The notes below the pieces were generated by a model. That model was given only the letters and a program-made list of their open reading frames with translations, searched no databases and was not told the origin of the DNA. Positions 1-64,000 of a stretch of 64,000 nt of DNA are shown one piece after another. Within the stretch, counting starts at the first letter, position 1. Each line of letters starts with the position of its first letter. A program made the translations under genes and the position numbers. Source of the DNA: Escherichia phage ECOP18; sequence record NC_105825.1. One strand, written 5' to 3'.

Positions 1-43
1 GGTTAGTCTTTTCTTCTTTTTTATTAGTCATAGCGATCCTTGA

Positions 44-796
44 TTATCCAACTAGTGGTTCTAGCTCTAAGTCACAGAAGTTATAAACTTCTAGTTTAAG
101 GTTATTGATACCATCGAATTTATTAACTAATTCGTGAGTAATATATTTTGCAGGAATACCACTTTCAGATGGATGATCTGATTTAATAGTGAACTTCTGC
201 TCAGCGGGTACTACATTTACTATCAAAGAATCCATATCTAAATGGTTTGTTTCTCTGAGTAACTCTCCTTCATTGGGGAATCTAACATCTGTTATTACGG
301 CGACATCTGGGTCGTCTTTAAAGATGGATTGCTCCAGAATTATGAGCCAAATGCGTTCATGCACCAGCTGCCTTCCTAGCTCTGTCCCTACGAGCTGTAA
401 CATTTTTCTCGGAGAAATAAATAAACTATAAAGTCCGTCTTCTTTATTCTCTGAGATAAGTTGTTGAGGATTAAGATATTTTTCCTCAAAAATAGGCCAA
501 ACGTACGAGAAGTCTTCAAACTTATCGATACCGTACTTAAACCACACATCTCTGGCTCGCTCCAATTGAGATTGTGTGACCGTAAACCATTGGTCAATCT
601 CTTTTCCTCTGCGCTCTCCTAGAAACTCTGGAGTTACACCGAGGATTACGGATGCAAGTTCATAAACAGGCTTAGCAAAACTATAACGACGGGATAAACA
701 CGTTGGATACGTGTCATTACACCAATCGATAATTAATTTTGCAACGGTATCTTTTCCCGAACCAGCTTCACCATGTAAACCAACTAATACTGACAT
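44..796 (-). CDS. dnk: deoxynucleoside monophosphate kinase
   Basis: N-terminal P-loop GEAGSGKDT; size and position as in T5-like early region. Confidence 0.6.
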   Translation of the reverse strand: MSVLVGLHGEAGSGKDTVAKLIIDWCNDTYPTCLSRRYSFAKPVYELASVILGVTPEFLGERRGKEIDQWFTVTQSQLERARDVWFKYGIDKFEDFSYVWPIFEEKYLNPQQLISENKEDGLYSLFISPRKMLQLVGTELGRQLVHERIWLIILEQSIFKDDPDVAVITDVRFPNEGELLRETNHLDMDSLIVNVVPAEQKFTIKSDHPSESGIPAKYITHELVNKFDGINNLKLEVYNFCDLELEPLVG

Positions 797-1149
797 TAAT
801 CTTTCCTATTGTTAATTGGTGGATAGTAAACTAAGCAACGTTTTTCTTGTAAATCTTGGCGATAGAAGCAAACCATACCAGTCAGTCGTGAGATATATGA
901 ATATTCTGCCTCGCGGCATTTTGCCAACATATTCCAATCTTTATATGGTACAACAACTACTACGCCATCTTCGCCATTTGTAGCTAATTTCTTTTCGAAT
1001 TTGAAATCAAAGCTACAAGGCTGAAGTCCTTTAGGCCAGTCTACATGAGCTTGCTTTAACTCATGAGATGACTCTGGTTTTATTTCTTCTGCACAGCCTG
1101 TGATTGTGATTGCGGCTGCGAGCAGTATTCCAAGTTTCCAGTTAAACAC
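796..1149 (-). CDS. lipoprotein, possible o-spanin
   Basis: Signal peptide with lipobox LAAAITITGC; start lies inside 3' end of upstream TM/coiled-coil gene in another frame. Confidence 0.4.
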   Translation of the reverse strand: MFNWKLGILLAAAITITGCAEEIKPESSHELKQAHVDWPKGLQPCSFDFKFEKKLATNGEDGVVVVVPYKDWNMLAKCREAEYSYISRLTGMVCFYRQDLQEKRCLVYYPPINNRKD

Positions 1150-1529
1150 GCTAATCTTTCCTCGAACTCTTTACTCTGCTTTTTAGCAATTAATGTTACC
1201 AATCCAGGCTTTGCAGCTATAATATCTTGGCGACTAAGAGCTTTATCTAACTGCTTAATCTTTTTGTCTAGATCTGCTTGCGAAATATTATTCATTGTGA
1301 AATACTGATTCATTCTAGTCTCACGAAGTTCACTTTCAGCTTTCACCTTATTAAGGGAAGCCTCTAGAGAAGAAATCTTTTTAGTAGCTACCGCAAGATC
1401 TCCCGCTAAAGTCTCCACTTTATCTACTAAGTGATAAGCACCGAATCCGATGCCTATCGCTAGACCTGCTCCCAGGATATACCACTTACCGTGCCATATT
1501 CCTGAAAGAAGTTTTTGTATCAAATCCAT
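1080..1529 (-). CDS. possible i-spanin (N-terminal TM anchor, coiled coil)
   Basis: N-terminal hydrophobic segment WYILGAGLAIGIGFGAY then charged helical region; overlaps lipoprotein gene. Confidence 0.4.
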   Translation of the reverse strand: MDLIQKLLSGIWHGKWYILGAGLAIGIGFGAYHLVDKVETLAGDLAVATKKISSLEASLNKVKAESELRETRMNQYFTMNNISQADLDKKIKQLDKALSRQDIIAAKPGLVTLIAKKQSKEFEERLACLTGNLEYCSQPQSQSQAVQKK

Positions 1530-2184
1530 GCGCTGCTAACCTGTCTTTATCTGATACTTTAATCATATCAGGCTCACCAGTTCCTAGTACACCGAAGATA
1601 TACTGTTCGAGAACTTGGTGTAAACGGTATAAGTTACTTTCAATTTCCTGCCACGGAATACCGGACTGATGGAAACGAATGTTAGTCTGAATTACGAAGT
1701 TACGAACATCATCGTTATCGTTCTTCTTAATACCTTTCACATATGCAATTGGTACACGCAGTTCGGATAAGATGCGTTCTGCTTTAGGTTTTGCTTCAGC
1801 GAGCAAATCACGCATTGTTTCACGAACATCTCCGAGACTCTTATCCATTAAGTAAGAGCGAGCATGTAATCCCATCTCTTCCATTTTATCGAACATAGAG
1901 TCGAGGTTGAACGTTTTGAAGCTAAATGCTGGATGCCAGCAGTATAGCTCGTGTAACCAGTAAACTTCACCTGCAACAAATAGTGGGTTTACAAAATATT
2001 CGAAATCACCACGGAAAGATAGCGAACCATCACGAAATACCTGGCGACTATGCACGATGTTCTTTTCTGCATCATCAGTTACTTTAACCAGTAACTCTTC
2101 AGTTTTACGCTCCCAAACACGATCTGGGTCGAACAAACTGTTCTGCAAATCATACACATCGGCGAACTTAGAAATAATCCTCAT
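1486..2184 (-). CDS. hypothetical protein
   Basis: 232-aa ORF, leftward gene block. Confidence 0.5.
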   Translation of the reverse strand: MRIISKFADVYDLQNSLFDPDRVWERKTEELLVKVTDDAEKNIVHSRQVFRDGSLSFRGDFEYFVNPLFVAGEVYWLHELYCWHPAFSFKTFNLDSMFDKMEEMGLHARSYLMDKSLGDVRETMRDLLAEAKPKAERILSELRVPIAYVKGIKKNDNDDVRNFVIQTNIRFHQSGIPWQEIESNLYRLHQVLEQYIFGVLGTGEPDMIKVSDKDRLAAHGFDTKTSFRNMAR

Positions 2185-2254
2185 ATTTAATCCTCTTGCC
2201 TCAATCTATAAACATATTATACAAAAGTTTGGGCATCTAAGCAACTAAAATTTT

Positions 2255-2294
2255 ATTATAAAAATAGCCCAGTCGCAAAAGTGCAGGCTGGGCT
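2255..2294 (-). terminator. rho-independent terminator
   Basis: GC hairpin AGCCCAG/CTGGGCT followed by T-run on minus strand. Confidence 0.5.
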
Positions 2295-2338
2295 TTGTCA
2301 TTATTTGCTTTTGCTAGTAAGCTGACTTAGTGTCAATC

Positions 2339-2719
2339 TTATGTAATATTAGTTTTTCTAGCTTTGTGCAGTACCCCTGCATTTCTCCATAACTTAATAT
2401 CATCTACTGTTTCTTTATAAGGAGCTATGGTAAAACCTAGTGGGCCAGCACTAAATAATCCTAAGAATCCTATTGCACGCATATAGAATAAGCATTCTTC
2501 GCCTGTCATTCCTTCAACTGCTTTTCTTTGTTTTTCGTTTTCAAACTCGTGCTCCTTGTTGTCTATACGAAGGTGTTTAATGAACCATTCAGCAGAATAT
2601 TCATCTAAGTGTCTAAGTATAGCTACTGCATACCCAGCGCCGATTAAAAACCAAGTGGTAACAAGAATTAGTACTATAGTCATATAATCTCCAGTTAAGG
2701 TCAGCGACCAACTCACCAC
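2339..2719 (-). CDS. hypothetical membrane protein
   Basis: ORF with hydrophobic N-terminal segment; terminator hairpin downstream. Confidence 0.5.
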   Translation of the reverse strand: MVSWSLTLTGDYMTIVLILVTTWFLIGAGYAVAILRHLDEYSAEWFIKHLRIDNKEHEFENEKQRKAVEGMTGEECLFYMRAIGFLGLFSAGPLGFTIAPYKETVDDIKLWRNAGVLHKARKTNIT

Positions 2720-2793
2720 TTACCGCACTAAGGGGCACGACTCCCTTATCCGTAACAGTTGCAGGTGACGCAACTCGGTCCTACGCGAGTTCT

Positions 2794-3078
2794 TTAGGTA
2801 TTCTGCATTTCAGCTTTAAATTTTTTCATATTACGAGTCTTTCTATAAAAGAAAAACACATATGTTGGGCCTAGAAGAATATCCACAATAAATATCATAG
2901 ATCTAGCACATCTGAGTAATGTTTTATCATCAAGAGGAGGCAGATCTAACGGTCGAGTTTTATGTATAACGTATAATATTACATCTTTATTCTTAGAAAT
3001 ATACAGATCATCAACCAAGCTGTAAATAGCTACTATAGACCCAATGACGAACCAAAGAGCAAATGGAGAAATAATCAT
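2794..3078 (-). CDS. hypothetical membrane protein
   Basis: 94-aa ORF, two hydrophobic segments. Confidence 0.45.
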   Translation of the reverse strand: MIISPFALWFVIGSIVAIYSLVDDLYISKNKDVILYVIHKTRPLDLPPLDDKTLLRCARSMIFIVDILLGPTYVFFFYRKTRNMKKFKAEMQNT

Positions 3079-3371
3079 TTCAGATCCTTTTCATTAATTA
3101 GAATATTAGTAAACAGTGGAGTAACCCCTAGACTCATAGTAGGTCCAAACGTATTCATGGCTACCCACAATTGCATAGTGATCATCCCATCTTTAATCTC
3201 CGGATCTTTATATTCTTCGATACGTTTTTTGGCAAAGGCAACTACATCTGGAATACTACCGTTCTTTACAACATGATCATGCCAAAACTGAGCGTTTTCA
3301 CTTCGTAGGAATGTTAAAACATCCTTAGTTGCTGGAATCTGCACTGTGCTATTGATGTTTAGTCTTTTCAC
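3075..3371 (-). CDS. hypothetical protein
   Basis: ORF start overlaps upstream stop (coupled). Confidence 0.5.
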   Translation of the reverse strand: MKRLNINSTVQIPATKDVLTFLRSENAQFWHDHVVKNGSIPDVVAFAKKRIEEYKDPEIKDGMITMQLWVAMNTFGPTMSLGVTPLFTNILINEKDLK

Positions 3372-3768
3372 GTTCTTCTCTCCGACGTTTAGATTCTTTC
3401 ATCATATGAGCTGCTACAACTTCGTGGTAGTAGTCATTAATGTTATCTTCTGGCAAGAAATGCTTAATAGTCTCTAGCTGACAAATAACTCGATGAAGAT
3501 GGCTATTTGGTAGACATAATTTCATCCCCGCAACAAATCCAGAGAAGCCTGGAACACTGAACATAGGTTGGGCTTCTACTCTACCTTCAGAGTTGATATT
3601 AAGCTCAATTGAGATACCCATTTTCATGCTGTAAAGCTGGCAGTACTCCCCATTACCAGACCTTGACCAAATAGTGAAGTCCTCATCAATTTGATCTTGG
3701 ATTTCTGTAATTGCAAATTTAATTCTAGGGTCTAAATTATTCATCTTCACCTTCAAAGTCGCAATCAT
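3349..3768 (-). CDS. hypothetical protein
   Basis: 139-aa ORF. Confidence 0.5.
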   Translation of the reverse strand: MIATLKVKMNNLDPRIKFAITEIQDQIDEDFTIWSRSGNGEYCQLYSMKMGISIELNINSEGRVEAQPMFSVPGFSGFVAGMKLCLPNSHLHRVICQLETIKHFLPEDNINDYYHEVVAAHMMKESKRRREEREKTKHQ

Positions 3769-4042
3769 AACGACAAGTAAAAGAATCAGAACTATTAGTA
3801 CGTTGAGTGGTTATTTCACCGCGTTTGCTAATAGTAACGGCTGGAGTAGAGAAGTTTTTATTAGTATATATTTCTACTTTACCATTACGTTCCTTAACAT
3901 CACGAACTTTACCATACTCGGTAATAATGCCGTTCTGTTGGACTTTAACATTACCATTTTTCATAGAAACTTTGGTAGATGCCAGAGAACCGAAACTAAC
4001 TGCGGAGATCATCAGTGCAATAATAAACTTATTCATCTTCAT
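3737..4042 (-). CDS. hypothetical secreted protein
   Basis: Start moved to internal MKMNKF (signal peptide FIIALMISAVSFGSLAS) to avoid overlap with upstream gene. Confidence 0.45.
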   Translation of the reverse strand: MKMNKFIIALMISAVSFGSLASTKVSMKNGNVKVQQNGIITEYGKVRDVKERNGKVEIYTNKNFSTPAVTISKRGEITTQRTNSSDSFTCRYDCDFEGEDE

Positions 4043-4310
4043 CCTCCCCACTACAATCACGACATACATCATAATCGTTGAAAGAACGTTCGTGAGCTTC
4101 ACACCACCAAGAACAAGAATCGCAGAGAAACATTTCGGTTTTCTCCAGTGCTTGACCTAAAAGATCATCAGCTTCCTCAGCAGTAATCTTCAATCCGCAC
4201 ACATCTGCCACACGTTCTTTAATTAAACGACCTGCTTCATGGTAGGACATACAGGTTCCCGCAACATCATGTTCAAGAACATGAATGGCACAGTCTAGGC
4301 GATTTTTCAT
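4029..4310 (-). CDS. hypothetical Cys-rich protein
   Basis: ORF downstream of consensus early promoter; several Cys pairs. Confidence 0.5.
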   Translation of the reverse strand: MKNRLDCAIHVLEHDVAGTCMSYHEAGRLIKERVADVCGLKITAEEADDLLGQALEKTEMFLCDSCSWWCEAHERSFNDYDVCRDCSGEDEDE

Positions 4311-4340
4311 TTCAAACCTCTCTCATCAATTTATAAACAT

Positions 4341-4369
4341 ATTATAGCAAGAAAAGAGAGGTTTAGCAA
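4341..4369 (-). promoter_or_regulatory. sigma70-type early promoter (TTGCTA-N17-TATAAT on the minus strand)
   Basis: Exact -10, near-consensus -35, A/T-rich upstream block. Confidence 0.6.
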
Positions 4370-4386
4370 ATGAATTATTTCAGAAT

Positions 4387-4734
4387 TTAGTCATAGCACC
4401 ACCATAACCCACGCTTACGCATGTCATGATCGCGATTATAATCATAATTTTCTGGATCTTTCATCACGCGGTGGAGTTCTTGACGATTCCCTTGACGAAC
4501 CATTTTATTAGAATGCCACTTAACATTCTTACTAATAGAATTCCAGTTATAACCATCCTTTTTCTCATTACGAATGGTTGCTTCCTTCATTTCTTTCTTG
4601 ATGTCGTCCCAGGATTTGGCATAAATAACACGAATCCAGTAGCCATTTTCTTTGAAGAAAGAATATTCTTGAGAAAAGTGTTCTTTAGACTTCCACCACT
4701 GATCACCAGATTGTTTACGATAAGTACGGCTCAT
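4387..4734 (-). CDS. hypothetical protein
   Basis: 115-aa ORF. Confidence 0.5.
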   Translation of the reverse strand: MSRTYRKQSGDQWWKSKEHFSQEYSFFKENGYWIRVIYAKSWDDIKKEMKEATIRNEKKDGYNWNSISKNVKWHSNKMVRQGNRQELHRVMKDPENYDYNRDHDMRKRGLWWCYD

Positions 4735-4805
4735 ATTACCTCCATTAAGTCTTTTAAATTAACCTAATGTGGATGAATTTTATTATACATAGATTATTTA
4801 CCTAT

Positions 4806-4844
4806 ATACAGAAAAACCCCAGACTACTTATTCAATAGCTGGGG
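4806..4844 (-). terminator. rho-independent terminator
   Basis: Hairpin CCCCAG/CTGGGG, T-run (TTTTTCTG) on minus strand. Confidence 0.55.
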
Positions 4845-4855
4845 TTTGTTATTAA

Positions 4856-5170
4856 TTACAGATCGGGGCGTTCATCTTCGAAACAGCCTGAGCTGATTCC
4901 TTCTCCGAATCCTACAAAGCCATCAAATTCATCATTTGAGATGCCCATAATCATCGCTTCCATTTTCCTGATCTCCGAGGTTTTCATGCCTGCTTTACTA
5001 TTCTTATAGTACTTGCGAGGGTTCCCGCACATCCAACAAGAACAGATGCAAGGAGTAGTAGTGATAATACCTAACCGCTTAGGGCTTTCTTCATGTGGAA
5101 AGACTGTCCAGTACTTCTTGCGGTTGTTCTTCACACGTTGCCGGTGATGGCGTCTTAATGCTCGATCCAC
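4856..5170 (-). CDS. hypothetical protein
   Basis: 104-aa ORF; terminator hairpin downstream. Confidence 0.5.
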   Translation of the reverse strand: MDRALRRHHRQRVKNNRKKYWTVFPHEESPKRLGIITTTPCICSCWMCGNPRKYYKNSKAGMKTSEIRKMEAMIMGISNDEFDGFVGFGEGISSGCFEDERPDL

Positions 5171-5251
5171 ACATTTCTCCTAAAACTTGGGAGATAAACG
5201 GAGTTTGCTCGACTACCTTACGTAGTTCGTAGAAACCGTACCCAAACCCCA

Positions 5252-5620
5252 TTACATCGCCTGAGTAAATGTACGACTAATAACATCGTTCTGCTGTTCA
5301 CGCGTCAGTGCGTTAAAACGTACAGCATAGCCAGAGACACGGATGGTCAACTGAGGATATTTTTCAGGATGTTTCTGCGCATCCAAAAGCTGATCACAGC
5401 TTAACACATTGACATTTAGGTGCTGACCACCTTCGATTTGAGGGGCGACTTCCACTTTGACTTCACGGAAGGCTTCGGGATCGAATTGTGGTGTGATACC
5501 TTCTAGATCTTCAACTAGAACTTTCTGTTTAAGTTCACCGTTGTCGGAGTATAGCTGAATAATCTGATTTTCATGAACAAGGTTAATTACGCCAGATTTA
5601 AGATTTTGATATGCTTTCAT
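5252..5620 (-). CDS. grcA: autonomous glycyl radical cofactor (GrcA/YfiD-like)
   Basis: C-terminal half nearly collinear with E. coli GrcA as recalled: [42 protein letters not shown]. Confidence 0.75.
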
Positions 5621-5662
5621 TAGATCTCCCCGATGTTAGAATTTGGCTCAGCTATTTATTCT

Positions 5663-5857
5663 TTATACTTTTCCATAGTATACGGAAACTGTCTTACCAG
5701 TTTGGTTCATGACATATGCTACTTCATCTTCTTTTAAAAAGATGGCTTGGTCTACTCCAACTATAGCCAATCTTTTATTTCTAGGATTAAAGCTTACACT
5801 TTTGCCTGTATGAATCTGTTCCCCATTCTTGGCTGACATTATTTTAATTGTTAACAT
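5663..5857 (-). CDS. hypothetical protein
   Basis: 64-aa ORF. Confidence 0.4.
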   Translation of the reverse strand: MLTIKIMSAKNGEQIHTGKSVSFNPRNKRLAIVGVDQAIFLKEDEVAYVMNQTGKTVSVYYGKV

Positions 5858-5904
5858 AGCTGCTCCTAAAGTTAGCTATCTCTAGCTCTTTTAATGGTAG
5901 TTAG

Positions 5905-5980
5905 TAGTGGATTTGAACCACTGTAGTCGCTCCGTATGAAGGAGGTGCATAACCACTCTGCCAACTAACTAGTTAATTCT
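5905..5980 (-). tRNA. tRNA-Met (anticodon CAT)
   Basis: Hand fold: CCA encoded, 7-bp acceptor, T-arm, anticodon loop TTCATAC. Confidence 0.7.
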
Positions 5981-6137
5981 TTATAGGTTAGATCTAGAAG
6001 ATCTTTCTTACTGATAAGTCCTTCTCTATATTGGTCAATAAACATATCTATTCTAGAGTTCTCTGAGACTTCTATATCAGAAAGTTCAGCAAATATTTTT
6101 GCAAGTTTATCAATATCTTCCATACATAACCTTAATT

Positions 6138-6214
6138 TGGTACTCCGGGAGGGATTTAAACCCCCGATCTCTCGGTTATCAGCCGAGTGCTTTAGATCGC
6201 TAAGCTACCGAAGC
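6138..6214 (-). tRNA. tRNA-Ile (GAT)
   Basis: Anticodon arm CTCGG/CCGAG with loop CTGATAA. Confidence 0.7.
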
Positions 6215-6215
6215 A

Positions 6216-6422
6216 TTAACATTTTACAGCAGAACGTTTGCCATTTCTAGGTGCACCTGGAAGTCGTGCACGTTCTGCCATTCTTCTCTTAATCTTTGAG
6301 ATATTTTCTAGTGTTTGTTCCTCCGGCTTAATACCTGAAACACTACACCACTGATTACCATCCCATGCGGTAATGATCATAACACCATTACTCATGATCT
6401 TTTCTGTAAAAGTAATCCTCAT
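6216..6422 (-). CDS. hypothetical protein
   Basis: Start trimmed to ATG overlapping upstream stop (TAATG). Confidence 0.4.
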   Translation of the reverse strand: MRITFTEKIMSNGVMIITAWDGNQWCSVSGIKPEEQTLENISKIKRRMAERARLPGAPRNGKRSAVKC

Positions 6423-6715
6423 TATAGCAACTCGTCTAAGCAAGAGGTATATTTAAGTTTACCATCTTTATCTACTTTGATTTCGACTTCCGCTCGTGGT
6501 ACTTGATGAACTACACCATGAATCATCTTATAGCGAATGCCTTTAGCTGGTTCATGCTCTTTTGGAAATACTTGCTTAACCGTTACTACCTTAAAACCCT
6601 CACGCGGTGTTAACACTACTACTTGATCACCTTCTTTGATCTTCCAAGAGCCAGGAAATTCATAGGTATAGCGTTGACCACCAGTTTGGAACACAACAGA
6701 AAGATAACGTTTCAT
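6422..6715 (-). CDS. hypothetical protein
   Basis: 97-aa ORF behind consensus early promoter. Confidence 0.5.
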   Translation of the reverse strand: MKRYLSVVFQTGGQRYTYEFPGSWKIKEGDQVVVLTPREGFKVVTVKQVFPKEHEPAKGIRYKMIHGVVHQVPRAEVEIKVDKDGKLKYTSCLDELL

Positions 6716-6745
6716 TTGGCTTCCCTCTCATTAATTTATATAAAT

Positions 6746-6774
6746 ATTATAACAATAAATAAGAGAGAAAGCAA
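6746..6774 (-). promoter_or_regulatory. sigma70-type early promoter (TTGCTT-N17-TATAAT)
   Basis: Same architecture upstream of gene 6422-6715. Confidence 0.6.
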
Positions 6775-6782
6775 ATGAATTT

Positions 6783-6950
6783 TTAATAAAGTTTAGTCAC
6801 TTCATAAACTATACTACGAGATTCTTTATTACGTTCTATTAAATTAGAATATGCTTTTTCAGCTTCATTTTTAGTATTAAAGTCTATAACGTGGGAGGTA
6901 TTCGCTCTATTTGATTGACTATACCAGATAACTACTAATAATTTAAACAT
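6783..6950 (-). CDS. hypothetical protein
   Basis: ORF trimmed to internal Met so it does not overlap tRNA at 6965. Confidence 0.35.
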   Translation of the reverse strand: MFKLLVVIWYSQSNRANTSHVIDFNTKNEAEKAYSNLIERNKESRSIVYEVTKLY

Positions 6951-6964
6951 AATAGTCCTTAAGT

Positions 6965-7051
6965 TGGTGCTGGGCACAGGATTCGAACCTGTAACGGGAT
7001 TACTCCTCCTGATTACAAATCAGGTGCATTCAACCATTCTGCCGACCCAGC
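6965..7051 (-). tRNA. long-variable-arm tRNA, anticodon reads TGT
   Basis: Perfect T-arm and anticodon stem CCTGA/TCAGG; 15-nt variable region; 87 nt. Confidence 0.5.
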
Positions 7052-7216
7052 AGAACCCGTTATTTCAACGGGATTTCTTTTTCAATAATAGGAGACTTAT
7101 CAGTCATAACCGCCATTGCCATTTGTTGTAGAAATTCAAAGGTGAAGGCTACACGTTCTTCACCAATCTCTACTTCTACACGTTTCTTTTGTTTATCGAT
7201 CTTGACTTTTAGGTTA

Positions 7217-7468
7217 TCAGCCATTAGAGAGTACAGTACTGGTAGTTGGCAATACTACAGATGAAGCAACAGTGTTTAAATGCTTTCTCCAGTCTAGGTT
7301 AAATTGTTTTCGAAACTCTTCATAAGGTTCTTCTGGATAAAAGCTAAAACCTCCTTTCTCATCATTCAGGATAACAGAGCCGTCAGTTTGTTCGTATGCT
7401 CGGTATGTTTCTCCAATAACAATAACTCGTTTTTCGGTACTTTTATTACGAAACTCAAAAACGTGCAT
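7217..7468 (-). CDS. hypothetical protein
   Basis: 83-aa ORF between tRNA genes. Confidence 0.45.
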   Translation of the reverse strand: MHVFEFRNKSTEKRVIVIGETYRAYEQTDGSVILNDEKGGFSFYPEEPYEEFRKQFNLDWRKHLNTVASSVVLPTTSTVLSNG

Positions 7469-7484
7469 AATGTTTCCTTAAAGT

Positions 7485-7560
7485 TGGAGCGGCTAGAGGG
7501 AATCGAACCCTACTCAGCGAGGCTTGGAAGGCCTGCGGCACAACCCGTGTGCTTAACCGC
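7485..7560 (-). tRNA. tRNA-Gly (TCC)
   Basis: Anticodon loop CTTCCAA. Confidence 0.65.
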
Positions 7561-7568
7561 TTATTGTT

Positions 7569-7644
7569 TGGCTGGAGAAGGAGGAATCGAACCTACCATT
7601 AACGGAGTCAAAGGCCGTTGTGCTAACCGTTACACTACTCTCCA
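7569..7644 (-). tRNA. tRNA-Gln (TTG)
   Basis: Anticodon loop CTTTGAC. Confidence 0.6.
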
Positions 7645-7650
7645 ATTATT

Positions 7651-7726
7651 TGGCTGGGATGCCACGGATCGAACGTGGAACCTTCGGAGTCAGAGGCCGA
7701 CGATCTGCCAATTGATCTACATCCCA
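7651..7726 (-). tRNA. tRNA-Gln (CTG)
   Basis: Perfect T-stem and acceptor stem; anticodon loop CTCTGAC. Confidence 0.65.
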
Positions 7727-7738
7727 ATAATTTTTATT

Positions 7739-7933
7739 CTACGGAAAAATTGTTGTTGGCTCAGATTCTTCCAAACGTTTGCCTTCATGATCAACACGAA
7801 TAACGCCGCATCCTTCGCAAATCACAACTGCACCATAACCTTCTTTGACCTCAGCTTCTGTAATCAAACCAGAAAGATCACCAGTATCTTTACCCCACAT
7901 ATCAATGGAGCATTGTTTGCAGAAATCAGCCAT
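7739..7933 (-). CDS. hypothetical zinc-ribbon-like protein
   Basis: CxxC ... CxxC spacing (CKQC, CEGC). Confidence 0.45.
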   Translation of the reverse strand: MADFCKQCSIDMWGKDTGDLSGLITEAEVKEGYGAVVICEGCGVIRVDHEGKRLEESEPTTIFP

Positions 7934-7958
7934 ATTTTATTTCCTATTTAAGTTAATT

Positions 7959-8035
7959 TGGGGTGGCTAGTGAAATTCGAATCCACATAGGCCTGATTCA
8001 CAATCAGGATCATTAACCAATTATGATATAGCCAC
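7959..8035 (-). tRNA. tRNA-His (GTG)
   Basis: Perfect acceptor and anticodon stems; loop TTGTGAA. Confidence 0.75.
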
Positions 8036-8401
8036 AATTGAAAACTCGCAGGGTTAGCGAAACCTTCCTCAATTAGCATGTTCTAGAATACTAATCAAGT
8101 TATCTCCTATTGCACGCAGCTCAAGACGAGTACGAATTTTCAATTGTGGCGGCTCTCAGAAACTCTTCTACTCTAGTCTTAGCAGCTTACTCCCGAACGC
8201 ATGTCGGGGAAGTCTTACTAAGCGCATCAAATAGCACCGTTACACTTTGAGCCATTGGTGTATTAAGAAGCAGAAGGACTTGAACCTTCACGAGATAGAC
8301 CATTTATCTCAGCCGCTTTATGAGGTATGTTGCAGGGAGTGGATGTTCCCTATAAACCTTTTAGGCAGCCCCGTCTACCGATTCCGGCATACTTCAGGAT
8401 T

Positions 8402-8496
8402 TGGAGGTAGGTAAGGGGATCGAACCCTTACACCGTATCACTACGATCAACCGATTTCAAGTCGGAGTCCAGCGCCAGCCATTGGATTGACCTACC
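8402..8496 (-). tRNA. tRNA-Ser (TGA)
   Basis: Type II, 95 nt; anticodon loop CTTGAAA. Confidence 0.7.
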
Positions 8497-8508
8497 ATAT
8501 AAATTGTT

Positions 8509-8599
8509 TGGCGGAAGAGGAGAGATTTGAACTCTCAAGCCGTTTTACCAGTCAGCCACTTTCCAAGCGGTTTTCGTCACCAATTCGATTTGCTCTTCC
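8509..8599 (-). tRNA. long-variable-arm tRNA, anticodon unresolved (possibly Ser GGA)
   Basis: Perfect acceptor stem and T-arm; D-loop AATTGGTGA; anticodon arm non-canonical by hand. Confidence 0.5.
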
Positions 8600-8711
8600 A
8601 ATAACAAGATGATGCCTCTATCACACCAGGCAGTTACGCCTCGCTGGGATTCGAACCCATTAAAACAGCTCAACCGAGATAGTAGGTTTAATTTACTCTG
8701 ACCATCAAATT

Positions 8712-8788
8712 TGGTGCGTGACAAGGGATTCGAACCCTCAAAACCCGACTTCTAAGGACGGTATGTATGCCAATTCCATCAATCACGC
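8712..8788 (-). tRNA. tRNA, anticodon reads TAG
   Basis: Acceptor and T-arm present; anticodon loop CTTAGAA; short variable arm. Confidence 0.5.
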
Positions 8789-8793
8789 GTATT

Positions 8794-8872
8794 TGGTGGA
8801 GAATAACGGAATCGAACCGTTCTGATGTCCTCGGTGCAAGCGAGGTGTCCACTCCATGCAGACCCATTCCCC
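8794..8872 (-). tRNA. tRNA-Ala (TGC)
   Basis: G3-U70 pair; perfect anticodon stem CCTCG/CGAGG, loop CTTGCAC. Confidence 0.7.
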
Positions 8873-9110
8873 AAATTATTTAGTTTACTAAGGCTATTAG
8901 CTCGGCGTAACTACAGCACCTTCGCTTCGAGCGGAAGGAACCGCGTCATCTCGCAAACCCGATACACTATTCAGTTGCCACTGAATCTAGTGGACTAATC
9001 TAGAACTTCTCCCGAATCGTAGGGATCGTGCTTTTTGGCAGCCAGTCCTAGGTCGAACTAATACCTTAGTGAACTATGATGAGGATTTCTCCTCATCAAT
9101 TTATATAAAT

Positions 9111-9139
9111 ATTATAACAAGAAATTAAGCATTAAGCAA
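9111..9139 (-). promoter_or_regulatory. sigma70-type early promoter reading into the tRNA cluster
   Basis: TTGCTT-N17-TATAAT; no ORF immediately downstream. Confidence 0.55.
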
Positions 9140-9157
9140 CTGCGTTTTTCTTGAAAT

Positions 9158-9236
9158 TGGTAGATCGCCTGGGACTCGAACCCAGAACCTTCCGATTAAA
9201 AGTCGGATGCTACTAAACCTATTGAGCTAGCGATCT
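9158..9236 (-). tRNA. tRNA-Lys (TTT)
   Basis: Perfect acceptor, T and anticodon stems; loop CTTTTAA. Confidence 0.75.
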
Positions 9237-9237
9237 A

Positions 9238-9405
9238 TTAGTAACCATTATACACTTCTTTAATAGAGTGGACTTTTAAGTAAGGGTGATTAGTACTAAA
9301 CTCTACCATTACTTCATCCCAATTTTTACCATAATGAGCGAGTAAGGATTTTGATGTATTCTTACCTAACCGTTTGTCACTTACTACTAATCGAAATACT
9401 TTCAT
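9238..9405 (-). CDS. hypothetical small protein (55 aa)
   Basis: Hand-translated ORF below the ORF-track cutoff, with GAGGA RBS upstream of ATG. Confidence 0.35.
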   Translation of the reverse strand: MKVFRLVVSDKRLGKNTSKSLLAHYGKNWDEVMVEFSTNHPYLKVHSIKEVYNGY

Positions 9406-9425
9406 TTCGAAATCCTCTATTAAAA

Positions 9426-9503
9426 TGGAAGCGGGTGCAGGAATCGAACCTACCTCTTTCTAGCTTATGAGACTAGCGATCTCTACCAGAGATCTAACCC
9501 GCA
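9426..9503 (-). tRNA. tRNA-Met/Ile2 (CAT)
   Basis: Anticodon loop CTCATAA. Confidence 0.6.
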
Positions 9504-9509
9504 ATTGTT

Positions 9510-9585
9510 TGGTCAGTGCGGCAGGACTCGAACCTGCGACCCGAAGCATCCAAGGCTCCCACGCTACCAACTGCGCTACGCACTG
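9510..9585 (-). tRNA. tRNA-Pro (TGG)
   Basis: Perfect acceptor and T stems; loop CTTGGAT. Confidence 0.75.
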
Positions 9586-9594
9586 TTAATTCTT

Positions 9595-9792
9595 TTATTG
9601 TGGAGGAATATTAATAATTCGTCCGTCTACACAATAAACGGTACTAGGAATTGTACTATATATGTAGAAATTCTTTATATTACTCTCTCCGCCACAGAAA
9701 TTTTTAGCAAATTCATACTCTTTATTAATGGTTGAGTCAAGTTTAAAACAACCAGTAAGTAGGAATACAGACAGCAGTAAAACTTTTTTCAT
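9595..9792 (-). CDS. small lipoprotein
   Basis: Signal peptide with lipobox LLTGC; consensus promoter upstream. Confidence 0.5.
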   Translation of the reverse strand: MKKVLLLSVFLLTGCFKLDSTINKEYEFAKNFCGGESNIKNFYIYSTIPSTVYCVDGRIINIPPQ

Positions 9793-9824
9793 TTTGCTTT
9801 CCTTCTCAACACTTTATAAGGTAT

Positions 9825-9853
9825 ATTATACAGAGAATTAAGCATAATAGCAA
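9825..9853 (-). promoter_or_regulatory. sigma70-type early promoter
   Basis: TTGCTA-N17-TATAAT upstream of lipoprotein gene. Confidence 0.6.
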
Positions 9854-10002
9854 ATGAATTTTTAATAAATTTACTTATTGTGTAGGCCACCTGGAGGCTA
9901 CCAACCCCACGGCTGACAAAGAAGTTTGCGAGACCTCTCTTAAGTGCCAGAATAGACCCGCCGATCTATCGGAACCTACATAATAAGTAAACTTTATAGT
10001 GT

Positions 10003-10123
10003 CATTCTAGACAGGACTCGAACCTGTTATCACTTGTGCGGACTTACGAGAACCATTCTTTCACTCGAATCGAACGAGCTTCTGCCCTCGCCAAGCTGGT
10101 TTCCCCATCAACCACGCTAGAAT
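10003..10123 (-). ncRNA. aberrant tRNA-like element (121 nt)
   Basis: Perfect 7-bp end pairing (ATTCTAG/CTAGAAT) and canonical T-arm, but no 7-nt anticodon loop and an extra internal hairpin. Confidence 0.3.
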
Positions 10124-10287
10124 GTTTGATTGTTTTCAGTGCAAGAGTCCGAGTCTTGGACACGACCGCTTCGCAAGTACATAGGCAGCTTATCATGAGT
10201 CAGCACTTCCGAATTGCTAGCTCCGTGTTCTGCACTGAAATTTTATTAGTTTAACCGTAAAGTATTATCTACTTCACCATTAATTGT

Positions 10288-10593
10288 TCAGCATTCTTCT
10301 GGGATTGCTGGTGTAGCCTTATATTCCCACCATTCAGAACCGTCGTATTCACCACGTTCTAACCAAGTTCCATCAGTAAACCACACGTTACCATAAAGCA
10401 ATTGCCCACCGAAACCAGAATCATATTTAAAGTCTAGATTATTTAGAAAATCTTCAATATCTTTTTCTGTATAACCTACGGGTAACACCCAAACTTCTTT
10501 GTCCCCATAATAACCGAATTCTATCTTAATACACTTAACTTCAGAATTAATATTCTTTAAGGCAAGTAACAATTCTTCTTTAGCATTAATCAT
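10288..10593 (-). CDS. hypothetical protein
   Basis: 101-aa ORF. Confidence 0.5.
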   Translation of the reverse strand: MINAKEELLLALKNINSEVKCIKIEFGYYGDKEVWVLPVGYTEKDIEDFLNNLDFKYDSGFGGQLLYGNVWFTDGTWLERGEYDGSEWWEYKATPAIPEEC

Positions 10594-10619
10594 AGCATAT
10601 TTCTCGTACTAGTTTAATT

Positions 10620-10696
10620 TGGCGCGACCGATGGGATTTGAACCCACATTCTCTCCCGTGACAGGGGAGTACCATTACCAAGCCAGCCCCGGTCGC
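10620..10696 (-). tRNA. tRNA-Asp (GTC)
   Basis: Perfect acceptor and anticodon stems; loop CTGTCAC. Confidence 0.75.
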
Positions 10697-10705
10697 ATAA
10701 TTCAT

Positions 10706-10891
10706 TTACTCAGCTTTGAGTTTTTCAATAGCTGCATTAAGTTCTTTAAGAAACTTTTTTCGTACATTAAGACGGTTGAGACTTACTAGTATATCATGTT
10801 TAAGTTCTTCGATGTATTTCTTCTCAACTTCAATATTGTTGATAGTGCTATCACGATGAACTTCTAGCTGTGCAATTACATTCTTGGACAT
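10706..10891 (-). CDS. hypothetical protein
   Basis: 61-aa ORF. Confidence 0.4.
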   Translation of the reverse strand: MSKNVIAQLEVHRDSTINNIEVEKKYIEELKHDILVSLNRLNVRKKFLKELNAAIEKLKAE

Positions 10892-10993
10892 GCTTGTTTC
10901 CTCAGTTATTAATGAAAATGGTATCTGTGACTGAATTCGATGTCAGCAATGATAGCTGGTTGGCTACCGGTTTACTTAACTCTACACAGAATT

Positions 10994-11076
10994 TGGCGGG
11001 CCGTGTAGGATTCGAACCTACGTTGTCTTTCGACATGGATTAACAGTCCACCGCCAAACCGCTTGGCTAACGACCC
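10994..11076 (-). tRNA. tRNA-Asn (GTT)
   Basis: Anticodon loop CTGTTAA; 13-nt variable region. Confidence 0.6.
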
Positions 11077-11228
11077 TAAATTTATATTGCTGACTAGGAT
11101 TTTCACCTAGACGGAGTTAGCACCGTAGCGTGTAGCGGCATACCTCTCCAAACCGTGCCTCATCTTTCAATTACGGAGACAGTGTTCCTACGCGTGCCTG
11201 AATTGATTTAACAACTCTTTCAGCAAAT

Positions 11229-11304
11229 TGGACGACCGCATGAGATTTGAACTCACATAAAAAGGATTTGCAATCCTTCGCCTAAGCCATTCAGCCAACG
11301 GTCG
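11229..11304 (-). tRNA. tRNA-Cys (GCA)
   Basis: Perfect anticodon stem AAGGA/TCCTT; loop TTGCAAA. Confidence 0.75.
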
Positions 11305-11373
11305 ATTTATCTTGTTCTGTCATGTTGCTTCTCCAGTTCAATTTATGTAATTATTATACAGAACTTTTGGAAA

Positions 11374-11661
11374 CTAAGCAACTACATTTTTTAAAAATTT
11401 GATGCCTTTCTTTTTCTTCTTATATTTCCACGTTAAGGGATTCTGTCGATTATGAACGCTTGAGATCTTTGTCTCGTCAAAGTTCTTCAATATCATGTAA
11501 TCACAGGATAATTGTTCTAATGGAATGTGATCACCGTCAAAAGCGTATACATAAGGCTGTTGACTAGCACGATAATGATAGACTTTGTTAATTCTACGTT
11601 TCAGCAACTTATCCGCGCAGTAAATAAAGAAGTTTTCAGGATGCATCAGCAGCTCCCTCAA
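11374..11661 (-). CDS. hypothetical protein
   Basis: 95-aa ORF. Confidence 0.45.
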   Translation of the reverse strand: MRELLMHPENFFIYCADKLLKRRINKVYHYRASQQPYVYAFDGDHIPLEQLSCDYMILKNFDETKISSVHNRQNPLTWKYKKKKKGIKFLKNVVA

Positions 11662-11663
11662 TT

Positions 11664-11737
11664 TGGTGCACCCTGTTCGTATCGAACGAACCTCTCAAGC
11701 TCTTCAGGCAAGCGCTAATCCATCTCAGCTAAAGGTG
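11664..11737 (-). tRNA. tRNA, anticodon unresolved (possibly Phe GAA)
   Basis: CCA, acceptor pairing and T-arm present; anticodon stem imperfect. Confidence 0.4.
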
Positions 11738-11744
11738 CAAATTT

Positions 11745-11821
11745 TGGCAAACCTACTAGGACTTGAACCTAGACCGTACGGTTTTGGAGACCGACATGCT
11801 GTCCAGTAACACTCTAGGAAT
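11745..11821 (-). tRNA. tRNA-like gene, anticodon unresolved
   Basis: CCA and perfect T-arm (CTAGG/CCTAG); acceptor has two mismatches. Confidence 0.3.
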
Positions 11822-11828
11822 GCAGGAT

Positions 11829-11905
11829 TGGCGTCCTGTGCGGGGATCGAACCCACAAATCCTACCTTGAAAGGGTAGTGACTTTACCAGTTTGTCTAAC
11901 AGGAC
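11829..11905 (-). tRNA. tRNA-Glu (TTC)
   Basis: Perfect acceptor and anticodon stems; loop CTTTCAA. Confidence 0.75.
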
Positions 11906-11911
11906 TTAAAT

Positions 11912-12003
11912 TTGGTGTTGGATGATGGAGTCGAACCACCCGAGACCCTTCCGAGTCGGCAGATTTACAGTCTGCTTCGCTACCTCTACGATACTAATCC
12001 AAC
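11912..12003 (-). tRNA. tRNA-Tyr (GTA)
   Basis: Type II, 92 nt; perfect anticodon stem GCAGA/TCTGC, loop CTGTAAA. Confidence 0.75.
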
Positions 12004-12131
12004 ATATTTAAAAGTATTCAAATACTAGTTTAAACACTTTTAGATATGTTTCCAAATTAGATAACTATTATATCAAGTTTTATGGCACTGAGCAAGTCAA
12101 ATTTTAAAGAACTTGCTCAGTGCTGTATTAG

Positions 12132-12407
12132 TTAGTCGAACTTAGGAGCGACAGTTAAGGAGAATGGAAGTTCGAAAACTTCTTCGCCCTCATCACTAAC
12201 AGTAATTACACGACCTTTAAGTTCAGACATTGAAATATCAATATCAGCTTTTGCATCTGGAGCCATGCCAGCTTCAATACATTTAGCTTTAACTTCCGGC
12301 AGAAGTTCTACATCGTAGAAATAAAGCCATTCAATCTCACCTTCCCAGCCTTCCCAGGATTTACAGATTGCACTTTCAATACCAGTTGCTATAACACGAT
12401 TTTGCAT
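12132..12407 (-). CDS. hypothetical protein
   Basis: 91-aa ORF; long hairpin downstream. Confidence 0.5.
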   Translation of the reverse strand: MQNRVIATGIESAICKSWEGWEGEIEWLYFYDVELLPEVKAKCIEAGMAPDAKADIDISMSELKGRVITVSDEGEEVFELPFSLTVAPKFD

Positions 12408-12497
12408 TCGTTAACTCCTTCATCAATTTATATAACTATTATACCAGAAATTTAAAGCAAAAGGCAAGTACATTTTTAAAAATTCTGTTTGGAGGAG

Positions 12498-12704
12498 CTA
12501 AACTCCAGATTCTTCAGCTAAGTCTAGGCTAATAAGAGATATAGCCATAATTGCTGCTCCGTGTTCTCTTTCTCCTGTCTCTTTAGCTAGGGTTATAATA
12601 TCAAGAAATTGCTTATGAAAGTCTGCAACCTCTTGAGTCATACCTGCCTCAGCAATCATGCCTTTAAGCATGAAACGTTGTGCGGTAATTTCGGGATTAG
12701 CCAT
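12498..12704 (-). CDS. hypothetical protein
   Basis: 68-aa ORF. Confidence 0.45.
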   Translation of the reverse strand: MANPEITAQRFMLKGMIAEAGMTQEVADFHKQFLDIITLAKETGEREHGAAIMAISLISLDLAEESGV

Positions 12705-12864
12705 GTTGTTTCTCCAGTTTCATGTTTAATAGTCTACAAATAAAATCAATGTCTTCATCTGTGCCTAGATCTCTATCTTCAAGAGTTGCCTTGAAGTTTT
12801 TCGTCAATTCCATGAGGATAACTTCTATAGAACGACGTGTTGGCGGAGGTGGATGTCTATACAT
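12697..12864 (-). CDS. hypothetical small protein (55 aa)
   Basis: Hand-translated ORF with AAGGAAA RBS; stop overlaps start of next gene. Confidence 0.35.
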   Translation of the reverse strand: MYRHPPPPTRRSIEVILMELTKNFKATLEDRDLGTDEDIDFICRLLNMKLEKQHG

Positions 12865-12879
12865 CTTATTTCCTTAAGT

Positions 12880-12956
12880 TGGTAGGGGTGGTGGGATTCG
12901 AACCCACAAAACCTGAATTTTAAGTCCAGTACCTATGCCAATTCGATTACACCCCC
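12880..12956 (-). tRNA. tRNA, anticodon reads TAA (Leu-decoding) with short variable arm
   Basis: Perfect T-arm; anticodon loop CTTAAAA. Confidence 0.55.
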
Positions 12957-13057
12957 ATGTAATCAGTTTATTAGTTGATACATATTATAGCCTAGTGAAA
13001 ATCCTACTACTAGTCCCACAAACCAACCAATATAATAATCTTTTAGTTTCACAGGTA

Positions 13058-13243
13058 TTATCCTCGTTCAATATCTAGGGAAACACCGCAGTTAGGATTA
13101 ATACCTGTACCGTTGCAATTTGAACAAATCCAGATATTGCAAAAAGTATCTCCTGCTTCTGCATCAGAACTTTCACCAATTCCCCTACACTCAGGGCAGG
13201 CACATTCTTCTAGCTCTTGCTTGAGTTCTTGAAACTTGGACAT
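13058..13243 (-). CDS. DnaJ-type zinc-finger mini-protein
   Basis: Two CxxCxGxG repeats (CPECRGIG, CSNCNGTG). Confidence 0.5.
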   Translation of the reverse strand: MSKFQELKQELEECACPECRGIGESSDAEAGDTFCNIWICSNCNGTGINPNCGVSLDIERG

Positions 13244-13252
13244 ATAGTCTCC

Positions 13253-13441
13253 TTAGTCAATTACTTTTGAGGCTTCAAGGGAGTCGATATAGTATACGTT
13301 TTCTACCATAATCATATAATCTGCCACTTTATCCATAGCTTGGGCCTCAGAGGTAGCTCTGGCTAACCTATATCCTTTTTTATATTCATCCGGGTATTCT
13401 CTATCTTGAATAAATACAACATAAACTATGTATAATTCCAC
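13253..13441 (-). CDS. hypothetical protein
   Basis: Track ORF 13253-13588 runs through two tRNA genes; trimmed to in-frame GTG with AGGGGA RBS. Confidence 0.35.
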   Translation of the reverse strand: MELYIVYVVFIQDREYPDEYKKGYRLARATSEAQAMDKVADYMIMVENVYYIDSLEASKVID

Positions 13442-13461
13442 TTGTAATCCCCTAATTAAGT

Positions 13462-13539
13462 TGGTGGCTCCCCGAGGATTCGAACCTACGTACCTTCCGG
13501 TTATGAGCCGGGTGCTCATACCATATGAGCTTGAGAACC
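13462..13539 (-). tRNA. tRNA-Met/Ile2 (CAT)
   Basis: Anticodon arm CCGG/CCGG with loop CTCATAA. Confidence 0.55.
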
Positions 13540-13545
13540 AGAATT

Positions 13546-13634
13546 TGGCGGAAGAAGTGGGAATCGAACCCACAAGGCTATATTTCAAACCGACAGATTA
13601 GCAATCTGCTGCAATACCGTTATGCTATTCTTCC
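13546..13634 (-). tRNA. tRNA-Ser (GCT)
   Basis: Type II, 89 nt; perfect acceptor and T stems; loop TTGCTAA. Confidence 0.75.
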
Positions 13635-13655
13635 GAATTTATAAGATATATTATA

Positions 13656-14174
13656 TTAGAAATTTAGCTTCATAGCAAGAAAATTTTTCAAGTTTTCGGT
13701 AGACATCTCATCCACATCTACGGGAGAAACAAAGCCGTTTAATTTTCTAGCAAATTTTTCACCCGCAGGATCGTTGTCTCCGACAGCTACCAATTTAAAA
13801 GGTAATAATTTCAGTTGCTTTAATAACGCTTTTCCTGGAGAAGAACCTAACATTGCCAGGGCTGGATAACCAGCGTTATGTAGCGCAACTGCCTTAAATA
13901 CAGATTCAGCGATCAATACTACTTTTTCATCTCCATTGAGAGTTTCTAGTCCCCATACACACTGGGTAGTAGAATAAGTAAAATATTTAGCTTCAAAGGG
14001 ACACTTACTATGACCTTTTGGAGCAGAAGGATTATACGTCTGATAGCCTCGCAACATCCCGGAGAAGTCATACAACGGGACTGTTAGCCATCCTTCCGGA
14101 CTTAACCAGCAATGATATTTATCTGTATCAAATCCTCTGGATAAGAGGTGCTGTGTTAGCTCATCAACATTCAT
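13656..14174 (-). CDS. Toprim-domain protein
   Basis: Conserved Glu (VVLIAES) and DxD (VAVGDNDPAG); start set to MNVDELT downstream of the promoter. Confidence 0.5.
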   Translation of the reverse strand: MNVDELTQHLLSRGFDTDKYHCWLSPEGWLTVPLYDFSGMLRGYQTYNPSAPKGHSKCPFEAKYFTYSTTQCVWGLETLNGDEKVVLIAESVFKAVALHNAGYPALAMLGSSPGKALLKQLKLLPFKLVAVGDNDPAGEKFARKLNGFVSPVDVDEMSTENLKNFLAMKLNF

Positions 14175-14349
14175 ATTTGGTTCCTCTCTCAAATTTATAG
14201 ATATATTATACAGAGAATTTAGCATTCAAGCAATCAAATTTTTTAACTTTTTAGAGGAAAATCATAGGGCACTTAAGGGTAGCAGATAAGTGGGGAGGAC
14301 CAAAATTTGTGACCCCACTAAAAATCCGGGGGCAATTTTTAAAGACCCC

Positions 14350-14378
14350 TTGACATTTTCGCTGGGGTAGTGTAAAGT
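14350..14378 (+). promoter_or_regulatory. sigma70-like promoter for rightward cassette
   Basis: Consensus -35 TTGACA, 17-nt spacer, TG then TAAAGT. Confidence 0.5.
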
Positions 14379-14440
14379 ATATGTTATGGATGAGTGATCA
14401 AAGAGACACACATTTTCTATATACTAGGAGGTGTCAAAAT

Positions 14441-15430
14441 ATGACAGAAGAAGTAGCTAAGAGTCCTGAGACCGTCGCTAGCGTTGCAGCAGAACTGCAC
14501 CGTCACGAGGAATCAGATAAGAAAAAGTGGGAGAAGGTCAGAGTCTACGAAGAAAAACATCGTGAACACGATGATGAAGAAGAAGATGACGATGATGAAC
14601 ATTGTCATAAATATGGAAAACATAAAATGCAAGAACCAGTAAACGTATTCACTAGTGGCTTCCCTGGCCTACTGGGTGGTTACCCAGCAAACGCAGGTGC
14701 TTTCGGTGGTGAAGGTATGGGACTATTCGGAGCTATCCTAATCGGTGCTCTATTAACCGGCGGATTCGGTGGTTTCGGTGGATTCGGTGGACGTGGTGTA
14801 GTTGGTGAAGGTACCGCAGTTGATGCAGTACTTCAGAACCAAGATACCGCTAGTATTCTAGCAGCTATCAACACTACTCGTACAGAGGCTAACCAGGGTA
14901 CTGGAGCTGTTTTAAGCGCAGTTAACAATGGTTTTAGCCAGACAACCCAAAACCAGAGCCGTGATACTCAGTCTGTACTAACTACGATCTACGGTACAGG
15001 TGCTAATCTGTCTAATCAGATCTGCCAGGAAACTCGCAACGTTATTCAGGGTCAGTTCGATCTTTCTCGCCAGATTGATCAATCTTTCGCAGCTAACCAG
15101 ATAGCTCGTGCACAAGATAAGTTTGATTCTGCACAGATCGCTTTCCAGCAGACTTTACAAACTAATAACCAGTTTGCCGCTGTTCAGGCTCAGATGTGTG
15201 CTAACCAGAACTCTCTGGAACGTCAGATCGCTGAATGTTGCTGTGAACTTCAGACTGCGATCGCTGGTGTAACTACTGCGCGTATCCAGGATGAGTTAGA
15301 CGCATGTCGCCTACGTGAAGCAATCGCTGCGGGTAGCGGTGCTAACGGTCAGGTAATTAATCAAATCGCTTTAAGTCTTGGTGCTATCACTCAGACTCTG
15401 GCTGGTCTGCAGGCTAAACTGCCGGCTTAA
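14441..15430 (+). CDS. low-complexity protein (acidic/His-rich N-terminus, Gly-rich hydrophobic segment, Q/N/A/T-rich C-terminal region)
   Basis: AGGAGGTG RBS before ATG at 14441; GGFGGFGGFGG segment; host-like codon usage; own promoter. Confidence 0.6.
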   Translation: MTEEVAKSPETVASVAAELHRHEESDKKKWEKVRVYEEKHREHDDEEEDDDDEHCHKYGKHKMQEPVNVFTSGFPGLLGGYPANAGAFGGEGMGLFGAILIGALLTGGFGGFGGFGGRGVVGEGTAVDAVLQNQDTASILAAINTTRTEANQGTGAVLSAVNNGFSQTTQNQSRDTQSVLTTIYGTGANLSNQICQETRNVIQGQFDLSRQIDQSFAANQIARAQDKFDSAQIAFQQTLQTNNQFAAVQAQMCANQNSLERQIAECCCELQTAIAGVTTARIQDELDACRLREAIAAGSGANGQVINQIALSLGAITQTLAGLQAKLPA

Positions 15431-15451
15431 TATTAAGGGGAGGAGCCCCTT

Positions 15452-15868
15452 ATGAGTAAATATGGTTTTGTAAATAACGGACTTAATCAAAGTATGGGCT
15501 CCCAGCAGCCCATTCCGGGTCTGGATAACCCCTACTTACAACAGTTGCAACAGCGTTTAGCAGAAGCGCAACAGATGCAGCAACAACTCCAGCAAAACCC
15601 TGGAAGTGTGAGTCCTATGCAAATGATGCAGCAAATGAGCGGGCAGTCGCAAATGCCTCAACAAATGCAGCAACAGGTGCCTCAGCAGCAAGTTCAGCAA
15701 CAAACCCAACAACCGCAGGTTTCTGCGGAAGGACAGGCAGTACTAGCCCTTTTCGAAGACTTCGCAAAGACAGAGGATGGGAAACAGCTTGTATCACTTA
15801 TGGGTAAGTTTAATAGCTTCTGCCAAAGCCAAGTTGCAAAAGCTCAAAATGGGGGTAGTAACTCCTAA
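15452..15868 (+). CDS. Gln/Met-rich low-complexity protein
   Basis: GGGGAGG RBS; runs of QQ/MQQ. Confidence 0.55.
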   Translation: MSKYGFVNNGLNQSMGSQQPIPGLDNPYLQQLQQRLAEAQQMQQQLQQNPGSVSPMQMMQQMSGQSQMPQQMQQQVPQQQVQQQTQQPQVSAEGQAVLALFEDFAKTEDGKQLVSLMGKFNSFCQSQVAKAQNGGSNS

Positions 15869-15877
15869 GGAGGAAAT

Positions 15878-16072
15878 ATGTGTTGCAGAAAATCTGTTTC
15901 GTGCTGCCCAGTGCCTGTAGCACGTTGTTGCTCTCCAGCAATGTTTACGCAAATACCGGCGTTCAATCCCTTTGCCTTTAAACCTACTCTTATCCTGCCC
16001 CCTAGAGTAGATTTTCAGTCAAGATTGGCCTCCCGTATGGGTGGTTGCTGTACACCGAGAGTATGGTTCTAA
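15878..16072 (+). CDS. Cys-doublet small protein
   Basis: AAGGAGG RBS; CC doublets; followed by terminator. Confidence 0.5.
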   Translation: MCCRKSVSCCPVPVARCCSPAMFTQIPAFNPFAFKPTLILPPRVDFQSRLASRMGGCCTPRVWF

Positions 16073-16082
16073 ACCAAAAACA

Positions 16083-16118
16083 AAAGCCCCTGCCGAAAGG
16101 TAAGGGGCTTTTTCTTTT
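16083..16118 (+). terminator. rho-independent terminator ending rightward cassette
   Basis: Hairpin AGCCCC/GGGGCT then TTTTTCTTTTG. Confidence 0.65.
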
Positions 16119-16124
16119 GCCTTA

Positions 16125-16165
16125 AATACAGAAAAGCCCGCGCTCTCGTAGGAAACGCGGGCTTG
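16125..16165 (-). terminator. rho-independent terminator after SPFH gene
   Basis: Hairpin AGCCCGCG/CGCGGGCT then T-run on minus strand. Confidence 0.6.
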
Positions 16166-16187
16166 GTTCGAAGATTACGTGTAACTA

Positions 16188-17135
16188 TTACTTGTTACGC
16201 ATATCCATGATCATTTGACCATCGTAGCCAGTACCTACCACAGTCTGAGGTACACCACCTTGATACTTCTGAGCACGGATCATTTCAACTTCCAGTTGTT
16301 TCCAACGAATCATTTCAGGAGTAATGGTACGTTGCAATGCGGCGTTAGCTTCAGCTTCTTTCTTAGCTGCGTACAGTTTAGCATCTGCGTCACGTTCATT
16401 AGCAATAGCTTGGTTGTTACGAGCTTCACGATCTGCTTCTGCTTGTTTAACTTTTTGCTGTGCTTCCTGTTCAACGCGAGCAAGTTCAGCTTTCGCAGCA
16501 TTAACTTGCTCTTCACGAACTTTGGTATTCTGTACCTGTTCCATGATTACTGGCGGCAAGGTAATATCCTGAAGGAATACCTGCTTAACTGTGTAACCAT
16601 ATGGGCGCGCATACTCTTCAACTTCCTGTTGAATTGCAGTTTGCAATTGAGCCTGAATTTTAGCATCAAATAAATCTTGTGCTTTAGGTACAGACTTACC
16701 AAACTCACGAATAGTAGACAGTAATTTTTCAGTTACATACTTGTCTAGTGCCTGATCCTGAGTACCTGCGTTAATACGGTTAATCGGTGCTTTAGAACCA
16801 TCAAACTGCAACATAACAGTCAGGTCAACAGTGGATTTAAACTTATCCTGGCTAGGAACCTGAAGTTTATCTAATTTTACAGCAATATCTTTTGTACTAA
16901 AAGTATCGAAAGATGCAAACGGGTTTACAAGATGGAAGCCCGGCAATACTGGATTAGGGTCTACTTTACCCAGGAATGTTTGGGTTTTAACCGTACCATC
17001 AGAAACAATAGTATATGAATTAAAAGCTAGGATTAAACCTGCTAAACCAACTACAGCACCAATACCCCAACGTTTAATAGTACGAATTACTTTCTGCTCA
17101 GAAGTCAGTTCTTTCATATTTTTAGTAGCAAACAT
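16188..17135 (-). CDS. SPFH/band-7 (stomatin/prohibitin/HflC-like) membrane protein
   Basis: N-terminal TM, SPFH-like core, Ala/Gln/Glu-rich coiled-coil C-terminus. Confidence 0.55.
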   Translation of the reverse strand: MFATKNMKELTSEQKVIRTIKRWGIGAVVGLAGLILAFNSYTIVSDGTVKTQTFLGKVDPNPVLPGFHLVNPFASFDTFSTKDIAVKLDKLQVPSQDKFKSTVDLTVMLQFDGSKAPINRINAGTQDQALDKYVTEKLLSTIREFGKSVPKAQDLFDAKIQAQLQTAIQQEVEEYARPYGYTVKQVFLQDITLPPVIMEQVQNTKVREEQVNAAKAELARVEQEAQQKVKQAEADREARNNQAIANERDADAKLYAAKKEAEANAALQRTITPEMIRWKQLEVEMIRAQKYQGGVPQTVVGTGYDGQMIMDMRNK

Positions 17136-17169
17136 ATATTTCCTTTGTTTTAGTTACAGTTAATAAAAT

Positions 17170-17244
17170 TGGCCGAGGTGACAGGATTCGAACCTGCATA
17201 AAGGAATTTAGAAGACTCCTGCCTCTCCCTTAGACTACACCCCG
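17170..17244 (-). tRNA. tRNA-Arg (TCT)
   Basis: Anticodon loop CTTCTAA. Confidence 0.65.
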
Positions 17245-18041
17245 TTTAAGTATTTTTAAGAACTCTCGTAAAAACTCTTAAAAATACAGACGATACCGGG
17301 AGAGTCATAAGTCTCACTCATTAAGTATTTCAAGACAAAATACAGTAACGTCTATTATTTTCCAGTTTAAGTCAGGGTGACTTAGTGGTTATGTCCTGCG
17401 GTATATTGAGGACTCGGTTAGGCTTGGGGTCATGACTTCCCACCTTTTGCTGCTACTCAACAGGAGTTATCGCGAATTACCTGTGCTATTGTGCACCATT
17501 AGTGACATCTCTCATGTCAGCATTTCCCACTTTGTGGATAGCTTGAAAAACTACTCCGATATGGAGAAAGAACTTCACTATCCTAGAATACCTTCTAAAG
17601 TTCTTCTTTAGCCTGGACATAGTTAAATCGTAATAAAACTATTCAGCAGACTGGTTGGTTAGTCTGGAACCAACTACCGCGTGGTTTAGGCAGTGCGCAA
17701 CTAACCTCGGAAGCTTTTATGTTAAAAGCATCAGTTATCCAGTTCTTACCGACCGTAGGATTCGAACCTACATCTTCCACCAGTTACGGCTTGATAATAC
17801 CAATTATACTAGGACGGCAGTGTTACTACATAAGTGATTTCCACACCCCACTATTTATAAATCAGAGAAGAGTTTAGGGGAGAGGTTTCAGACGCCTCAT
17901 TTTACACGTTCTAGCCACTAACCGGGATTGCCGCCCCCTGTGTACTAGTTTTACAACTAACCCACCGACTCTATTCAATGCGCTCCGGTTGGGATTCTGC
18001 ACTCAGCGTAATCGGCTCGCTGTTCCCTAATTTATGAATAT

Positions 18042-18070
18042 ATTATACAGAATTTATAAGCATTTAGCAA
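18042..18070 (-). promoter_or_regulatory. sigma70-type early promoter reading into ORF-free region and tRNA-Arg
   Basis: TTGCTA-N17-TATAAT; downstream ~800 nt has no credible ORF. Confidence 0.5.
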
Positions 18071-18078
18071 ATGAATTT

Positions 18079-18513
18079 TTAGAAAAATTCACTAGCAATC
18101 AAAGCAGTTGTTTTACCGTCATAACGTCCGGGAAATTCTGCCTTAATAGTTTTCATTAATAGAGCTTTGGTAATACCTGGGTTTAATTTAACCAGTTCTG
18201 CAAAATACTCACGAATCTGAACCTCAGTCAGTTGACTTGGCTGATACTCTTGCAGCATGGAATAAAGCAGTTGCTCATAGTCTACATCAGTAGGAACTTC
18301 CATACCAACTTTAATAGCGCGTTGTTTTGCATTTTCTAGAGCCTTAATCTGAGCTTTCAGATAGGCTACGAACTCGGTTCGAGTAACAATGTCTTTATCA
18401 ATACGTTGCAGATCACCAATCATGGTCTGAAGATTAAGTGCCCGTTCCTTATCACCGTGAGTACGTGCTAGACTAAGTAGTGCACGAAGGGTCATTAGAA
18501 TATTTTCACCCAT
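18079..18513 (-). CDS. hypothetical protein
   Basis: 144-aa ORF. Confidence 0.5.
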   Translation of the reverse strand: MGENILMTLRALLSLARTHGDKERALNLQTMIGDLQRIDKDIVTRTEFVAYLKAQIKALENAKQRAIKVGMEVPTDVDYEQLLYSMLQEYQPSQLTEVQIREYFAELVKLNPGITKALLMKTIKAEFPGRYDGKTTALIASEFF

Positions 18514-18683
18514 TATTTCATCCCCAATGCTTGGTTAAAAGATTGTTCTGTCATAACTGCTGAGACTTTGGCGAAATCAAACTTTTTAGGGTTCGTAGTT
18601 ATTTCAGCAACGTTAGAAGTTTTAACAGTTTTCGTAGTACGAATACCGCGAGTGTTAACACCAATAATTACAACTGATTTCAT
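18513..18683 (-). CDS. hypothetical small protein (56 aa)
   Basis: Hand-translated ORF with GAGGAAG RBS; stop overlaps next start. Confidence 0.35.
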   Translation of the reverse strand: MKSVVIIGVNTRGIRTTKTVKTSNVAEITTNPKKFDFAKVSAVMTEQSFNQALGMK

Positions 18684-18751
18684 ATTTCGCTTCCTCTCAT
18701 TAATTTATGAAAGTATTATACAGAAATTTAAGTAGCTAAGCAAGTAAATTT

Positions 18752-19219
18752 TTAAGTTTTAGTGACAACAGGTTTATAGAATGTATGTCCCTTAATCTTA
18801 GTTGTTTTCTTAAACTTCTTTGTCCAGTAAGGTTTATCTTTACCACTATGGAAGTATAGTGCTCCATATGTAGGATCTTGTGGTAAATCAACGTAGTATA
18901 TCACTCTAGCTAAATTCTTAGCGGTTTGCCAAGCCTCATCAGTTTTATCAACTTTTGGTCTCTTAGATACCCAAGAGAACTGGTTAGACTGATATACTAC
19001 TTTACAGTAGGAATCTGGGAATTTACCGGAGTTTACACGGTTTTTAGTAACATGTGCAATCGCCGTCATTCCCTTTATGCCCTCACCACGACTTTCGAAA
19101 TAGATATTTTTAGCAATGCAATCTATTTCTTTTGCATCGTGCGATGCCTGACTACTAAAGCTGAAGGTAAGGGCAGCTACTAAAAGCAAAGCTGCCTTCA
19201 TTCTTTTTACTCCTGCCAA
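18752..19219 (-). CDS. secreted cell-wall hydrolase (SleB/Hydrolase_2-like)
   Basis: Signal peptide; family resemblance recalled from motif NIYFESRGE. Confidence 0.5.
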   Translation of the reverse strand: MAGVKRMKAALLLVAALTFSFSSQASHDAKEIDCIAKNIYFESRGEGIKGMTAIAHVTKNRVNSGKFPDSYCKVVYQSNQFSWVSKRPKVDKTDEAWQTAKNLARVIYYVDLPQDPTYGALYFHSGKDKPYWTKKFKKTTKIKGHTFYKPVVTKT

Positions 19220-19524
19220 TCATATTCAACACGATTGGGATTTTCTTTATACCCTAAGTCAAGCAAATCATTACGCATATTTTGCTTAGCTACTGGGTTC
19301 GAGGTTACTAGTACCACTTTCTTTGGTCTCTGCCCAAATTCTAAGAGTAAACGAAGAATTTGATAACCTTCCATACCATCTACAGCCAAGTCATTATCCA
19401 TATAAACGAAATGGCCGGTGGTATCAGTTTTATTCAGAAACTCTACAGCGGCTTCTGGGGTTCGAATGATAATGTCCATTCCGTGAAGATTACGCACATC
19501 ATCAATCAAAATATGAAAAGTCAT
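19207..19524 (-). CDS. hypothetical protein, possible CheY-like receiver fold
   Basis: Acidic pocket pattern (IDDV ... DLAVDGMEG ... VVLVTSNP). Confidence 0.3.
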   Translation of the reverse strand: MTFHILIDDVRNLHGMDIIIRTPEAAVEFLNKTDTTGHFVYMDNDLAVDGMEGYQILRLLLEFGQRPKKVVLVTSNPVAKQNMRNDLLDLGYKENPNRVEYDWQE

Positions 19525-19966
19525 AATAGCCTCGTTTCATCAATTTAAAAATGTATTATACAGATAACTTAGTAAATTAGCAAATACATTTTTAAATTGT
19601 GAAACTAGTAAACCGATAAACAGCCTAGAGGCGCCACAGGCCATATCTTATGAGCCATGTACCTTTGATCTAGGGTTTGAATCATCAACGAATACTTTGC
19701 ATCTTTTAGCTTTAGAAGTTTAGAAGTTTGAGTTCTTTAAACTTTTCAGCTTTCATACTTAAATGTTGATCTTTGAAGTTGTGTCGGTAATATCAACGAC
19801 GCTTTGTTCTTACGTGTCAGCTTAAAAGGCTGGTGTAATAAACATAATCTCCAATAGATTATACTTTATAGTATGGTCAGCGGTCCTATTTAACCTCGTA
19901 TTTCAACCGCTGCTGCGAGGTAAGATGCTTGGGCTTTCGTCTACCGATTTACTAGCTTTTAAATTA

Positions 19967-20605
19967 TTACTCTACTTCAATGAAGGTAGAGGCGTTAGAC
20001 TCGGACAGAACAAAGTCAACATTTGTTGCAAAGTCCTGATATTCCTCGTCATGCTGCTTAATCAGCTTTTCCAGTTCCAGCGGATCAATCAAGAATGGAG
20101 TATTCTTGAGTTCCAGCAGGTTGAGCTGCATTTTAACTTCATCTTCGGAAGTTTTCTTATCGCGGGTAGCCATGCTATCCTGCAAACGCTCATATTTAGC
20201 ATCAAACTGTGCTTTCTGCGTATTAAACTTAACCGTAGCGGCATGGAACTGCTTACGCATGTTAGCCAGCAGTTGGGCTTTAAGTTCCATAGAACGCTTA
20301 GCTTCAATTGCTTCCGCAACAGTCATCTTACGAGAGCCAATCTCAACGATTGTTTCCGCATTGCTTTTAATCAGAGCAGCTTTGATACGATCACGCTGGG
20401 ACATCATATCCAGCAGAGACTGGAAATCAGTCTTAATACGAGTAGACAGATCAGCTACTTCGATTGCAGCGCCAACTACAACTTGGTTTTTATCCTTACC
20501 TTCACCAACAGCGATCAGAAGCTGCTGTTCAGTAGCTTTACGGATTTTAGCTTCCAGAGATTTGATAGTTGCCAGAGCGCGAGTTTTAGAAATACGAGTA
20601 GTCAT
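19967..20605 (-). CDS. hypothetical protein
   Basis: 212-aa ORF, helical composition. Confidence 0.5.
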   Translation of the reverse strand: MTTRISKTRALATIKSLEAKIRKATEQQLLIAVGEGKDKNQVVVGAAIEVADLSTRIKTDFQSLLDMMSQRDRIKAALIKSNAETIVEIGSRKMTVAEAIEAKRSMELKAQLLANMRKQFHAATVKFNTQKAQFDAKYERLQDSMATRDKKTSEDEVKMQLNLLELKNTPFLIDPLELEKLIKQHDEEYQDFATNVDFVLSESNASTFIEVE

Positions 20606-20658
20606 TATTTGCTTCCTTATATGAAGTTTGAGATTTGAATTTGTTTAAAGTTGGTCTA

Positions 20659-20841
20659 TTACAGACCAATTGCCAGCAGAGTGCGTAGAACAGTATCATT
20701 ACTGTTATCAATTTTAGGATTAGCACGATTTAGCAGATCAAAGATTTTCTGGGTACCTGATTGACGTTCAGCCATACGACGGATACCCAGATTACGAGTA
20801 GCTTTCTTACCATTTTTACGAACATTTTTAGATACTGGCAT
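20659..20841 (-). CDS. hypothetical basic protein
   Basis: 60-aa ORF. Confidence 0.4.
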   Translation of the reverse strand: MPVSKNVRKNGKKATRNLGIRRMAERQSGTQKIFDLLNRANPKIDNSNDTVLRTLLAIGL

Positions 20842-20911
20842 ATATGTTTTCCTTTTATTGTTTTCTCAAATTTATGAATATATTATACAGAATTTTGAGG
20901 CCGGAAGCAAA

Positions 20912-21613
20912 TCAAATTTTCATTTTTTCGATCATAGCTGCAACACAATAGCTTTCAACTAAGGCATCAAATGCAGGATCATGCTTAACCGGATAGATCC
21001 CATAACGAATAGTGTCCATCTTCTCCATTTTAGCTATTGCCCAGCTAATACCTTCGGTCTCTAGAGCTTTATAACTGTATCCAGCTTGCATCCAGAGATT
21101 ACGAAGAGATCGAACATTACCCAAATTCCAGAATTTCCACGGAACTACCTCTTCATTAGTTCCAGAATGGAACGTGTTTGCAGAGTAGATAGTCATATCA
21201 AACTCTGGGCCATTGCCATAATACAAAGCATTTTCACCTAGAGCCAACTCCATAATATTTTGAGCCATAGAGAAGGCAGCATAGTTTGAGCCTAATTTAT
21301 TAGTGCAATGATGTTTACCATTTTGGAAGGCAATCAGTTTTGGATTACGTTCCTTCATGGCTTCCATAATGTGGATAGCAGACGGGCTATTTTTAGCTTG
21401 ATCCATCCAGAATGCTAGAGTAGATGCTGTAACTTTGGCACCAGAATTAAGCTGATCCTGCACATCCAAAGTAACAAATACTAGATCAGGGTCTTTATCA
21501 ATTCCATGCATAGCCACAAAAGCGAAAGAAGGCATTGCGATATGAGTAGTACCACAATCTCCTGGAGTTCCCAGAGATTCAATATCTAGCATACCAAATG
21601 GTTTTACTTTCAT
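20912..21613 (-). CDS. putative DEDDh 3'-5' exonuclease
   Basis: Exo I-like LDIES near N-terminus and H-x4-D (HDPAFD) near C-terminus. Confidence 0.4.
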   Translation of the reverse strand: MKVKPFGMLDIESLGTPGDCGTTHIAMPSFAFVAMHGIDKDPDLVFVTLDVQDQLNSGAKVTASTLAFWMDQAKNSPSAIHIMEAMKERNPKLIAFQNGKHHCTNKLGSNYAAFSMAQNIMELALGENALYYGNGPEFDMTIYSANTFHSGTNEEVVPWKFWNLGNVRSLRNLWMQAGYSYKALETEGISWAIAKMEKMDTIRYGIYPVKHDPAFDALVESYCVAAMIEKMKI

Positions 21614-21641
21614 AACTTATCCTTTATTGTGTAGAAAACTA

Positions 21642-21878
21642 TTAAAGAGCTGTCTCTTTAATAGACTCCCACTTCTTGGGGTCTTTAAAACCAGGAAGCA
21701 TATCCTCACCGACATCCCAGTTTTCTTCCATAGAAAAATCGGGCCATTCATCCCAGCTACCTTCCAATTCTTCGTAACAGGTATCCATTACCTCATGACT
21801 AGAAAGTCGTGTATAATCTCTAGCGGACTTATGAGTGCTAGCACGATTAAAGTCATTCTTTGCTACAAAATTACGCAT
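21642..21878 (-). CDS. hypothetical acidic protein
   Basis: 78-aa ORF. Confidence 0.45.
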   Translation of the reverse strand: MRNFVAKNDFNRASTHKSARDYTRLSSHEVMDTCYEELEGSWDEWPDFSMEENWDVGEDMLPGFKDPKKWESIKETAL

Positions 21879-21883
21879 AGTTT

Positions 21884-21910
21884 CTCCAAATAAGAGGGGC
21901 TTTCGCCCCC
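21884..21910 (-). terminator. putative rho-independent terminator
   Basis: Hairpin GGGGC/GCCCC with TTATTTGG on minus strand. Confidence 0.4.
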
Positions 21911-21919
21911 TGATTTAAA

Positions 21920-22135
21920 TTACTTGCCCAGCAGTTTAAGAATATTTTCCATAATAGTTTGGGCAGACTTTTCACTCTTGTTGGTTTCAGCCAACTTTAA
22001 AGCGAGTTCTTCCTGCTGTTTCTGAATATCAGCAGCGATTTTTTGATCAGCCTCAATACGAGCTTGAAGCTCATCAGTGATAGTGGTAAAGGAAGCAATG
22101 ATTTCAGTAACGGAACGTGGTTTCTTAGAGAACAT
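21920..22135 (-). CDS. hypothetical protein
   Basis: 71-aa ORF; terminator downstream. Confidence 0.45.
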   Translation of the reverse strand: MFSKKPRSVTEIIASFTTITDELQARIEADQKIAADIQKQQEELALKLAETNKSEKSAQTIMENILKLLGK

Positions 22136-22198
22136 AAAAATATCCTTGATTAGTTAGAGAATCGGTAGATTGTAGGGGCAGAAGCCCCTACTTATCTA

Positions 22199-22714
22199 TT
22201 ACTTCGCTTTACGCTTGCGAGCTGGTTTAGCAGATTTACGAGCGGAATCACCAGTGAACTTAATGCCTACACCGTAACACAGAGCGCGAACATTATCTTT
22301 ACTATACTCTACGCCAAAGATATTTGGCTTAACAGAACCAAACTGTCCACGAGTATCACGCAATACATCTGCTGTTGGTTTACGCTTCTGGTTAACTGCC
22401 TTCTCATAGTCTTTCATAGACATACCATTACGAGAGAACAATTCAGCCCCAGCGTTGAAGCTCAGGGAAACTGGGACAGATTTGTGGCCGTAATTTTCTA
22501 CATACATAACCATTTTGTAAGATTTACGGGTGGTATTTTTAGCTTTAGGCTTTTGACGAATCGGAGCCGGATTATTCAGTGCTTGCGCAGCCTGAGCATC
22601 GGTAGGATGCTTACGCAGGTGACGTTCCAGACGAGCTTTGCGATTAGCCTCGGTCTGTGGGAAAGTTTTAACTGCCGGAGCTGCTTGAGTTTTTGCGTTT
22701 TTCTGCTTAGCCAT
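22199..22714 (-). CDS. hypothetical basic protein, possibly nucleic-acid binding
   Basis: Lys/Arg-rich termini. Confidence 0.45.
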   Translation of the reverse strand: MAKQKNAKTQAAPAVKTFPQTEANRKARLERHLRKHPTDAQAAQALNNPAPIRQKPKAKNTTRKSYKMVMYVENYGHKSVPVSLSFNAGAELFSRNGMSMKDYEKAVNQKRKPTADVLRDTRGQFGSVKPNIFGVEYSKDNVRALCYGVGIKFTGDSARKSAKPARKRKAK

Positions 22715-22797
22715 TATTTGTTTTCCTTTTTGTTTATCAATTTATGAAGTATATTATACGAGAATTTGAAGCGTTTAGCAAATGAATTTTTTAAAAA

Positions 22798-23076
22798 TTA
22801 TCTACCAACCATCTTAGCTTGTTCGGCATCTGAGACATATTGATACGCTCCTTTATTATACGCTGGAGCAGTACACATTTTCTTACGCTCAATCTCTTCT
22901 TGAGCTTTTCTTTCGCGTTCAGCTAATTCTTCATCCAGATAAACTAAACGTTGCTCTGGAGGAGGTGGGAGACGTGTTTCTGGCTCACCAATATTAGCCT
23001 TTCTTATTTGACGAGGTGATTGTGCACGTTTTCTCAATGGCTTAAATCCTAATGAATTTGAGTTATAAATCCGCAT
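22798..23076 (-). CDS. hypothetical protein
   Basis: 92-aa ORF. Confidence 0.45.
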   Translation of the reverse strand: MRIYNSNSLGFKPLRKRAQSPRQIRKANIGEPETRLPPPPEQRLVYLDEELAERERKAQEEIERKKMCTAPAYNKGAYQYVSDAEQAKMVGR

Positions 23077-23152
23077 AAAGCCCTCCTCACTTTCAATACG
23101 AATATTATACTAAATTAGAGGGCTTTAAGCAAGAAAATTTTTAATTTATTTA

Positions 23153-23629
23153 TTACATCTCGGCAAGTTCTTGCTCGGTAATAACTGTGTTACACAATGC
23201 ATCTACAGCCTCATTACCACTAATACCAGAATGCCCTTTAACCTTAATAAAGGTAGGATTAGTATTATGAAAGTTGATATACTGCTGTGTTAATCTAAAT
23301 GCTTCCTGCCAAAGTTCTAGATTAAGAGGGACTTCACCATCTGCTTTCTTCCAACCTTTCCTTTGCCAAGAAAACATCCAACTTTCCATACCATTTTTGC
23401 AATAAGCAGAGTCAGTATAGATAGCAATTGGTCTATTATCTTTTCTAACAGACCAACGTAGAGCTTCTACAATAGCTGTGAGTTCCATCTCATTATTTGT
23501 AGTTTTAGGATTATAACCAGATTTAGAACCTAAACGATCGTCGTTATCATCATAGACAATAAAACCCCAAGCACCTGGACCTGGATTAGACTTACAAGCA
23601 CCATCTGTGTAAATGTGGAAAACCGACAT
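23153..23629 (-). CDS. rnh: ribonuclease H
   Basis: RNase HI N-terminal motif IYTDGACKSNPGPGAWG. Confidence 0.75.
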   Translation of the reverse strand: MSVFHIYTDGACKSNPGPGAWGFIVYDDNDDRLGSKSGYNPKTTNNEMELTAIVEALRWSVRKDNRPIAIYTDSAYCKNGMESWMFSWQRKGWKKADGEVPLNLELWQEAFRLTQQYINFHNTNPTFIKVKGHSGISGNEAVDALCNTVITEQELAEM

Positions 23630-23892
23630 TATTTTTCACCTTCTGTTACAACTCTAGTTTTTGGCGGAGTAGGAGGCATTGGTGGAACTCTTTGGTACTC
23701 TCTTTGTGGACCATTTGATGCTAAACACGGCTCAGGAGGCTTAGGTTTTATAACCTCTAATTCCCTATCCAAGAATTCCTCTATTGCTCTATCTACAAAG
23801 TAGTCATAAGGTAAATGATAGTATTCTGATAGAGTAAGAAGTTTATGTTCTTGCCTTTCTGTTAAATAAATTTTCTTTCTAAAGAGTCCCAT
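23629..23892 (-). CDS. hypothetical protein
   Basis: 87-aa ORF coupled to rnh. Confidence 0.45.
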   Translation of the reverse strand: MGLFRKKIYLTERQEHKLLTLSEYYHLPYDYFVDRAIEEFLDRELEVIKPKPPEPCLASNGPQREYQRVPPMPPTPPKTRVVTEGEK

Positions 23893-23986
23893 ATGTGTAC
23901 CTCCAATTTATAAAATATATTATATTTAAATTTCACTAAATAAGCAAATGAAATTTAAATATAATAGCCCCGAAGGGCTATTTAAA

Positions 23987-24826
23987 TTAAGAAGACATTT
24001 TAGCTTTAAGAGCTGGATGCGGATCATATCCTTCAAGCTGGAAGGACCAAGCCGCAGTATTATTCTCTAATAAATCATAAAGGTCTACAAATTCTGGCAT
24101 TACTAGAGTTGGCAGAGGACGTGGTTTACGTTTCAGTTGCTCCTCTACTTGCTCTATATGATCACTGTAAATGTGTGTATCTCCACCACTAAAGATGAGA
24201 TAACGAGGTTTTAGCCCAGTCAGTTTTGCCAGGATATGTGTTAATAAAGCATAACTAGCAATATTGAAAGGTAGGCCTAGAAAACAGTCTACAGAACGTT
24301 GTGTCCATTTAAGATCTAAGTATCCATCATTACTTACGTAACACTGGAAACCATAGTGACATGGTGGTAGTGCCATCTTATCTAGTTCGGCAACGTTCCA
24401 TGCAGATACTAGGTGTCTACGACCATGTGGATTATTCTTGAGACCCTCAATGAGTTCTGTGATCTGATCTCGTCCACCAAAGTTGCGCCATTGTTTACCA
24501 TATACTGGTCCCAGATTACCTCTGTCATAACCCATGCTTATGGCTTGGTCTTCATAATTTGGAGTCCAGATAGTCCACTGTCCTTCGTCACGCCCAAATG
24601 TGGATACTCGCAAATCATGGAGATTTGTAGATCCAGATAAAAACCATAAGAGTTCTCCAACTACCGATTTCCAAGCTAGACGTTTAGTGGTTACGGCAGG
24701 GAACCCCTCACGTAGGTCGAACTTAGCATAGGAATCAAAAATTGAAACTGTGCCTGTTCCTGTACGATCGTTACGTGGTTCGCCTAGTAGAATTACATCT
24801 GTTAGAATTTTTAAATATTGTTGCAT
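23987..24826 (-). CDS. thyA: thymidylate synthase
   Basis: Active-site LPPCH and GPVYG motifs. Confidence 0.8.
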   Translation of the reverse strand: MQQYLKILTDVILLGEPRNDRTGTGTVSIFDSYAKFDLREGFPAVTTKRLAWKSVVGELLWFLSGSTNLHDLRVSTFGRDEGQWTIWTPNYEDQAISMGYDRGNLGPVYGKQWRNFGGRDQITELIEGLKNNPHGRRHLVSAWNVAELDKMALPPCHYGFQCYVSNDGYLDLKWTQRSVDCFLGLPFNIASYALLTHILAKLTGLKPRYLIFSGGDTHIYSDHIEQVEEQLKRKPRPLPTLVMPEFVDLYDLLENNTAAWSFQLEGYDPHPALKAKMSS

Positions 24827-25359
24827 TAATAAGTAACCAATTCCTGTACAAATCGCAGGCTGTTATCACTGTTTGCGCCAGTTGCGTAAACTAAACGAGT
24901 AGATTCATAGTTGTAATCTAGAATCGTATTATCCAGATGTACATCTGCCTCTAGTTTTTGATCACTAAAGATTGTGGATACGAAAGCACTTTCAATATGA
25001 CCGTGAATATACATTTCGTACAGTAATGTTGCGCCACCTAAAACCACTGTCTGTTGATCTTTTAAGAACGTAGGCAATGTATCCCCAATCTTAGAAATTG
25101 GGGTGTAAATATCATGTGTAATATCGTCTGGCAGTGGACGATCAGCACGAATAAATAGATCAGAAGCTCCAATCATACGTTCCCTAACGGCGTATGGAAG
25201 AGCTAAATAAGTACCAGCACCAATGATGATGTTATCTGGATTCAACACGTCCAGTTGAGAATAGAAAGCATCTAGTTCTTCTTTGAAGGAAGCCCACGGA
25301 AGTTTACCGCGGAGGCCGAACTCCCCATTCGGCCCAACTGCATACATTGCTGTAATCAT
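24826..25359 (-). CDS. dihydrofolate reductase
   Basis: DHFR-like VVLGGATLLYEMY; between thyA and nrdB. Confidence 0.55.
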   Translation of the reverse strand: MITAMYAVGPNGEFGLRGKLPWASFKEELDAFYSQLDVLNPDNIIIGAGTYLALPYAVRERMIGASDLFIRADRPLPDDITHDIYTPISKIGDTLPTFLKDQQTVVLGGATLLYEMYIHGHIESAFVSTIFSDQKLEADVHLDNTILDYNYESTRLVYATGANSDNSLRFVQELVTY

Positions 25360-26501
25360 AAGAAATCTCCAAATTCATTACCCAGATCTTTCAGAGTATC
25401 AGTAGAGGTTTCGGTGACTTGACCTACACGATATGCTGCACCAATCTGGATTTCTTGTGGAGCAGGCTGTAAAGAAGTGGTATCCAGCCAGTTCATGATC
25501 CACGGAATGGGGTTCTTGGTGATTACTGGTAAATGACTAGGCCATTCTACACCAATGTGCATAAATGCATTACGCCCCACAAAGTACAGATATTCTTCTA
25601 GAAGTTCTGCATTCAAGCCAATCAGACTACGACCTTTGAAAATGAAATGACCCCATTCAATTTCAGTTTTCAAAGTTTTCAGGAGCTGTGCTGGTGCTTT
25701 AGCCACTGCTTCATCTACCAGATCTTTGTCAAACTGCTGGAACATAATCTGGATGATTGCTTTGGACATCTGAGTGTGCAGAGCTTCATCTTTAGCGATT
25801 AATTGCAGATTTTTAGCAATACCTTGCAGAATATCGTTCTCTGCTAATGCAAAGGTACATGCAAAGGATGCGTAAAACTGCATTGCTTCCAGACCATAGA
25901 TCGCAAAGTAAGCGTCTAATAGTTTAGCCTGAGTTTCACGTTTAACTTCAGGGAACTCAGTTTCTGGATATGTATTGTCGCCACGATGATCGCGTACTGC
26001 GATGAAATACTGACCTAACTGATATAGCTCATCAAATAGCTCAACAGAATCAGCGATTCGTGCGAATGCTTCCTGGTTTTTGGTTACAGAATCAATAAAT
26101 TCTGCTGGGTCAGTCAGCACATTACGAATAATATTACTATAAGCACGACTATGCAGATCTTCGAAGTAGCTCCACTGCTTGAGCATACCTTCCAATTCTG
26201 GACGGCTTACAAGCGGCATAATAGCTGCTTCAGGGGCACGACTGATAAAGGAGTCGGTTTGGGTTTGCCATGCTAAGTTCAGGAGTGTAATTTCCTGAAT
26301 TTCACGTGGGAGATTAGGCCATTGTTTCTTATCTGCTTCCAGACTGATTTCAGTTTCAGTCCAAAATTGAGAGCGTTGCAGTAGTGCCAGACGTTCTAGT
26401 TCTGAATGTGCTACACGTACATAATCTGCGATACCGAGAGAATCTCCCAGGAAAAGGTCAGCGTTAGTATGATCCCAATTCAGGTTTAGTAAAGTAGTCA
26501 T
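25356..26501 (-). CDS. nrdB: ribonucleotide reductase class Ia small subunit
   Basis: 381 aa directly downstream of nrdA. Confidence 0.75.
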   Translation of the reverse strand: MTTLLNLNWDHTNADLFLGDSLGIADYVRVAHSELERLALLQRSQFWTETEISLEADKKQWPNLPREIQEITLLNLAWQTQTDSFISRAPEAAIMPLVSRPELEGMLKQWSYFEDLHSRAYSNIIRNVLTDPAEFIDSVTKNQEAFARIADSVELFDELYQLGQYFIAVRDHRGDNTYPETEFPEVKRETQAKLLDAYFAIYGLEAMQFYASFACTFALAENDILQGIAKNLQLIAKDEALHTQMSKAIIQIMFQQFDKDLVDEAVAKAPAQLLKTLKTEIEWGHFIFKGRSLIGLNAELLEEYLYFVGRNAFMHIGVEWPSHLPVITKNPIPWIMNWLDTTSLQPAPQEIQIGAAYRVGQVTETSTDTLKDLGNEFGDFL

Positions 26502-26569
26502 TGATTTTCCTCTTTCTCACTATTTCAGGAATATTATAGCAAATCTGGTAGCGATTAGCAAGTAAAATT

Positions 26570-26600
26570 TCAAAGAAAAAGGAGACCCGAAGATCTCCTT
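26570..26600 (-). terminator. rho-independent terminator after nrdA
   Basis: Hairpin GGAGA/TCTCC flanked by T-runs on both strands. Confidence 0.5.
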
Positions 26601-26607
26601 GTTTTTA

Positions 26608-29043
26608 TTAAATAGTACAACCACCGGATGCACAACCTGCTGCTTCTTCTCCAGCACCTCCACCATTTGCGGTATTGAAGTTAGCATAATACCAAGTTTT
26701 CCACCCATACTTAACAGCAGTCATGAAATCACGAACTACTACTGGGCCAGGAATAATTTCATTCTCAAACTTGGTGTAGTCATAGTACATATTCGTACTG
26801 ATAGACTGACTGAAGAATTTCTGCATAGTTGCTACCCATTTGATCCACTCGATACGATCTACATCATAAGCCAGTTTATAGCTCATTAACGTTTCCCAAT
26901 CGGTTGCACCCGGGGCAATTGCAATTACTTTATTCACTGCACTACCTTTGATAGATACAATCTTACGAGGCGGTTCAATAGAGTTAGTAACACCTAACAG
27001 AACAGAAGAACTTTCTCCCGGCATCTGAGCAGTCAGAACAGAGTTACGCATACCGTATTTCAGAATATCTGCACGTAGAGACTCCCAATCCATTTCTAGA
27101 CCTACGGATACCAGTTCATCAACAGTTTTCTTATACGTGTCGATTACTAGAATTCCTTTAGATGGTTTAGTACGATCAAACCACTCACATGCACCCTGTT
27201 CTTTAGCCAGGCGTACAGAGGCTTTATGCAGGAAGTAAGACAGTTTTTCAGCCTCACGGTGAATCCAGTTACGGGCTTCAATACCTTCGTAAGCCAGACC
27301 TTCTGCTGCCATTGCACCCGCTGCATTCATCAGGCCAATACCAACATTACGACGTTTCTTAGCCGTATATTCCATAGTTGGGAACGGATAATCCTGAATT
27401 TCAATAATTGTATCAACGAATTTCAGAAGGATGTAGCAAGTTTTTTCCCACTCAGCCAGAGATTCCATGCGTCCAAGTACAACACCACCTAAGTTACACA
27501 GGGATACTTCACCAATATCCTCCGGCTTCATTTGATCAAGCTGCTCTTTTGTCTTATACAGCTCTGTAATATGATGGAACGGGCGTGTAGGCTGAGTAAT
27601 TTCAACACAAAGGTTTGTCATGCGGATCGGATCAAGGAAGTTACCGTGACGATTGGATTCCCCAATGTGGTGAGCATACATACGTCCTGTTTCCATTCGG
27701 ATACGTAGCCAAGTATCTAGGATTTCTTTTGCAGAGACCTTAGGAGCTGCTGGAACTGTCTTTCCTTCGTGGTCGATCTTTGTAAGAGATGCCACACGTT
27801 TCTCCGCTGCCACATAGATTTCTTCAAATTTAGCCTCGTCATCACTATAAAACGCCTCATGAACTTCTGGAGCATAGAAGTATGACATTAGCGTAATATC
27901 TTCGTTTTTCAGATAACGTTTTAACAAAAGATTGTTGAAGCTCAGAGAATAATCCATCTTATCGATTTTATTCTCATCTGTAGCACGTTGTTGCTTAACC
28001 TGCATCAATTGAATGATTTCAGGATCGAAATATGGATAAGACACTGTAGCAGAACCACCACGAGTTTGCTGAGTATTGGCCTTTACTGAGCGGTCAATGT
28101 GTCGATAATATGGCAGTTTTCCGGAATGCGGGAATGCCCCATTTCGCACCGGATCAGCAATTGATCGGCTTTCAAGATGATACCCGATTCCCGCTCTGGC
28201 TGCGACCATTTTGAAGACGATGTGCTCGGCGGTGTCGATTGAATCCAACGTGTCAGTGGAATCCACGAGACAGCAACTAGCAAATCCACGGTCACTAGAG
28301 CGCAAGCCAACCAATGGCGGCGTAGGAATGTTGATTTTGTGTAGCGACATTGCGTTGTAGAGGTCGATTGCATCTAGAATTGTCCAATTAGGTTGAGATA
28401 ACATCGCCATTGCCATACCCATATAGGCAAATTGCGGAGTTTCGTAAATTTCGCCAGTTGCGATATTACGACGGGAATACTTATCAAAGAATTGTTTCAA
28501 TCCTCCGCTAGTGAAAAGACGGTCACGATCATGGTCAATAACCTGATTCAAAGCCTCAAACTGCTCATCGGTAATCCATGCACTCATGTCTTCCCATGCA
28601 CCTACACTAACCATATGATCGTGGAAGAAGCGTAGAGAAGGTGGTTCGAAGGAATCATAAAGGCGTTTACGCATCTGCGCAAGACGTAATTCCTTTGCTG
28701 GCACGTCGTATGCTGGGTTATCTTTAATAAGACTTTCAGCAGCCTTAATTAAAGCATCCATCAGAGTGTCGGAATCCACAACCCCTTTAGGCAGAGTTTT
28801 TTGGGCAGCCATAGTAATGGCAGACCAACTTACATCAACTGTTTTACAACCATACTCTGCCCAACCATTGAGTTTTTCAGGAGCAAAGTCTTCTACAGTA
28901 CCGTCACGTTTAATTACTTTTTCAATGCGATGGCTCATTTGGTTTTCCTTTTTATAGTTATCAGGATTTAGGAAATAGTTTACTTTATTCTCAGTCATTT
29001 GGCAAATAAAATTTTCTGATAGAAAAGGCCCGAGTATTTTCAT
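26608..29043 (-). CDS. nrdA: ribonucleotide reductase class Ia large subunit
   Basis: 811 aa; C-terminal Cys pair (CASGGC); GAAGG RBS. Confidence 0.8.
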   Translation of the reverse strand: MKILGPFLSENFICQMTENKVNYFLNPDNYKKENQMSHRIEKVIKRDGTVEDFAPEKLNGWAEYGCKTVDVSWSAITMAAQKTLPKGVVDSDTLMDALIKAAESLIKDNPAYDVPAKELRLAQMRKRLYDSFEPPSLRFFHDHMVSVGAWEDMSAWITDEQFEALNQVIDHDRDRLFTSGGLKQFFDKYSRRNIATGEIYETPQFAYMGMAMAMLSQPNWTILDAIDLYNAMSLHKINIPTPPLVGLRSSDRGFASCCLVDSTDTLDSIDTAEHIVFKMVAARAGIGYHLESRSIADPVRNGAFPHSGKLPYYRHIDRSVKANTQQTRGGSATVSYPYFDPEIIQLMQVKQQRATDENKIDKMDYSLSFNNLLLKRYLKNEDITLMSYFYAPEVHEAFYSDDEAKFEEIYVAAEKRVASLTKIDHEGKTVPAAPKVSAKEILDTWLRIRMETGRMYAHHIGESNRHGNFLDPIRMTNLCVEITQPTRPFHHITELYKTKEQLDQMKPEDIGEVSLCNLGGVVLGRMESLAEWEKTCYILLKFVDTIIEIQDYPFPTMEYTAKKRRNVGIGLMNAAGAMAAEGLAYEGIEARNWIHREAEKLSYFLHKASVRLAKEQGACEWFDRTKPSKGILVIDTYKKTVDELVSVGLEMDWESLRADILKYGMRNSVLTAQMPGESSSVLLGVTNSIEPPRKIVSIKGSAVNKVIAIAPGATDWETLMSYKLAYDVDRIEWIKWVATMQKFFSQSISTNMYYDYTKFENEIIPGPVVVRDFMTAVKYGWKTWYYANFNTANGGGAGEEAAGCASGGCTI

Positions 29044-29082
29044 ACCCAGGCCTTCTGTGTTGTCAGTCTAGTTTTTGGCCAC

Positions 29083-29280
29083 TTAAGTTCTCAGCAGAAT
29101 ATCTATCGAGGTACTTAGTTCATTATAATTGAAGGGCCGATTTGGATTTGAGGTTACAATTTTCCACGCTAGGGTAGTCTTAGGACTTTCTTCCCCTTCC
29201 TTACGTGTAATCATATTAGCAGCACTCAGTGAAGTACGATGTATTTTAGTTTTACGGTGTAGATGTACAACGTCTCCCAT
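29083..29280 (-). CDS. hypothetical protein
   Basis: Start trimmed to MGDVV immediately after phoH stop. Confidence 0.35.
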   Translation of the reverse strand: MGDVVHLHRKTKIHRTSLSAANMITRKEGEESPKTTLAWKIVTSNPNRPFNYNELSTSIDILLRT

Positions 29281-29281
29281 A

Positions 29282-30043
29282 TTACACCTTCCCCATGTCT
29301 TTAAAAATATCGTAGAATGCTTTAGACTCAGCAGAACGAACGTTATCAATCAATTCGATCATTGAGAATGGGGCATTTTCGTATTTCTCATAGACTTCCA
29401 TAAGTAGTGCTAGACCTGAGTCACATTTAATGTCTTTCTGAGCTATATCTCCGCAGATAATTAAACGGCAGTCTTGTCCTACACGAGTTAGGAGACAAAT
29501 CATTGCCTCAACGGAAATATTCTGAGCTTCATCGACAATTACATAGGAGTTGTTGAAAGTTCTGCCACGAGCATGTTCTACAGCCAAAAATTTAATTTTC
29601 TGACGTTCGACATATCCCTTATAGGCATGATCACCGATGGCCCATTTCATACCATCAGCTATTGGCTCTAACCAAGGCTCTAGCTTTTCCGCTAGATCAC
29701 CAGGAAGCATACCAAGAGACTTACCTAGAGGTTCATTAGGACGTACGAGGATCACTTGCTCAATATCTGAGTGAATGTCTACGAGTTCCTGAGCTGCAAG
29801 AACAGACGGGATAAAGGTTTTACCAGTACCTGGCTCACCGATACCCACAGTCACTGTGTTGTTCTTGATCATATTGATATATGATTTTTGCTCGCGGTTT
29901 TTACCTACTAGGGATTTAGCAACTGGGTTAGCGTAATCATTAGAAAAATCAGCCTGAATTACGTTATTCTCATATTTGTTGCCACGCTTTCTTGAACCAT
30001 TGCGGTTCTCTCTTTTTTGACGTGCTTTTCCCATAAATAACAC
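29282..30043 (-). CDS. phoH: PhoH-like ATPase
   Basis: Walker A GEPGTGKTF and PhoH-like layout. Confidence 0.7.
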   Translation of the reverse strand: MLFMGKARQKRENRNGSRKRGNKYENNVIQADFSNDYANPVAKSLVGKNREQKSYINMIKNNTVTVGIGEPGTGKTFIPSVLAAQELVDIHSDIEQVILVRPNEPLGKSLGMLPGDLAEKLEPWLEPIADGMKWAIGDHAYKGYVERQKIKFLAVEHARGRTFNNSYVIVDEAQNISVEAMICLLTRVGQDCRLIICGDIAQKDIKCDSGLALLMEVYEKYENAPFSMIELIDNVRSAESKAFYDIFKDMGKV

Positions 30044-30327
30044 TCCTATAGTGTACTTCGCTAACAGAGGATCAACAAAAAGATCTTGTTTATCAACTTA
30101 CAAATATATTATACCAATATATACAGTAAAAAGCAACTACAATTTTAAATAAGCCTATGATATTGCATTTAAATAAAAAATTTGCTTGCTTTTAACGTGA
30201 GATGTGTGATACTAGATAATCATTTTATATCGCGTGCACGAGTGCGTGATTATACAATTTTTAATAGAGATTGGCAAATAAAATTTTTTGACTCAGATCA
30301 TGTTACAGAACTTTATAGTAAAATATT

Positions 30328-30357
30328 GTTGACATCCGCCCTCGAATGAGTTATAAT
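30328..30357 (+). promoter_or_regulatory. sigma70 promoter for nrdD
   Basis: TTGACA-N18-TATAAT, 30 nt upstream of nrdD. Confidence 0.65.
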
Positions 30358-30386
30358 AGTAGTCTTAGTTAGAGAAGGAGAGTATA

Positions 30387-32261
30387 ATGAATCGCAATGA
30401 AGAACTAAAGTATAAAGAAATGCAGGCGTTAATTAGAAACTGCAAAGAGATTATCGAAGGGTCAGCAGATGAAGAGCTGCTGTTTAATAATGCCAATAAA
30501 CCCTCAGAACGTTTCCCTACACAAAGGGATATGCTTGCAGGTGAATTGAGTAAGTATCTGATTCTAGAAGAAATGCCCATTCAGATTCGAAATGCTCATA
30601 TGATTGGAGATATTCATTTCCATGATGCTGACTATGCTGCATTAGGTATGACTAACTGTTGTCTGGTAGCTCTGGAAGATATGTTGAAGAATGGTATGAA
30701 GGTTGGTAATGCTGAAATTAGCACTCCAAACTCTATCACTACTGCGGCAGCTATTACAGCTCAGATTATCACTCAGGTTAGCTCCCATCAGTATGGTGGT
30801 ACTTCTGTAGATCGCCTTGATGAAGTATTAGCCCCTTATGTTCGTAAATCCTATGACAAAAATCATGCGTTTGCAAAACGTTGGACTAAGGATGAAGCCA
30901 AAGCATCCGTAATGGCTACGGAGATGACTGAAAAAGAAGTCTATGATGCTTGTCAGGGTCTAGAGTATGAAATCAATACGATGTTCAACTCTAATGGTCA
31001 GAGTCCATTTATTACCTTTGGTTTTGGTCTAGGGACTTCTTGGGAAGCACGTCTAGTACAGAAAGCAATACTGAAAGTACGTATGGATGGCTTAGGCATC
31101 AATAAACGTACAGCTATCTTTCCGAAACTGGTGTTTGTTCTGCGTGATGGCGTAAATATGAAGCCAGGAGATGTTAATTATGACGTCAAGAAGTTAGCTA
31201 TGAAATGTACTGCTGAACGTATGTATCCAGATTATATCAGCTATGATAAGGTTGTAGAAGTTACTGGGGACTATAAAGTTTCTATGGGCTGCCGTTCATT
31301 CCTAGCTGCTACAGAAGATGGTGAAACTGCCGGTCGTAATAACTTAGGTGTTGTTTCTGTAAACTTGCCTAGAATTGCTATCGAAGCTGAAGGAAATATT
31401 GACCTATTCTTTGATTTGCTTGAGCTACGTGTAGATACAGCATTAAAAGCGTTGGAGTGGAGAGTTGATCGCTTAAAATACATTCAAGCTAAAGCTGCAC
31501 CCATCCTCTATATGTCAGGAGCCTTTGGGTTACGTTTGGGGCCTGATGAATATGTATTCGATCATTTCTATAACCGTGCTTCTGTATCTCTAGGGTATAT
31601 TGGTTGCCATGAAATGCTACAGTTCATGTTTGGCAAAGATGTAGACACAATGTCCGAGACCTGCATCAAGTTTGTTCAGCGTGTATTGCAGTACATGCGG
31701 GATAGAGTCGATCAGAAGAAGGAAGAAACTAAGTTAGGTTATAGCCTGTATGCTACACCATCAGAATCCCTATGTGACCGTTTTTGTCGTCTAGACCGTG
31801 AATACTTCCCGGAGCATGAAGATATTCTGTCCAAAGGATACTACACTAACTCTCACCACCTTGATGTAGAACGTAAAGTTGCTCCCAATGTGAAATTTGA
31901 TTATGAATCTAACTTTACGCCGATTGCTTCTGGTGGATGTATTTCCTATGTAGAACTACCGGATATGAAACGATTCCCAGATGCACTGGAATGGGTTATT
32001 AATTATGCTGCTAGTAAGGTTCATTACTTCGGTATTAATACTCCAGTGGATTCTTGTGGTAAATGTGGATTCTTAGGTGAAACAATAGCATCCGAAGATG
32101 GGTTTAAGTGCCCTATCTGTGGTAATCATGACCCTGAAACTCTTGAAGTAACTCGTCGAGTTTGTGGGTATCTTGGAAATCCGGGTGCTCGTCCATTTAA
32201 CCCCGGCAAACAGCACGAGGTTATGGGCAGAGTGAAACATCAGGATATTCGAGCTAAATAA
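30387..32261 (+). CDS. nrdD: anaerobic ribonucleotide reductase (class III)
   Basis: C-terminal glycyl-radical motif RRVCGYLG and CGKCG zinc site; TTGACA/TATAAT promoter. Confidence 0.85.
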   Translation: MNRNEELKYKEMQALIRNCKEIIEGSADEELLFNNANKPSERFPTQRDMLAGELSKYLILEEMPIQIRNAHMIGDIHFHDADYAALGMTNCCLVALEDMLKNGMKVGNAEISTPNSITTAAAITAQIITQVSSHQYGGTSVDRLDEVLAPYVRKSYDKNHAFAKRWTKDEAKASVMATEMTEKEVYDACQGLEYEINTMFNSNGQSPFITFGFGLGTSWEARLVQKAILKVRMDGLGINKRTAIFPKLVFVLRDGVNMKPGDVNYDVKKLAMKCTAERMYPDYISYDKVVEVTGDYKVSMGCRSFLAATEDGETAGRNNLGVVSVNLPRIAIEAEGNIDLFFDLLELRVDTALKALEWRVDRLKYIQAKAAPILYMSGAFGLRLGPDEYVFDHFYNRASVSLGYIGCHEMLQFMFGKDVDTMSETCIKFVQRVLQYMRDRVDQKKEETKLGYSLYATPSESLCDRFCRLDREYFPEHEDILSKGYYTNSHHLDVERKVAPNVKFDYESNFTPIASGGCISYVELPDMKRFPDALEWVINYAASKVHYFGINTPVDSCGKCGFLGETIASEDGFKCPICGNHDPETLEVTRRVCGYLGNPGARPFNPGKQHEVMGRVKHQDIRAK

Positions 32262-32303
32262 GCTAATCAGCCGGGTTGCTAGTCGACCTGGCTTTTATTT
32301 TAT

Positions 32304-32332
32304 TTGCTTTCAGCCAAAAATTTATATATAAT
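32304..32332 (+). promoter_or_regulatory. sigma70-type early promoter
   Basis: TTGCTT-N17-TATAAT. Confidence 0.6.
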
Positions 32333-32360
32333 AGATTTATAAATTTGAGAGGAGAAAGCT

Positions 32361-32642
32361 ATGAGCGAGTTGCTTCCTAAAGTAGATGTCTCCCATCTTG
32401 GAGAGCCTAGTGAAGAACGTAAGGCTCTAGATTGGTTGGGTGGATTTGATTATCGTCGTGTTGTTGCAACATGGAATGATAAGAAAGTTAAGAAGTTTCG
32501 GGTACATTATGTAGGTAAAGACAAGTGGCTCTGGATTGATTATGAAGAATCGAAGGGATCTACTAAGGCTGTGAAAATTTATCGTATGTATGGGTATTAT
32601 TATGCCCACTGTGATAAGAATGAATTTACAGTACAGAACTAA
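32361..32642 (+). CDS. hypothetical protein
   Basis: 93-aa ORF behind consensus promoter and GAGGAG RBS. Confidence 0.55.
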   Translation: MSELLPKVDVSHLGEPSEERKALDWLGGFDYRRVVATWNDKKVKKFRVHYVGKDKWLWIDYEESKGSTKAVKIYRMYGYYYAHCDKNEFTVQN

Positions 32643-32651
32643 GGAACAAGA

Positions 32652-32855
32652 ATGAAAAACGTAAAACATCTTAAATATCGCTTAATTTACAACGGACGTA
32701 TGGAAACAGAAGACCTGGCCCAGTTAGCTATTAATTCTAATGAGGTTACAGTGCGTGCGCTGGCAATTGAAAAGTTGCGTGCCTCTTATGAAAATCGTGT
32801 TATGGAATTGGAGGAGAAACTTTATGGCATTCTCGAAGCCGATGCTACCAGATAA
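32652..32855 (+). CDS. hypothetical protein
   Basis: 67-aa ORF. Confidence 0.45.
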   Translation: MKNVKHLKYRLIYNGRMETEDLAQLAINSNEVTVRALAIEKLRASYENRVMELEEKLYGILEADATR

Positions 32856-33045
32856 GGGTTTAAACGCCGCTTTGGAAAACGCATTAATGCAGCACTGGGA
32901 AACTGGTTATAAGGATGGTGTTGAATCCTGCGCTACTATGTTAGAAGTTATTGCTAATACCTTAATGGAGAAAGGCAATAAAGAATTAGCTGAGCTATTA
33001 GACAGTATTGGGCAAAACTTCAGAGAACAGGTGAAAAATGCGTAG
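32824..33045 (+). CDS. hypothetical protein
   Basis: Trimmed to ATG with GGAGA RBS; overlaps previous stop. Confidence 0.4.
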   Translation: MAFSKPMLPDKGLNAALENALMQHWETGYKDGVESCATMLEVIANTLMEKGNKELAELLDSIGQNFREQVKNA

Positions 33046-33865
33046 ATTAATTATTATTAGCGGTGCAGGTTTGAGTGTTGAAAGTGGTGTACGAGCTTTT
33101 CGTACTGATACTGCTAGTGGTAAAGCACTGTGGGATGATTATGATCTAGAAGAAGTATGTAATATTCATGCCTTTCGTGGTAATTTTTATCATAAAACCC
33201 ATATGTTTTACAACAAGCGTCGTGAAGAGCTAAAAACTGTTGAACCCAATCTTGCACATTTGCGTATTGGTGAATGGTATAAACAATATCCAGGTCAAGT
33301 AGTAAACTTGACTACCAATGTTGATGACCTTATTGAACGTGCAGGCGTTCCACATAGCGACATTCTGCACATTCACGGATATTTAAAAGAGGTTGTTGTA
33401 GCTGACAGCTACAATAGTAGTAATAAACGAATTATTGATGTTGGGTATAACTCTATTGACCCAGATGATTATAAATGGGTTAAACCTAATGTAATCTTCT
33501 TTGGTGAGCATGCTCCAGCATATACAGAAATGTACAATGTTTTTGATGGTATTACCAGTCAAGATATGATCATTGTGGTTGGTTGCTCTAACCAAGTAAT
33601 TAACTTCTACTGGGAATTATTTCCTGTTCTTAATTTGACTGCTGCCAAATTAATGGTAGTTAACTACTATGATAGTGCCCTAGCGACAGAGCCAGGCTAT
33701 CAAGGTATGACTCGTAGTGAGATGTACCAGTTGGAAGAACGCGGTGTCCCTTACTGGAGTAAAGGTGCGGTAGATGCTTTCAGTGATCCTGATTTTATTG
33801 CTCGTGTGGAAGCTCATTTAGAGGGTAGACCTTATATGCTGGGGAACAGACATGTCCATAGTTAA
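33038..33865 (+). CDS. Sir2-family (sirtuin-like) protein, no zinc ribbon
   Basis: NAD-binding motif GAGLSVESGVRAFR and HG (LHIHGY). Confidence 0.6.
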   Translation: MRRLIIISGAGLSVESGVRAFRTDTASGKALWDDYDLEEVCNIHAFRGNFYHKTHMFYNKRREELKTVEPNLAHLRIGEWYKQYPGQVVNLTTNVDDLIERAGVPHSDILHIHGYLKEVVVADSYNSSNKRIIDVGYNSIDPDDYKWVKPNVIFFGEHAPAYTEMYNVFDGITSQDMIIVVGCSNQVINFYWELFPVLNLTAAKLMVVNYYDSALATEPGYQGMTRSEMYQLEERGVPYWSKGAVDAFSDPDFIARVEAHLEGRPYMLGNRHVHS

Positions 33866-34034
33866 ATCTGTGTATACACATCCTGATGATATATTTGTAT
33901 GGGCGGACGGTAGTTGGTGCTATCGCTGTGAGCTGTGGGAAATGGACTATAAATCCGATGACTATGGTGTTATATATGTTGATACGGTTGAGTATGATAC
34001 GTTCTTAGAAAGGAACAAAGATGGAAATAAGTAA
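33852..34034 (+). CDS. hypothetical protein
   Basis: 60-aa ORF. Confidence 0.4.
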   Translation: MSIVKSVYTHPDDIFVWADGSWCYRCELWEMDYKSDDYGVIYVDTVEYDTFLERNKDGNK

Positions 34035-34527
34035 TACTCCAATTATTTTTCTAGACATTGATGGGGTGCTCAATTCGAGCATCTCCCACCATCATGCACC
34101 TGATGATGAAAAGATTTTCTTTGGAAGTGATTGGGTTTTCAAACCGCTTCTCAAGGCTTTTCAAGACTTTATTCGTTCTTCTCCAATAATGATTGTTGGG
34201 GTATCTTCATGGTTCTCTGTCAGGAATGAGATGGAGAACGTTCAGATTATGACCGGATTAGATCTTATCAATCGTTTTATTGGTACAACGGATTTTACTG
34301 GTGGTGGGCTATCTAGGGGTAATTCTGTTCTTCGCTTCGTTGAAAAGCATAAGCTCAAACATTGGTGTGTGCTGGATGATGCTGGTGCTATGATGTATCA
34401 GTACCCAACGGTTATAGTCAATGGTAGAACTGGAATAAACCTTCAAGATTTAAGAGCTGTTAGCTATATGTTAGAATTTAGTCCAGATCTTGAAATGTGT
34501 AAAGCTCTACAACAACTTAAGGTGTAA
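34021..34527 (+). CDS. HAD-superfamily hydrolase (putative nucleotidase/phosphatase)
   Basis: HAD motif I FLDIDGVLN near N-terminus. Confidence 0.5.
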   Translation: MEISNTPIIFLDIDGVLNSSISHHHAPDDEKIFFGSDWVFKPLLKAFQDFIRSSPIMIVGVSSWFSVRNEMENVQIMTGLDLINRFIGTTDFTGGGLSRGNSVLRFVEKHKLKHWCVLDDAGAMMYQYPTVIVNGRTGINLQDLRAVSYMLEFSPDLEMCKALQQLKV

Positions 34528-34529
34528 AT

Positions 34530-34955
34530 ATGTTCAATAATGTATTTTCTAAAGCTAACCCAATTTTGGTTAATTTTTGGCGTACTCTTCCAGCCAACCT
34601 GTATAATGAGGCTATTAACTCTTTGAAAATATGGTGTGAGAATAACGAAATCTCCTTTGCTTTTAAAGATGATATTGATGAGGCCCCTTGTATTGGTTTA
34701 ATTGTTCAGGTAGAGGAGGGTCTTGAAGAGATTGTGGGCTGGAAAGAGTTAGACGAAATGGGCTTAGTTTTTGCGTTAAATTATAAGCTGTTTATGCCTG
34801 CTAAGCATCGCCTTGTTGTTAACTATAAAACTAGTGAATCTCCTGGTTTTCAGGTTAATGAACGTTATGGTTGGTCTTACTCACCGGAAGAAGTAAATGA
34901 GGGGATTCAGAAACTTCGACGTTTCGGGTATATGATCCCAGGTTTAACTGCTTAA
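34530..34955 (+). CDS. hypothetical protein (paralog A)
   Basis: Shares motifs with next gene (DD.CIG, W.EL..MGL..ALN, C-terminal G.Y.PGL). Confidence 0.5.
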   Translation: MFNNVFSKANPILVNFWRTLPANLYNEAINSLKIWCENNEISFAFKDDIDEAPCIGLIVQVEEGLEEIVGWKELDEMGLVFALNYKLFMPAKHRLVVNYKTSESPGFQVNERYGWSYSPEEVNEGIQKLRRFGYMIPGLTA

Positions 34956-34964
34956 GGAGGCAGA

Positions 34965-35357
34965 ATGGAACAAGTATATTGGCGTCAGATTGATCCTAGT
35001 TTGGTGAAGCGTGCGGAGAAGCTGCTACAACGTTGGTTGGGGGTAAGACAAGCCTCCTTCACTTTTCCGGAGCAGCAAATAGACGATCCCTGTATTGGTG
35101 TTTTCCTATCAGGCTACGCTAGGGAATGGGAATTGGATTGGAATGAGTTGTCTGCTATGGGTTTAATTGTTGCCCTAAATTTCTCTTTGTTACACCCACG
35201 TGGTTTGGCTATATGTCGTGTGCCCGATGATGGTTGTTCGCCCCATCTTTTACAGGTGGAAGATGATATTTTGGAGTACACTCCAGATATTCTCAAAGAA
35301 GCTAAAGAACAATTAAACCGTGTTGGGATCTATGTTCCAGGCCTGAATGATGAATGA
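34965..35357 (+). CDS. hypothetical protein (paralog B)
   Basis: Tandem paralog of 34530-34955. Confidence 0.5.
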   Translation: MEQVYWRQIDPSLVKRAEKLLQRWLGVRQASFTFPEQQIDDPCIGVFLSGYAREWELDWNELSAMGLIVALNFSLLHPRGLAICRVPDDGCSPHLLQVEDDILEYTPDILKEAKEQLNRVGIYVPGLNDE

Positions 35358-35496
35358 TTTTTATTAGCTGAACTTTGTAATCCGGGCTATTAGTGCTCGG
35401 ATTATTACATAATCTTTTCAGTCGATTGACAGTCAAAATAAATTGTCGTTGACAATTTGGATGGATTATGTAATAATATATGTATTGGAGGTGAGG

Positions 35497-35949
35497 ATGT
35501 CATTCACACAGCAAGAACTTTTAGATAACTTCCGATATGAAGATGGTAAGTTATTTAGAACTACAGGAAGAAATGCAGGGAAAGAATGTTGTGTTTCTAC
35601 GGGTAACGGATATTACCGTATATCTCTAGGGAATAGGACTATGCTTCGGCATAGAGCAATATTTTTAATGCACCATGGATACTTACCTGATTTAGTAGAT
35701 CATGTGAACACTATAAAAGGTGATGATCGTATTGAAAATCTTAGAGAGCAGACGGTATCCGGTAATCTAAGAAATATCAAATACAAGAAAGGAATGCATG
35801 TTTACCCTTCTGGTAGTAAGAACTGGCAAGTAGTATTTACTATTAACCGTAAACGGATAGTTAAAGGAACATATGACAACTATGAGGTTGCATGTTCTAT
35901 GGCCAAGATGTTTAGAGGTCAATTATACGGTAGGGAATCAATCCAGTAA
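35497..35949 (+). CDS. HNH homing endonuclease
   Basis: HNH motifs (RHRAIFLMHHGYLP, VDHVNTIKGDDRIENL); start at MSFTQQ with GGAGGTGAGG RBS. Confidence 0.7.
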   Translation: MSFTQQELLDNFRYEDGKLFRTTGRNAGKECCVSTGNGYYRISLGNRTMLRHRAIFLMHHGYLPDLVDHVNTIKGDDRIENLREQTVSGNLRNIKYKKGMHVYPSGSKNWQVVFTINRKRIVKGTYDNYEVACSMAKMFRGQLYGRESIQ

Positions 35950-36483
35950 AATTTCATTTGCAAGGGAGTATTATTTTATAGTATAATATTCCCATAAATG
36001 AGAGACATTAGTAAAAATTGATTTTGCTAATTTTTCTTGTTTACAATCCGCGATACGGAACAGTTAGGCTGCCCCATTAAGGGTTGTTTTAACTGTTACG
36101 TGTTAGTTTTTAAACAAATAATTAATAGAATACTTAGCGATCTACATCCCGTAGGAACCCTGGTAAGGCCTCGAAGCAACCTAGTGTGAGGTGGTTGTGA
36201 AGTGAGACGGGAAGAGTGAAAAACTCTGAGAAGTGATGACGTAAGGTATACTGCATCTAGTATGAGCTAGTACATGAAGCATTAGGTGAGCAAATCTGGC
36301 TTAGCGGCCATCCTCAAGGATTTGTGCGGTATAGTGAAGCGGCAGTGTAGCGTGAAAGGGGAAGTTGCCACCCCCCTTCAGTATTTGCGATTAATTGTTG
36401 AGAAATTGACAGTAACAGTTGTTCTATTCTTTCTGAATAGTCCTAAAGAAAACTTATTTCATATCCAACACAGGAGTATTGTT

Positions 36484-39273
36484 GTGTTCTCAATCCTACA
36501 AGGTCATGCAGGATTTCATCGTGATTTAGCCACAGGCAATTGGCGAGAAGTTAAAGCAGAAGACTATCTTTTTGCTAAAAGATTTTCCTCAAAGCATCCT
36601 GAAGGTAAACCAGCTTCAATGCCCTTCAAGTTTGATGTAATTGATGAAGTTGATCCTCAAACCCTAGTAGAAATGCTTCCTCTTATGAGACGTTTAACGT
36701 CTGACCCTCATATCGTTGCGGTACGAGGTCGATGTCTTGCACCTAAAAATAATGTGCGACGTAAGAAGGGCAACTTTAATGTATCTAACCCAAGTCATAT
36801 AATCGCAATGGATGTGGATGGTATTGTAGATACAGGTGGTTGTAACAAGTTTGATCTTGTTGGCATGGCTCGACATATTATTAGAATGTTAAATAGTATT
36901 AGTGAGGATATGTTCCCTCTTGATGCAGGGTTTATCGCTCATGCATCGTCTTCGGCTGGGCTAAAACCAGGTATCCGAATGCACTTAATACTAGAATCTA
37001 ATGTTAAAGTAACTCAGGGTCAAATCAAATTCTTATTTACATCTATCAACGAAAGTAGTAGACAAAAGTATGGCTTTGATATTGCCGACTTAGCTTATTA
37101 CTCTTCCGTACAGCTTCATTATTTTGCAGATCCGTTATTTATCGATGGTATAGTAGATCCGTTTAAAGCGGAGGGTGCTTCACGTCTGGTATTTGTTAAG
37201 GGTTCTAAAGTAAATTTACCCAATAATCTGGTTGACTATGAAACAACTAGAGGAGAGTTTAAAGAGGAGTTCTACTCCTTACTCGATCAAATTAAAGGTA
37301 AAAAGGCTGCCTCTGATAAAGTAGAAGAAACCATCAGCGAGTTAGAAGAAGCCGAGGATGGAGTGTATCTACGTATTATTCCTAAACTCTATCACAGAGC
37401 TTTAGAGGATGGTGTTGATTTTGCATGGCTAGAAAAAGAAATCCGCCCAGCCTTATCAGAATATATTGCAACTAAAGATAATAGTCGTAATATTCAAGAC
37501 TACTTTAATAACGGTCGTAAACAGGCTCTGAAAGCGTTTGTTAATAATTCTAAACGCGATATACCTGATGTTTTAAAAGGTATTCCACTTAAAAAGCTAG
37601 AAACTAATTCTCTAGAAACTGATAACTTCTTGAAATTAAACACTGTACCACCAGAAGGTTATATGACTTTTGTAAAAGCAAGTCTAGGTACAGGTAAAAC
37701 TACGGCGGTTGTGCGTTGGTTGGATTCAGGAGTTATTAAAGGTAATTTCTTAGCAATTACCAATACTCGAGCACTGGTATCTTCAAATGCTAAGAAATTT
37801 AGTGCAGGACAATATGATAAGTCTGTAGATATGCTTAATTTTAAGCGTGGTGCTATTGACCGTATGTCCACAACTATTCACTCTTTGCATAAATTCAAGA
37901 GTTTTATTGGTCAAATTGACGCAATCTTTATCGATGAATGTGATGCAGTAATGAATGACCTATTATTCGCCCCGGTTGTTAAGCAACGTCGCGAGTGTAT
38001 TCAGGTTCTTAGGGATATTCTTGCAACTGCAAAAATCATTATATTATCCGATGGTGATATTAGTGCGGAAACAATTGAAGCATATGGTTCTTTGATTGAG
38101 TTCGATAAACCAGTTGCATTCTATAATCATCACCGTAAGATGCTGTCAAAAGCTCATGCTTATGAGTTCCCTGATGAATCCAGTATTTGGGTTGCACTTC
38201 AGACTTCTCTAGAGATGGGTGAGAAATCTATTCTAGTATCTGATTGTGGTCCTGATGAGCTGAATGAGAAGGGTATGGCACTACGTCGTAATACTGGTGC
38301 GTTAGTTAAGGAAATCCATTCAAACTCCACCTCAGATGTGGATATTCGACGTATTCTGGATTATACAACTAATGAGCTAATTGATCAACAAATTGATTGC
38401 TTATTATGTAGTCCATCCGTAACGAGTGGCGTTGACTTCAACTATTTCGATAATGTATTTGTTATTACTAGAACCAGTAATCAAGCGCCAAACATGCGTT
38501 TTCAAGCAATCAGGCGCGACCGTGGTGCTCAGAACATCTATTATTTTATTGATAAATCCACAAGTGGATTCTCCGCAGGTTCTGAACAATATAACATTGA
38601 TGAGGGTTGGCTGGAGTTAGCACAGCAATTATACGCACGTCGTAGGGAGCTGGAATCTAGGAACTATACTAGTACTTTACGTTATTACTTGCTTGATCAG
38701 GGTGCAACTATTGATATTTTCAGCGAAAGCTGGGGAACTATTGAAGGTGCTGGTAAAGAGTACACAGAAGAGCGAATCAAAGCTATTCTGCACTCAACTC
38801 CTGATTATTGTGCTCCACGTCATGCGGATGCGTATGAGGCTAAACTACTTCTTGTTCGCTATTATCATCTTGGGTCTATTAAAGATGTAACAGTTGAGCA
38901 TGTTGAACAATATATCAAAGATAAACCGAATGATCGAGCTGCATTCTTCCATAAGATGCACGAGATGTTCTGGGAAGATATTAAGAAGTGTTCAAATGTT
39001 ACTATCAAACCATTCATAGAAGCTCTGAAAGGTAAGAAGAAAGATTTCTTCCTTAAAACAGGTCAGAGTGCTAACCCAAAATATGCTAGAATGTATCTTG
39101 GTATGATGGGTATTGGTAAGGATATGAACACTGAAAATATTGTAGACTGGTACAGAACCTATTGTAAAATCGAGTGTATGCCAATTCCTTATAAGTTCAT
39201 GACTGACGAGGAAAAACATATGCATGATGAAGCAATGTCAGAGCTAGGTGCTAGAAATGACAGTGAAGAATAA
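36484..39273 (+). CDS. large P-loop ATPase / putative helicase
   Basis: Walker A LGTGKTT and Walker B FIDECDAV; start placed at in-frame GTG with AGGAG RBS (uncertain). Confidence 0.55.
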   Translation: MFSILQGHAGFHRDLATGNWREVKAEDYLFAKRFSSKHPEGKPASMPFKFDVIDEVDPQTLVEMLPLMRRLTSDPHIVAVRGRCLAPKNNVRRKKGNFNVSNPSHIIAMDVDGIVDTGGCNKFDLVGMARHIIRMLNSISEDMFPLDAGFIAHASSSAGLKPGIRMHLILESNVKVTQGQIKFLFTSINESSRQKYGFDIADLAYYSSVQLHYFADPLFIDGIVDPFKAEGASRLVFVKGSKVNLPNNLVDYETTRGEFKEEFYSLLDQIKGKKAASDKVEETISELEEAEDGVYLRIIPKLYHRALEDGVDFAWLEKEIRPALSEYIATKDNSRNIQDYFNNGRKQALKAFVNNSKRDIPDVLKGIPLKKLETNSLETDNFLKLNTVPPEGYMTFVKASLGTGKTTAVVRWLDSGVIKGNFLAITNTRALVSSNAKKFSAGQYDKSVDMLNFKRGAIDRMSTTIHSLHKFKSFIGQIDAIFIDECDAVMNDLLFAPVVKQRRECIQVLRDILATAKIIILSDGDISAETIEAYGSLIEFDKPVAFYNHHRKMLSKAHAYEFPDESSIWVALQTSLEMGEKSILVSDCGPDELNEKGMALRRNTGALVKEIHSNSTSDVDIRRILDYTTNELIDQQIDCLLCSPSVTSGVDFNYFDNVFVITRTSNQAPNMRFQAIRRDRGAQNIYYFIDKSTSGFSAGSEQYNIDEGWLELAQQLYARRRELESRNYTSTLRYYLLDQGATIDIFSESWGTIEGAGKEYTEERIKAILHSTPDYCAPRHADAYEAKLLLVRYYHLGSIKDVTVEHVEQYIKDKPNDRAAFFHKMHEMFWEDIKKCSNVTIKPFIEALKGKKKDFFLKTGQSANPKYARMYLGMMGIGKDMNTENIVDWYRTYCKIECMPIPYKFMTDEEKHMHDEAMSELGARNDSEE

Positions 39274-39490
39274 AAAATGGGAAACAAGGAAGTTTCCAGT
39301 AAAAGAACGTAAAGTTCCTATTTATGATACTTCGGAAAAGCTATGTAGGGTGGTACCGCACAGATTAGCTGGCATCCCTAACATATCCGAATGGTTACTT
39401 AAACAACGGAGGACTAACGTATCCCTTCGCATAGGGTTTGAGTTAGATAAAGTATACGCTGAACTTTCTTCTTTGCTCAAAGAATCATAA
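39248..39490 (+). CDS. hypothetical protein
   Basis: 80-aa ORF overlapping helicase 3' end. Confidence 0.35.
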   Translation: MLEMTVKNKKWETRKFPVKERKVPIYDTSEKLCRVVPHRLAGIPNISEWLLKQRRTNVSLRIGFELDKVYAELSSLLKES

Positions 39491-39498
39491 AAAATTTA

Positions 39499-39528
39499 TT
39501 TGCTTTCAGGAAAATTTTTCTGTATAAT
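39499..39528 (+). promoter_or_regulatory. T5 P_N25-type early promoter
   Basis: TCATAAAAAATTTATTTGCTTTCAGGAAAATTTTTCTGTATAATAGATTCATAAATTTGAGAGAGGAG matches P_N25 as I recall it. Confidence 0.75.
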
Positions 39529-39559
39529 AGATTCATAAATTTGAGAGAGGAGTTTAAAT

Positions 39560-40264
39560 ATGGCTGGTTCTCGCAGGAAGAAACATATCCATGAAATCCC
39601 GGATGAAGTCTTTAAAAAAGTTATAGAGCATCTGGAGAACGGTGGTACTAAGAAAGCAGCATGTGAAATGCTCGGCGTATCCTCCAATCCGACTATGGAA
39701 AGGATGATAGAAGAGTGGCAAGATCGCCAAATTCAAGTTGCCGAGATGAAGAAAAAGAAACGTGGTACACTCATTGAAGGTATTGAGTTGGCCAACGTTA
39801 TTGAACAGTATCTATCTGGTGATTCCTTTGAGGAGATTGCCGATCGTAATTATCGTTCTGTAGCAATGGTTAAATCTGTTCTGGAACGCTATGGTGCTCT
39901 GCTTCGTTTGAATGATATTGTAGACCCATTGAATCCGCCAATTATTCCTGATGATGCTGTAGCAGAAGAATTTGAGATAGGCGAGCTTGTTTGGGTTCCT
40001 GGATACCAGTGTATTGGTGAAATCAAAAAAGCAATGGATAACCCCGTTGGTTGCTACCGTGTATGGCTTCTATCGGAAGGCAAACAACAGAATGTTCATT
40101 ATATGAATTATGAATTAGCTTCTGTAAAGCATTTGGAAAAGCTGGGGGTAGATGTAAAATCTCTGGGATATAAATGGACTCGGGAAGAAGTCATTACATT
40201 GATTAACGAAGCTGTTAAGGCTGCCCTGAAACTTGATAAAGAAAAAGGAAAACGCCGTGAGTAA
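39560..40264 (+). CDS. HTH DNA-binding protein
   Basis: Behind the P_N25-type promoter; N-terminal HTH (GGTKKAACEMLGVS). Confidence 0.55.
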   Translation: MAGSRRKKHIHEIPDEVFKKVIEHLENGGTKKAACEMLGVSSNPTMERMIEEWQDRQIQVAEMKKKKRGTLIEGIELANVIEQYLSGDSFEEIADRNYRSVAMVKSVLERYGALLRLNDIVDPLNPPIIPDDAVAEEFEIGELVWVPGYQCIGEIKKAMDNPVGCYRVWLLSEGKQQNVHYMNYELASVKHLEKLGVDVKSLGYKWTREEVITLINEAVKAALKLDKEKGKRRE

Positions 40265-40493
40265 ACTAACTGATTTACTTAAAGATGGAGATGTAAAATA
40301 TCTCCAGCGGGATAGCTGGGAAAATAGTAAAGAATATACTGTACTATTGAAATTTGACGTAGACAGCAATACTGTACGCCAATACGTGTGGATGCCTTCA
40401 GACACTACGCTGCTGCCTAGTGATGAAGAGGTTGAATTAACACTAGACGAAGCTCTAGCGGATGATTGGGAGATTGTTGAGCTAGATGTGTAG
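40233..40493 (+). CDS. hypothetical acidic protein
   Basis: 86-aa ORF. Confidence 0.4.
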   Translation: MIKKKENAVSKLTDLLKDGDVKYLQRDSWENSKEYTVLLKFDVDSNTVRQYVWMPSDTTLLPSDEEVELTLDEALADDWEIVELDV

Positions 40494-40599
40494 CAATTAC
40501 CGAAAAATTTCAGTTGCTTAATCCTACAATTCTTGATATAATATTCTCATAGTTTGAAAGAACTATTCTGTTTAATTCTTAATTAAGGAAATATAAAAT

Positions 40600-41010
40600 A
40601 TGACTACTCCAACTCAGTGGACTGATGAACTGTTTGAAAAAATGTCTTCCGAATACGTTGCTCGTATGGAGCAATTCCCAGAGGATGAACGTCCGGGTGT
40701 TAGCATGGAAATTGTTAGCGAAATCGCCCAGGAAAATGGTGTAACTCCGAACGGTTTTCGTATGAAGCTGACTAAAGCAGGTTTGTATATCAAGAAAGCT
40801 GCTGGCTCTGCTTCTAAATCTAGCGCATCTACTGGAGAAAAAGCTTCCGGTGGTTCTCGTACCTCCAAAGCCCAAGCTCATGCTGATCTTCGTTCAGCAT
40901 TCTCTGATGCTGGCTTAGCACCAGATTTTCTGGATGATGCAATTATCGACAAACTGACCGGTAAAGCGGCTGCTCATATGGCAGAAGCAATCCGAGCTAT
41001 CACTAAGTAA
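40600..41010 (+). CDS. hypothetical protein
   Basis: 136-aa ORF behind consensus promoter. Confidence 0.55.
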   Translation: MTTPTQWTDELFEKMSSEYVARMEQFPEDERPGVSMEIVSEIAQENGVTPNGFRMKLTKAGLYIKKAAGSASKSSASTGEKASGGSRTSKAQAHADLRSAFSDAGLAPDFLDDAIIDKLTGKAAAHMAEAIRAITK

Positions 41011-41046
41011 TTTTTAGATAAATCCACCAACAAAAGGAACACAGTT

Positions 41047-41343
41047 ATGACCAAAGCTGAAATTATTGCACAATGTGAAAAATTTGGTGAGTTTTATCTT
41101 CATTACGAGAAACTTCGTCAGAAAGGAACCACGTACCTTCAGGGTACGATGGAATTTGATCCAGCCCAGGATAAATATCTGGCTGAGCGTATTAAACGTG
41201 AACGTATTCGTAAAGCGAAAGATGATGAGATCCTTGTCTTCTCTCGTACTAATGATAGCTTCCGTTTTATTCCTGTCGAGAAAGTCCGTCGTGTGACTAG
41301 CCTCCAGTCAGAGTTAGATCGTGCTTCTCCAGTAGGCCGATAA
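41047..41343 (+). CDS. hypothetical protein
   Basis: 98-aa ORF followed by terminator. Confidence 0.5.
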   Translation: MTKAEIIAQCEKFGEFYLHYEKLRQKGTTYLQGTMEFDPAQDKYLAERIKRERIRKAKDDEILVFSRTNDSFRFIPVEKVRRVTSLQSELDRASPVGR

Positions 41344-41353
41344 GAAACCAATT

Positions 41354-41378
41354 AGCCCCTATATGGGGCTTTTTGTGT
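41354..41378 (+). terminator. rho-independent terminator
   Basis: Hairpin AGCCCC/GGGGCT then TTTTTG. Confidence 0.6.
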
Positions 41379-41393
41379 ATTTGGGATATGTAA

Positions 41394-41699
41394 ATGAGCG
41401 AACAGGTAAATCAAAACTATGATGGACACGTTGATGACCAGTCCATCATACTTTGGGAGAAGGAGGGAGAACAAGTAAGATTAACAGTATCTGAATTTCG
41501 TGGGAATCTATACATGGGTATTCGTTACTGGCTTCTTGATATTAATGATGAATGGTTTCCAACGAAATCTGGCTTCTCTTTTCCTTACACCCTAGAAACA
41601 ACATCACAGCTTTTCTATGCGTTTACACAGATTCTTAGCGAATCTGAGGTTTTACATGAAGTACAGAAACGAGCTGAAGAACTCAAAGCCAAGAACTAG
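41394..41699 (+). CDS. hypothetical protein
   Basis: 101-aa ORF. Confidence 0.5.
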   Translation: MSEQVNQNYDGHVDDQSIILWEKEGEQVRLTVSEFRGNLYMGIRYWLLDINDEWFPTKSGFSFPYTLETTSQLFYAFTQILSESEVLHEVQKRAEELKAKN

Positions 41700-41772
41700 G
41701 CATTCTTGGCTTTTTCTTTATAAATGTATTTGCTTTCAACTCAGTTTTGTTATATAATATTTATATAAATTA

Positions 41773-41988
41773 ATGAGAGGATTAATCATGGCAATGACAG
41801 TAACACTTCCCAAGATTCAAGCAAAACTTAATCTACTTTCCACAGCACGCATTAATTATCAGGATAACATAGGCACAGTAAATCAAAAGGTGTACAAAGA
41901 TGCGTTTCTGAAAGAATCTGCTGATTTGATGGATATGGTTACACAATATAATAAAGAACTCAAGATGGAAATCGCCGATGATGAATAA
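41773..41988 (+). CDS. hypothetical protein
   Basis: 71-aa ORF behind consensus promoter. Confidence 0.45.
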   Translation: MRGLIMAMTVTLPKIQAKLNLLSTARINYQDNIGTVNQKVYKDAFLKESADLMDMVTQYNKELKMEIADDE

Positions 41989-42952
41989 TGTAAAAGACTT
42001 TATTAAGCGTTGTCAAGAAGCATATTATCAAGGCATGTCTTTAATCTCTGACGAAGAATATGATCGTCTGATTAAAAGATTTCCACTAGAAGAAGAGATC
42101 GGGCCTAAGGGTGATATTCCACACCTGTATCGTATGTATTCTTTACAGAAAGTTTATTATAATCGTGGAGATAAACCTCCGTTTAACCCATTAGGTCAGG
42201 TGGAAACTGATAAGTTAGATGGTTGTGCGATTTCTCTGCTATATATTAATGGCGATTTTGTTCAAGCACTAACTCGTGGTAACGGTATTTTAGGAAATGA
42301 TGTCACAAGCAACGTAAGATTGCTGAACATCCCCAAAAAGATTTCCCAAAAAGTACCTACTCAAATCACTGGTGAAGTTCTAATTACAAAAGAAGTAGAA
42401 AATAAACGTAACTTTGCCTCTGGTGCTATTAACCTCAAAGATAGCGATGATTTCGTACAACGTATCGGGGAAGGTGGTTTAATCTTCGTTGCATATGGTA
42501 TCCAGTGTTCTGCTGAATCTGTAGGTATTACAGAAGCATATTTAAAAGATATGCTTTGGCTAGAGAATGAGAACTTCTTAACAGTTGTTAATGTGCGTTC
42601 CTTCTTTAAATGGATTCCGACGGACGGTAAAGTTGTCCGTATTAATGATAACAACAAATTCTTCCGAGAAGGCTGGACTAATAAATTCCCTCGTGGAGCA
42701 TTCGCTATTAAAGAGGATGAAGAAGGCGAGATTACAACCCTTACTAAAGTTGAATGGCAGGTAGGGGCTTCTGGTAAAGTAACTCCAGTTGGTTATTTCG
42801 AACCGGTAATTATTGATGATGCTACAATTGTTAAAGCGACTCTTAATAACGTTGATTATATTAACTCTCTTGATTTAGAGATCGGTTGCCAGATTCGAGT
42901 GATTCGTGCTGGTGGTGTAATCCCGTGCATAGTAGAGCGAGTATACGATTAA
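41978..42952 (+). CDS. lig: NAD-dependent DNA ligase, N-terminal adenylation fragment
   Basis: KxDG adenylation motif (ETDKLDGCA). Confidence 0.65.
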   Translation: MMNNVKDFIKRCQEAYYQGMSLISDEEYDRLIKRFPLEEEIGPKGDIPHLYRMYSLQKVYYNRGDKPPFNPLGQVETDKLDGCAISLLYINGDFVQALTRGNGILGNDVTSNVRLLNIPKKISQKVPTQITGEVLITKEVENKRNFASGAINLKDSDDFVQRIGEGGLIFVAYGIQCSAESVGITEAYLKDMLWLENENFLTVVNVRSFFKWIPTDGKVVRINDNNKFFREGWTNKFPRGAFAIKEDEEGEITTLTKVEWQVGASGKVTPVGYFEPVIIDDATIVKATLNNVDYINSLDLEIGCQIRVIRAGGVIPCIVERVYD

Positions 42953-43095
42953 TACATAACCCTTTGCTACCCATCTACCATATCGGAATTATAAAGTGGT
43001 TATTGACATTTTCGCCGCTTAGGTATATACTATTATCATTCAGTTGAGGGATAGAAAGTTATGGCGAGGGTAAGCAAAGTTAGTTAAAATTGTAG

Positions 43096-43124
43096 TTGCT
43101 AAATGCTTAAATACTTGCTATAAT
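43096..43124 (+). promoter_or_regulatory. sigma70-type promoter inside the split ligase locus
   Basis: TTGCTA-N17-TATAAT upstream of the second ligase ORF. Confidence 0.55.
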
Positions 43125-43151
43125 ATTTATATAAATTGATAAGGAAGAAAT

Positions 43152-43925
43152 TTGATGAAAATCGAAATTCCAACACAATGTCCCTCTTGTGGTTCTAAGC
43201 TAGATCTTGTCAACGGACAATTATTCTGTCGGAATAAGTCCAACTGTCCAGCGCAATCAAGTAAGTTAATTGAGAACTTCTGTTCAAAAATGAAGTTAAA
43301 GGGCTTTGGCCCGAAAACTATTGAGAAGCTGGAGCTGACGAAGATTTCAGAACTCTTTTACCTAACCGAAGAAGATTTGGTTAGAGCCGTGGGTAGTAAG
43401 GTTGCCGCTAAGTTAATTAGCGAATTAAATACTAAAGTTCGCGGAGACATTGACTTTGGTTCAGTTCTCGGTTCTTTAGGAATCCCTCTAATTGGAGAGG
43501 TTGCAGCAAAGAAATTATCCCAAAATTGCACTAGCTTCCATGATGTGAAGGCTGACGGCAAGGCTGGAGAAAATTATAAAGCCTGGCTAAATTCCCCACA
43601 AGGCAAGGATGTTATCGAATTACCGTGGAAATTCTCAACTGGTGCTAAAGCTAAAACCGTCGTTACTGATGATTTAGTTGCCCAGCCAAATGGAATCGCG
43701 GTATGTATTACCGGATCTTTGCAAGATTTTGCAAATCGAACGGATGCAACAAACTACTTAGAAGGTCTAGGATACACGGTTAAGAAATCCGTTACCAAAG
43801 ACGTCAAATACCTAATCTGTGAGGATGAATCAAAACGTTCTTCCTCATCTTATAAGAAAGCCGAAACGAATGGGATAGAAATCCTGTCGATTAAAGAACT
43901 ATTGGAGAAAAATAATAATGTCTAA
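43152..43925 (+). CDS. lig: NAD-dependent DNA ligase, C-terminal fragment
   Basis: LigA-type zinc finger (CPSCGSKL ... CRNKSNC) with helical and BRCT-like tail; own promoter and RBS. Confidence 0.65.
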   Translation: MMKIEIPTQCPSCGSKLDLVNGQLFCRNKSNCPAQSSKLIENFCSKMKLKGFGPKTIEKLELTKISELFYLTEEDLVRAVGSKVAAKLISELNTKVRGDIDFGSVLGSLGIPLIGEVAAKKLSQNCTSFHDVKADGKAGENYKAWLNSPQGKDVIELPWKFSTGAKAKTVVTDDLVAQPNGIAVCITGSLQDFANRTDATNYLEGLGYTVKKSVTKDVKYLICEDESKRSSSSYKKAETNGIEILSIKELLEKNNNV

Positions 43926-44685
43926 ACTGAACTGGAACGTAGAAGGTGTAACCGAGTCTCTGAAAGCAAAAGCCACTGCTCTGGGTGTTGCTGTAATCTC
44001 TCAAGAACAAGTAGCTGCTATCGCTGCTGAACTGGCCGCTGAAACTGGCAAAGATGTTACCGCTCGCTCTGTTGGCTCTAAACTGCGTAAAGAAGGTTTT
44101 GAAGTACAGAAAGCTAACGAAGTACAGAAATCCCCGTGGACTCCTGAGCAGGAAGCTGAACTGGTTGATTTCCTGAACGCTCATGCTGGTCAGTATACCT
44201 ATGCTGAAATCGCTGCTGCTGTGGCTGGTGGTCAGTTCGGTGCTAAGCAGGTACAGGGTAAGATTCTGAGTCTGGAAATGACCGCTTCTGTTAAGCCAAC
44301 CGAAAAAGCTGCTGCTGTTCGTTCCTTCACTCCAGATGAAGAAACTGATTTTGTTAATCAGGTTGTTGCTGGTGCTACTATTGAAGCTATCGCTGCTCAC
44401 TTCGGTCGTAATATTAAGCAGATCCGCGGTAAAGCTCTGAGCCTGCTTCGTGAAGGTCGTATCGCTGCTATGCCGGTACAGGAAACCTCAAGTGCTAAAA
44501 CTAGTGAAGATCTGTTAGAAGGTCTGGATCTGGTTAACATGACTGTTGCTGAGATCGCTGAGAAAACTGGTAAGTCTGAGCGCGGTGTTAAATCTATGCT
44601 GTCTCGTCGTGGTCTGGTTGCTAAGGACTATGATGGTGCCGCTAAGCGTGCTAAACTGGATGCAAAAGCTGCGGCTGCTGAATAA
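43918..44685 (+). CDS. repeat HTH-like DNA-binding protein
   Basis: Four tandem ~55-aa repeats; GC-richer host-like codons; terminator downstream. Confidence 0.55.
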   Translation: MSKLNWNVEGVTESLKAKATALGVAVISQEQVAAIAAELAAETGKDVTARSVGSKLRKEGFEVQKANEVQKSPWTPEQEAELVDFLNAHAGQYTYAEIAAAVAGGQFGAKQVQGKILSLEMTASVKPTEKAAAVRSFTPDEETDFVNQVVAGATIEAIAAHFGRNIKQIRGKALSLLREGRIAAMPVQETSSAKTSEDLLEGLDLVNMTVAEIAEKTGKSERGVKSMLSRRGLVAKDYDGAAKRAKLDAKAAAAE

Positions 44686-44702
44686 TCTGGTAAATTAAAC
44701 CT

Positions 44703-44736
44703 AAGGGGAGGGGGCTATGCTCCTTCCCCTTTTTGC
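44703..44736 (+). terminator. rho-independent terminator
   Basis: Hairpin AAGGGGAGG/CCTTCCCCTT then TTTTTG. Confidence 0.6.
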
Positions 44737-44767
44737 ATTTAGAAGGCACGAAAGCGTGCAAAGGAGA

Positions 44768-46240
44768 ATGACCTTGTTTAACGTGCAAGCTGTAGTGTTG
44801 AAGATGCTTCTAGCTTCCGAACAGAAGCAAATAGCATTGGAAACATTCTCAAAACTGCATAAAGATCATTTTAATGACGCTTTCTCCTCAATTTACCAAG
44901 CCGTCCAGAATTATTATAAAAAATATAACACAATGCCGTCCATTGACGCACTTATGCTTGAAGCTAATAGGAACGCCCGCCTTTCTCAAGCTCTAGTCGT
45001 CTTAGCTAACACTCAAATTCCAGAAGTGAGCATGGAACAGGCACTTGAAGTCCTAGAGGCTGAATATACACAGGATTTATTCCTGAAGCTTCTAGAAACA
45101 GACGTGCTTCAAGATTTAACAATGCTGGATCAGGGAGAAATTCTCAACCGAGTTGCCTCCCTTCACTTAAAATTAGAAGAGAAAGTAACGAATACTGGAA
45201 AAGTATTCAACGCAGATAACATGCGTATTTTCCAGAGAGAAGAAGATACCAAACTGAACTTAATCGCTCTTGGTATTTGTAATGAGTTCGACGCTCAAAT
45301 TGGTTTAGCTCGCACAGAAACGTTACTGCTTGGTGGTTGGCGTGGTACTGGTAAATCCATTATCTGTTCAAACATACAGGTTCAGCAATATTTGAATGGA
45401 GATATTGCTCCATACTTCTCAATTGAGATGAAAGAACATGAAGTATTTAGACGTAATCTAGCCATGTTAGCCGGGGTATCAGCACTAGCAATGCGTAATA
45501 ATACTCTAGAAGGTGCAGCTCTATTGAGATTAGCCAGAACTAGAGCTAGAATGTTCAACGGTGGTGAAGAGCTTTTCGATAACTTCGTTAAACAGTATAC
45601 AATGGCTAAGATGAGTGATTTCTACGATATGGAGAGTAAGCTAATAGAAGGGTATGAACTACATACTCCTATGATTATCGTTTATGACCCTGAACTGTCC
45701 ATTACAACAGTTGACGTAGAATTAAATAAATTAGTTGCTAGATATGGTGATAAAGTTACAGTAGCTTTACTGGACTATATTAACCAAACCCGACTTCCAG
45801 ATTCTAAAACCATTGATATGTATGACTGGAAAGAACAGATGGTTGTTAGCTCGTCTTTCAAATCCATCTGCCAGAAACATAACGTGGCTGGCGTAGCTCC
45901 TTACCAGATCGATCAAGATGGTAGAACACGTATGTCAAAGGGGATTCTTGATTCCGCAGACATGGCTGCTAATCTTAATGCTGCAAAAGCTGATAATGGT
46001 CAAGGTGCTATTATGTTTGACTTCGTTAAGACTCGTTCTTCTGATAGCGTGAAGTTTATGCCTAAAATGAACTGGGAAACCCTGCGGATGGATAACACTA
46101 CCAATCTAGCAATGGAAGATATATCTCAAATGGAAGCTGAGTTCGTTATCCCTATTGAGAAGGATAAGCCGGCTCAACCTAAACGTGCTAAGAAAGACAA
46201 AACTGAAAATTCAACAGGTGAACAGGCCAGCGATATATGA
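44768..46240 (+). CDS. replicative DNA helicase (DnaB-like)
   Basis: P-loop GGWRGTGKS; start at ATG with AAGGAGA RBS downstream of the terminator at 44703-44736. Confidence 0.65.
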   Translation: MTLFNVQAVVLKMLLASEQKQIALETFSKLHKDHFNDAFSSIYQAVQNYYKKYNTMPSIDALMLEANRNARLSQALVVLANTQIPEVSMEQALEVLEAEYTQDLFLKLLETDVLQDLTMLDQGEILNRVASLHLKLEEKVTNTGKVFNADNMRIFQREEDTKLNLIALGICNEFDAQIGLARTETLLLGGWRGTGKSIICSNIQVQQYLNGDIAPYFSIEMKEHEVFRRNLAMLAGVSALAMRNNTLEGAALLRLARTRARMFNGGEELFDNFVKQYTMAKMSDFYDMESKLIEGYELHTPMIIVYDPELSITTVDVELNKLVARYGDKVTVALLDYINQTRLPDSKTIDMYDWKEQMVVSSSFKSICQKHNVAGVAPYQIDQDGRTRMSKGILDSADMAANLNAAKADNGQGAIMFDFVKTRSSDSVKFMPKMNWETLRMDNTTNLAMEDISQMEAEFVIPIEKDKPAQPKRAKKDKTENSTGEQASDI

Positions 46241-47127
46241 GTAGAATAACAGAACTACTTGATCTGAAAGGCATTGAATATAAAGACACAGGTGGGGACA
46301 TCCTCATCTGTTGTCTCAATCCAGATCATGACGATAAACACCCAAGTTTGCGTATTGATCCTGAAACAGGTATTATGCACTGCTTGAGTTGTGGCTTCGG
46401 TAAAGGTATACCGAGCATTTACCATTATTTTAATGAGACTCAGTACCGACAGTCTCCAAGACTATCGCAGGTACGTAAAAAGATTTCAGAGATTAGGAAT
46501 GGATCTACAAATCTTGCAATTCCTGAATCTGCTTACCTTTTCGAAGGTGATTTCCGAGGTATAAGTTCTAAGACCTTGAAGAAATATTTTGCTTTCCAAC
46601 ACCAAGCAGACTGGGAAGGCAGAATTGTATTCCCAATCACAGATGCTGTTGGACGCAATATCCTATTTTTGGGTCGTTCTATAAACAGTTCTGCCCCTCC
46701 TAAATACTTAGTAAAACCAAAACAAGTTTCACCACCGATTTTCCCTGTACGATATAATACTCCAGTTCTTATTCTAGTTGAAGGTATCTTTGATATGCTG
46801 AACCTAGAGGATAATGGTATAGACTATGCTTCTTGTTGCTTTGGTACACATCAGTTTACCTCGGATAATATTGCAGATAAGTTCAGCCCTTATATTATTG
46901 CTGGTGTAAAAGTTGTTGTTATCTTACTAGATAATGATGCTTCTGGTAATAAGGCTGCACAAGCATTGGCCAAGTTAATTCGTACAAAAACGCGTTTAAC
47001 ACCTGTAGTTGCTAACTTTCTTCTACCCGAAGGTAAAGACCCCGGTGACTTAAATAAAGAAGAAATTGATATGTTAGCAAAACGTATTGAAATTTTAGTT
47101 GCTGAATCGCTTAAAGATTTGGTATAA
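46237..47127 (+). CDS. DNA primase (DnaG-like)
   Basis: Zinc finger (CLNPDHDDKHPS ... CLSCGFGKG) and Toprim residues (EGIFD, DNDASG). Confidence 0.7.
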   Translation: MSRITELLDLKGIEYKDTGGDILICCLNPDHDDKHPSLRIDPETGIMHCLSCGFGKGIPSIYHYFNETQYRQSPRLSQVRKKISEIRNGSTNLAIPESAYLFEGDFRGISSKTLKKYFAFQHQADWEGRIVFPITDAVGRNILFLGRSINSSAPPKYLVKPKQVSPPIFPVRYNTPVLILVEGIFDMLNLEDNGIDYASCCFGTHQFTSDNIADKFSPYIIAGVKVVVILLDNDASGNKAAQALAKLIRTKTRLTPVVANFLLPEGKDPGDLNKEEIDMLAKRIEILVAESLKDLV

Positions 47128-47189
47128 TATATTGGTAAGTTAGAGAAGAAACACTGAAGTTATACTTACTTACCAAGAGGAGATTAAAT

Positions 47190-49757
47190 TTGAAAATCGC
47201 AGTAGTTGATAAAGCCCTAAACAACACTCGTTACGATAAACATTTCCAGCTATACGGCGAGGAAGTTGATGTATTCCATATGTGTAATGAGAAGTTATCT
47301 GGTCGTTTGCTTAAAAAGCACATTACTATTGGAACACCAGAAAACCCATTTGATCCGAATGATTACGATTTTGTTATACTAGTAGGTGCTGAACCTTTCC
47401 TGTATTTCGCAGGTAAGAAAGGCATTGGTGACTATACTGGTAAACGTGTAGAGTATAATGGATATGCTAACTGGATTGCGAGTATCAGCCCAGCCCAGTT
47501 ACACTTTAAACCTGAAATGAAACCAGTTTTCGATGCAACAGTAGAAAATATCCACGATATTATCAATGGTCGTGAGAAGGTTGCAAAAGCTGGTGATTAC
47601 CGTCCTATTACTGACCCTGACGAGGCGGAAGAATATATCAAGATGGTGTATAATATGGTTATCGGACCTGTCGCATTCGACTCCGAAACCTCAGCACTAT
47701 ACTGTCGAGATGGTTATCTGCTTGGTGTTTCTATGTCTCACCAAGAGTATCAGGGTGTATATATCGATTCTGATTGTCTCACAGAGGTTGCAGTATATTA
47801 TCTCCAGAAAATTCTGGATAGTGAAAACCACACTATTGTTTTTCACAACCTGAAGTTTGATATGCACTTTTATAAGTACCATCTGGGACTTACTTTTGAT
47901 AAAGCGCATAAAGAACGCAGGCTCCATGATACTATGTTGCAGCATTATGTTCTAGATGAACGTCGTGGTACTCATGGCTTGAAATCTCTAGCAATGAAGT
48001 ATACCGATATGGGTGACTATGACTTCGAACTAGATAAGTTCAAAGAGGATTACTGCAAAGCACATAAAATCAAGAAAGAAGATTTCACCTATGATTTAAT
48101 TCCGTTTGATATTATGTGGCCTTACGCTGCGAAAGATACCGATGCTACCATACGTTTGCACAACTTCTTCTTACCAAAAATTGAGAAGAATGAAAAACTT
48201 TGTAGTCTGTATTATGATGTCCTAATGCCTGGTTGTGTATTTCTCCAGCGTGTTGAGGATCGTGGTGTACCTATTTCTATTGATCGTTTAAAAGAAGCTC
48301 AGTACCAGTTAACCCATAATCTGAATAAAGCTCGTGAAAAACTGTATACTTATCCAGAAGTCGTTCAGCTAGAGAAAGATCATAACGAAGCGTTTAACCC
48401 AAACTCTGTTAAACAACTCCGTGTTCTTCTGTTTGATTATGTTGGCTTAACTCCAACAGGTAAATTGACGGATACTGGAGCAGATTCTACAGATGCAGAA
48501 GCTCTGAACGAATTGTCTACGCAGCATCCAATTGCTAAGACTCTACTAGAGATTCGTAAGCTAACTAAGCTGATCTCTACTTATGTTGAGAAGATTCTTC
48601 TGAGTATTGATGCAGATGGTTGCATTCGTACTGGTTTCCACGAACATATGACTACTTCTGGTCGTCTGAGTTCTTCCGGTAAACTGAACTTGCAACAGTT
48701 ACCTCGTGATGAATCTATTATCAAGGGTTGTGTAGTAGCTCCTCCTGGGTATCGTGTAATCGCATGGGACTTAACAACTGCGGAAGTTTATTATGCTGCT
48801 GTTCTATCTGGTGATAGAAATATGCAACAAGTATTTATCAACATGAGAAATGAACCAGATAAATACCCCGACTTCCACTCTAACATCGCACACATGGTAT
48901 TTAAGCTCCAATGCGAGCCTCGTGATGTTAAAAAGTTATTCCCAGCTCTGCGTCAAGCAGCTAAAGCAATCACCTTTGGTATTCTGTATGGTTCTGGCCC
49001 AGCTAAAGTAGCTCATTCTGTTAACGAAGCTCTTCTGGAACAGGCTGCTAAGACAGGCGAACCGTTTGTAGAGTGTACGGTTGCAGATGCTAAAGAGTAT
49101 ATAGAAACTTACTTCGGTCAGTTCCCGCAGCTTAAGCGTTGGATTGATAAGTGCCATGATCAGATCAAGAATCATGGATTTATCTATAGTCACTTTGGTC
49201 GTAAACGTCGTCTGCATAATATCCACTCCGAAGACCGTGGTGTTCAAGGTGAAGAAATCCGTTCTGGATTTAACGCAATCATTCAGTCTGCTTCTTCTGA
49301 TAGTCTCCTTTTAGGTGCTGTAGATGCAGATAATGAGATCATTTCTCTTGGCCTAGAACAAGAGATGAAGATTGTTATGCTGGTTCACGACTCCGTAGTT
49401 GCTATTGTTCGTGAGGATTTGATCGACCAATACAATGAAATCCTGATTCGTAATATTCAGAAAGACCGCGGTATTAGTATTCCTGGCTGTCCGATTGGTA
49501 TTGATTCAGATTCTGAAGCTGGAGGTTCTCGCGACTACTCTTGTGGTAAGATGAAGAAACAGCACCCATCAATCGCTTGTATTGATGATGATGAATATAC
49601 TCGTTATGTCAAGGGTGTATTACTTGATGCAGAATTCGAGTATAAGAAACTAGCTGCAATGGATAAAGAGCATCCAGATCATAGCAAATACAAGGATGAT
49701 AAGTTTATTGCTGTATGTAAAGATTTGGATAACGTGAGAAGGATTCTCGGTGCTTGA
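47190..49757 (+). CDS. DNA polymerase (family A)
   Basis: 855 aa starting MKIAVVDKALNN (TTG start), as I recall for T5 pol. Confidence 0.85.
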   Translation: MKIAVVDKALNNTRYDKHFQLYGEEVDVFHMCNEKLSGRLLKKHITIGTPENPFDPNDYDFVILVGAEPFLYFAGKKGIGDYTGKRVEYNGYANWIASISPAQLHFKPEMKPVFDATVENIHDIINGREKVAKAGDYRPITDPDEAEEYIKMVYNMVIGPVAFDSETSALYCRDGYLLGVSMSHQEYQGVYIDSDCLTEVAVYYLQKILDSENHTIVFHNLKFDMHFYKYHLGLTFDKAHKERRLHDTMLQHYVLDERRGTHGLKSLAMKYTDMGDYDFELDKFKEDYCKAHKIKKEDFTYDLIPFDIMWPYAAKDTDATIRLHNFFLPKIEKNEKLCSLYYDVLMPGCVFLQRVEDRGVPISIDRLKEAQYQLTHNLNKAREKLYTYPEVVQLEKDHNEAFNPNSVKQLRVLLFDYVGLTPTGKLTDTGADSTDAEALNELSTQHPIAKTLLEIRKLTKLISTYVEKILLSIDADGCIRTGFHEHMTTSGRLSSSGKLNLQQLPRDESIIKGCVVAPPGYRVIAWDLTTAEVYYAAVLSGDRNMQQVFINMRNEPDKYPDFHSNIAHMVFKLQCEPRDVKKLFPALRQAAKAITFGILYGSGPAKVAHSVNEALLEQAAKTGEPFVECTVADAKEYIETYFGQFPQLKRWIDKCHDQIKNHGFIYSHFGRKRRLHNIHSEDRGVQGEEIRSGFNAIIQSASSDSLLLGAVDADNEIISLGLEQEMKIVMLVHDSVVAIVREDLIDQYNEILIRNIQKDRGISIPGCPIGIDSDSEAGGSRDYSCGKMKKQHPSIACIDDDEYTRYVKGVLLDAEFEYKKLAAMDKEHPDHSKYKDDKFIAVCKDLDNVRRILGA

Positions 49758-50247
49758 TTTCAAATTGCCCGTATATGCTTTACGGGCTTTTGTATCAATT
49801 GAGCAAGAAGGTGATTATTCCGTAATTACAACAAGATATAATAAATATGTACTAGATAACAGGAAGTTGCCTGGCACTTTTTCTCAACGTAGGCTTATTC
49901 TATTTGAGAAACGGAAAGAATTACCATATAAGCTCTATCCTATTAGGGGCAGAATATCCATGTTGTCTCAATTAGTTGGGTCAAAGCGTAGCCAATTTAT
50001 AGATTCTGATGGAAATCTTATTAACTGGAAGAAAACTACGTTTTATGATGTTGTCACCTCTAAAGTTTTGCATTCAGCTAGAATTTACAACGGAAAATAC
50101 CAATGCTATGTAGCTAAAGTTCCATATCCATTTGTATTATCCTATGTTCCAGCTTATATAAGCTATATTCTGGTAAATAATAGCCCTGTTATTTACCAAG
50201 TCCATCAAGAGGAGCCTGAAATTCCTAGACTTAGAATAAAATTATGA
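49750..50247 (+). CDS. hypothetical protein
   Basis: 165-aa ORF coupled between pol and helicase. Confidence 0.5.
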   Translation: MLDFKLPVYALRAFVSIEQEGDYSVITTRYNKYVLDNRKLPGTFSQRRLILFEKRKELPYKLYPIRGRISMLSQLVGSKRSQFIDSDGNLINWKKTTFYDVVTSKVLHSARIYNGKYQCYVAKVPYPFVLSYVPAYISYILVNNSPVIYQVHQEEPEIPRLRIKL

Positions 50248-51596
50248 AGGTTGTTATATCTAATAAAGCCTATTTCAAGCCCGATGATGAACTTTGGGAT
50301 TATTGTAGTAAACAAACCACTTATCACATTGAGACAATGACTAGTAAATACCCTATTATGTATAAGAATAGTGGTGTTGTTGCCAAAGAGATTAAGTGGA
50401 TTCCTATCACGCGTCTGGATTTACTAGATGCTAAAGGAGTAAAATACGAATTAGTCGATAAACGCACATTAGCTCCAGTAGATATACCAAGACCTAAGTT
50501 CAAGCTGCGTGAAGAAGACCAGCTCCCAATATATGAAGAGTGCGATGATACCTGTATTATTAATGGTAAGCCTGGATTTGGCAAAACTATCCTAGCCCTG
50601 GCACTTGCGTATAAATTTGGCCAGAAAACTTTGGTAATTTGTACCAACACATCTATTCGTGAAATGTGGGCGGCAGAAGTTCGTAAATGGTTTGGGTTTG
50701 AACCAGGTATCATAGGTTCTGGGAAATACAATATTGATCCACCAATTGTGGTCAGTAATATTCAAACAGTGAATAAACATGCGAATAATCTTTCTAAAGT
50801 ATTCGGTACTGTTATAGTTGATGAAGTTCACCATTGTGTGGCCACAACTTTCACCAACTTCCTAGAAATATCATGTGCTCGCTATAAGATTGGGCTATCT
50901 GGAACATTAAAACGTAAAGATGGTTTACAAGTTATGTTCAAAGATTTCTTTGGATATAAGATCTTTAGCCCACCGGTTAATAATACTGTTGCACCTACAA
51001 TCCATAGGTACTCCGTGCCTGTTGAGTTATCAGGAAACCAAAACGTACCCTGGGCATTACGTGCTAATGATGTGTATAATCATCCTGAGTATCGAGAGAC
51101 TATTATAAACCTGGCACATTTATATGTGAATATTGGGCATAAAGTACTCATTGTGAGTGACAGAACAGAGTTAATCCAAACAGTACTAGAAGCTCTCACA
51201 CAGCGTGGTGTTACAACATATGAAATTATAGGGGCAACCCACTTGGATGACCGATTAAAAATTCAGGAAGATATAGCAAAAGGTGGACCTTGTGTACTTG
51301 CAGCAGCTCAAAGTATCTTCTCTGAGGGTATTTCCCTTAATGAATTATCTTGCTTAATAATGGGCAGTCTCATTAATAATGAGTCTCTCATTGAACAGCT
51401 CGCAGGGCGTGTTCAACGTATTGTCGATGGTAAACTCGACCCTATTGTTGTAGATCTAATTATGAAAGGTGGTACTGGGCTAAGACAGGCTTCCGGACGT
51501 ATGGCAGTATATCGTAACAACGGGTGGAAAACTATTACCATGACTCCTGAGAAAGCAGTTCAATTAGCTAAAATTGCATTTGGCAACAGCTCATAA
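50244..51596 (+). CDS. SF2 DNA helicase (T5 D10-like)
   Basis: Walker A GKPGFGKT and DEVH box. Confidence 0.7.
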   Translation: MKVVISNKAYFKPDDELWDYCSKQTTYHIETMTSKYPIMYKNSGVVAKEIKWIPITRLDLLDAKGVKYELVDKRTLAPVDIPRPKFKLREEDQLPIYEECDDTCIINGKPGFGKTILALALAYKFGQKTLVICTNTSIREMWAAEVRKWFGFEPGIIGSGKYNIDPPIVVSNIQTVNKHANNLSKVFGTVIVDEVHHCVATTFTNFLEISCARYKIGLSGTLKRKDGLQVMFKDFFGYKIFSPPVNNTVAPTIHRYSVPVELSGNQNVPWALRANDVYNHPEYRETIINLAHLYVNIGHKVLIVSDRTELIQTVLEALTQRGVTTYEIIGATHLDDRLKIQEDIAKGGPCVLAAAQSIFSEGISLNELSCLIMGSLINNESLIEQLAGRVQRIVDGKLDPIVVDLIMKGGTGLRQASGRMAVYRNNGWKTITMTPEKAVQLAKIAFGNSS

Positions 51597-51679
51597 ATGA
51601 TGTATAATATATACATAAATTTGAGAGAGAAAGTTTCGGATTGATAAGAAAGTCCGAAGCAGAAAAATAAAAATTTTAG

Positions 51680-51709
51680 TTGCTAAATTCTCTCGAAATC
51701 TAGTATAAT
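51680..51709 (+). promoter_or_regulatory. sigma70-type early promoter (one of a tandem pair)
   Basis: TTGCTA-N18-TATAAT; similar element ~100 bp upstream. Confidence 0.5.
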
Positions 51710-51816
51710 ATATACATAAATTCGAGGAGAAAACAAAAATTAAATTCTTCGATTATGAAAAGCTATACTTACTAGCTAGAGGAAATTCCGACCTAATTAT
51801 TAAGCTATTCAAAAGA

Positions 51817-52101
51817 ATGCTTACAGAGCCTGATGCTCACCAATTATTGGTCGGTCCTTCATTCATTTTGAATGAATCAACTATTGTTGATAATCCAAAT
51901 AAATTGTCTAATAGACAACTGGCAGAATATCTAGGAATTTTAAGTCTACGAAATTATGCCGAATACAAGTTTACAAACGATCCTAGTTTGGACATACAAT
52001 ATGTTCCAGTATGGATACCACGTTTAGTAATCGACACTAACCCACTAATCGCAATTAACAAATCAAAATTAATCTTTAAAGAGGAAATAAAATATGGCTA
52101 A
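51817..52101 (+). CDS. hypothetical protein
   Basis: 94-aa ORF behind tandem consensus promoters. Confidence 0.45.
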   Translation: MLTEPDAHQLLVGPSFILNESTIVDNPNKLSNRQLAEYLGILSLRNYAEYKFTNDPSLDIQYVPVWIPRLVIDTNPLIAINKSKLIFKEEIKYG

Positions 52102-52867
52102 GTCTTGGGGCGAAACTACTGGCGGTTCTAACGATAAAATCGAATTCCTGAAGTTCAACAACGGTATCACTCGTGTTCGTATCGTTTCTGGTGTTCTTCC
52201 ACGTTATGTCTATTGGCTGACTAATAAAGAGGGTAGCGTAGCTCCTTTCGAGTGTCTCCGTTTTAACCGTGACAAAGAGAGCTTTGTTCGTGGTAAAGCT
52301 GATCCGGTTCATGAGATGGGCTTCTTTGAGAAAGAGCTGGATAAAGATGGTAATCGTGTTCCGCTGAAACCGAAGAAAAACTATATCGCTTTTGTTATCG
52401 ACCGTTCTGATAACAAACTGAAAGTAATGGAAGTCAAGGCTACTATTCTGAAAGGCATCCAGTCTATCATGAAGCAGTTGAATCTGGCAACCCCATTTGA
52501 TATTGATATTTCTATCGAGAAAAAAGGTAAAGGTTTCGATACTGAGTATGATGTACAGCAGATTGCTGCTATGCAGTTCCAGATTAAGCTGCAAGATCCT
52601 AACAGTGCGGAATCTAAGCAATATGCTGCGGATGTCGATCTGATCGGTGAAGCTATGTGTGATGAAGATGGCGACATCATTAAGTTCGAAAAAGTTCCTT
52701 CTCTGGAACAAACCTATCCGGTTCCTACCTATGAAGAGCAGAAAGAAGCAATTCTAGCCTTCATGGAGGGTCGCGAGAATAAAGATGATGATGCCAAATC
52801 TGGTAATAGCAATGCAGGTTCCCAGAAAGGTATTGACTCAGAAGCTGCAAGCGATCTGGACGACTAA
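52094..52867 (+). CDS. putative ssDNA-binding protein
   Basis: Acidic C-terminal tail; position in replication module; terminator downstream. Confidence 0.4.
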   Translation: MAKSWGETTGGSNDKIEFLKFNNGITRVRIVSGVLPRYVYWLTNKEGSVAPFECLRFNRDKESFVRGKADPVHEMGFFEKELDKDGNRVPLKPKKNYIAFVIDRSDNKLKVMEVKATILKGIQSIMKQLNLATPFDIDISIEKKGKGFDTEYDVQQIAAMQFQIKLQDPNSAESKQYAADVDLIGEAMCDEDGDIIKFEKVPSLEQTYPVPTYEEQKEAILAFMEGRENKDDDAKSGNSNAGSQKGIDSEAASDLDD

Positions 52868-52874
52868 TAAATAG

Positions 52875-52899
52875 AGGGGCTTCGGCCCCTTTCTTTTTA
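52875..52899 (+). terminator. rho-independent terminator
   Basis: Hairpin AGGGGC/GCCCCT then TTTCTTTTT. Confidence 0.6.
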
Positions 52900-52903
52900 A
52901 CCA

Positions 52904-53881
52904 ATGAGAATATTATTTAGTGCTGATCATCATATCAAACTAGGACAAGATAAAATTCCAAAGGAATGGCAGAAGCGTCGCTTCCTGATGCTAGGAGAAC
53001 GGTTAAATGATATATTCCATAATCATAACTGTGATCTGCATATTGCTGGTGGTGATATACTTGATGTTGCCGACCCGTCGTCAGAAGAAATAGAACTGCT
53101 TGAACAGTTCATGTCAAGACTTGACCATCCAGGCAAAATCTTTACTGGAAATCATGAAATGCTAACTAAAACCATTTCATGTCTATATCACTATGCAGGA
53201 GTTATTAATAAAGTAACTAGTGGGAAGTGGGAAGTAATTACCAAACCATATCGTTCTCCTGAATTTGATATTGTTCCGTATGATGAGATCCATAAATCTA
53301 AGTGGAAACCATCTGAATCAAAACTATGTTTCACGCATGTTCGTGGTGAAATCCCTCCACATGTAAAACCAGAAATTGATCTAACTAAGTATAACTGTTA
53401 TGATACTGTAATTGCTGGCGATTTACATTCTTATACTAATAGCCAGACTATCGGATCTACTAGACTTCTCTATCCAGGGTCTCCATTAACTACATCGTTC
53501 CATAGAGAACGCACAAAAGGTACAAATGGTTGTTTTATCGTTGATACCGACACATTAAAAGTAGAATGGATTGAACTAGGTGATTTACCACAACTGATTC
53601 GTAAAACAATCGGAGTTGGTGAAGAGATGGAACCTAGTGATTATGATCGTGTAGTCTATGAAGTTACTGGTGACGTTGTTCAATTAAAGTCTATCAAAGA
53701 CTCTGATTTATTAGATAAGAAGATTAACCATCGAGTTACTAAAGACGCTAAGTTAAATCTTGTTGATCTTGATATGTTAGGTGAACTTGAACTTTACTTC
53801 CGTGAAGTTGAGAAGCTATCTCAAGGCGACATTGATAGAATCTTGGCTAGAGCTGCGAAATATGTCAAAGATTACAATTAA
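52904..53881 (+). CDS. Mre11/SbcD-like nuclease (T5 D12-like)
   Basis: Metallophosphoesterase motifs (SADHH, GNHE). Confidence 0.65.
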   Translation: MRILFSADHHIKLGQDKIPKEWQKRRFLMLGERLNDIFHNHNCDLHIAGGDILDVADPSSEEIELLEQFMSRLDHPGKIFTGNHEMLTKTISCLYHYAGVINKVTSGKWEVITKPYRSPEFDIVPYDEIHKSKWKPSESKLCFTHVRGEIPPHVKPEIDLTKYNCYDTVIAGDLHSYTNSQTIGSTRLLYPGSPLTTSFHRERTKGTNGCFIVDTDTLKVEWIELGDLPQLIRKTIGVGEEMEPSDYDRVVYEVTGDVVQLKSIKDSDLLDKKINHRVTKDAKLNLVDLDMLGELELYFREVEKLSQGDIDRILARAAKYVKDYN

Positions 53882-55700
53882 GACACTAAAATTTAGTAAC
53901 GTTATGTCTTACGGTAAGGACATCGTAATCCATTTCGATAAGAATCCAGTTACTCAACTAATTGGGGGCAATGGGCTAGGGAAATCCACCATTGCTACTG
54001 TTATTGAAGAACTCTTTTATAATAAGAACTCACGCGGTATTAAGAAAGATGCTCTGTTCTCTTGGTCTTCCCCAAAAAAAGAGTATGATATGCACGCTTA
54101 CTTCTCGAAAGATGAAGATGAGTACGAACTGCATAAAGTAGTTAAATCAACTGCTAAAGTAACTCTTATTAAGAATGGAGAAGATATTAGTGGACACACG
54201 GCAACTCAAACATACAAGATGATTGAAGAGATTATGGGTGGTGACTTCCAAACATTCACCAAACTGATTTATCAATCAGTGGGTTCCAATCTAGACTTTC
54301 TAAAAGCAACAGATGCAACACGTAAGGCTTTTCTTGTTAACTTGTTCAATCAAGAACAGTATAAAGAAATGTCAGAAACTATTAAGGCTGACCGTAAAGA
54401 AATAGCAAATACCTTAAATAATTTGCAGGGCCAAATGGCCGTAATTACGAAAATCCTTAATGGAAAGAATAATCTGGGAACTTTGCAGGAACCTGTAGAA
54501 GTACCAGAGTTTGATGAAGAGCCATTAGCACAAGAACTTACTGAATCGAAAATTAAGGCGGCATTAGCCAAGTCTCAAGAGGCTAATATTACTAAATTGC
54601 GTAATTTGGACAAAGCTGTACAAGTTGCCGAACAATCTTTCGAGCCTTTCAAAAATTTACCCGCGCCCACTGACCAAAATGAAGAGATCTCGAGTGTTAC
54701 GCGTGACCTAACGATTGTGACCTCACGTGCGAGCGAAGTTAAGAAACGTTATCAGAAGTTCAAGCAAGAGGCTTCAAATACTGAATGTCCTACCTGTGGT
54801 ACTCATCTGGATACAACTGCTGCGCAAAAAGCAATGGATATGGCTAGAACAGAATATGATCCTCTGTTCAAAGAGAAGCAATCTCTTGAAGCTAAGCTAG
54901 AACAGTTGAAGAAAGAACAACTTGAGTACGTTGCATATACTAGAGCAAAGGATGCTTTGGATAAGGCAGTAGCAGCTAGAGACGAGTTCAAAAATTCAAT
55001 GAGTGATGCTTCTTTTGAAGAACTCAATGTGCAAATCCTACAGGTGCAAATCCGACAATTAGAACAGGAAATAGCTGATGGACGTTCTAAGGTTGCAATT
55101 GCTAAAGAACATAATGCAAATGTTGAGTTAGCCAATGCAAAATATAAGGCGAAACTAGAACAGATTGAGAAAGCTGAGGCAGAAATGTCTGAGATTACTT
55201 CCAAACTGGATGGAGTATCAGAAGCTGTTGCTGATCTCGATATTCTGATTGCTGCATTAAAGAATCTAGTAGGATATAAGCTAGAGCATAGTGTGAAAGT
55301 ATTTGAAGAACTAATTAATAAATACCTTTCCATTATGACTGGTGGTAAGTTCGCACTTGGATTTGAGCTTGATGAAACAAAATTACAAGTAGTAATCTTC
55401 AATGATGGAAATCGTACCAGTATGGAGAACTGCTCTACTGGTCAACAGAGTAGAATTAACCTAGCAACCCTGTTAGCTATTCGGATGCTGTTAACATCTA
55501 TTAGTAAAGTTAATATTAATCTTCTATTCCTTGATGAAGTAATTAGCTTTATTGATACAAAAGGACTTGATACTCTTGTTGAATTATTAAATGAGGAAGA
55601 AAGTCTAAATTCTATCATTGTTTCTCATGGGCATACGCATCCACTAGCTCATAAGATTACTGTCAAAAAAGATGCAGAAGGATTTTCCTACTTAGAATAA
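53862..55700 (+). CDS. Rad50/SbcC-like ATPase (T5 D13-like)
   Basis: Walker A GGNGLGKST, long coiled coil, C-terminal LLFLDEV; start trimmed to MSKITIK. Confidence 0.65.
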   Translation: MSKITIKTLKFSNVMSYGKDIVIHFDKNPVTQLIGGNGLGKSTIATVIEELFYNKNSRGIKKDALFSWSSPKKEYDMHAYFSKDEDEYELHKVVKSTAKVTLIKNGEDISGHTATQTYKMIEEIMGGDFQTFTKLIYQSVGSNLDFLKATDATRKAFLVNLFNQEQYKEMSETIKADRKEIANTLNNLQGQMAVITKILNGKNNLGTLQEPVEVPEFDEEPLAQELTESKIKAALAKSQEANITKLRNLDKAVQVAEQSFEPFKNLPAPTDQNEEISSVTRDLTIVTSRASEVKKRYQKFKQEASNTECPTCGTHLDTTAAQKAMDMARTEYDPLFKEKQSLEAKLEQLKKEQLEYVAYTRAKDALDKAVAARDEFKNSMSDASFEELNVQILQVQIRQLEQEIADGRSKVAIAKEHNANVELANAKYKAKLEQIEKAEAEMSEITSKLDGVSEAVADLDILIAALKNLVGYKLEHSVKVFEELINKYLSIMTGGKFALGFELDETKLQVVIFNDGNRTSMENCSTGQQSRINLATLLAIRMLLTSISKVNINLLFLDEVISFIDTKGLDTLVELLNEEESLNSIIVSHGHTHPLAHKITVKKDAEGFSYLE

Positions 55701-55703
55701 AAC

Positions 55704-56186
55704 ATGGCTGTAGATAGTAGAGAGAAAGGTAAACGCGGTGAATATCAGGTAAGAGATATTCTACGTGAGCGTACAGGTCTTGAGTGGGAACGTGTTCCTG
55801 GCTCTGGTGCTTTTGGCCAGAGCCACGGACTGAAGGGTGACATCTACCTTCCACCACAAAGTGGACACATTAGTAAATACTGCTTCGAAGTTAAGTGGTA
55901 TAAAGATGATAATATCTCAAGTAATTTATTTAATGTTGGTGAATCCACTCTAGAGAAGTGGTGGCAGCAGTGCTCACGTGAAGGTGAGCAGATGAACTCC
56001 AAACCTGCATTAATATTCAAAAAAGACAGAGGACAGTGGTTAATAGCTTTGGATAGCTCAGACCCGATGGTTGACAACTTAATGAGTCGTACCCATATGG
56101 TGTTAAATAAAAAAGACATGGAAATCGTAATTGGTTTATTTGAGCCGTGGCTACATCATGCATCTGTTGAGGACTTAATTAAATAA
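55704..56186 (+). CDS. hypothetical protein, possible PD-(D/E)xK nuclease
   Basis: GDIY ... FEVKW pattern; between the SbcCD-like pair and flap endonuclease. Confidence 0.35.
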   Translation: MAVDSREKGKRGEYQVRDILRERTGLEWERVPGSGAFGQSHGLKGDIYLPPQSGHISKYCFEVKWYKDDNISSNLFNVGESTLEKWWQQCSREGEQMNSKPALIFKKDRGQWLIALDSSDPMVDNLMSRTHMVLNKKDMEIVIGLFEPWLHHASVEDLIK

Positions 56187-57061
56187 TGAGTAAATCCTGG
56201 GGAAAATTTATTGAAGAAGAGGAAGCTGAAATGGCTTCCCGTCGTAACCTAATGATTGTCGATGGAACTAACTTAGGCTTTCGCTTCAAACATAACAATA
56301 GTAAAAAACCATTTGCCTCAAGTTATGTTTCCACTATTCAGTCTCTAGCAAAATCTTATTCTGCTAGAACTACAATAGTTTTAGGAGATAAGGGGAAGTC
56401 TGCATTCCGCTTAGAGCATTTACCTGAGTATAAGGGTAATCGAGATGAGAAATACTCTCAACGTACGGAAGAGGAGAAAGCGTTAGATGAGCAGTTCTTC
56501 GAGTATTTGAAAGATGCTTTCGAGTTATGTGAAACTACATTCCCAACTTTCACTATTCGGGGTGTAGAAGCAGATGATATGGCAGCTTATATTGTTAAAC
56601 TGATCGGGCATCTATATGATCACGTTTGGCTGATTTCTACTGACGGTGACTGGGATACTTTATTAACTGATAAAGTATCTCGCTTCTCTTTCACAACACG
56701 TCGTGAATACCATCTTCGTGATATGTATGAGCATCATAATGTTGACGATGTAGAGCAGTTTATCTCCCTGAAAGCAATTATGGGTGATTTAGGGGATAAT
56801 ATCCGAGGTGTTGAAGGTATTGGGGCAAAGCGCGGGTATAATATTATTCGTGAATTTGGTAACGTTCTGGATATTATTGATCAGCTTCCACTGCCTGGAA
56901 AACAGAAATATATACAGAATTTAAATGCTTCGGAAGAATTGCTTTATCGAAACCTAATTCTGGTTGATTTACCTACCTACTGTGTGGATGCTATTGCTGC
57001 TGTAGGTCAAGATGTATTAGATAAATTTACAAAAGATATTTTGGAGATTGCAGAACAATGA
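56186..57061 (+). CDS. D15: flap endonuclease / 5'-3' exonuclease
   Basis: 291 aa beginning MSKSWGKFIEEEEAEMASRRNLMIVDGTNLGFRF, which I recognise as T5 D15. Confidence 0.85.
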   Translation: MSKSWGKFIEEEEAEMASRRNLMIVDGTNLGFRFKHNNSKKPFASSYVSTIQSLAKSYSARTTIVLGDKGKSAFRLEHLPEYKGNRDEKYSQRTEEEKALDEQFFEYLKDAFELCETTFPTFTIRGVEADDMAAYIVKLIGHLYDHVWLISTDGDWDTLLTDKVSRFSFTTRREYHLRDMYEHHNVDDVEQFISLKAIMGDLGDNIRGVEGIGAKRGYNIIREFGNVLDIIDQLPLPGKQKYIQNLNASEELLYRNLILVDLPTYCVDAIAAVGQDVLDKFTKDILEIAEQ

Positions 57062-57504
57062 TTAAAATTAAATTAACTCATCCAGATTGTATGCCTAAGA
57101 TTGGTTCCGAAGATGCCGCAGGTATGGATCTGCGAGCATTCTTTGGTACTAATCCTGCCGCAGACTTACGCGCTATTGCACCAGGCAAATCTCTTATGAT
57201 TGACACCGGTGTCGCGGTAGAAATTCCGCGAGGTTGGTTCGGTTTGGTAGTTCCTCGCAGCTCTTTAGGTAAGCGTCATCTGATGATCGCAAACACCGCA
57301 GGAGTGATTGACTCAGACTACCGTGGTACTATTAAGATGAACCTTTATAACTATGGTTCTGAAATGCAAACTCTGGAAAATTTTGAAAGACTTTGTCAGT
57401 TAGTGGTAGTACCGCACTATTCAACTTATAATTTTGAAATCGTTGACGAACTAGAGGAGACTGATCGTGGAGAAGGCGGCTTTGGAAGCTCAGGAAGTAA
57501 ATAA
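57058..57504 (+). CDS. dut: dUTPase
   Basis: 148 aa in the expected position after the flap endonuclease. Confidence 0.7.
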   Translation: MIKIKLTHPDCMPKIGSEDAAGMDLRAFFGTNPAADLRAIAPGKSLMIDTGVAVEIPRGWFGLVVPRSSLGKRHLMIANTAGVIDSDYRGTIKMNLYNYGSEMQTLENFERLCQLVVVPHYSTYNFEIVDELEETDRGEGGFGSSGSK

Positions 57505-57739
57505 TTCTGTTGACCCTACTCAAATAGAGATTGATGTTAATCAACACCCGAATTTCTATGATGTGATTGTAGCACCACCTACACTTGATAAGGTAGTATT
57601 AAAAGTGGATATGTTTGGCAATATAGAGCAGTGGGATGAAGAAGGTTTTATTAACCTATGTTCTGAGTCTCAAGATCCTACCCTTAGGGCTATGCTTGCC
57701 GTATATAACTTAGGTATTATCGCAGGTAGTAAAGAATAA
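57467..57739 (+). CDS. hypothetical protein
   Basis: 90-aa ORF before bidirectional terminator. Confidence 0.4.
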   Translation: MEKAALEAQEVNNSVDPTQIEIDVNQHPNFYDVIVAPPTLDKVVLKVDMFGNIEQWDEEGFINLCSESQDPTLRAMLAVYNLGIIAGSKE

Positions 57740-57740
57740 T

Positions 57741-57780
57741 AAAAAACCCCCAGTGGACAATCCACTGGGGGTTTTATTTT
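57741..57780. terminator. bidirectional rho-independent terminator at early/late boundary
   Basis: 11-bp GC stem flanked by A-run upstream and T-run downstream; between convergent genes. Confidence 0.7.
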
Positions 57781-60022
57781 ATTTAGCTTTCAGCTTTTTA
57801 ATTTCTAATTTGGCAGAATCTAACTCTTGTTTAAGAGTTGTAACAGCAGCTATTAAGTCAGAAATCAGAGCAGATGTACTAACATTTAATACCTCTTCTC
57901 CTTCCCCAACAGTTGATGAGTATACATAGGTAGGATCTACATCACGTAATTCCTGAGCAATATATCCTCTATCATGCCTACCTCCAGCTTTCCAGTCAAA
58001 CTCTCTAGGAGTGATTTTAGTTATTCTATCTAAGGCCCCTTCGGATGCTCTAACTATATTCTCCTTAAGTTTGATATCCGAACCTTCAATAGCAATAGTA
58101 CCTGCAGTGGAAGCAATCCTACCATCATTAGCTCTAAAGAACCACTGTTTTAACCCAAATGTATTAGAGTATATAGTTAAGGCTACAGCATCCAATACAA
58201 CAGAACCACTACGAACAGTCCCGAACTGGAACCTATCGTCATACCACCATCCTTGCAGCCAGTTAACATAACCACCAGAACCTACAGCACCTGGGGCATT
58301 ATTCAACTCGATAGCATTTCTCTCTGCCGCAGATACACCACAACCCCCACCGGGCATAGTATGTAGATCCGTAGTAGTAGTAGCAGCCTCTAAATGTAGG
58401 CCGTTGGCACCCGAAGCTTTTATCCAGGATTTATTATTAATCGAAGTAGGTAAGTTAACAACACCATTAGATTGTACTTCAAAGTTAGCAAGATCCCCAT
58501 TCTCCCTATTATGCGCTTGTAGAACAGCAACACTATAAGGATTACCAAATCTTTTGGCACTTACTATTAAAGCTGAGTGATTAACTGCTTCCCCTACTCT
58601 GTAGTCGCTATATGTAAAGCCACCATAAGTAGTAGTTCCATCAGCAGGGCGTGTAGAATCTCCATTAATAACATGATACTGTGAACCAGCAGCGTTAAAA
58701 GAACCGTTAGCACGGATAATCCAAATACCTGCTGCATGGTTAGGGTATAGATCACCAATAGGGCCGGTACCGCCAGGGTCTGATTGGTAAGCCACACCAC
58801 GACCATATGTCTTGCTACTTCTAGAGGCCGAAAATCCTAAGTGGTCTCCCTTATCTGTACCTCCTATAGTAAGGGAACTACCTGTATCTTGAGCATTTAA
58901 ATAAAAAGCCCCCATGGCATCTATAGCATCTGCGTTACTACCATGAGTATAGAAAGTACCAGTAATATTGGGGGCAACCTGATTCCACACCTGATTAGCC
59001 GAAGGTTCATTAGTAGCACCTGAACTACCAGATAAAAATAAATGCTTAATACTATTTAACTGAGTACCGTTAAGATCTGGAACTCGGAAAGTAGTAGAAC
59101 CATCACCAGTAGAGTAGGAAGCTCTCCAAGCGCAGGGTCTAACAGGATCCCCACTATTAATCCATAAAGCGTCGGAAACAGCGTAAAATAGACCACTAGA
59201 TACCGCAGACCATAGATCTGCTGTTTTAGCATCAGTACGGCTAACTAACTGACCATCTGCTGGTATATAGCCGGCTGGCAGTTTAGTACGGTTACCGTTA
59301 AACCATTCTACAGCACCAATGAAGTTATTCATAACCCCACTCATGCTAGCGTTGCCGCCACCAGAAATATTAGCTAGCTGACGAACAGTAACAGCATCAT
59401 AAGGTGCTTGACCATCGGCGGCTAATGCTAGAGGTTTACCATCTAGCAGCTTAGTTAAGGCCTCCGCAGGAGTACTAGCACCGGTACCACCAGATTGAAT
59501 AGGTAAAGGTATAAATGTACCAGAAGCTGTACTATAAACTCCCCAGGTAGTACCTTCACCAACAGTAAGATAGTTTGTCGCATAGGGACTATATACCAGA
59601 GTTTCGCCGGGCAACTGCTTAAACCTATTAAGATCTAAGTTAACTCTAGCGTTTTCCGCAGTGCTAGCCCCTGTACCACCCTGAGCAACCGTAATAGCCT
59701 TAGTAAGTGCGTTTAGTTCAGTAATATCGTTATTAGCACCTGTAGCAGCTTTAGTGTTGAGAGTACTATTAATACTACCAATTGCAATATTAATATTGCC
59801 AATAGCCTCTACATTGCTCTGAATGGAACTATCTATGCCAGTAAGACGAGTATTTAATTCTTGTTTATCTAAATTATATTTAGATATTTGTAAGTATTTG
59901 GAAGTTAGTACAACAGCACCAGCTTCTCCATCAACAGAGAAAACACCAGCTACTGCTGCGTCTCTGTTAACTACAACGTAAGGCGCCATTGCGCCAGATT
60001 TTGGCATTAAATTACGTGACAT
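57779..60022 (-). CDS. tail fibre with C-terminal intramolecular chaperone domain (LtfB-like)
   Basis: Gly/Ser/Thr-rich beta-type composition; C-terminal GSDIKLKENI ... coiled-coil auto-processing module. Confidence 0.7.
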   Translation of the reverse strand: MSRNLMPKSGAMAPYVVVNRDAAVAGVFSVDGEAGAVVLTSKYLQISKYNLDKQELNTRLTGIDSSIQSNVEAIGNINIAIGSINSTLNTKAATGANNDITELNALTKAITVAQGGTGASTAENARVNLDLNRFKQLPGETLVYSPYATNYLTVGEGTTWGVYSTASGTFIPLPIQSGGTGASTPAEALTKLLDGKPLALAADGQAPYDAVTVRQLANISGGGNASMSGVMNNFIGAVEWFNGNRTKLPAGYIPADGQLVSRTDAKTADLWSAVSSGLFYAVSDALWINSGDPVRPCAWRASYSTGDGSTTFRVPDLNGTQLNSIKHLFLSGSSGATNEPSANQVWNQVAPNITGTFYTHGSNADAIDAMGAFYLNAQDTGSSLTIGGTDKGDHLGFSASRSSKTYGRGVAYQSDPGGTGPIGDLYPNHAAGIWIIRANGSFNAAGSQYHVINGDSTRPADGTTTYGGFTYSDYRVGEAVNHSALIVSAKRFGNPYSVAVLQAHNRENGDLANFEVQSNGVVNLPTSINNKSWIKASGANGLHLEAATTTTDLHTMPGGGCGVSAAERNAIELNNAPGAVGSGGYVNWLQGWWYDDRFQFGTVRSGSVVLDAVALTIYSNTFGLKQWFFRANDGRIASTAGTIAIEGSDIKLKENIVRASEGALDRITKITPREFDWKAGGRHDRGYIAQELRDVDPTYVYSSTVGEGEEVLNVSTSALISDLIAAVTTLKQELDSAKLEIKKLKAK

Positions 60023-60065
60023 TTTATTTCCTTAGTAACTTAGGGGAGGAAACTCCCCTATGCCC

Positions 60066-63000
60066 TTATTTGTTAACTAGAGTAGCTACTAGAGCTCTTA
60101 ACTCTGCCAGCTCTGCCTTGACTGTTTTCAGTTCTTCCTGTGACTCTTCAAACTTAATAGATAAGTAGCGAACTGCTAAAGCAGTATCAATAGCAATTGG
60201 GTTGATATCTAAGGCTAGAGTATCATCATTATAACCAATGATCTTACCTTCTGCATTCTCAGCTTCACCATTACAGCAATGATGTTCTGGGATTTCTATA
60301 ATAGGAGAACCAGGTATTAACTTGACATATTCGGGGTCAATTTTATAAAGATCTTGAGCAATAACACCACGGCGTACACGATTATACTTATCTAGTTTAT
60401 AGATAAATGTGGTAGGTTTAAATTGCTTTATATTCTCATAGGAGGCTAACCCATCATCATAATTAATATCTCTTTTGATATCTCTATCTGAAGAAGGGTT
60501 CATAGCAATGTCATAGTTACCTCCCCAAGGATCATGACCCCAAGTATACATGCTACCATTTGTTCTAAAGTTGAATGAACGGTGGAACTGGCCATCCCCA
60601 TTTAACTTAAGAGCAGCATCAGGCCATGCAGCGTTACCATTAGAAATACATCCAAGCCCAACACGTAGTGAGTAGCCTCCTGTAGATACAGTACCACCAG
60701 AAACAAATGGAGACCAACCACCATCATTATTTGTTACAGACTCTGCAAAAAATGGGGCGCCCATGTAATTCCACTCTAAGCCCCAAGATCCTTGGATACA
60801 CTGACCACGAAAACCTCTTTGAGCAGTTATGTGCCCACCGAAAGAGTTATAGAAGTTAAACTCTTTCCAATCTGTACCAGCGTTGTTAACTCCAATACGG
60901 AAGCAGTCTAAGTCCAGTCCACTACCACGGATACCACCTACTTGCCAGTAACCGTTATACCAGTTACCATGTAGTAAGTTAACCCAAGAACCAGCACCAG
61001 GGTCATTATTAGGAGTAGGTACAGCCATACTAATTTCCCTGTTGCCACCACCTGTTTGCTGTATATAGATTTTTTCCCCACCTTTGATCCATCCCTGGGC
61101 TGTAACATAACCACTTGCAAGGTAGTTAACTGCATGTACATTCTGTAGCCCAGTTAAATCACCATTTTCTACAAACTGTATATAACGGTTTGCACTATTT
61201 AAAGTATTGTTAATATGAAGGGTAATTTTAGCCAAGCCTGATTGCATCTCATGATAGATTCTACCCTGAGTAATAACATTTTGATCAGATTCCTTTAGCC
61301 TGTTTAGATTAAGGACACCACTATGGGGTAGGCTTTCGGGATTAGATAGATCTACCCCAGTAAATCTAGGAGTATTATGATACCCCAATCCAAAGTTATC
61401 ACGCACCGCAACTTTATCAGTAGCTCCTGTACCACCAGAGGCTATAGGCAACGCAGCTACCGTTTCTTCACCCTTCTTCCAGACACCCCATGTTCCATCA
61501 TTAGTTATTCTAAACTCATTAATACCAGCAGGGCTCTGGAGGGAATTGAAAGCAGCATCAGCGGGACTATCATTACAGAAAACTCCACCAACTTCTAAAG
61601 CTTTCTTAGCAGCACTAACTGTGGTAGCTCCAGTACCACCTTTACCAACACTAAGAACTCCATTAGTATCACCATTTAGATCTGGCTTATTAACAGTACC
61701 ATAAAGAATATTAGTATGAACAATAGGGTTTTCACTATCTAAACCAGCATCATTGATTGCAGCTACAAATACTGCGGCACTACCATACCCAGCGCAGATA
61801 AATGAGTTAGTATCTGCTACCCTAGAGTAGAAACCTGCAGAATACGAGGGCAAACCATCAAATCCAGTATCATTGCGATAATACCCAGAACCAAAGGCTC
61901 TCATAGCTTTAAAGAAGGATACTAGATCCGGCTCATTTAACGTAATACCAGCACCACCTAAGCCAAAAGCACCACGAAGTAGAACTTCTCCATCAGTACC
62001 GTTCCAAGCATTCTTAGTAACAACGTTACCTAGTGCTAGGTTACCATTCTCATCAGGTATAATAGCACCATTAACCATAGCCACATAAGGGAGCTTAATA
62101 GCTCCAGTATCATCAGCAGGACTAATCCCATTCACAGTGGTAATATAAGGAATTTGTTCTTTGATAGCACCAGCATCTTCTTCACCCTTAGTTGGTGCAC
62201 GGAATGCCTGTCCCTGCATCATATCTGGTAGACGGAAAGTAGTAGTACCATTACCAGTGGAGAAATAGAGAGTTGCACCTGCTTGCCATTGTTCTTCGGT
62301 AACAGAAGGGATTAAGCCAGCCTCAATAGCTTCCCAAGTATCTGGGTAGTCTACACGAAGAACTTCACGACCATCAGCAGGAAGAACACCAGGGTAGCCA
62401 ACACCTGAATCTTTATCATAAGGGAACCAAGTAACTTCACCCAGCCATAAAGAGGGGTTACCACCAGGAAGAGTAATCTGTACGTTACCTGCGTCATCTG
62501 CACGAACGTTGTTAATAGAAACTAGCTTTTGCTCTGTCTCTACTAACTCTAATACTGGAGTCTCAGCAGTTCCAGCTACTTTGTACCAACCGTACTTTGA
62601 ATCAGTTTGATTCCATACTAAAATCTTTTCACCTAATACACGACTAGATACATCTGCATCAGCTTCAGCTTTAGTTTTATATACTTTGATAAATCCAGAA
62701 ATATCTTCTTTATCAAGTTTAGTGTCTACTATTTGAGCAGCACGATCAGCTTCTGCTTTAGCGCGATTAGCCTCAGTAGTTGCATTTCCTGCCTGATTAG
62801 TGGCTTCACCCTCAGATGCAGCAGCATTAATCTCAGACGTTTTAGCATTTAATTCCGATTGCTTAGCAGCAGCAGCATGTTCTCCAGCAGTTGTAGCAGA
62901 ATTAGCAGCTTTTATTTCGGAAGAGGCGGTTCTTTTCTCAGCAGCTTCTGCACCAGTTTGGGCTGTCTGTGCAGCTATTTTAGCCTGTTCAGCTAATAAA

Positions 63001-63416
63001 CGACTTTGTTCAGCATTCTGCGCTGCCAATTCGGCAGAGTCTCTAAATCCCTTTGATTCTTGCGCAGAAGCTGCAGAATTATCTGCACTGCTCTGGGCTA
63101 ATCCCGCCTGTTTTTCTGACTCAGTAGCAGAGGCAGCAGATTGAGTTGCTGAAGCTTCGGAAGCATCAGCATGAATACCTGCCTGAATCTCTGAATCTTT
63201 AGCTTTATTTTCAGAGTCTTTAGCTGCTATTTCAGAACCTTTAGCAGCAGCAGCGGATCCTGCAGCGGCCTCTACAGCAGCAGTTAATTCACCAGCAGTA
63301 ATAGAACTAATAGAATTACCTAAAACTACTGTATATTTAGGATACTTACTAGCAGTAGTTGTAGTATCATCTATGTTCAGAATCTGCTGTACAATAATTT
63401 TAGTTTTAAGTGCCAT
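60066..63416 (-). CDS. ltf: L-shaped tail fibre with C-terminal intramolecular chaperone domain (LtfA-like)
   Basis: N-terminal Ala/Ser/Glu-rich repeats, long Gly-rich fibre region, C-terminal SSDRDIKRDINYDD ... module. Confidence 0.75.
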   Translation of the reverse strand: MALKTKIIVQQILNIDDTTTTASKYPKYTVVLGNSISSITAGELTAAVEAAAGSAAAAKGSEIAAKDSENKAKDSEIQAGIHADASEASATQSAASATESEKQAGLAQSSADNSAASAQESKGFRDSAELAAQNAEQSRLLAEQAKIAAQTAQTGAEAAEKRTASSEIKAANSATTAGEHAAAAKQSELNAKTSEINAAASEGEATNQAGNATTEANRAKAEADRAAQIVDTKLDKEDISGFIKVYKTKAEADADVSSRVLGEKILVWNQTDSKYGWYKVAGTAETPVLELVETEQKLVSINNVRADDAGNVQITLPGGNPSLWLGEVTWFPYDKDSGVGYPGVLPADGREVLRVDYPDTWEAIEAGLIPSVTEEQWQAGATLYFSTGNGTTTFRLPDMMQGQAFRAPTKGEEDAGAIKEQIPYITTVNGISPADDTGAIKLPYVAMVNGAIIPDENGNLALGNVVTKNAWNGTDGEVLLRGAFGLGGAGITLNEPDLVSFFKAMRAFGSGYYRNDTGFDGLPSYSAGFYSRVADTNSFICAGYGSAAVFVAAINDAGLDSENPIVHTNILYGTVNKPDLNGDTNGVLSVGKGGTGATTVSAAKKALEVGGVFCNDSPADAAFNSLQSPAGINEFRITNDGTWGVWKKGEETVAALPIASGGTGATDKVAVRDNFGLGYHNTPRFTGVDLSNPESLPHSGVLNLNRLKESDQNVITQGRIYHEMQSGLAKITLHINNTLNSANRYIQFVENGDLTGLQNVHAVNYLASGYVTAQGWIKGGEKIYIQQTGGGNREISMAVPTPNNDPGAGSWVNLLHGNWYNGYWQVGGIRGSGLDLDCFRIGVNNAGTDWKEFNFYNSFGGHITAQRGFRGQCIQGSWGLEWNYMGAPFFAESVTNNDGGWSPFVSGGTVSTGGYSLRVGLGCISNGNAAWPDAALKLNGDGQFHRSFNFRTNGSMYTWGHDPWGGNYDIAMNPSSDRDIKRDINYDDGLASYENIKQFKPTTFIYKLDKYNRVRRGVIAQDLYKIDPEYVKLIPGSPIIEIPEHHCCNGEAENAEGKIIGYNDDTLALDINPIAIDTALAVRYLSIKFEESQEELKTVKAELAELRALVATLVNK

Positions 63417-63838
63417 TATTGAGTTACTCCATCGCTGATGTATACTTTACCTTCCATAATACGGAAAGAACTGACTTCAGAGCCAATTACATCACGAGTC
63501 ATTAGGATATCATAATAACCAGCAAAGCGTTGTCTTGGGTTATACTTATCACGTTCTTTAGATGCTTTTTCACCAATATTAGTAACGTCTGCAACGGAAA
63601 GACTAATTGCAGCAGCACCTTGAGCAGCATCAATAACGCGAGTTTTAAAGTTAGCTAGAACTTCGGCGTTCTCGTCTAAGCTAGACTTAATAGTTCCTCG
63701 GAGTGAATATCCGGTTAAGTTAACAGGAACTTCTGTTGGTGGATACACACTATCATCAACATCCATAAACTGCATGATAAGACCATAAGGCACTTTCTCA
63801 TCAACAACAATATCAATTACTCTATTTTCTGTACTCAT
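63416..63838 (-). CDS. hypothetical late protein
   Basis: 140-aa ORF coupled upstream of tail-fibre gene. Confidence 0.5.
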
Positions 63839-64000
63839 TATTTATTACCTTATATGGATATACCCACTATTTAGGTCTATCTTCATCTTATAGTATGCTT
63901 CAGGGTTCCCTGATAGCGCAGCATTTCTATCATAGATTATATTAACACCGATTTGTGATAAGAAGGCATTTCCTGCCACAATCTTATCGGCAGTCACAAC

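What the first reader, a model, noticed from the sequence alone, without database searches (positions are those of the whole stretch)
5252..5620. Phage-encoded GrcA-like spare glycyl-radical domain alongside nrdD but no activase
The 122-aa product is nearly collinear with the C-terminal half of E. coli GrcA as I recall it, including the glycyl-radical motif RVSGYAV. The window also encodes class III NrdD (30387-32261), but no radical-SAM activase (CxxxCxxC) was seen near it. The phage may use this protein to restore oxygen-damaged glycyl-radical enzymes while relying on host activases.
Basis: partly seen in the sequence, partly recalled or inferred. Interest (0 to 1): 0.7.

Follow-up and report, generated by a model that had tools for sequence, protein, structure and literature searches.

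The report
T5-type phage copy of GrcA
This is the T5-family phage version of GrcA, a small "spare part" protein that carries a replacement glycyl-radical loop for the host's oxygen-damaged pyruvate formate-lyase; it is real and conserved, but already annotated and its phage T4 counterpart was characterised in 2001.

Summary
Window 5252..5620 (minus strand) encodes a 122-aa protein. Its last 62 residues are 77% identical to the C-terminus of E. coli PflB and 76% identical to E. coli GrcA. The RVSGYAV motif is intact, with the radical glycine at Gly97. The window is a T5-like phage (Tequintavirus). The gene is the ortholog of T5.056, and many T5-like GenBank records already call it GrcA or pyruvate formate-lyase. 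It matches T4 Y06I (vs.6) over its full length at 52% identity. Wagner et al. (2001) showed that Y06I is radicalised by host PFL activase and rescues oxygen-cleaved PFL. NrdD at 30387..32261 is confirmed and intact. No NrdG- or PflA-like activase exists in the window or in the complete genome of a 98%-identical relative. Phages with nrdD but no nrdG were already described in 2013. The GrcA protein shows no significant similarity to the phage's own NrdD, so the pairing with nrdD is incidental. GrcA would need host PflA, whereas NrdD would need host NrdG. The gene is under purifying selection (dN/dS 0.06-0.16). Verdict: a correct reading of a known gene, and of low interest.

The parts
5252..5620 (-). 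grcA-like gene (ortholog of T5.056 and of T4 vs.6/Y06I), 122 aa
   Evidence: ORF found. Pfam Gly_radical 4e-17. PHROG 1209 matched over the full length at 1e-46. PDB GrcA 1.6e-29. 94% identical to T5.056 and 52% to T4 Y06I. dN/dS 0.06-0.16 among T5-like phages.
5255..5440 (-). C-terminal glycyl-radical domain (aa 61-122), equivalent to PflB residues 698-759
   Evidence: tblastn with E. coli PflB gave 77% identity over 62 aa, E 2e-25. Identities are 48/62 to PflB, 47/62 to E. coli GrcA and 48/62 to T4 Y06I.
5321..5341 (-). RVSGYAV glycyl-radical motif; Gly97 codon GGC at 5330..5332
   Evidence: Read directly from the sequence. The motif is invariant in the alignment with PflB, GrcA, Y06I and T5.056. 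Position computed.
5441..5620 (-). N-terminal region (aa 1-60), phage-type (MKAYQ...), diverged from bacterial GrcA
   Evidence: Pairwise match to the T4 Y06I N-terminus is 29% identity, E 6e-4. Only the last ~10 residues match the E. coli GrcA N-terminus.
5626..5631 (-). Shine-Dalgarno GGGGAG, 5 nt before the ATG
   Evidence: Read.
4812..4847 (-). Likely rho-independent terminator ending the tRNA-ORF-grcA-T5.055 transcription unit (AAACCCCAG...CTGGGGTTTTT)
   Evidence: The sequence is identical to the terminator annotated at 27219-27251 of T5 NC_005859. The simple terminator scan missed it because the loop is long.
30387..32261 (+). Class III ribonucleotide reductase NrdD (624 aa). It is intact and has no ATP-cone. 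It is not functionally tied to grcA by any evidence here.
   Evidence: Pfam NRDD 5e-172. NCBIfam NF006732 at 841.7 bits, above the 657 cutoff. 54% identical to E. coli NrdD, aligned from its residue 113. The RRVCGYLG glycyl loop and four Zn-site cysteines are present.

Best explanation
The ORF is the T5-family ortholog of the autonomous glycyl radical cofactor GrcA/YfiD (phage family Y06I/vs.6, T5.056). The proposed mechanism is inferred from the E. coli and T4 proteins. When oxygen attacks the Gly734 radical of host pyruvate formate-lyase, the PflB chain is cut and loses its C-terminal radical loop. The phage protein supplies a near-identical replacement for PflB residues ~698-759. Host PFL-activating enzyme PflA (radical SAM) would install a radical on Gly97. 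The radicalised protein would then dock on the cleaved PFL and restore pyruvate-to-acetyl-CoA conversion. This would keep fermentative energy and carbon flow running in microaerobic, gut-like hosts during infection. The phage encodes no activase, so this step depends on host PflA. In the same way, its NrdD must depend on host NrdG. The identity, motif, conservation and lack of an activase are shown here. The activation and rescue steps are inferred by homology.
For: The sequence matches GrcA and the PflB C-terminus at E 1e-29 and 6e-26, with RVSGYAV intact. It matches PHROG 1209 over the full length and is 52% identical to T4 Y06I over all 122 aa. Y06I and YfiD were shown to be radicalised by PFL-AE and to restore oxygen-cleaved PFL (Wagner 2001, as described in PMC8683613). 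The gene is under purifying selection, with dN/dS 0.06-0.16 and a C-terminal 62 aa almost invariant across Tequintavirus and Epseptimavirus. A GrcA gene also sits within the tRNA cluster of a Vibrio Demerecviridae phage. About 434 T5-like records and 1581 phage records in all carry a homolog. No PflA or NrdG homolog was found in the window or in complete T5_ev212.
Against: No biochemical or genetic data were found for the T5-type protein itself. It scores 120 bits on TIGR04365, below the equivalog cutoff of 170. However, the validated T4 Y06I also fails that cutoff at 153 bits. The N-terminal 60 residues differ from E. coli YfiD, and in YfiD that region matters for activation by PFL-AE (PMC8683613). 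Efficient activation by host PflA is therefore not guaranteed. The C-terminal domain has 14 substitutions out of 62 relative to PflB.
Confidence: 0.8

Rival explanations
1. The protein is a spare radical domain for a glycyl-radical enzyme other than PflB. One candidate is the phage's own NrdD, as the finding's title hints. Another is host TdcE (2-ketobutyrate formate-lyase).
For: The phage carries NrdD, whose glycyl radical is also oxygen-sensitive (established knowledge). Both proteins hit Pfam Gly_radical. Several GenBank records label the gene '2-ketobutyrate formate-lyase'. From my own knowledge, TdcE is a close PflB paralog, so cross-rescue of TdcE is plausible.
Against: GrcA against the phage NrdD gives BLASTP E 5.7, with no aligned radical loop. 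The NrdD loop is RRVCGYLG and sits next to a Cys4 zinc site, a different architecture from RVSGYAV. The protein is 77% identical to the PflB C-terminus. The two genes are 25 kb apart on opposite strands.
Confidence: 0.1
2. The protein is a decoy or modulator rather than a repair part. It would compete for host PflA or bind PFL to redirect or shut down host fermentation.
For: The phage-type N-terminal 60 aa differ from bacterial GrcA. In YfiD that region controls activation by PFL-AE and complex formation (PMC8683613).
Against: The radical glycine and the whole RVSGYAV loop are strictly conserved under strong purifying selection. That is expected for a catalytic cofactor and is not required of a decoy. 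The T4 ortholog, with the same N-terminal type, restores PFL activity.
Confidence: 0.05
3. The gene is a non-functional leftover of a host gene fragment, a captured pflB 3' end or grcA, carried passively in the dispensable tRNA region.
For: It lies in the variable tRNA region of T5-like genomes, next to indels. For example, a 64-aa ORF is present here and in T5_ev212 but absent in T5. The gene may be absent from some of the ~500 T5-like records that match the 24-kb region containing nrdD.
Against: dN/dS is 0.06-0.16 with dS up to 0.6. The reading frame is intact in ~434 T5-like records. The RBS is good. A GrcA gene also lies within the tRNA cluster of a Vibrio Demerecviridae phage.
Confidence: 0.05

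Closest known systems
Bacteriophage T4 Y06I (gene vs.6), autonomous glycyl radical cofactor
   Same: Both are standalone phage proteins of about 120 aa. They share 52% identity over the full length and the same MKAYQ N-terminal type. The RVSGYAV loop is identical. Both belong to PHROG 1209. Neither phage has been shown to encode PflA.
   Different: The C-terminal 62 aa of T4 are 60/62 identical to E. coli GrcA, and 96% identical in DNA. The T5-type domain is about equally distant from GrcA, PflB and T4, at 47-48/62. T4 encodes NrdG for its NrdD, and the T5-like phage does not. Y06I has been tested biochemically, and the T5-type protein has not.
E. coli GrcA/YfiD (PDB 6OWR; TIGR04365)
   Same: It has the same architecture: a short N-terminal region followed by a copy of the PFL glycyl-radical domain. 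Identity is 76% over the last 62 aa, and the match is E 1.6e-29.
   Different: The N-terminal ~50 residues are barely alignable. The window protein scores below the TIGR04365 equivalog cutoff, 120 against 170. It is phage-encoded.
C-terminal glycyl-radical domain of pyruvate formate-lyase PflB (PDB 1H16, residues 698-759)
   Same: Identity is 77% over 62 aa, including the Gly734 loop RVSGYAV and the C-terminal TFTQxM ending.
   Different: PflB is a 760-aa enzyme. The window protein contains only the replaceable radical domain plus a 60-aa leader.
T5.056 of phage T5 (NC_005859) and GrcA/PFL-annotated genes of other Tequintavirus and Epseptimavirus phages
   Same: It is the ortholog: 94% identical in protein, at the same position after tRNA-Met and before T5.055 and the terminator.
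   Different: There are only point substitutions. The window and T5_ev212 also carry an extra 64-aa ORF between tRNA-Met and the gene.
Phage class III RNR sets with nrdD but no nrdG (Dwivedi et al. 2013)
   Same: The window has nrdA, nrdB, phoH and nrdD but no nrdG. This is the arrangement reported for T5, EPS7 and SPC35.
   Different: Nothing differs. This part of the finding restates a published pattern.

Membership tests
GrcA/YfiD autonomous glycyl radical cofactor (IPR011140, TIGR04365) | Small standalone protein (~115-130 aa), not the end of a full-length glycyl radical enzyme | tested here: met
   The ORF is 122 aa with its own RBS and stop. No PFL body is encoded upstream.
GrcA/YfiD autonomous glycyl radical cofactor (IPR011140, TIGR04365) | C-terminal ~60 aa homologous to the PflB C-terminal glycyl-radical domain | tested here: met
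   48/62 identical to PflB and 47/62 to GrcA. Pfam Gly_radical 4e-17.
GrcA/YfiD autonomous glycyl radical cofactor (IPR011140, TIGR04365) | Radical-bearing glycine in the RVSGYAV motif | tested here: met
   RVSGYAV at aa 94-100, with Gly97. The motif is invariant in the alignment.
GrcA/YfiD autonomous glycyl radical cofactor (IPR011140, TIGR04365) | Score at or above NCBIfam's curated equivalog cutoff (170 bits) | tested here: not met
   The score is 120.2 bits and covers only aa 50-122. As calibration, the biochemically validated T4 Y06I also fails at 153.3 bits, while E. coli GrcA scores 234. The cutoff therefore separates bacterial from phage N-termini, not function.
GrcA/YfiD autonomous glycyl radical cofactor (IPR011140, TIGR04365) | Radical installed by PFL-activating enzyme, and restoration of activity to oxygen-cleaved PFL | not testable with these tools
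   This is known for YfiD and T4 Y06I only (PMC8683613).
Phage Y06I/vs.6 family (PHROG 1209) | Full-length similarity, including the phage-type N-terminal region | tested here: met
   PHROG 1209 aligns 1-122 against 1-121, E 1e-46. T4 Y06I is 52% identical over the full length, E 9e-33. The N-termini alone match at E 6e-4.
Class III ribonucleotide reductase NrdD (ORF 30387..32261) | NRDD domain above curated cutoffs, C-terminal RRVCGYLG glycyl loop and Cys4 zinc site | tested here: met
   Pfam NRDD 5e-172. NF006732 at 841.7 bits against 657, and TIGR02487 at 586.9 against 326. The motifs are visible in the alignment with E. coli and T4 NrdD.
Glycyl-radical-enzyme activase (radical SAM; NrdG/PflA) encoded by the phage | ORF of at least ~150 aa with a CxxxCxxC cluster motif and homology to NrdG or PflA | tested here: not met
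   There was no tblastn, phmmer or HMM hit better than E 0.04 in the window or in complete T5_ev212. The only ORF with a CxxxCxxC pattern is 104 aa and has no Pfam or NCBIfam hit, even at E<=10. No activase is annotated in T5_ev212.

The most novel reading that the evidence does not exclude
T5-like phages carry two glycyl-radical proteins (NrdD and GrcA) and no activase. The phage-type N-terminal leader, shared by the T5 and T4 lineages but not by bacterial GrcA, may be an adaptation to host radical-SAM activases. It could allow faster or less restricted radical installation by host PflA, or action on PFL that is not yet cleaved, or on TdcE. That would make the protein a metabolic takeover device rather than a simple copy of the host repair part.
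Probability: 0.08. Interest if true: 0.5.

Novelty: already known. Interest (0 to 1): 0.15.

Why it matters
The gene illustrates a known auxiliary metabolic strategy. Enterobacterial phages carry a cheap 14-kDa replacement part that can keep the host's main anaerobic pyruvate enzyme working after oxygen exposure, using the host's own activating enzyme. For T5-like phages, which are widely used in phage therapy and biocontrol of E. coli and Salmonella, it may affect yield in the microaerobic gut. However, neither the gene class nor the lack of a phage activase is new. The only open point is that the T5-type protein itself has never been tested.

Tried and rejected
1. The 104-aa ORF just downstream of grcA (4856..5170, minus strand) contains CICSCWMC, which fits CxxxCxxC. 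I considered it as a hidden mini-activase and rejected it. It is too short for a radical-SAM core and has no Pfam or NCBIfam hit at E<=10. It belongs to PHROG 4499, of unknown function. Its homologs also occur in Erwinia jumbo and Rhizobium phages, with no evident link to GrcA.

2. The 93-aa ORF right after nrdD (32361..32642) was the best hit for E. coli NrdG, at 10 bits and E 0.04. The match was GKDKWLWIDY against GKDIWVWTGY. I considered it an nrdG relic and rejected it. The motif is not conserved in the 60%-identical KookSpook homolog or in the T5_ev212 ORF at that position. No family hit was found.

3. GrcA as a spare part for the phage NrdD was rejected because there is no significant similarity.

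4. Literature searches for work on the T5-type protein found nothing specific.

5. The simple terminator scan found nothing in 4300-6600. The terminator was recovered by comparison with the annotated T5 terminator.

6. I did not run structure prediction or the large protein-database searches. The 77% identity to solved structures already settles the fold.

Full report
**What is there.** The window is part of a T5-like phage genome (Demerecviridae, Tequintavirus). The 1.4 kb around the finding is 98.6% identical to Escherichia phages SUT_E520, SUT_E1520 and T5_ev212. The 24 kb around nrdD is 95-96% identical to many T5-like phages. Window position equals T5_ev212 position minus 23,168. An ORF lies at exactly 5252..5620 on the minus strand, 122 aa with an ATG start. 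A GGGGAG Shine-Dalgarno sits 5 nt upstream.

**Is the similarity real?** Yes, and far beyond chance.
- Pfam Gly_radical gives E 4e-17.
- NCBIfam GrcA (TIGR04365) gives E 6e-35.
- PDB 6OWR (E. coli GrcA) gives E 1.6e-29, and the PflB C-terminus gives E 6e-26.
- The last 62 residues are 48/62 identical to PflB 698-759, 47/62 to E. coli GrcA, and 48/62 to T4 Y06I.
- RVSGYAV is at residues 94-100, with the radical glycine at Gly97 (window 5330..5332). The motif is invariant in an alignment with PflB, GrcA, T4 Y06I and T5.056.

**What family is it?** The protein matches PHROG 1209 over its full length (E 1e-46). It is 52% identical over all 122 residues to T4 gene vs.6, also called Y06I. The N-terminal 60 residues are of a phage type (MKAYQ...) shared with T4 Y06I (E 6e-4 for that part alone). 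Only the last ten or so of those residues align with E. coli GrcA.

This N-terminal divergence explains a failed threshold. The protein scores 120 bits on TIGR04365, below the 170-bit equivalog cutoff. As a calibration, the biochemically validated T4 Y06I also fails at 153 bits, while E. coli GrcA scores 234. The failed cutoff therefore says nothing against function.

**Known status.** In the T5 reference genome the ortholog is T5.056, 94% identical. It is annotated 'putative acetyltransferase-related protein', identified through InterPro IPR001150, the glycine-radical domain. Many T5-like records call it 'autonomous glycyl radical cofactor GrcA', 'pyruvate formate-lyase' or '2-ketobutyrate formate-lyase'. 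A tblastn search found homologs in 1581 phage records. About 434 of these are T5-like at 80% identity or more, and most of the rest are T-even-like.

Wagner et al. (2001), as summarised in PMC8683613, showed the mechanism for E. coli YfiD and T4 Y06I. Both acquire a glycyl radical from the host PFL-activating enzyme and restore activity to oxygen-cleaved PFL. [quoted passage not shown] I found no paper that tests the T5-type protein.

**Is the gene functional?** Among five T5-like orthologs, dS reaches 0.4-0.6 while dN stays at 0.03-0.06, giving dN/dS of 0.06-0.16. The C-terminal domain is almost invariant. A GrcA gene also sits within the tRNA cluster of Vibrio phage KIT04, a different Demerecviridae subfamily. 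GC content is 41.7%, against 39.7% for the window.

**Context.** The gene sits at the downstream edge of the T5 tRNA cluster, where 21 tRNA genes lie on the minus strand. The order on the minus strand is as follows:
- tRNA-Ile
- tRNA-Met (5895..5970)
- a 64-aa ORF (5663..5857)
- grcA
- a 53-aa ORF that overlaps the grcA stop (TAATG) and a 104-aa ORF (the T5.055 homolog)
- a hairpin plus T-run at 4812..4847

That hairpin is identical to the rho-independent terminator annotated in T5.

**NrdD and the missing activase.** ORF 30387..32261 is a bona fide NrdD. Pfam NRDD gives E 5e-172, and NCBIfam NF006732 gives 841.7 bits against a 657 cutoff. It is 54% identical to E. coli NrdD and 48-49% to T4 NrdD. 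It lacks the N-terminal ATP-cone. It retains the RRVCGYLG glycyl loop and the four zinc-site cysteines.

I took T4 NrdG, E. coli NrdG and E. coli PflA from annotated records. I searched them by tblastn, phmmer and a small HMM against all six frames of the window and of the complete T5_ev212 genome. Nothing scored better than E 0.04. No activase is annotated in T5_ev212. A six-frame scan for CxxxCxxC found only one real ORF. This was the 104-aa T5.055 homolog. It is too short for a radical-SAM core and has no family hit.

It is also published. Dwivedi et al. (2013) note that many phages carry nrdD with nrdAB but no nrdG, and they describe the T5/EPS7/SPC35 arrangement with phoH between the RNR genes.

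**Link between GrcA and NrdD.** None is supported. The two proteins show no significant similarity (BLASTP E 5.7). Their radical loops differ. The genes lie 25 kb apart on opposite strands. By homology, GrcA is a substrate of PflA and a partner of PflB, whereas NrdD is a substrate of NrdG. Even T4, which has its own NrdG, relied on host PFL-AE for Y06I in the published assays. Lack of a phage PflA is therefore the norm for phage GrcA.

**Most likely mechanism.** Shown here are the gene's identity, the intact radical loop, purifying selection and the absence of a phage activase. The following steps are inferred. Host PflA installs a radical on Gly97. The protein replaces the oxygen-severed C-terminal loop of host PflB, and possibly of TdcE. 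This sustains fermentative acetyl-CoA and formate production during infection under fluctuating oxygen. I put confidence in this at about 0.8. The rivals are a spare part for NrdD or another glycyl-radical enzyme, a decoy for PflA, and a passive remnant. Each is disfavoured by the data above.

**Verdict.** The feature is already known and annotated, and its kind has been characterised experimentally in T4. Interest is low, at 0.15. The residual novelty lies only in the untested T5-type protein and its phage-specific N-terminal leader.

Noticed in passing
window 4856..5170 (-): A 104-aa ORF lies 81 nt downstream of grcA. It is the T5.055 homolog (PHROG 4499, unknown function). It has a very basic N-terminus, an acidic C-terminus and a Cys cluster, TTTPCICSCWMCGNPRK, which fits CxxxCxxC. 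It has no Pfam or NCBIfam hit. Homologs also occur in Erwinia jumbo and Rhizobium phages. It looks like a small zinc or nucleic-acid-binding protein, not an activase.
   Followed up: partly
window 5091..5252 (-): A 53-aa ORF (PHROG 31464) has a start that overlaps the grcA stop (TAATG). It also overlaps the 104-aa ORF out of frame. Different GenBank records annotate one or the other, and which one is translated is unresolved.
   Followed up: partly
window 32361..32642 (+): A 93-aa ORF lies immediately after nrdD, in the position where nrdG sits in other genomes. It was the best but very weak hit for E. coli NrdG (GKDKWLWIDY against GKDIWVWTGY, 10 bits). The motif is not conserved in homologs, so this is probably chance. 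T5_ev212 has a different 126-aa ORF at that site that shares only the first ~30 residues.
   Followed up: yes
L001:20001-20363 (phage T4 vs.6/Y06I) compared with L010:567-950 (E. coli grcA): The last 186 nt of T4 vs.6 are 179/186 identical to E. coli K-12 grcA, while the 5' half is phage-type. This looks like a recent recombination or gene conversion between T4 and its host's grcA. The T5-type gene shows no such patch, at 70-76% DNA identity to grcA and pflB.
   Followed up: partly
window 5663..5857 (-): A 64-aa ORF (PHROG 3909) lies between tRNA-Met and grcA. It is present here and in T5_ev212 but absent in the T5 reference, where grcA follows tRNA-Met by 13 nt. This indel explains the two-piece matches seen in many relatives.
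   Followed up: partly
window 30387..32261 (+): The phage NrdD lacks the N-terminal ATP-cone. It aligns to E. coli NrdD only from residue 113, as T4 NrdD does. In the alignment its glycyl-loop segment looks closer to E. coli NrdD than to T4 NrdD. That would be consistent with use of host NrdG but does not prove it.
   Followed up: partly
window 33038..33865 (+) and 29282..30043 (-): A Sir2-family protein (Pfam SIR2, 7e-25) lies about 0.8 kb downstream of nrdD. A PhoH-like ATPase lies between nrdA and nrdD. Both are typical T5-like auxiliary genes.
   Followed up: no
window 4387..4734 (-): A 115-aa ORF matches DUF7295 (E 2e-53). It starts the next transcription unit after the grcA terminator, behind a promoter equivalent to T5 P10a.
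   Followed up: no

What the first reader, a model, noticed from the sequence alone, without database searches (positions are those of the whole stretch)
5905..17244. Large tRNA island with unusual members
About 25 leftward tRNA genes fold by hand, most with encoded CCA after a recurring ATTTGG context. Oddities: three CAT-anticodon tRNAs; a short-variable-arm tRNA with anticodon TAA (12880-12956) although bacterial Leu tRNAs are type II; a long-variable-arm tRNA whose anticodon reads TGT (6965-7051); several with non-U at position 8 by my fold.
Basis: partly seen in the sequence, partly recalled or inferred. Interest (0 to 1): 0.5.

Follow-up and report, generated by a model that had tools for sequence, protein, structure and literature searches.

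The report
Phage T5-type tRNA island, class-switched tRNAs
This is the well-known transfer-RNA gene cluster of a T5-like coliphage, but several members break the textbook shape rule (leucine tRNAs without the long extra arm, threonine and asparagine tRNAs with one), and these turn out to belong to large, conserved viral tRNA families that probably help phages survive bacterial enzymes that cut tRNAs.

Summary
The minus strand of 5895-17244 carries 25 tRNA genes, all with encoded CCA, and a CCA-less tRNA-like remnant lies at 17747-17818. The window is a T5-like coliphage (99.8% to T5_ev212), so the island itself is already known.

- **Three CAU tRNAs:** ordinary. They are elongator Met, initiator and Ile2.
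- **Architectural oddities:** real, and broader than reported. Both Leu tRNAs (UAA and UAG) are short-arm. Thr(UGU) and also Asn(GUU) carry a 3-bp, GNRA-capped extra hairpin.
- **Not hand-fold errors or private quirks:** I found 71 distinct long-arm Thr(UGU) sequences in viral contigs, with covarying arms and invariant G1-C72/C2-G71. I also found 34 short-arm viral Leu tRNAs, all with A73 and A15:U48.
- **Decoding is standard:** codons read by these tRNAs align with Thr, Leu and Asn in distant NrdA homologues.

Most likely these are cognate tRNAs whose architecture was remodelled to escape tRNA-cutting defences; this step is inferred. PARIS cuts exactly Lys(UUU), Thr(UGU) and Asn(GUU) beside the variable region. 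The window's tRNA-Tyr is identical to SP15's, whose enlarged variable loop defeats Retron-Eco7. I found no prior description of these class switches.

The parts
5895..5970 (-). tRNA-Met(CAU), elongator
   Evidence: ARAGORN; Rfam 51.5 bits; identical to T5 tRNAM(CAU)
6138..6214 (-). tRNA-Ile(GAU)
   Evidence: ARAGORN; Rfam 64.7 bits
6965..7051 (-). tRNA-Thr(UGU), 87 nt, class II-like with extra arm; private U8->C at 7044
   Evidence: ARAGORN; Rfam 54.1 bits with insertion in the variable region; MFE fold; about 100 T5-like genomes carry it with U8
6993..7007 (-). Extra (variable) arm of Thr(UGU): A[GGA]GUAA[UCC]CGUU, 3 bp plus GNRA tetraloop
   Evidence: covarying equivalents in 71 viral sequences
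7485..7560 (-). tRNA-Gly(UCC), non-canonical (single nucleotide between acceptor and D stems)
   Evidence: Missed by ARAGORN; Rfam sub-threshold; annotated (the T5 copy works as an amber suppressor after anticodon change); cloverleaf MFE
7569..7644 (-). tRNA-Gln(UUG)
7651..7726 (-). tRNA-Gln(CUG)
7959..8035 (-). tRNA-His(GUG)
8402..8496 (-). tRNA-Ser(UGA), C8, U73
   Evidence: Annotated; Rfam tRNA-Sec model 37.6 bits, below threshold; cloverleaf MFE
8509..8599 (-). tRNA-Ser(GGA), C8
   Evidence: Annotated; T5 counterpart tRNAS2(GGA); no Rfam or ARAGORN call; only a partial cloverleaf in MFE
8712..8788 (-). tRNA-Leu(UAG), 77 nt, class I (5-nt variable loop)
   Evidence: ARAGORN; Rfam 47.5 bits; T5 has an 85-nt class II allele in this slot; >=99% identical in 129 phage records
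8794..8872 (-). tRNA-Ala(UGC) with G3:U70, G8
9158..9236 (-). tRNA-Lys(UUU), 79 nt, enlarged D loop; anticodon-stem 3' side UAAUC|G
   Evidence: Rfam 60.9 bits
9426..9503 (-). tRNA-fMet(CAU), initiator by T5 annotation; U1xU72 mismatch
   Evidence: identical to T5 tRNAfM
9510..9585 (-). tRNA-Pro(UGG)
10620..10696 (-). tRNA-Asp(GUC)
10994..11076 (-). tRNA-Asn(GUU), 83 nt, class II-like; extra arm [GUC]GAAA[GAC]AAC at 11022-11034
   Evidence: ARAGORN; Rfam 59 bits; MFE fold; >=99% identical in 206 records; compensatory variant [AUCC]GCAA[GGAU] in Bas33
11229..11304 (-). tRNA-Cys(GCA)
11664..11738 (-). tRNA-Phe(GAA)
11745..11821 (-). tRNA-Trp(CCA)
11829..11905 (-). tRNA-Glu(UUC)
11913..12003 (-). 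tRNA-Tyr(GUA), 91 nt, enlarged variable arm; identical to the anti-Retron-Eco7 tRNA-Tyr of phage SP15
   Evidence: exact match in the SP15 locus; function shown in PMC12673091
12880..12956 (-). tRNA-Leu(UAA), 77 nt, class I
   Evidence: ARAGORN; Rfam 57.4 bits; >=99% identical in 291 phage records; T5 has the homing endonuclease hegA in this slot
13462..13539 (-). tRNA-Ile2(CAU)
   Evidence: Rfam 40.3 bits; near-identical to T5 tRNAI2(CAU); cloverleaf MFE
13546..13634 (-). tRNA-Ser(GCU)
17170..17244 (-). tRNA-Arg(UCU)
17747..17818 (-). tRNA-like remnant, no CCA, degenerate anticodon arm (inside T5 'RNAX')
   Evidence: Rfam 35.5 bits; 'tRNA-OTHER'; fold; T5 RNAX annotation

Best explanation
Shown: this is the tRNA gene cluster of a T5-like (Tequintavirus) coliphage. 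It holds 25 leftward tRNA genes with encoded CCA, interspersed with small early ORFs. They cover 19 amino acids plus the initiator (no Val).

Shown: the three CAU tRNAs are elongator Met, initiator and Ile2.

Shown by comparison: the architectural oddities are real alleles of widespread viral tRNA families. Both Leu tRNAs have lost the long variable arm. Thr(UGU) and Asn(GUU) have gained a short GNRA-capped hairpin in the variable region.

Inferred from identity elements and a codon-meaning test: they keep their cognate identity and decode normally. The host's LeuRS, ThrRS and AsnRS charge them with Leu, Thr and Asn. E. coli LeuRS does not need the arm, and ThrRS and AsnRS read the acceptor end and the anticodon.

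Inferred, about 45% likely: the arm remodelling is an escape from tRNA-targeting defence nucleases. PARIS AriB cuts Lys(UUU), Thr(UGU) and Asn(GUU) at 40|41, directly beside the point where the extra arm emerges. The window's Thr and Asn keep the host-like cleavage-site sequence, so any protection would have to come from the arm or the D loop. A variable-loop-dependent escape is already proven for the tRNA-Tyr encoded in this same island.
For: Source.
- The island is 99.8% identical to T5_ev212 and EC148 and syntenic with the T5 reference tRNA region.

tRNA calls.
- The Met, fMet and Ile2 genes are identical or near-identical to experimentally characterised T5 genes.

Long-arm Thr(UGU) family.
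- About 100 T5-like genomes carry it, as do Aeromonas phage PX29 and a cyanophage.
- 71 unique sequences come from IMG/VR viral contigs.
- The core helices are 98.5% paired, and 0 of 500 shuffles reach the observed covariation.
- The extra arm forms a hairpin beyond chance: mean stem 3.11 bp vs 2.62 +/- 0.08 in shuffles, 46 distinct stems, 31 of 71 with GNRA or UUCG caps.
- G1-C72 and C2-G71 are invariant in 68/68, as in ordinary viral Thr(UGU) (67/71). Only 25% of other tRNAs with the same T loop have C2-G71. The discriminator is U or A, never G.
- About 1 in 5 unselected viral Thr(UGU) tRNAs are long-armed (12/62), while Thr(CGU) and Thr(GGU) never are (0/11 and 0/10).

Long-arm Asn.
- G73 in 10 of 11.
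- It co-occurs with long Thr: 10/46 vs 0/15, Fisher p = 0.045.

Class I Leu.
- 34 unique viral sequences have A73 34/34, A15 34/34, U48 34/34, A14 33/34 and GG 34/34.
- These are exactly the E. coli LeuRS determinants. That enzyme needs neither the anticodon nor the arm (PMC9976931).

Codon meaning (NrdA against 29 non-redundant homologues).
- ACA aligns with Thr in 43% of cells vs 38% for ACU/ACC.
- UUA and CUA each align with Leu in 58% vs 52% for CUU/CUC.
- AAY aligns with Asn in 45% vs 44% for the Asp control.

Defence link.
- AriB targets, cut site and motif come from PMC12409363.
- The window's Thr has UAAUC|A and its Asn UAAUC|C, the same as E. coli, whereas the T5 alleles are mutated at position 39 (G in place of U) in both, and also at 40-41 in Asn.
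- Bas33 (HildyBeyeler) carries the same long-arm Thr and a long-arm Asn but no Lys(UUU). T5 tRNA-Lys alone rescues it from PARIS.
- The window's tRNA-Tyr is identical to SP15's tRNA-Tyr, whose enlarged variable loop is required to defeat Retron-Eco7, which cuts E. coli tRNA-Tyr in the variable loop.
Against: - There are no aminoacylation, expression or cleavage data for these alleles. Identity and nuclease resistance are inferred.
- The published AriB model names contacts in the anticodon stem-loop and D loop, not the variable region.
- Long-arm Thr(UGU) also sits in bacterial chromosomes, notably Eremiobacterota. It is therefore not purely a phage counter-defence trait.
- I know of no defence nuclease that targets the tRNA-Leu arm, so the rationale for class I Leu is weakest.
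- The Thr-Asn co-occurrence is only marginally significant, and the loci were not sampled independently of phylogeny.
- Codon compensation also explains part of the set: AGA is 6.2x, CUA 4.0x and AUA 2.3x more frequent than in an E. coli sample.
- This window's Thr copy has a private U8->C change that might impair it.
Confidence: 0.75

Rival explanations
1. Neutral tolerance. The arm gains and losses have no specific function. They persist because LeuRS ignores the arm and ThrRS and AsnRS tolerate an insertion, and the alleles spread by hitch-hiking in a recombination-prone tRNA cassette region.
For: E. coli LeuRS does not need the arm. T5-like phages swap whole tRNA alleles at syntenic slots (vs 11). 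Low-frequency extra arms occur on many isoacceptors in viral loci.
Against: The extra arm keeps a constant architecture across very divergent phages: 1 nt, then a 3-4 bp stem with a stable tetraloop, then 3-4 nt, with compensatory changes. It is specific to Thr(UGU) and absent from Thr(CGU) and Thr(GGU). It recurs on Asn(GUU) in the same genomes. The isoacceptors affected are the PARIS targets. A variable-loop function is proven for the neighbouring tRNA-Tyr.
Confidence: 0.3
2. The extra arm is a handle for another partner. Candidates are a phage or host modification enzyme, a processing step, or a phage factor that distinguishes phage tRNAs from host tRNAs. It would not be a shield against nucleases.
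For: Long-arm Thr(UGU) is also chromosomal in Eremiobacterota, where a housekeeping role is plausible. A PHROG family annotated 'tRNA amidotransferase' flanks the island at 18079-18513.
Against: No candidate partner was identified. Arm sequences are highly variable apart from the hairpin shape, which argues against sequence-specific recognition. The same arm type occurs in unrelated phage families with different gene sets.
Confidence: 0.15
3. Recoding or deliberate mis-decoding. The long-arm UGU tRNA would be a Ser-, Leu- or Tyr-type body with a Thr anticodon (like nematode nev-tRNAs or allo-tRNAs), or the short 'Leu' tRNAs would carry another amino acid.
For: The D arm of the long-arm Thr (GGCAGAAUGGUUGAAUGC) resembles a class II, Ser-type D arm. 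The T5-like copies have A73, the Leu/Tyr discriminator.
Against: G1-C72 and C2-G71 are invariant, the discriminator is mostly U73 and never G73, and the acceptor signature matches ordinary Thr(UGU). The arm stem is only 3-4 bp. ACA, UUA, CUA and AAY codons align with Thr, Leu and Asn in distant NrdA homologues as well as control codons do. CUA plus UUA make up about 45% of the phage's Leu codons, so mis-charging would be ruinous. The short Leu tRNAs keep all LeuRS determinants.
Confidence: 0.03
4. Artefact or pseudogenes. The odd folds would be hand-fold or software errors, or decaying tRNA genes.
For: Several island members are non-canonical enough to be missed by ARAGORN or flagged as pseudogenes by annotators. 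One true remnant exists at 17747-17818.
Against: Two independent programs and unconstrained folding agree. The alleles are >=99% conserved in hundreds of genomes. They show family-wide covariation.
Confidence: 0.02

Closest known systems
tRNA gene region of bacteriophage T5 (NC_005859, 25 tRNA genes plus stable RNAs, characterised by amber-suppressor conversion)
   Same: Same genomic position, orientation, gene order and encoded CCA. Met, fMet, Asp, Cys, Ser(GCU) and Arg are identical, and several others nearly so.
   Different: Many slots hold different alleles. Thr is 87 nt here vs 75 nt in T5. Leu(UAG) is 77 vs 85 nt, Asn 83 vs 78 nt and Tyr 91 vs 88 nt. Lys, Pro, Ala, Trp and both Gln also differ. 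Leu(UAA) is present here where T5 has the homing endonuclease hegA. Val is absent here, as are the hegA, hegC and hegD endonuclease genes.
SP15 tRNA-Tyr, the phage tRNA that neutralises Retron-Eco7 through its enlarged variable loop (PMC12673091)
   Same: The window's tRNA-Tyr is 100% identical. It establishes that remodelling the variable arm of a T5-like phage tRNA can defeat a tRNA-cutting defence.
   Different: tRNA-Tyr is already a class II tRNA, so that case is a lengthening. For Thr and Asn an arm is created on class I isoacceptors, and for Leu it is deleted. No nuclease has been tested on those.
T5 tRNA-Lys(UUU), Thr(UGU) and Asn(GUU) variants that neutralise PARIS AriB (PMC11464382, PMC12409363)
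   Same: The same three isoacceptors are encoded here, and the same logic applies: a phage copy replaces a host tRNA that is cut at 40|41.
   Different: The T5 alleles escape through substitutions at positions 39-41 and 16. The window's Thr and Asn keep the host-like UAAUC|A and UAAUC|C and differ instead by the extra arm.
Nematode nev-tRNAs and bacterial allo-tRNAs (V-arm tRNAs with non-Leu/Ser anticodons; PMC3333845)
   Same: They are tRNAs with a long variable arm whose anticodon does not belong to Leu, Ser or Tyr.
   Different: Those carry Leu or Ser identity and mis-decode. Here the acceptor and discriminator identity is cognate (Thr, Asn) and codon meaning is standard.
Animal mitochondrial tRNA-Leu (class I) and minimalist E. 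coli tRNA-Leu constructs lacking the arm (PMC9976931)
   Same: These are Leu tRNAs without the long arm that are still recognised through A73 and core tertiary elements.
   Different: The tRNAs here are natural and full-sized, with canonical D and T arms. They are used in a bacterial cytoplasm and encoded by phages.

Membership tests
T5-type (Tequintavirus) tRNA gene cluster | Nucleotide identity and synteny with the tRNA region of T5-like genomes | tested here: met
   99.8% identity over 12.1 kb to T5_ev212 and EC148; 140 records cover >=80% of the query; gene order matches
T5-type (Tequintavirus) tRNA gene cluster | About 25 co-oriented tRNA genes with genomically encoded CCA, interspersed with small ORFs | tested here: met
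   25 genes, all with CCA; small ORFs match PHROGs of unknown function
tRNA (Rfam RF00005) | Score at or above the gathering threshold (29 bits) | tested here: met
   Met for 22 of the 25 genes plus the remnant. Gly(UCC), Ser(UGA) and Ser(GGA) do not reach it and rest on annotation, T5 experiments and folds.
Class II (long-variable-arm) tRNA | Variable region of 10 nt or more that forms a stem-loop | tested here: met
   Thr: 15 nt, 3 bp plus GUAA. Asn: 13 nt, 3 bp plus GAAA. Family-wide hairpin test.
Class II (long-variable-arm) tRNA | In bacteria the isotype is Leu, Ser or Tyr (or Sec) | tested here: not met
   The anticodons are UGU and GUU, with Thr- and Asn-type acceptor and discriminator. 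These have the class II shape but do not belong to the class II isotype set.
tRNA-Thr (ThrRS substrate) | Acceptor-stem pairs G1-C72 and C2-G71 plus anticodon G35 U36. The review states identity is acceptor pairs plus anticodon and that the discriminator is weak; the exact pairs are from my own knowledge of the E. coli set. | tested here: met
   Present in the window copy and invariant in 68/68 family members. Review text.
tRNA-Thr (ThrRS substrate) | Charged with threonine | not testable with these tools
   Indirect only: ACA keeps Thr meaning; Bas33, with this allele, needs only added tRNA-Lys to escape PARIS
tRNA-Asn (AsnRS substrate) | Anticodon GUU plus discriminator G73 | tested here: met
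   The window copy has GUU and G73; 10 of 11 long-arm Asn have G73; determinants
E. coli-type tRNA-Leu (LeuRS substrate) | A73, A14, A15:U48 Levitt pair, G18G19 and A20a in the D loop | tested here: met
   Both window Leu tRNAs have the D loop GAAUUGGCAUA, U48 and A73. A73, A15 and U48 are 34/34 in the viral class I Leu family. Determinants.
E. coli-type tRNA-Leu (LeuRS substrate) | Long variable arm (universal in bacterial tRNA-Leu, but not a LeuRS determinant) | tested here: not met
   5-nt variable loop GUUUU in both
Mis-decoding V-arm tRNAs (nev-tRNA / allo-tRNA type) | Leu or Ser identity elements combined with a non-cognate anticodon, changing codon meaning | tested here: not met
   No G73; Thr-type acceptor; codon-meaning test shows standard decoding
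Anti-defence phage tRNA (PARIS / Retron-Eco7 evasion) | The isoacceptor matches a host tRNA cut by a known defence nuclease | tested here: met
Anti-defence phage tRNA (PARIS / Retron-Eco7 evasion) | The phage copy resists the nuclease and restores infection | tested here: inconclusive
   Tyr: identical to the experimentally validated SP15 allele. Thr: indirect support through Bas33. Asn, Lys and Leu: no data. Bas34's non-protective 'Asn' is a broken chimera and so is uninformative.

The most novel reading that the evidence does not exclude
Switching a tRNA's structural class is a general phage counter-defence strategy. On this reading, phages add a small capped hairpin to Thr(UGU) and Asn(GUU) and delete the long arm from Leu. 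That makes the tRNA invisible or inaccessible to host nucleases that recognise tRNA shape or cut in or beside the variable region (AriB-like at 40|41, PtuAB-like inside the V loop). Synthetase identity stays intact. If so, the textbook rule 'class II = Leu, Ser, Tyr' is routinely broken in the virosphere, in roughly 20% of viral Thr(UGU) and 40% of viral Leu tRNAs in my samples. It would also predict an undiscovered defence nuclease that acts on the tRNA-Leu arm.
Probability: 0.4. Interest if true: 0.8.

Novelty: new variant of a known kind. Interest (0 to 1): 0.6.

Why it matters
Why phages carry tRNA genes has been debated for 50 years. Recent work shows that some T5 tRNAs are replacement parts that survive tRNA-cutting immune systems, through point changes at the cut site or, for tRNA-Tyr, through a longer variable loop.

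This island shows a third route, at the level of architecture. It involves exactly the isoacceptors that PARIS attacks and lies next to a tRNA-Tyr with a proven variable-loop mechanism. The same alleles recur across unrelated phage families.

The idea gives directly testable predictions: arm deletion and arm grafting against AriB cleavage, and a search for a nuclease that targets the tRNA-Leu arm.

It also documents a large natural exception to the class I / class II rule of tRNA structure. Natural, E. coli-compatible tRNA scaffolds with a dispensable or added arm could be useful for engineering orthogonal or tagged tRNAs.

Tried and rejected
- **Column-wise covariation of the extra arm.** This was not usable on the MAFFT alignment because arm lengths differ. 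I replaced it with a per-sequence hairpin test against shuffles and counted only the four standard helices column-wise.
- **'ATTTGG' as a special signal.** The hexamer is not enriched in the window as a whole. It is simply CCA followed by AAU at 11 of the 25 genes.
- **Codon compensation as the sole explanation.** Only AGA, CUA and AUA are clearly enriched, and the overall test is not significant (Mann-Whitney p = 0.16).
- **Recoding.** Tested on NrdA and rejected.
- **'Phage-only' origin of the long-arm Thr.** Rejected. A scan of bacterial genomes mostly hit ordinary tRNA-Tyr (72 hits) but found 18 true long-arm Thr(UGU), chiefly in Eremiobacterota chromosomes.
- **Bas34 as counter-evidence.** Its own Asn does not protect against PARIS, but that gene is a deletion chimera with a mismatched acceptor stem.
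- **Prior description.** Nine literature searches found no description of class II-type Thr/Asn or class I-type Leu tRNAs in phages. The 1980s-90s T5 tRNA papers in subscription journals and the figure supplements of the PARIS papers could not be searched.
- **Flanking ORFs.** Pfam and PHROGs scans gave no tRNA-specific partner.

Full report
**1. What is there**

ARAGORN finds 21 tRNA genes, all on the minus strand, between 5895 and 17244. Rfam's tRNA model finds 21 at its gathering score and more with relaxed filters. Rfam adds Ile2(CAU) at 13465-13539 and a CCA-less tRNA-like element at 17747-17818.

Three further genes are missed or sub-threshold: Gly(UCC) 7485-7560, Ser(UGA) 8402-8496 and Ser(GGA) 8509-8599. 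They are annotated in the closest genomes and in the T5 reference. Gly and Ser(UGA) fold as cloverleaves, while Ser(GGA) folds only partly.

The total is 25 genes, and all end in an encoded CCA. CCA is followed by AAU in 11 of the 25, which reads ATTTGG on the plus strand. The hexamer is not enriched in the window as a whole (55 observed vs 44.8 +/- 6.5 expected).

Eight genes lack U at position 8.

**2. Where it comes from**

The 12.1-kb region is 99.8% identical to Escherichia phage T5_ev212 and to EC148, and 140 T5-like records cover at least 80% of it. The window is therefore a Tequintavirus, and the island is the classical T5 tRNA region.

The T5 reference record lists 25 tRNA genes there, with notes from amber-suppressor experiments. 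The window's three CAU tRNAs are identical or nearly identical to T5 tRNAM, tRNAfM and tRNAI2. That is the normal elongator, initiator and Ile2 trio, so it is not an oddity.

The surrounding ORFs are typical T5 early-region content:
- a GrcA-like glycyl-radical protein at 5252-5620;
- a small Toprim-domain protein at 13656-14225;
- an SPFH lipoprotein at 16188-17135;
- a PHROG family annotated 'tRNA amidotransferase' at 18079-18513;
- many small PHROGs of unknown function.

**3. The real anomaly: tRNAs of the 'wrong' structural class**

Comparing the window with T5 slot by slot shows that many syntenic tRNA genes are different alleles.

| Slot | This window | T5 reference |
|---|---|---|
| Thr(UGU) | 87 nt, 15-nt variable arm A[GGA]GUAA[UCC]CGUU | 75 nt, class I |
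| Leu(UAG) | 77 nt, 5-nt variable loop | 85 nt, class II |
| Leu(UAA) | 77 nt, class I | absent; homing endonuclease hegA in the slot |
| Asn(GUU) | 83 nt, arm [GUC]GAAA[GAC]AAC | 78 nt |

ARAGORN, Rfam and unconstrained folding agree on these architectures.

**4. These are conserved families, not accidents**

*Within T5-like phages.*
- The long-arm Thr occurs in about 100 phage records at 92-99% identity.
- The short Leu(UAA) is >=99% identical in 291 records.
- The short Leu(UAG) is >=99% identical in 129 records.
- The long-arm Asn is >=99% identical in 206 records.

*Outside T5-like phages.*
- The T4-like Aeromonas phage PX29 has both an 85-nt Thr(UGU) and a long-arm Asn(GUU).
- A cyanophage has an 86-nt Thr(UGU).
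- N4-like Pseudomonas, Vibrio and cyanophage genomes have class I Leu tRNAs with A73.

*Long-arm Thr(UGU) in IMG/VR.* A pattern scan returned 120 loci with 71 distinct long-arm Thr(UGU) sequences of 81-92 nt.
- Their four standard helices are 98.5% paired, and 0 of 500 shuffles reach the observed covariation.
- The extra arm has a constant plan: 1 unpaired nt, a 3-4 bp stem, usually a GNRA or UUCG cap, then 3-4 nt.
- There are 46 different stems. Hairpin potential exceeds shuffles (mean 3.11 bp vs 2.62 +/- 0.08).
- In a scan that admitted both classes, 12 of 62 unique Thr(UGU) were long-armed.

*Other isoacceptors in those loci.*
- Thr(CGU) and Thr(GGU) were never long-armed (0/11 and 0/10).
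- Asn(GUU) was long-armed in 10 of 46.
- Long Asn appeared only in loci that also had a long Thr (10/46 vs 0/15, Fisher p = 0.045).
- Class I Leu made up 34 of 85 unique viral Leu tRNAs.

*Bacterial genomes.* The architecture is not restricted to phages. A scan of bacterial genomes found 18 long-arm Thr(UGU), mostly in Eremiobacterota chromosomes.

**5. Which amino acid do they carry?**

*Identity elements.*
- All long-arm Thr(UGU) have G1-C72 and C2-G71 (68/68). Ordinary viral Thr(UGU) have the same pairs in 67/71.
- Only 25% of other tRNAs with the same T loop have C2-G71.
- The discriminator is U or A and never G. This fits threonine identity, which rests on acceptor pairs plus the anticodon with a weak discriminator. 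It does not fit Ser identity.
- Long-arm Asn has G73 in 10 of 11, and AsnRS determinants are the anticodon plus G73.
- Class I Leu tRNAs have A73, A15 and U48 in 34/34, A14 in 33/34 and G18G19 in 34/34. That is the full E. coli LeuRS determinant set, and the enzyme needs neither the anticodon nor the long arm.

*Codon-meaning test.* I used the window's NrdA against 29 non-redundant homologues of 38-52% identity.

| Codons | Aligned with the expected residue | Control |
|---|---|---|
| ACA (Thr) | 43% | ACU/ACC 38% |
| UUA (Leu) | 58% | CUU/CUC 52% |
| CUA (Leu) | 58% | CUU/CUC 52% |
| AAY (Asn) | 45% | Asp codons 44% |

Decoding is therefore standard, and the recoding rival is rejected.

**6. 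What is the remodelling for? (inference)**

Codon compensation explains only part of the set. AGA, CUA and AUA are 6.2x, 4.0x and 2.3x more frequent than in an E. coli sample, but the overall trend is not significant (p = 0.16).

Two published defence systems point to another reading.
- **PARIS.** Its nuclease AriB cuts E. coli tRNA-Lys(UUU), Thr(UGU) and Asn(GUU) between positions 40 and 41, with a U36AAUC motif and a D-loop contact. T5's three alleles carry substitutions there and together neutralise PARIS.
- **Retron-Eco7.** It cuts E. coli tRNA-Tyr inside the variable loop. The tRNA-Tyr of T5-like phage SP15 defeats it only if its enlarged variable loop is intact.

Four observations connect these systems to this island.
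- The window's tRNA-Tyr is 100% identical to SP15's.
- The window's Thr and Asn keep the host-like UAAUC|A and UAAUC|C. The arm that distinguishes them emerges three or four nucleotides from the cut site.
- Bas33 (HildyBeyeler) carries the same long-arm Thr, a long-arm Asn with a compensatory arm variant, and no Lys(UUU). T5 tRNA-Lys alone rescues it from PARIS, whereas phage T7, which has no tRNAs, needs Lys plus Thr. This suggests that the long-arm Thr works in vivo and survives AriB.
- Bas34's non-protective 'Asn' is a chimera with a mismatched acceptor stem, so it is uninformative.

I therefore rate an anti-nuclease role as the most likely function, at about 45%. Neutral tolerance and recognition by some other partner are the main alternatives. 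For class I Leu no matching nuclease is known, so that part is a prediction.

**7. Novelty and verdict**

The island itself is already known. The three CAU tRNAs are ordinary.

The class switches are real, conserved and widespread, and databases annotate them without comment. Nine searches of the open literature found no description of them. A 2020 review of non-canonical tRNAs does not mention phages at all. The older T5 literature in subscription journals could not be searched.

I classify this as a new variant of a known kind, with moderate-to-high interest.

Noticed in passing
window 7044 (position 8 of tRNA-Thr 6965-7051): This window's long-arm Thr has C at position 8. Every other long-arm Thr copy I compared from T5-like genomes (T5_ev212, Bas33 and the T5-like IMG/VR loci) has the near-universal U8, and none of the ~100 database copies is 100% identical to the window's. 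The change could be a private mutation or a sequencing error that weakens the U8:A14 tertiary pair.
   Followed up: partly
L339 10598-10681 (phage SelmaRatti / Bas34): The annotated tRNA-Asn is a deletion chimera. The 5' part of the long-arm Asn is joined within the T arm to the 3' end of tRNA-fMet, which leaves three mismatches in the acceptor stem. This may explain why Bas34's own Asn did not protect it from PARIS in PMC12409363.
   Followed up: partly
L131, L134, L140, L142, L143, L154, L161, L164, L192 and others (bacterial genome contigs): Long-arm tRNA-Thr(UGU) with a conserved GCCGACG acceptor sits on megabase-scale contigs of Eremiobacterota. It also occurs in Acetobacteraceae and Spirosoma. 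It appears to be a native chromosomal tRNA in those lineages.
   Followed up: partly
L005 3586-3661 (Synechococcus phage BUCT-ZZ01): ARAGORN calls a 76-nt tRNA with a CUA anticodon, a potential amber suppressor. It lies in an unannotated tRNA cluster that also holds a long-arm Thr and two class I Leu tRNAs.
   Followed up: no
window 13656-14225 (-): A 189-aa protein with a Toprim-like domain (Pfam Toprim_2; PHROG 'DNA primase') is embedded in the tRNA island. Toprim is also the catalytic fold of the tRNA nuclease AriB. Its role here is unknown.
   Followed up: no
window 12957-13461 vs T5 reference 36379-37062: The island is a mosaic. T5 carries HNH homing endonucleases (hegA, hegC, hegD) that are absent here. 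In place of hegA this window has tRNA-Leu(UAA) plus two small ORFs, one matching the PHROG 'anti-termination protein Q-like'. Endonuclease-driven cassette exchange may move the tRNA alleles around.
   Followed up: partly
window 17747-17818 (-): A tRNA-like element without CCA and with a degenerate anticodon arm lies in the region that the T5 reference annotates as stable 'RNAX' of unknown function.
   Followed up: partly
window 26608-29043 (-) and homologues P0004, P0007, P0022: The phage NrdA has close homologues of 1080-1150 aa. P0004 and P0022 carry an extra intein-type domain (PF14528); P0007 has no such Pfam hit recorded. The window's copy is intein-free.
   Followed up: no
L006 2094-2175 and 2491-2572 (Pseudomonas phage ZC03): Two 82-nt tRNA-like genes with irregular anticodon loops are annotated as Pro and Arg. 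ARAGORN gives an undetermined anticodon for one of them.
   Followed up: no
window ~30000: GC skew changes sign near 30 kb (negative before, positive after). This coincides with the change from leftward to rightward genes.
   Followed up: no

What the first reader, a model, noticed from the sequence alone, without database searches (positions are those of the whole stretch)
8040..8400. ~360-nt ORF-free gap in the tRNA cluster with orphan tRNA-like hairpins
A perfect T-arm-like hairpin (8273-8289, GAAGG/CCTTC) has no pairing acceptor partner, and a 6-bp stem with a 7-nt loop lies at 8292-8310. Similar orphan pieces occur at 8633-8711 and 8880-9110. These may be decayed tRNAs or other stable RNAs.
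Basis: seen in the sequence. Interest (0 to 1): 0.45.

Follow-up and report, generated by a model that had tools for sequence, protein, structure and literature searches.

The report
Three known T5-type stable RNA genes
The apparently empty 360-base gap between two tRNA genes of this T5-like phage holds three small structured RNA genes already annotated in phage T5 (RNA1, RNAI, RNAIII); one is a leucine-tRNA look-alike whose anticodon loop is replaced by a long hairpin, and what they do is still unknown.

Summary
The window is the tRNA region of a T5-like phage, with genes on the minus strand. The gap 8036-8401 corresponds base for base to three misc_RNA genes annotated in phage T5. These are RNAIII (8142..8037), RNAI (8253..8147) and RNA1 (8398..8254). 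RefSeq labels RNA1 a "tRNA-like stable RNA with unknown functions".

8273-8289 is its T arm and 8292-8310 is its variable-arm hairpin. The T arm is not orphan: a 6-7 bp acceptor stem (8390-8396 with 8266-8272) closes the molecule.

Twenty-five distinct homologues support the cloverleaf: 95% of cells are paired and 11 pairs show compensatory changes. A model of RNA1 hits tRNA-Leu genes next best. In T5 itself the layout is C32-[40 nt]-UUAAAA, which is a tRNA-Leu(UAA) with an insertion. RNAI and RNAIII are closed rods with weaker support. No ORF shows a coding signature.

Verdict: already known, function unknown. Side result: similar insertion-bearing tRNA-Leu-like genes occur in T4-like Klebsiella phages and in uncultured phage tRNA arrays.

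The parts
8037..8142 (-). RNAIII homologue (106 nt). A closed multi-branch RNA with a 12-bp terminal helix (8131-8142 with 8039-8050), extendable to about 15 bp through the flanking CAAUUG.
   Evidence: 99% identical to the T5 rnaIII misc_RNA. Sense-strand fold z = -2.9, antisense z = -0.15. Variants of this slot with bodies of about 28, 63, 106 and 133 nt are all closed by a 9-15 bp terminal helix.
8143..8146 (-). CAAU spacer between RNAI and RNAIII
8147..8253 (-). RNAI homologue (107 nt). An elongated rod closed by GGCUC (8249-8253) paired with GAGCC (8151-8155), followed by an encoded GCCA 3' end (8147-8150). The central hairpin is at 8192-8208.
   Evidence: 92% identical to the T5 rnaI misc_RNA. 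RNAalifold on 20 sequences gives 30 pairs that are rarely broken, with one compensatory pair. A second interior variant in Epseptimavirus keeps the same ends and the rod shape, and its hairpin covaries.
8254..8398 (-). RNA1 homologue, with the extent as annotated in T5. The tRNA-like core is 8265-8396 and 8254-8265 is the 3' trailer.
   Evidence: T5 rna1 misc_RNA, noted as 'tRNA-like stable RNA with unknown functions'. Rfam tRNA 25.2 bits. ARAGORN -i. Covariation.
8390..8396 (-). RNA1 acceptor stem, 5' strand. It pairs with 8266-8272; the outermost pair is U.U.
   Evidence: Four of the pairs show compensatory changes (GAAGUA/UGCUUC, GGAAUA/UGUUCC, AUGCCG/CGGGGU).
8371..8387 (-). RNA1 D arm: a 3-bp stem CCG/CGG with the 11-nt loop GAAUCGGUAGA, the tRNA-Leu type
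8317..8364 (-). 48-nt extension in place of the 7-nt anticodon loop. It contains a 4-bp helix and a 6-bp apical hairpin (8333-8352) with the invariant loop ACAUCCAC (8339-8346). It is flanked by the 5-bp anticodon-type stem 8365-8369 with 8312-8316.
   Evidence: Helices 3-5 carry 6 compensatory pairs, and the loops are invariant in 25 sequences.
8292..8310 (-). RNA1 variable-arm hairpin: 6 bp with the invariant loop AAUGGUC.
   Evidence: 100% paired, with one A-U to U-A switch.
8273..8289 (-). RNA1 T arm GAAGG-UUCAAGU-CCUUC.
   Evidence: 100% paired in 25 sequences. It aligns to the T arm of Rfam's tRNA model.
8266..8272 (-). RNA1 acceptor stem, 3' strand
7959..8035 (-). tRNA-His(GUG), the downstream boundary of the RNA block
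8402..8496 (-). tRNA-Ser(UGA), the upstream boundary. ARAGORN at its default settings misses it.
9075..9158 (-). Homologue of T5 early promoter P13b, the nearest annotated promoter upstream of the block
   Evidence: 95% identical to the annotated T5 P13b. No consensus promoter was found on the minus strand inside 7300-9400.

Best explanation
The gap is not empty. It carries three tandem genes for small, highly structured, non-coding RNAs: the homologues of phage T5 RNA1, RNAI and RNAIII.

Shown: sequence identity and synteny with the T5 genes; the RNA1 fold; the descent of RNA1 from tRNA-Leu; the absence of any coding signal.

RNA1 is a class-II tRNA body of the tRNA-Leu type. It has an acceptor stem, a D arm with the GAAUCGGUAGA loop, a long variable-arm hairpin and a UUCAAGU T arm. 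Its anticodon loop carries a structured insertion of 40 nt in T5, equivalent to the 48-nt extension in this window. In T5 itself the loop still reads C32-[40 nt]-UUAAAA, that is, tRNA-Leu(UAA). In this window it has drifted to ...CAUAAA, so the RNA cannot decode.

Inferred: the three RNAs are made as part of the polycistronic tRNA transcript that starts at P13b. They are cut out by the host tRNA-processing enzymes. RNase P would cut at the acceptor-like helices of RNA1 and RNAI and at tRNA-His, and exonucleases would trim back to the helices or to the encoded GCCA. They persist because their 5' and 3' ends are paired.

Most likely mode of action (inference, low confidence): RNA1 folds into a tRNA-like L shape and acts in trans as a non-decoding tRNA-Leu mimic. 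It would bind some tRNA-recognising host or defence factor, with the invariant loops of the extension and variable arm providing the specific contacts.
For: Identity with T5:
- The window aligns to T5 st0 across tRNA-His, RNAIII, RNAI and RNA1.
- BLAST maps the three annotated misc_RNAs at 99%, 92% and 86% identity.

RNA1 fold:
- In 25 distinct sequences from Tequintavirus, Epseptimavirus and Sugarlandvirus, 95.3% of cells are paired against 40-50% in the slid controls.
- 11 pairs show compensatory change against 1-3 in the slid controls, and 0 of 500 shuffles reach the observed score.
- The D loop, T loop, apical loop, variable-arm loop and the A-rich internal loops are invariant while the helices vary.

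tRNA-Leu origin:
- The RNA1 covariance model hits tRNA-Leu of T5, T4 and the window next best, at 38-25 bits.
- Rfam's tRNA model aligns end to end with a 45-nt insert in the anticodon loop.
- ARAGORN -i draws the cloverleaf.
- One GenBank record annotates the homologue as a 134-nt tRNA-Leu(taa).
- T5-type sequences keep C-[40 nt]-UUAAAA.

Not decoding: the nucleotide after C32 is U, G or C in different clades, and the 3' loop residues differ by clade.

Not coding: variable sites show no third-position excess in any ORF, and the stop-free stretches change between clades.

Distribution: RNA1 is present at 80% coverage or more in all 491 matching phage records.

Ends: RNAI has GGCUC/GAGCC plus GCCA. 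All RNAIII-slot variants are closed by a terminal helix.
Against: - There are no expression or end-mapping data for this phage. The ends are taken from the T5 annotation, and I could not read the original T5 papers.
- Support for RNAI and RNAIII is weak: one compensatory pair in RNAI, and in RNAIII some substitutions break predicted pairs.
- RNAIII is replaced by unrelated bodies of about 28, 63 or 133 nt in other phages. This fits a spacer role as well as a trans function.
- The region lies inside deletions that T5 tolerates in the laboratory, for example delta 29191-32442.
- RNA1 has no encoded CCA and has a U.U first pair.
- No target or partner was identified. The complement of the invariant loop is not enriched in the window.
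- Processing by RNase P is inferred from shape only.
Confidence: 0.8

Rival explanations
1. The RNAs are passive cis elements of the tRNA precursor. They act as structured spacers that organise folding and RNase P/RNase E processing of the neighbouring tRNAs. They accumulate only because they are hard to degrade and have no function in trans.
For: All of them are closed by terminal helices that abut tRNA ends. The RNAIII slot tolerates unrelated cargo, down to a body of about 28 nt, as long as the terminal helix with its CAAUUG ends is kept. The interiors of RNAI and RNA2H are swapped as modules between clades. The region is dispensable in laboratory deletion mutants.
Against: In RNA1 the single-stranded loops far from any processing site are invariant across three genera, while the helices change by compensation. 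That pattern points to specific contacts, not to bulk structure. RNA1 is also kept in Klebsiella phages in a different neighbourhood, without RNAI or RNAIII.
Confidence: 0.3
2. RNA1 is a real tRNA gene, tRNA-Leu(UAA), interrupted by a short intron. The intron is removed after transcription to give a decoding tRNA.
For: - ARAGORN -i calls it an intron-containing tRNA, and a GenBank record annotates it as tRNA-Leu(taa).
- T5-type copies keep a perfect C32-[40 nt]-UUAAAA.
- In uncultured phages, perfect tRNA-Leu(UAA) exons with A73-CCA carry 49-62-nt insertions at the same site. In the L221 and L239 loci, default ARAGORN called no uninterrupted tRNA-Leu(UAA).
Against: - In this window and in the Epseptimavirus and Klebsiella clades the loop residues have diverged (UCAUAAA, CGAAAAC) and position 33 varies, so no anticodon is conserved.
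- There is no encoded CCA, and the first acceptor pair is U.U.
- The window has a separate tRNA-Leu(UAA) at 12880-12956.
- The insertion is far too short for a group I intron, Rfam finds no intron family, and it lacks a bulge-helix-bulge motif.
- To my knowledge, no splicing enzyme for such introns is known in E. coli or T5.
- The extension's own loops are invariant.
- T5 annotates a 144-nt stable RNA.
Confidence: 0.05
3. The gap holds decaying tRNA pseudogenes and junk spacer with no selected function.
For: RNA1 is below Rfam's tRNA threshold. Several annotators label relatives 'pseudogene' or 'abnormal tRNA'. The tRNA region is a known deletion hotspot.
Against: Compensatory changes occur in 11 RNA1 pairs and the loops are invariant. 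RNA1 is retained in 491 genomes at full length. RNAIII varies at only 4 of 106 sites among close relatives.
Confidence: 0.05
4. The gap encodes small proteins, as some automatic annotations suggest: plus-strand ORFs 8110-8250, 8247-8414 and 8401-8490, or a minus-strand ORF in relatives.
For: Hypothetical proteins are annotated over the region in vB_EcoS_MM-1 and GreteKellenberger.
Against: - The ORFs are 55 aa or shorter and the plus-strand ORFs start with TTG.
- Variable sites fall evenly on codon positions (5/8/5, 9/10/10, 5/3/6).
- The frames are not kept in the more distant clades.
- One of the annotated ORFs overlaps tRNA-Ser.
- The substitutions are explained by RNA pairing.
Confidence: 0.02

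Closest known systems
Phage T5 stable RNAs RNA1, RNAI and RNAIII (misc_RNA features rna1, rnaI, rnaIII in NC_005859 and AY692264)
   Same: They share the position (tRNA-Ser, RNA1, RNAI, RNAIII, tRNA-His), the strand and the lengths. Identity is 86%, 92% and 99%. These are the same genes.
   Different: This phage lacks the 174-bp ORF T5.063/T5p061 that separates tRNA-Ser from RNA1 in T5. Its RNA1 has lost the UUAAAA loop remnant that T5 keeps.
Phage T4 species 1 and species 2 RNAs (rnaC, rnaD)
   Same: They are small stable RNAs of unknown function encoded in the phage tRNA cluster. rnaC ends in a T arm preceded by a long hairpin.
   Different: There is no sequence or covariance-model similarity: the RNA1 model does not hit rnaC or rnaD. 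rnaC matches tRNA models only at 17.5 bits, E=0.5, and lacks the tRNA-Leu D arm.
tRNA-Leu (class II tRNA), especially tRNA-Leu(UAA)
   Same: RNA1 shares the acceptor, the 3-bp D stem with the 11-nt GAAyyGGUAGA loop, the long variable arm, the UUCAAGU T loop and the 5-bp anticodon stem. tRNA-Leu genes are the best non-self hits of the RNA1 model.
   Different: RNA1 has a 48-nt structured extension instead of a 7-nt anticodon loop and no conserved anticodon. It has no encoded CCA and a U discriminator. It scores below Rfam's gathering threshold.
Bacterial tRNA genes with group I introns in the anticodon loop (for example cyanobacterial tRNA-Leu(UAA))
   Same: The same tRNA species is interrupted in its anticodon loop.
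   Different: The insertion is 40-62 nt, not 200 nt or more. It sits between positions 32 and 33, not 34 and 35 (the group I intron size and position are from general knowledge). There is no group I core and no Rfam hit.
tRNA-mimicking modules of non-coding RNAs (tmRNA tRNA-like domain, bacterial Y-RNA-like YrlA)
   Same: Each has a tRNA-like elbow and acceptor joined to a non-tRNA extension, and none decodes.
   Different: ARAGORN finds no tmRNA and no Rfam family matches. RNA1 keeps a complete D arm and anticodon stem. No Ro or SmpB partner is implied.
125-nt tRNA-Leu-like RNAs of T4-like Klebsiella, Enterobacter and Edwardsiella phages (Marfavirus, Jiaodavirus, Kanagawavirus), mostly unannotated or labelled 'tRNA-OTHER'
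   Same: They share the architecture: a tRNA-Leu body, a 5-bp anticodon stem, an internal loop, a 4-bp helix, an internal loop and a 5-bp apical hairpin with an invariant loop. Seven pairs are compensatory. They lie in the tRNA cluster.
   Different: The extension has a different sequence. The RNA1 model scores them no higher than ordinary tRNA-Leu. They belong to a different phage family.

Membership tests
T5 stable RNAs RNA1 / RNAI / RNAIII | Sequence homology to the annotated T5 genes | tested here: met
   86%, 92% and 99% identity over full length
T5 stable RNAs RNA1 / RNAI / RNAIII | Synteny: between tRNA-Ser(UGA) and tRNA-His on the early-gene strand, downstream of promoter P13b | tested here: met
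T5 stable RNAs RNA1 / RNAI / RNAIII | Accumulation as discrete stable RNAs in infected cells | not testable with these tools
   Known only from the record notes 'stable RNA with unknown functions'
Canonical tRNA (Rfam RF00005) | Cloverleaf with acceptor, D, anticodon and T stems | tested here: met
   For RNA1 only. RNAI and RNAIII have no tRNA match.
Canonical tRNA (Rfam RF00005) | Score at or above the curated gathering threshold (29 bits); detected by ARAGORN at default settings | tested here: not met
   25.2 bits. No hit in the 13-kb scan. Absent from default ARAGORN output.
Canonical tRNA (Rfam RF00005) | 7-nt anticodon loop with U33 and a conserved anticodon | tested here: not met
   A 48-nt extension takes its place, and the position after C32 is U, G or C.
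Canonical tRNA (Rfam RF00005) | 3' CCA end, encoded or added, and aminoacylation | not testable with these tools
   CCA is not encoded in RNA1. RNAI has an encoded GCCA.
tRNA with group I intron | Intron with a group I catalytic core (roughly 140 nt or more; Rfam Intron_gpI) | tested here: not met
   The insertion is 40-48 nt and there is no Rfam hit at E<=10.
tRNA with protein-spliced (bulge-helix-bulge) intron | Two 3-nt bulges on opposite strands around a 4-bp helix, usually at position 37/38 | tested here: not met
   The 4-bp helix is flanked by internal loops of 5/6 and 3/6 nt, and the insertion sits at 32/33.
tmRNA | tRNA-Ala-like domain plus a tag reading frame | tested here: not met
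   ARAGORN -m finds none and there is no Rfam match.
T4 species 1 / species 2 RNAs | Homology to rnaC or rnaD | tested here: not met
   The RNA1 model does not hit T4 rnaC or rnaD at E<=10.
Small protein-coding gene | Conserved reading frame with a third-position excess of substitutions | tested here: not met
Phage tRNA-Leu-type RNAs with an anticodon-loop insertion (a grouping proposed here) | A tRNA-Leu body plus a structured insertion of 40-62 nt directly after position 32 | tested here: met
   T5-type RNA1 and three uncultured families pass the same explicit filter. The T4-like family shares the architecture.

The most novel reading that the evidence does not exclude
RNA1 is one member of a recurrent class of phage RNAs for which I found no description. 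The members are tRNA-Leu(UAA) genes carrying a structured insertion of 40-62 nt between nucleotides 32 and 33 of the anticodon loop. I found them in T5-like phages, T4-like Klebsiella, Enterobacter and Edwardsiella phages, and at least three uncultured phage lineages with large tRNA arrays.

In the uncultured lineages the exons are perfect, including A73-CCA and UUAAAA. That leaves two readings. The insertions could be a new, non-group-I kind of tRNA intron, removed by an unknown nuclease-plus-ligase route, with the enterobacterial copies being derivatives that stopped decoding. Alternatively, the whole class could be non-decoding tRNA-Leu mimics that titrate a tRNA-directed host or defence factor.
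Probability: 0.3. Interest if true: 0.8.

Novelty: already known. Interest (0 to 1): 0.4.

Why it matters
As a finding it is a rediscovery. T5's RNA1, RNAI and RNAIII have been in the public T5 records for about twenty years, labelled as stable RNAs of unknown function.

It still matters for two reasons. First, most T5-like genome records leave this block unannotated or cover it with spurious 'hypothetical proteins'. Second, the T5 tRNA region is now known to carry anti-defence tRNAs: tRNA-Lys against PARIS and tRNA-Tyr against retron Eco7. A conserved tRNA-Leu look-alike that cannot decode is therefore an obvious candidate for a similar role.

The comparison made here gives a concrete fold, an origin (tRNA-Leu(UAA) with an insertion at 32/33) and relatives in other phage families. 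That makes the old question of what these RNAs do testable.

Tried and rejected
1. Metagenome scan with AACATCCACN{24,40}TAAATGGTC. The pattern was too loose, so nearly all 120 rows were chance matches.
2. Two IMG/VR scans with RNA1-specific patterns. They returned only T5-like genomes already represented, and no distant RNA1 relatives.
3. A target for the invariant loop. The complement GAGTGGATGTTC occurs in the window no more often than chance. A 5-nt match to the 16S 3' end, from memory, is within chance expectation.
4. A host origin. RNA1 has no blastn match in 5,426 E. coli genomes.
5. Homology of RNA1 to T4 rnaC or rnaD. This was rejected.
6. Paralogy among the T5 small RNAs (RNA1, RNAI, RNAIII, RNA2H, RNAIV, rna2). 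There was no similarity beyond 7-18-nt chance words.
7. RNAI as a mimic of the type I-E CRISPR repeat. Its central hairpin UUCCCCGA...UCGGGAGUAAG resembles the repeat as I recall it. I rejected the idea because no Rfam CRISPR-DR hit appears, the similarity rests on a 5-bp GC hairpin, and the Epseptimavirus RNAI has a different hairpin.
8. An internal promoter or terminator in the gap. None was found on the minus strand apart from artefacts at the T arm and the RNAIII end.
9. Literature. Eight full-text searches found no paper in the held library that describes the T5 small RNAs or short anticodon-loop insertions in phage tRNAs. The original T5 papers are not in the library.

Full report
**Where we are.** The window is the tRNA region of a T5-like phage (Tequintavirus), with the genes on the minus strand. 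The 1.3 kb around the finding is 99.9% identical to Escherichia phages vB_EcoS_MM-1 and MM-2 and 99.8% identical to T5_ev212. ARAGORN and Rfam find more than 20 tRNAs on the minus strand.

The finding lies between tRNA-His(GUG) at 7959-8035 and tRNA-Ser(UGA) at 8402-8496. ARAGORN misses that tRNA-Ser at default settings. It is found at lower stringency and is annotated in T5_ev212.

**The observation.** The region has only ORFs of 55 aa or less. The statement that the T-arm-like hairpin has no acceptor partner is wrong, as shown below.

**What is annotated there.** The T5 st0 record (AY692264) and the T5 RefSeq record (NC_005859) annotate three misc_RNA genes between tRNA-Ser1 and tRNA-His:
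- rna1, 144 nt, noted as 'tRNA-like stable RNA with unknown functions'
- rnaI, 107 nt, 'stable RNA with unknown functions'
- rnaIII, 106 nt, with the same note

Alignment and BLAST place them in the window as follows:

| RNA | Window coordinates (minus strand) | Identity to T5 |
|---|---|---|
| RNAIII | 8142..8037 | 99% |
| RNAI | 8253..8147 | 92% |
| RNA1 | 8398..8254 | 86% |

A CAAU spacer lies at 8143-8146. The window lacks the small ORF (T5.063) that separates tRNA-Ser from RNA1 in T5.

- 8880-9110 is RNA2H (9063..8892) plus a leader hairpin (9077-9098) and part of promoter P13b (9158..9075).
- 8633-8711 lies inside a 112-nt element discussed under side observations.

**RNA1 is a tRNA-Leu-derived cloverleaf with an extended anticodon arm.** On the minus strand its parts are:
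- an acceptor stem, 8390-8396 with 8266-8272
- a 3-bp D stem with the loop GAAUCGGUAGA
- a 5-bp anticodon-type stem, 8365-8369 with 8312-8316
- a 48-nt extension in place of the anticodon loop, made of a 4-bp helix and a 6-bp hairpin with the loop ACAUCCAC
- a variable-arm hairpin, 8292-8310
- a T arm, 8273-8289

I collected 25 distinct homologues from GenBank, IMG/VR and metagenomes. They span Tequintavirus, Epseptimavirus and the Klebsiella Sugarlandvirus phages. On this alignment:
- 95.3% of cells form standard pairs, against 40-50% when the partners are slid.
- 11 of the 36 pairs show changes on both sides, against 1-3 in the slid controls.
- No shuffle out of 500 reaches the observed covariation score.

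The acceptor stem is entirely different in the Klebsiella phages (AUGCCG/CGGGGU against GAAGUA/UGCUUC) yet still pairs. The single-stranded D loop, T loop, apical loop, variable-arm loop and A-rich internal loops are invariant.

Independent tools agree:
- Rfam's tRNA model aligns end to end at 25.2 bits (E=0.0038, threshold 29), with a 45-nt insert in the anticodon loop and a 19-nt variable arm.
- ARAGORN with introns allowed draws the same cloverleaf. It makes this one intron-type call in the 64-kb window and none on the reversed sequence.
- A covariance model built from the RNA1 alignment finds tRNA-Leu of T5 (38 bits), T4 (37 bits) and the window (32 and 25 bits) as its next-best hits, ahead of tRNA-Ser.
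- One GenBank record annotates the homologue as a 134-nt tRNA-Leu(taa).

In T5-type sequences the layout is anticodon stem, C32, 40 nt, UUAAAA, anticodon stem. That is a tRNA-Leu(UAA) loop split after C32. In the window the 3' residues read UCAUAAA. In Epseptimavirus and the Klebsiella phages they read CGAAAAC. The residue after C32 is U, G or C. RNA1 therefore cannot be a decoding tRNA in most lineages, this one included.

**RNAI and RNAIII.** RNAI folds into a long rod closed by GGCUC/GAGCC and followed by an encoded GCCA. This is an acceptor-like end. Twenty T5-type sequences keep 30 predicted pairs with few breaks, but only one pair is compensatory. Epseptimavirus phages have a different interior with the same ends and shape, and their central hairpin covaries: CCUGG/CCAGG, CUUGG/CCAAG, UCUGG/CCAGA.

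RNAIII folds significantly better than shuffles on the sense strand only (z = -2.9 against -0.15). It is nearly invariant among close relatives. In other phages the same slot holds unrelated bodies of about 28, 63 or 133 nt. All of them are closed by a 9-15 bp terminal helix with CAAUUG at both ends. The evidence for these two is therefore the T5 annotation plus consistent structure, not strong covariation.

**Not coding.** Some automatic annotations place hypothetical proteins here. Among 15 ungapped homologues the variable sites fall evenly on the three codon positions of every candidate ORF. The stop-free stretches are not kept in the more distant clades.

**How it probably works.** The nearest annotated promoter upstream is P13b, and no consensus promoter lies on the minus strand inside 7300-9400. 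I infer that the three RNAs are part of this polycistronic transcript:

RNA2H, tRNA-Ala, tRNA-Leu, the 112-nt element, tRNA-Ser, tRNA-Ser, RNA1, RNAI, RNAIII, tRNA-His.

I also infer that they are released by the tRNA-processing enzymes. The reasons are that RNA1 and RNAI present acceptor-like helices, RNAI begins exactly where the RNA1 trailer ends, and RNAIII ends 1-2 nt upstream of tRNA-His. Paired termini would explain their stability.

The function is unknown. The pattern in RNA1, with invariant loops on covarying helices and retention in 491 genomes, argues for a specific partner. A non-decoding tRNA-Leu mimic acting in trans is my preferred guess. The main rival is a purely cis role as processing spacers, which the variable cargo of the RNAIII slot supports.

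T5 deletion mutants that remove this region are viable. T5 tRNAs from the same region neutralise PARIS and the retron Eco7, which makes an anti-defence role worth testing. T4 has two analogous stable RNAs of unknown role, but they are not detectably related.

**A wider pattern.** I scanned IMG/VR for tRNA-Leu D-loop and T-loop motifs spaced 30-55 nt too far apart. This gave 116 non-T5 candidates, of which ARAGORN -i folds 43 as tRNAs with insertions of 26-67 nt.

On 144 such loci (1.36 Mb) ARAGORN -i intron-type tRNAs, against one on the reversed sequences. The loci were chosen on these motifs, so this count measures specificity, not frequency.

A stricter filter then required:
- C32, an insertion, then UUAAAA
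- a 5-bp anticodon stem
- a T arm
- an acceptor of 6 or more pairs

It recovers T5 RNA1 and ten loci in three unrelated sequence families. These have perfect tRNA-Leu(UAA) exons, A73-CCA, and insertions of 49, 52 or 62 nt at the same 32/33 site. Those examined (L221, L234, L239) lie in tRNA arrays of 15-18 genes. In one family the closing helix of the insertion covaries.

Separately, 64 T4-like Klebsiella, Enterobacter, Edwardsiella and Kosakonia phage records carry a 125-nt tRNA-Leu-like gene. It is mostly unannotated or labelled 'tRNA-OTHER', 'abnormal' or 'pseudogene'. RNAalifold gives it the same architecture as RNA1, with seven compensatory pairs and an invariant apical loop. The RNA1 model scores all of these like ordinary tRNA-Leu, so the resemblance between families lies in the tRNA body and the design, not in the extension sequence.

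I found no description of such short insertions in the literature I could search. This is a lead, not a demonstrated family. The scans were seeded with tRNA-Leu motifs, and nothing is known about expression or splicing.

**Verdict.** The feature is already known as T5 RNA1, RNAI and RNAIII, with function unknown.

Noticed in passing
window 8600-8711 (T-arm-like hairpin at 8645-8659): A 112-nt non-coding element lies between tRNA-Leu(UAG) and tRNA-Ser(GGA). It has a true orphan T-arm (UGGG-UUCGAAU-CCCA) and no acceptor partner. It is 97-100% identical in 23 related loci, including phiR2-01, where the RNA gap as a whole matched at only 76%. In T5 the same slot is filled by the HNH endonuclease gene hegC. 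It has no Rfam match.
   Followed up: partly
window 8892-9063, 9077-9098, 9075-9158: The homologue of T5 RNA2H (172 nt) lies here, preceded by a 9-bp leader hairpin and promoter P13b. RNA2H appears to be closed by a terminal helix of roughly 15 bp. In Epseptimavirus-type relatives two of its internal hairpins are swapped for unrelated ones while the scaffold is kept.
   Followed up: partly
window 9879-9981 and 10000-10124: These are homologues of T5 RNAIV and rna2 (97% identity), downstream of promoter P13a (9798-9872). By eye, rna2 ends in a T arm (GCAGG-UUCGAAU-CCUGU) and has an 8-bp terminal helix, so it looks like another tRNA-like RNA. Neither has an Rfam match.
   Followed up: partly
window 7488-7561, 8402-8496, 8510-8599, 13465-13539, 17747-17818: ARAGORN at default settings misses tRNA genes at these places. 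They are a tRNA-Gly, two tRNA-Ser, and two further Rfam tRNA hits.
   Followed up: partly
window 6965-7051 and 10994-11076: tRNA-Thr(UGU) is 87 nt long with a stem-loop variable arm, and tRNA-Asn(GUU) is 83 nt with a long variable region. Both are unusual for these isotypes, and T5 st0 annotates its tRNA-Thr as 75 nt. The two tRNA-Leu genes are only 77 nt.
   Followed up: no
window 8143-8146 and the ends of RNAIII (8037-8142); loci L005, L018, L021, L024: The slot between RNAI and tRNA-His is bounded by the palindrome CAAUUG on both sides. In different phages it holds unrelated structured inserts of about 28, 63, 106 or 133 nt. This looks like a cassette site.
   Followed up: partly
locus L018 (IMGVR_UViG_2974655256), between RNA1 and RNAI: An extra structured insert of about 120 nt lies between RNA1 and RNAI. 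The window does not have it.
   Followed up: no
loci L006 and L007 (Klebsiella Sugarlandvirus phages): RNA1 is conserved here, but it sits in a different neighbourhood, after tRNA-Ile, tRNA-Met and tRNA-Val. It is flanked by about 200 and 250 nt of other ORF-poor, GC-rich hairpin-forming sequence, with no RNAI or RNAIII.
   Followed up: no
loci L221 (8712-8861), L234 (4433-4572), L239 (1325-1461), L279, L283, L285, L286, L290, L293, L295: Uncultured phage contigs carry perfect tRNA-Leu(UAA) genes (A73-CCA, 7-bp acceptor) interrupted by hairpin-closed insertions of 49-62 nt between C32 and U33. In L221 and L239 no uninterrupted tRNA-Leu(UAA) was called. In one family the insertion ends in GCACCA.
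   Followed up: partly
loci L171, L233, L302-L306 (Klebsiella phage Marfa and 63 other T4-like records): A conserved 125-nt tRNA-Leu-like RNA carries a 49-nt anticodon-arm extension. It lies next to tRNA-Arg(UCU), tRNA-Leu(UAA) and tRNA-Thr, or near gene e.7, which is the neighbourhood of T4 rnaC and rnaD. It is mostly unannotated.
   Followed up: partly
window versus T5 (L003, L157): The window lacks several T5 features of this region: ORF T5.063, tRNA-Val, and the HNH endonuclease genes hegC and hegD.
   Followed up: partly
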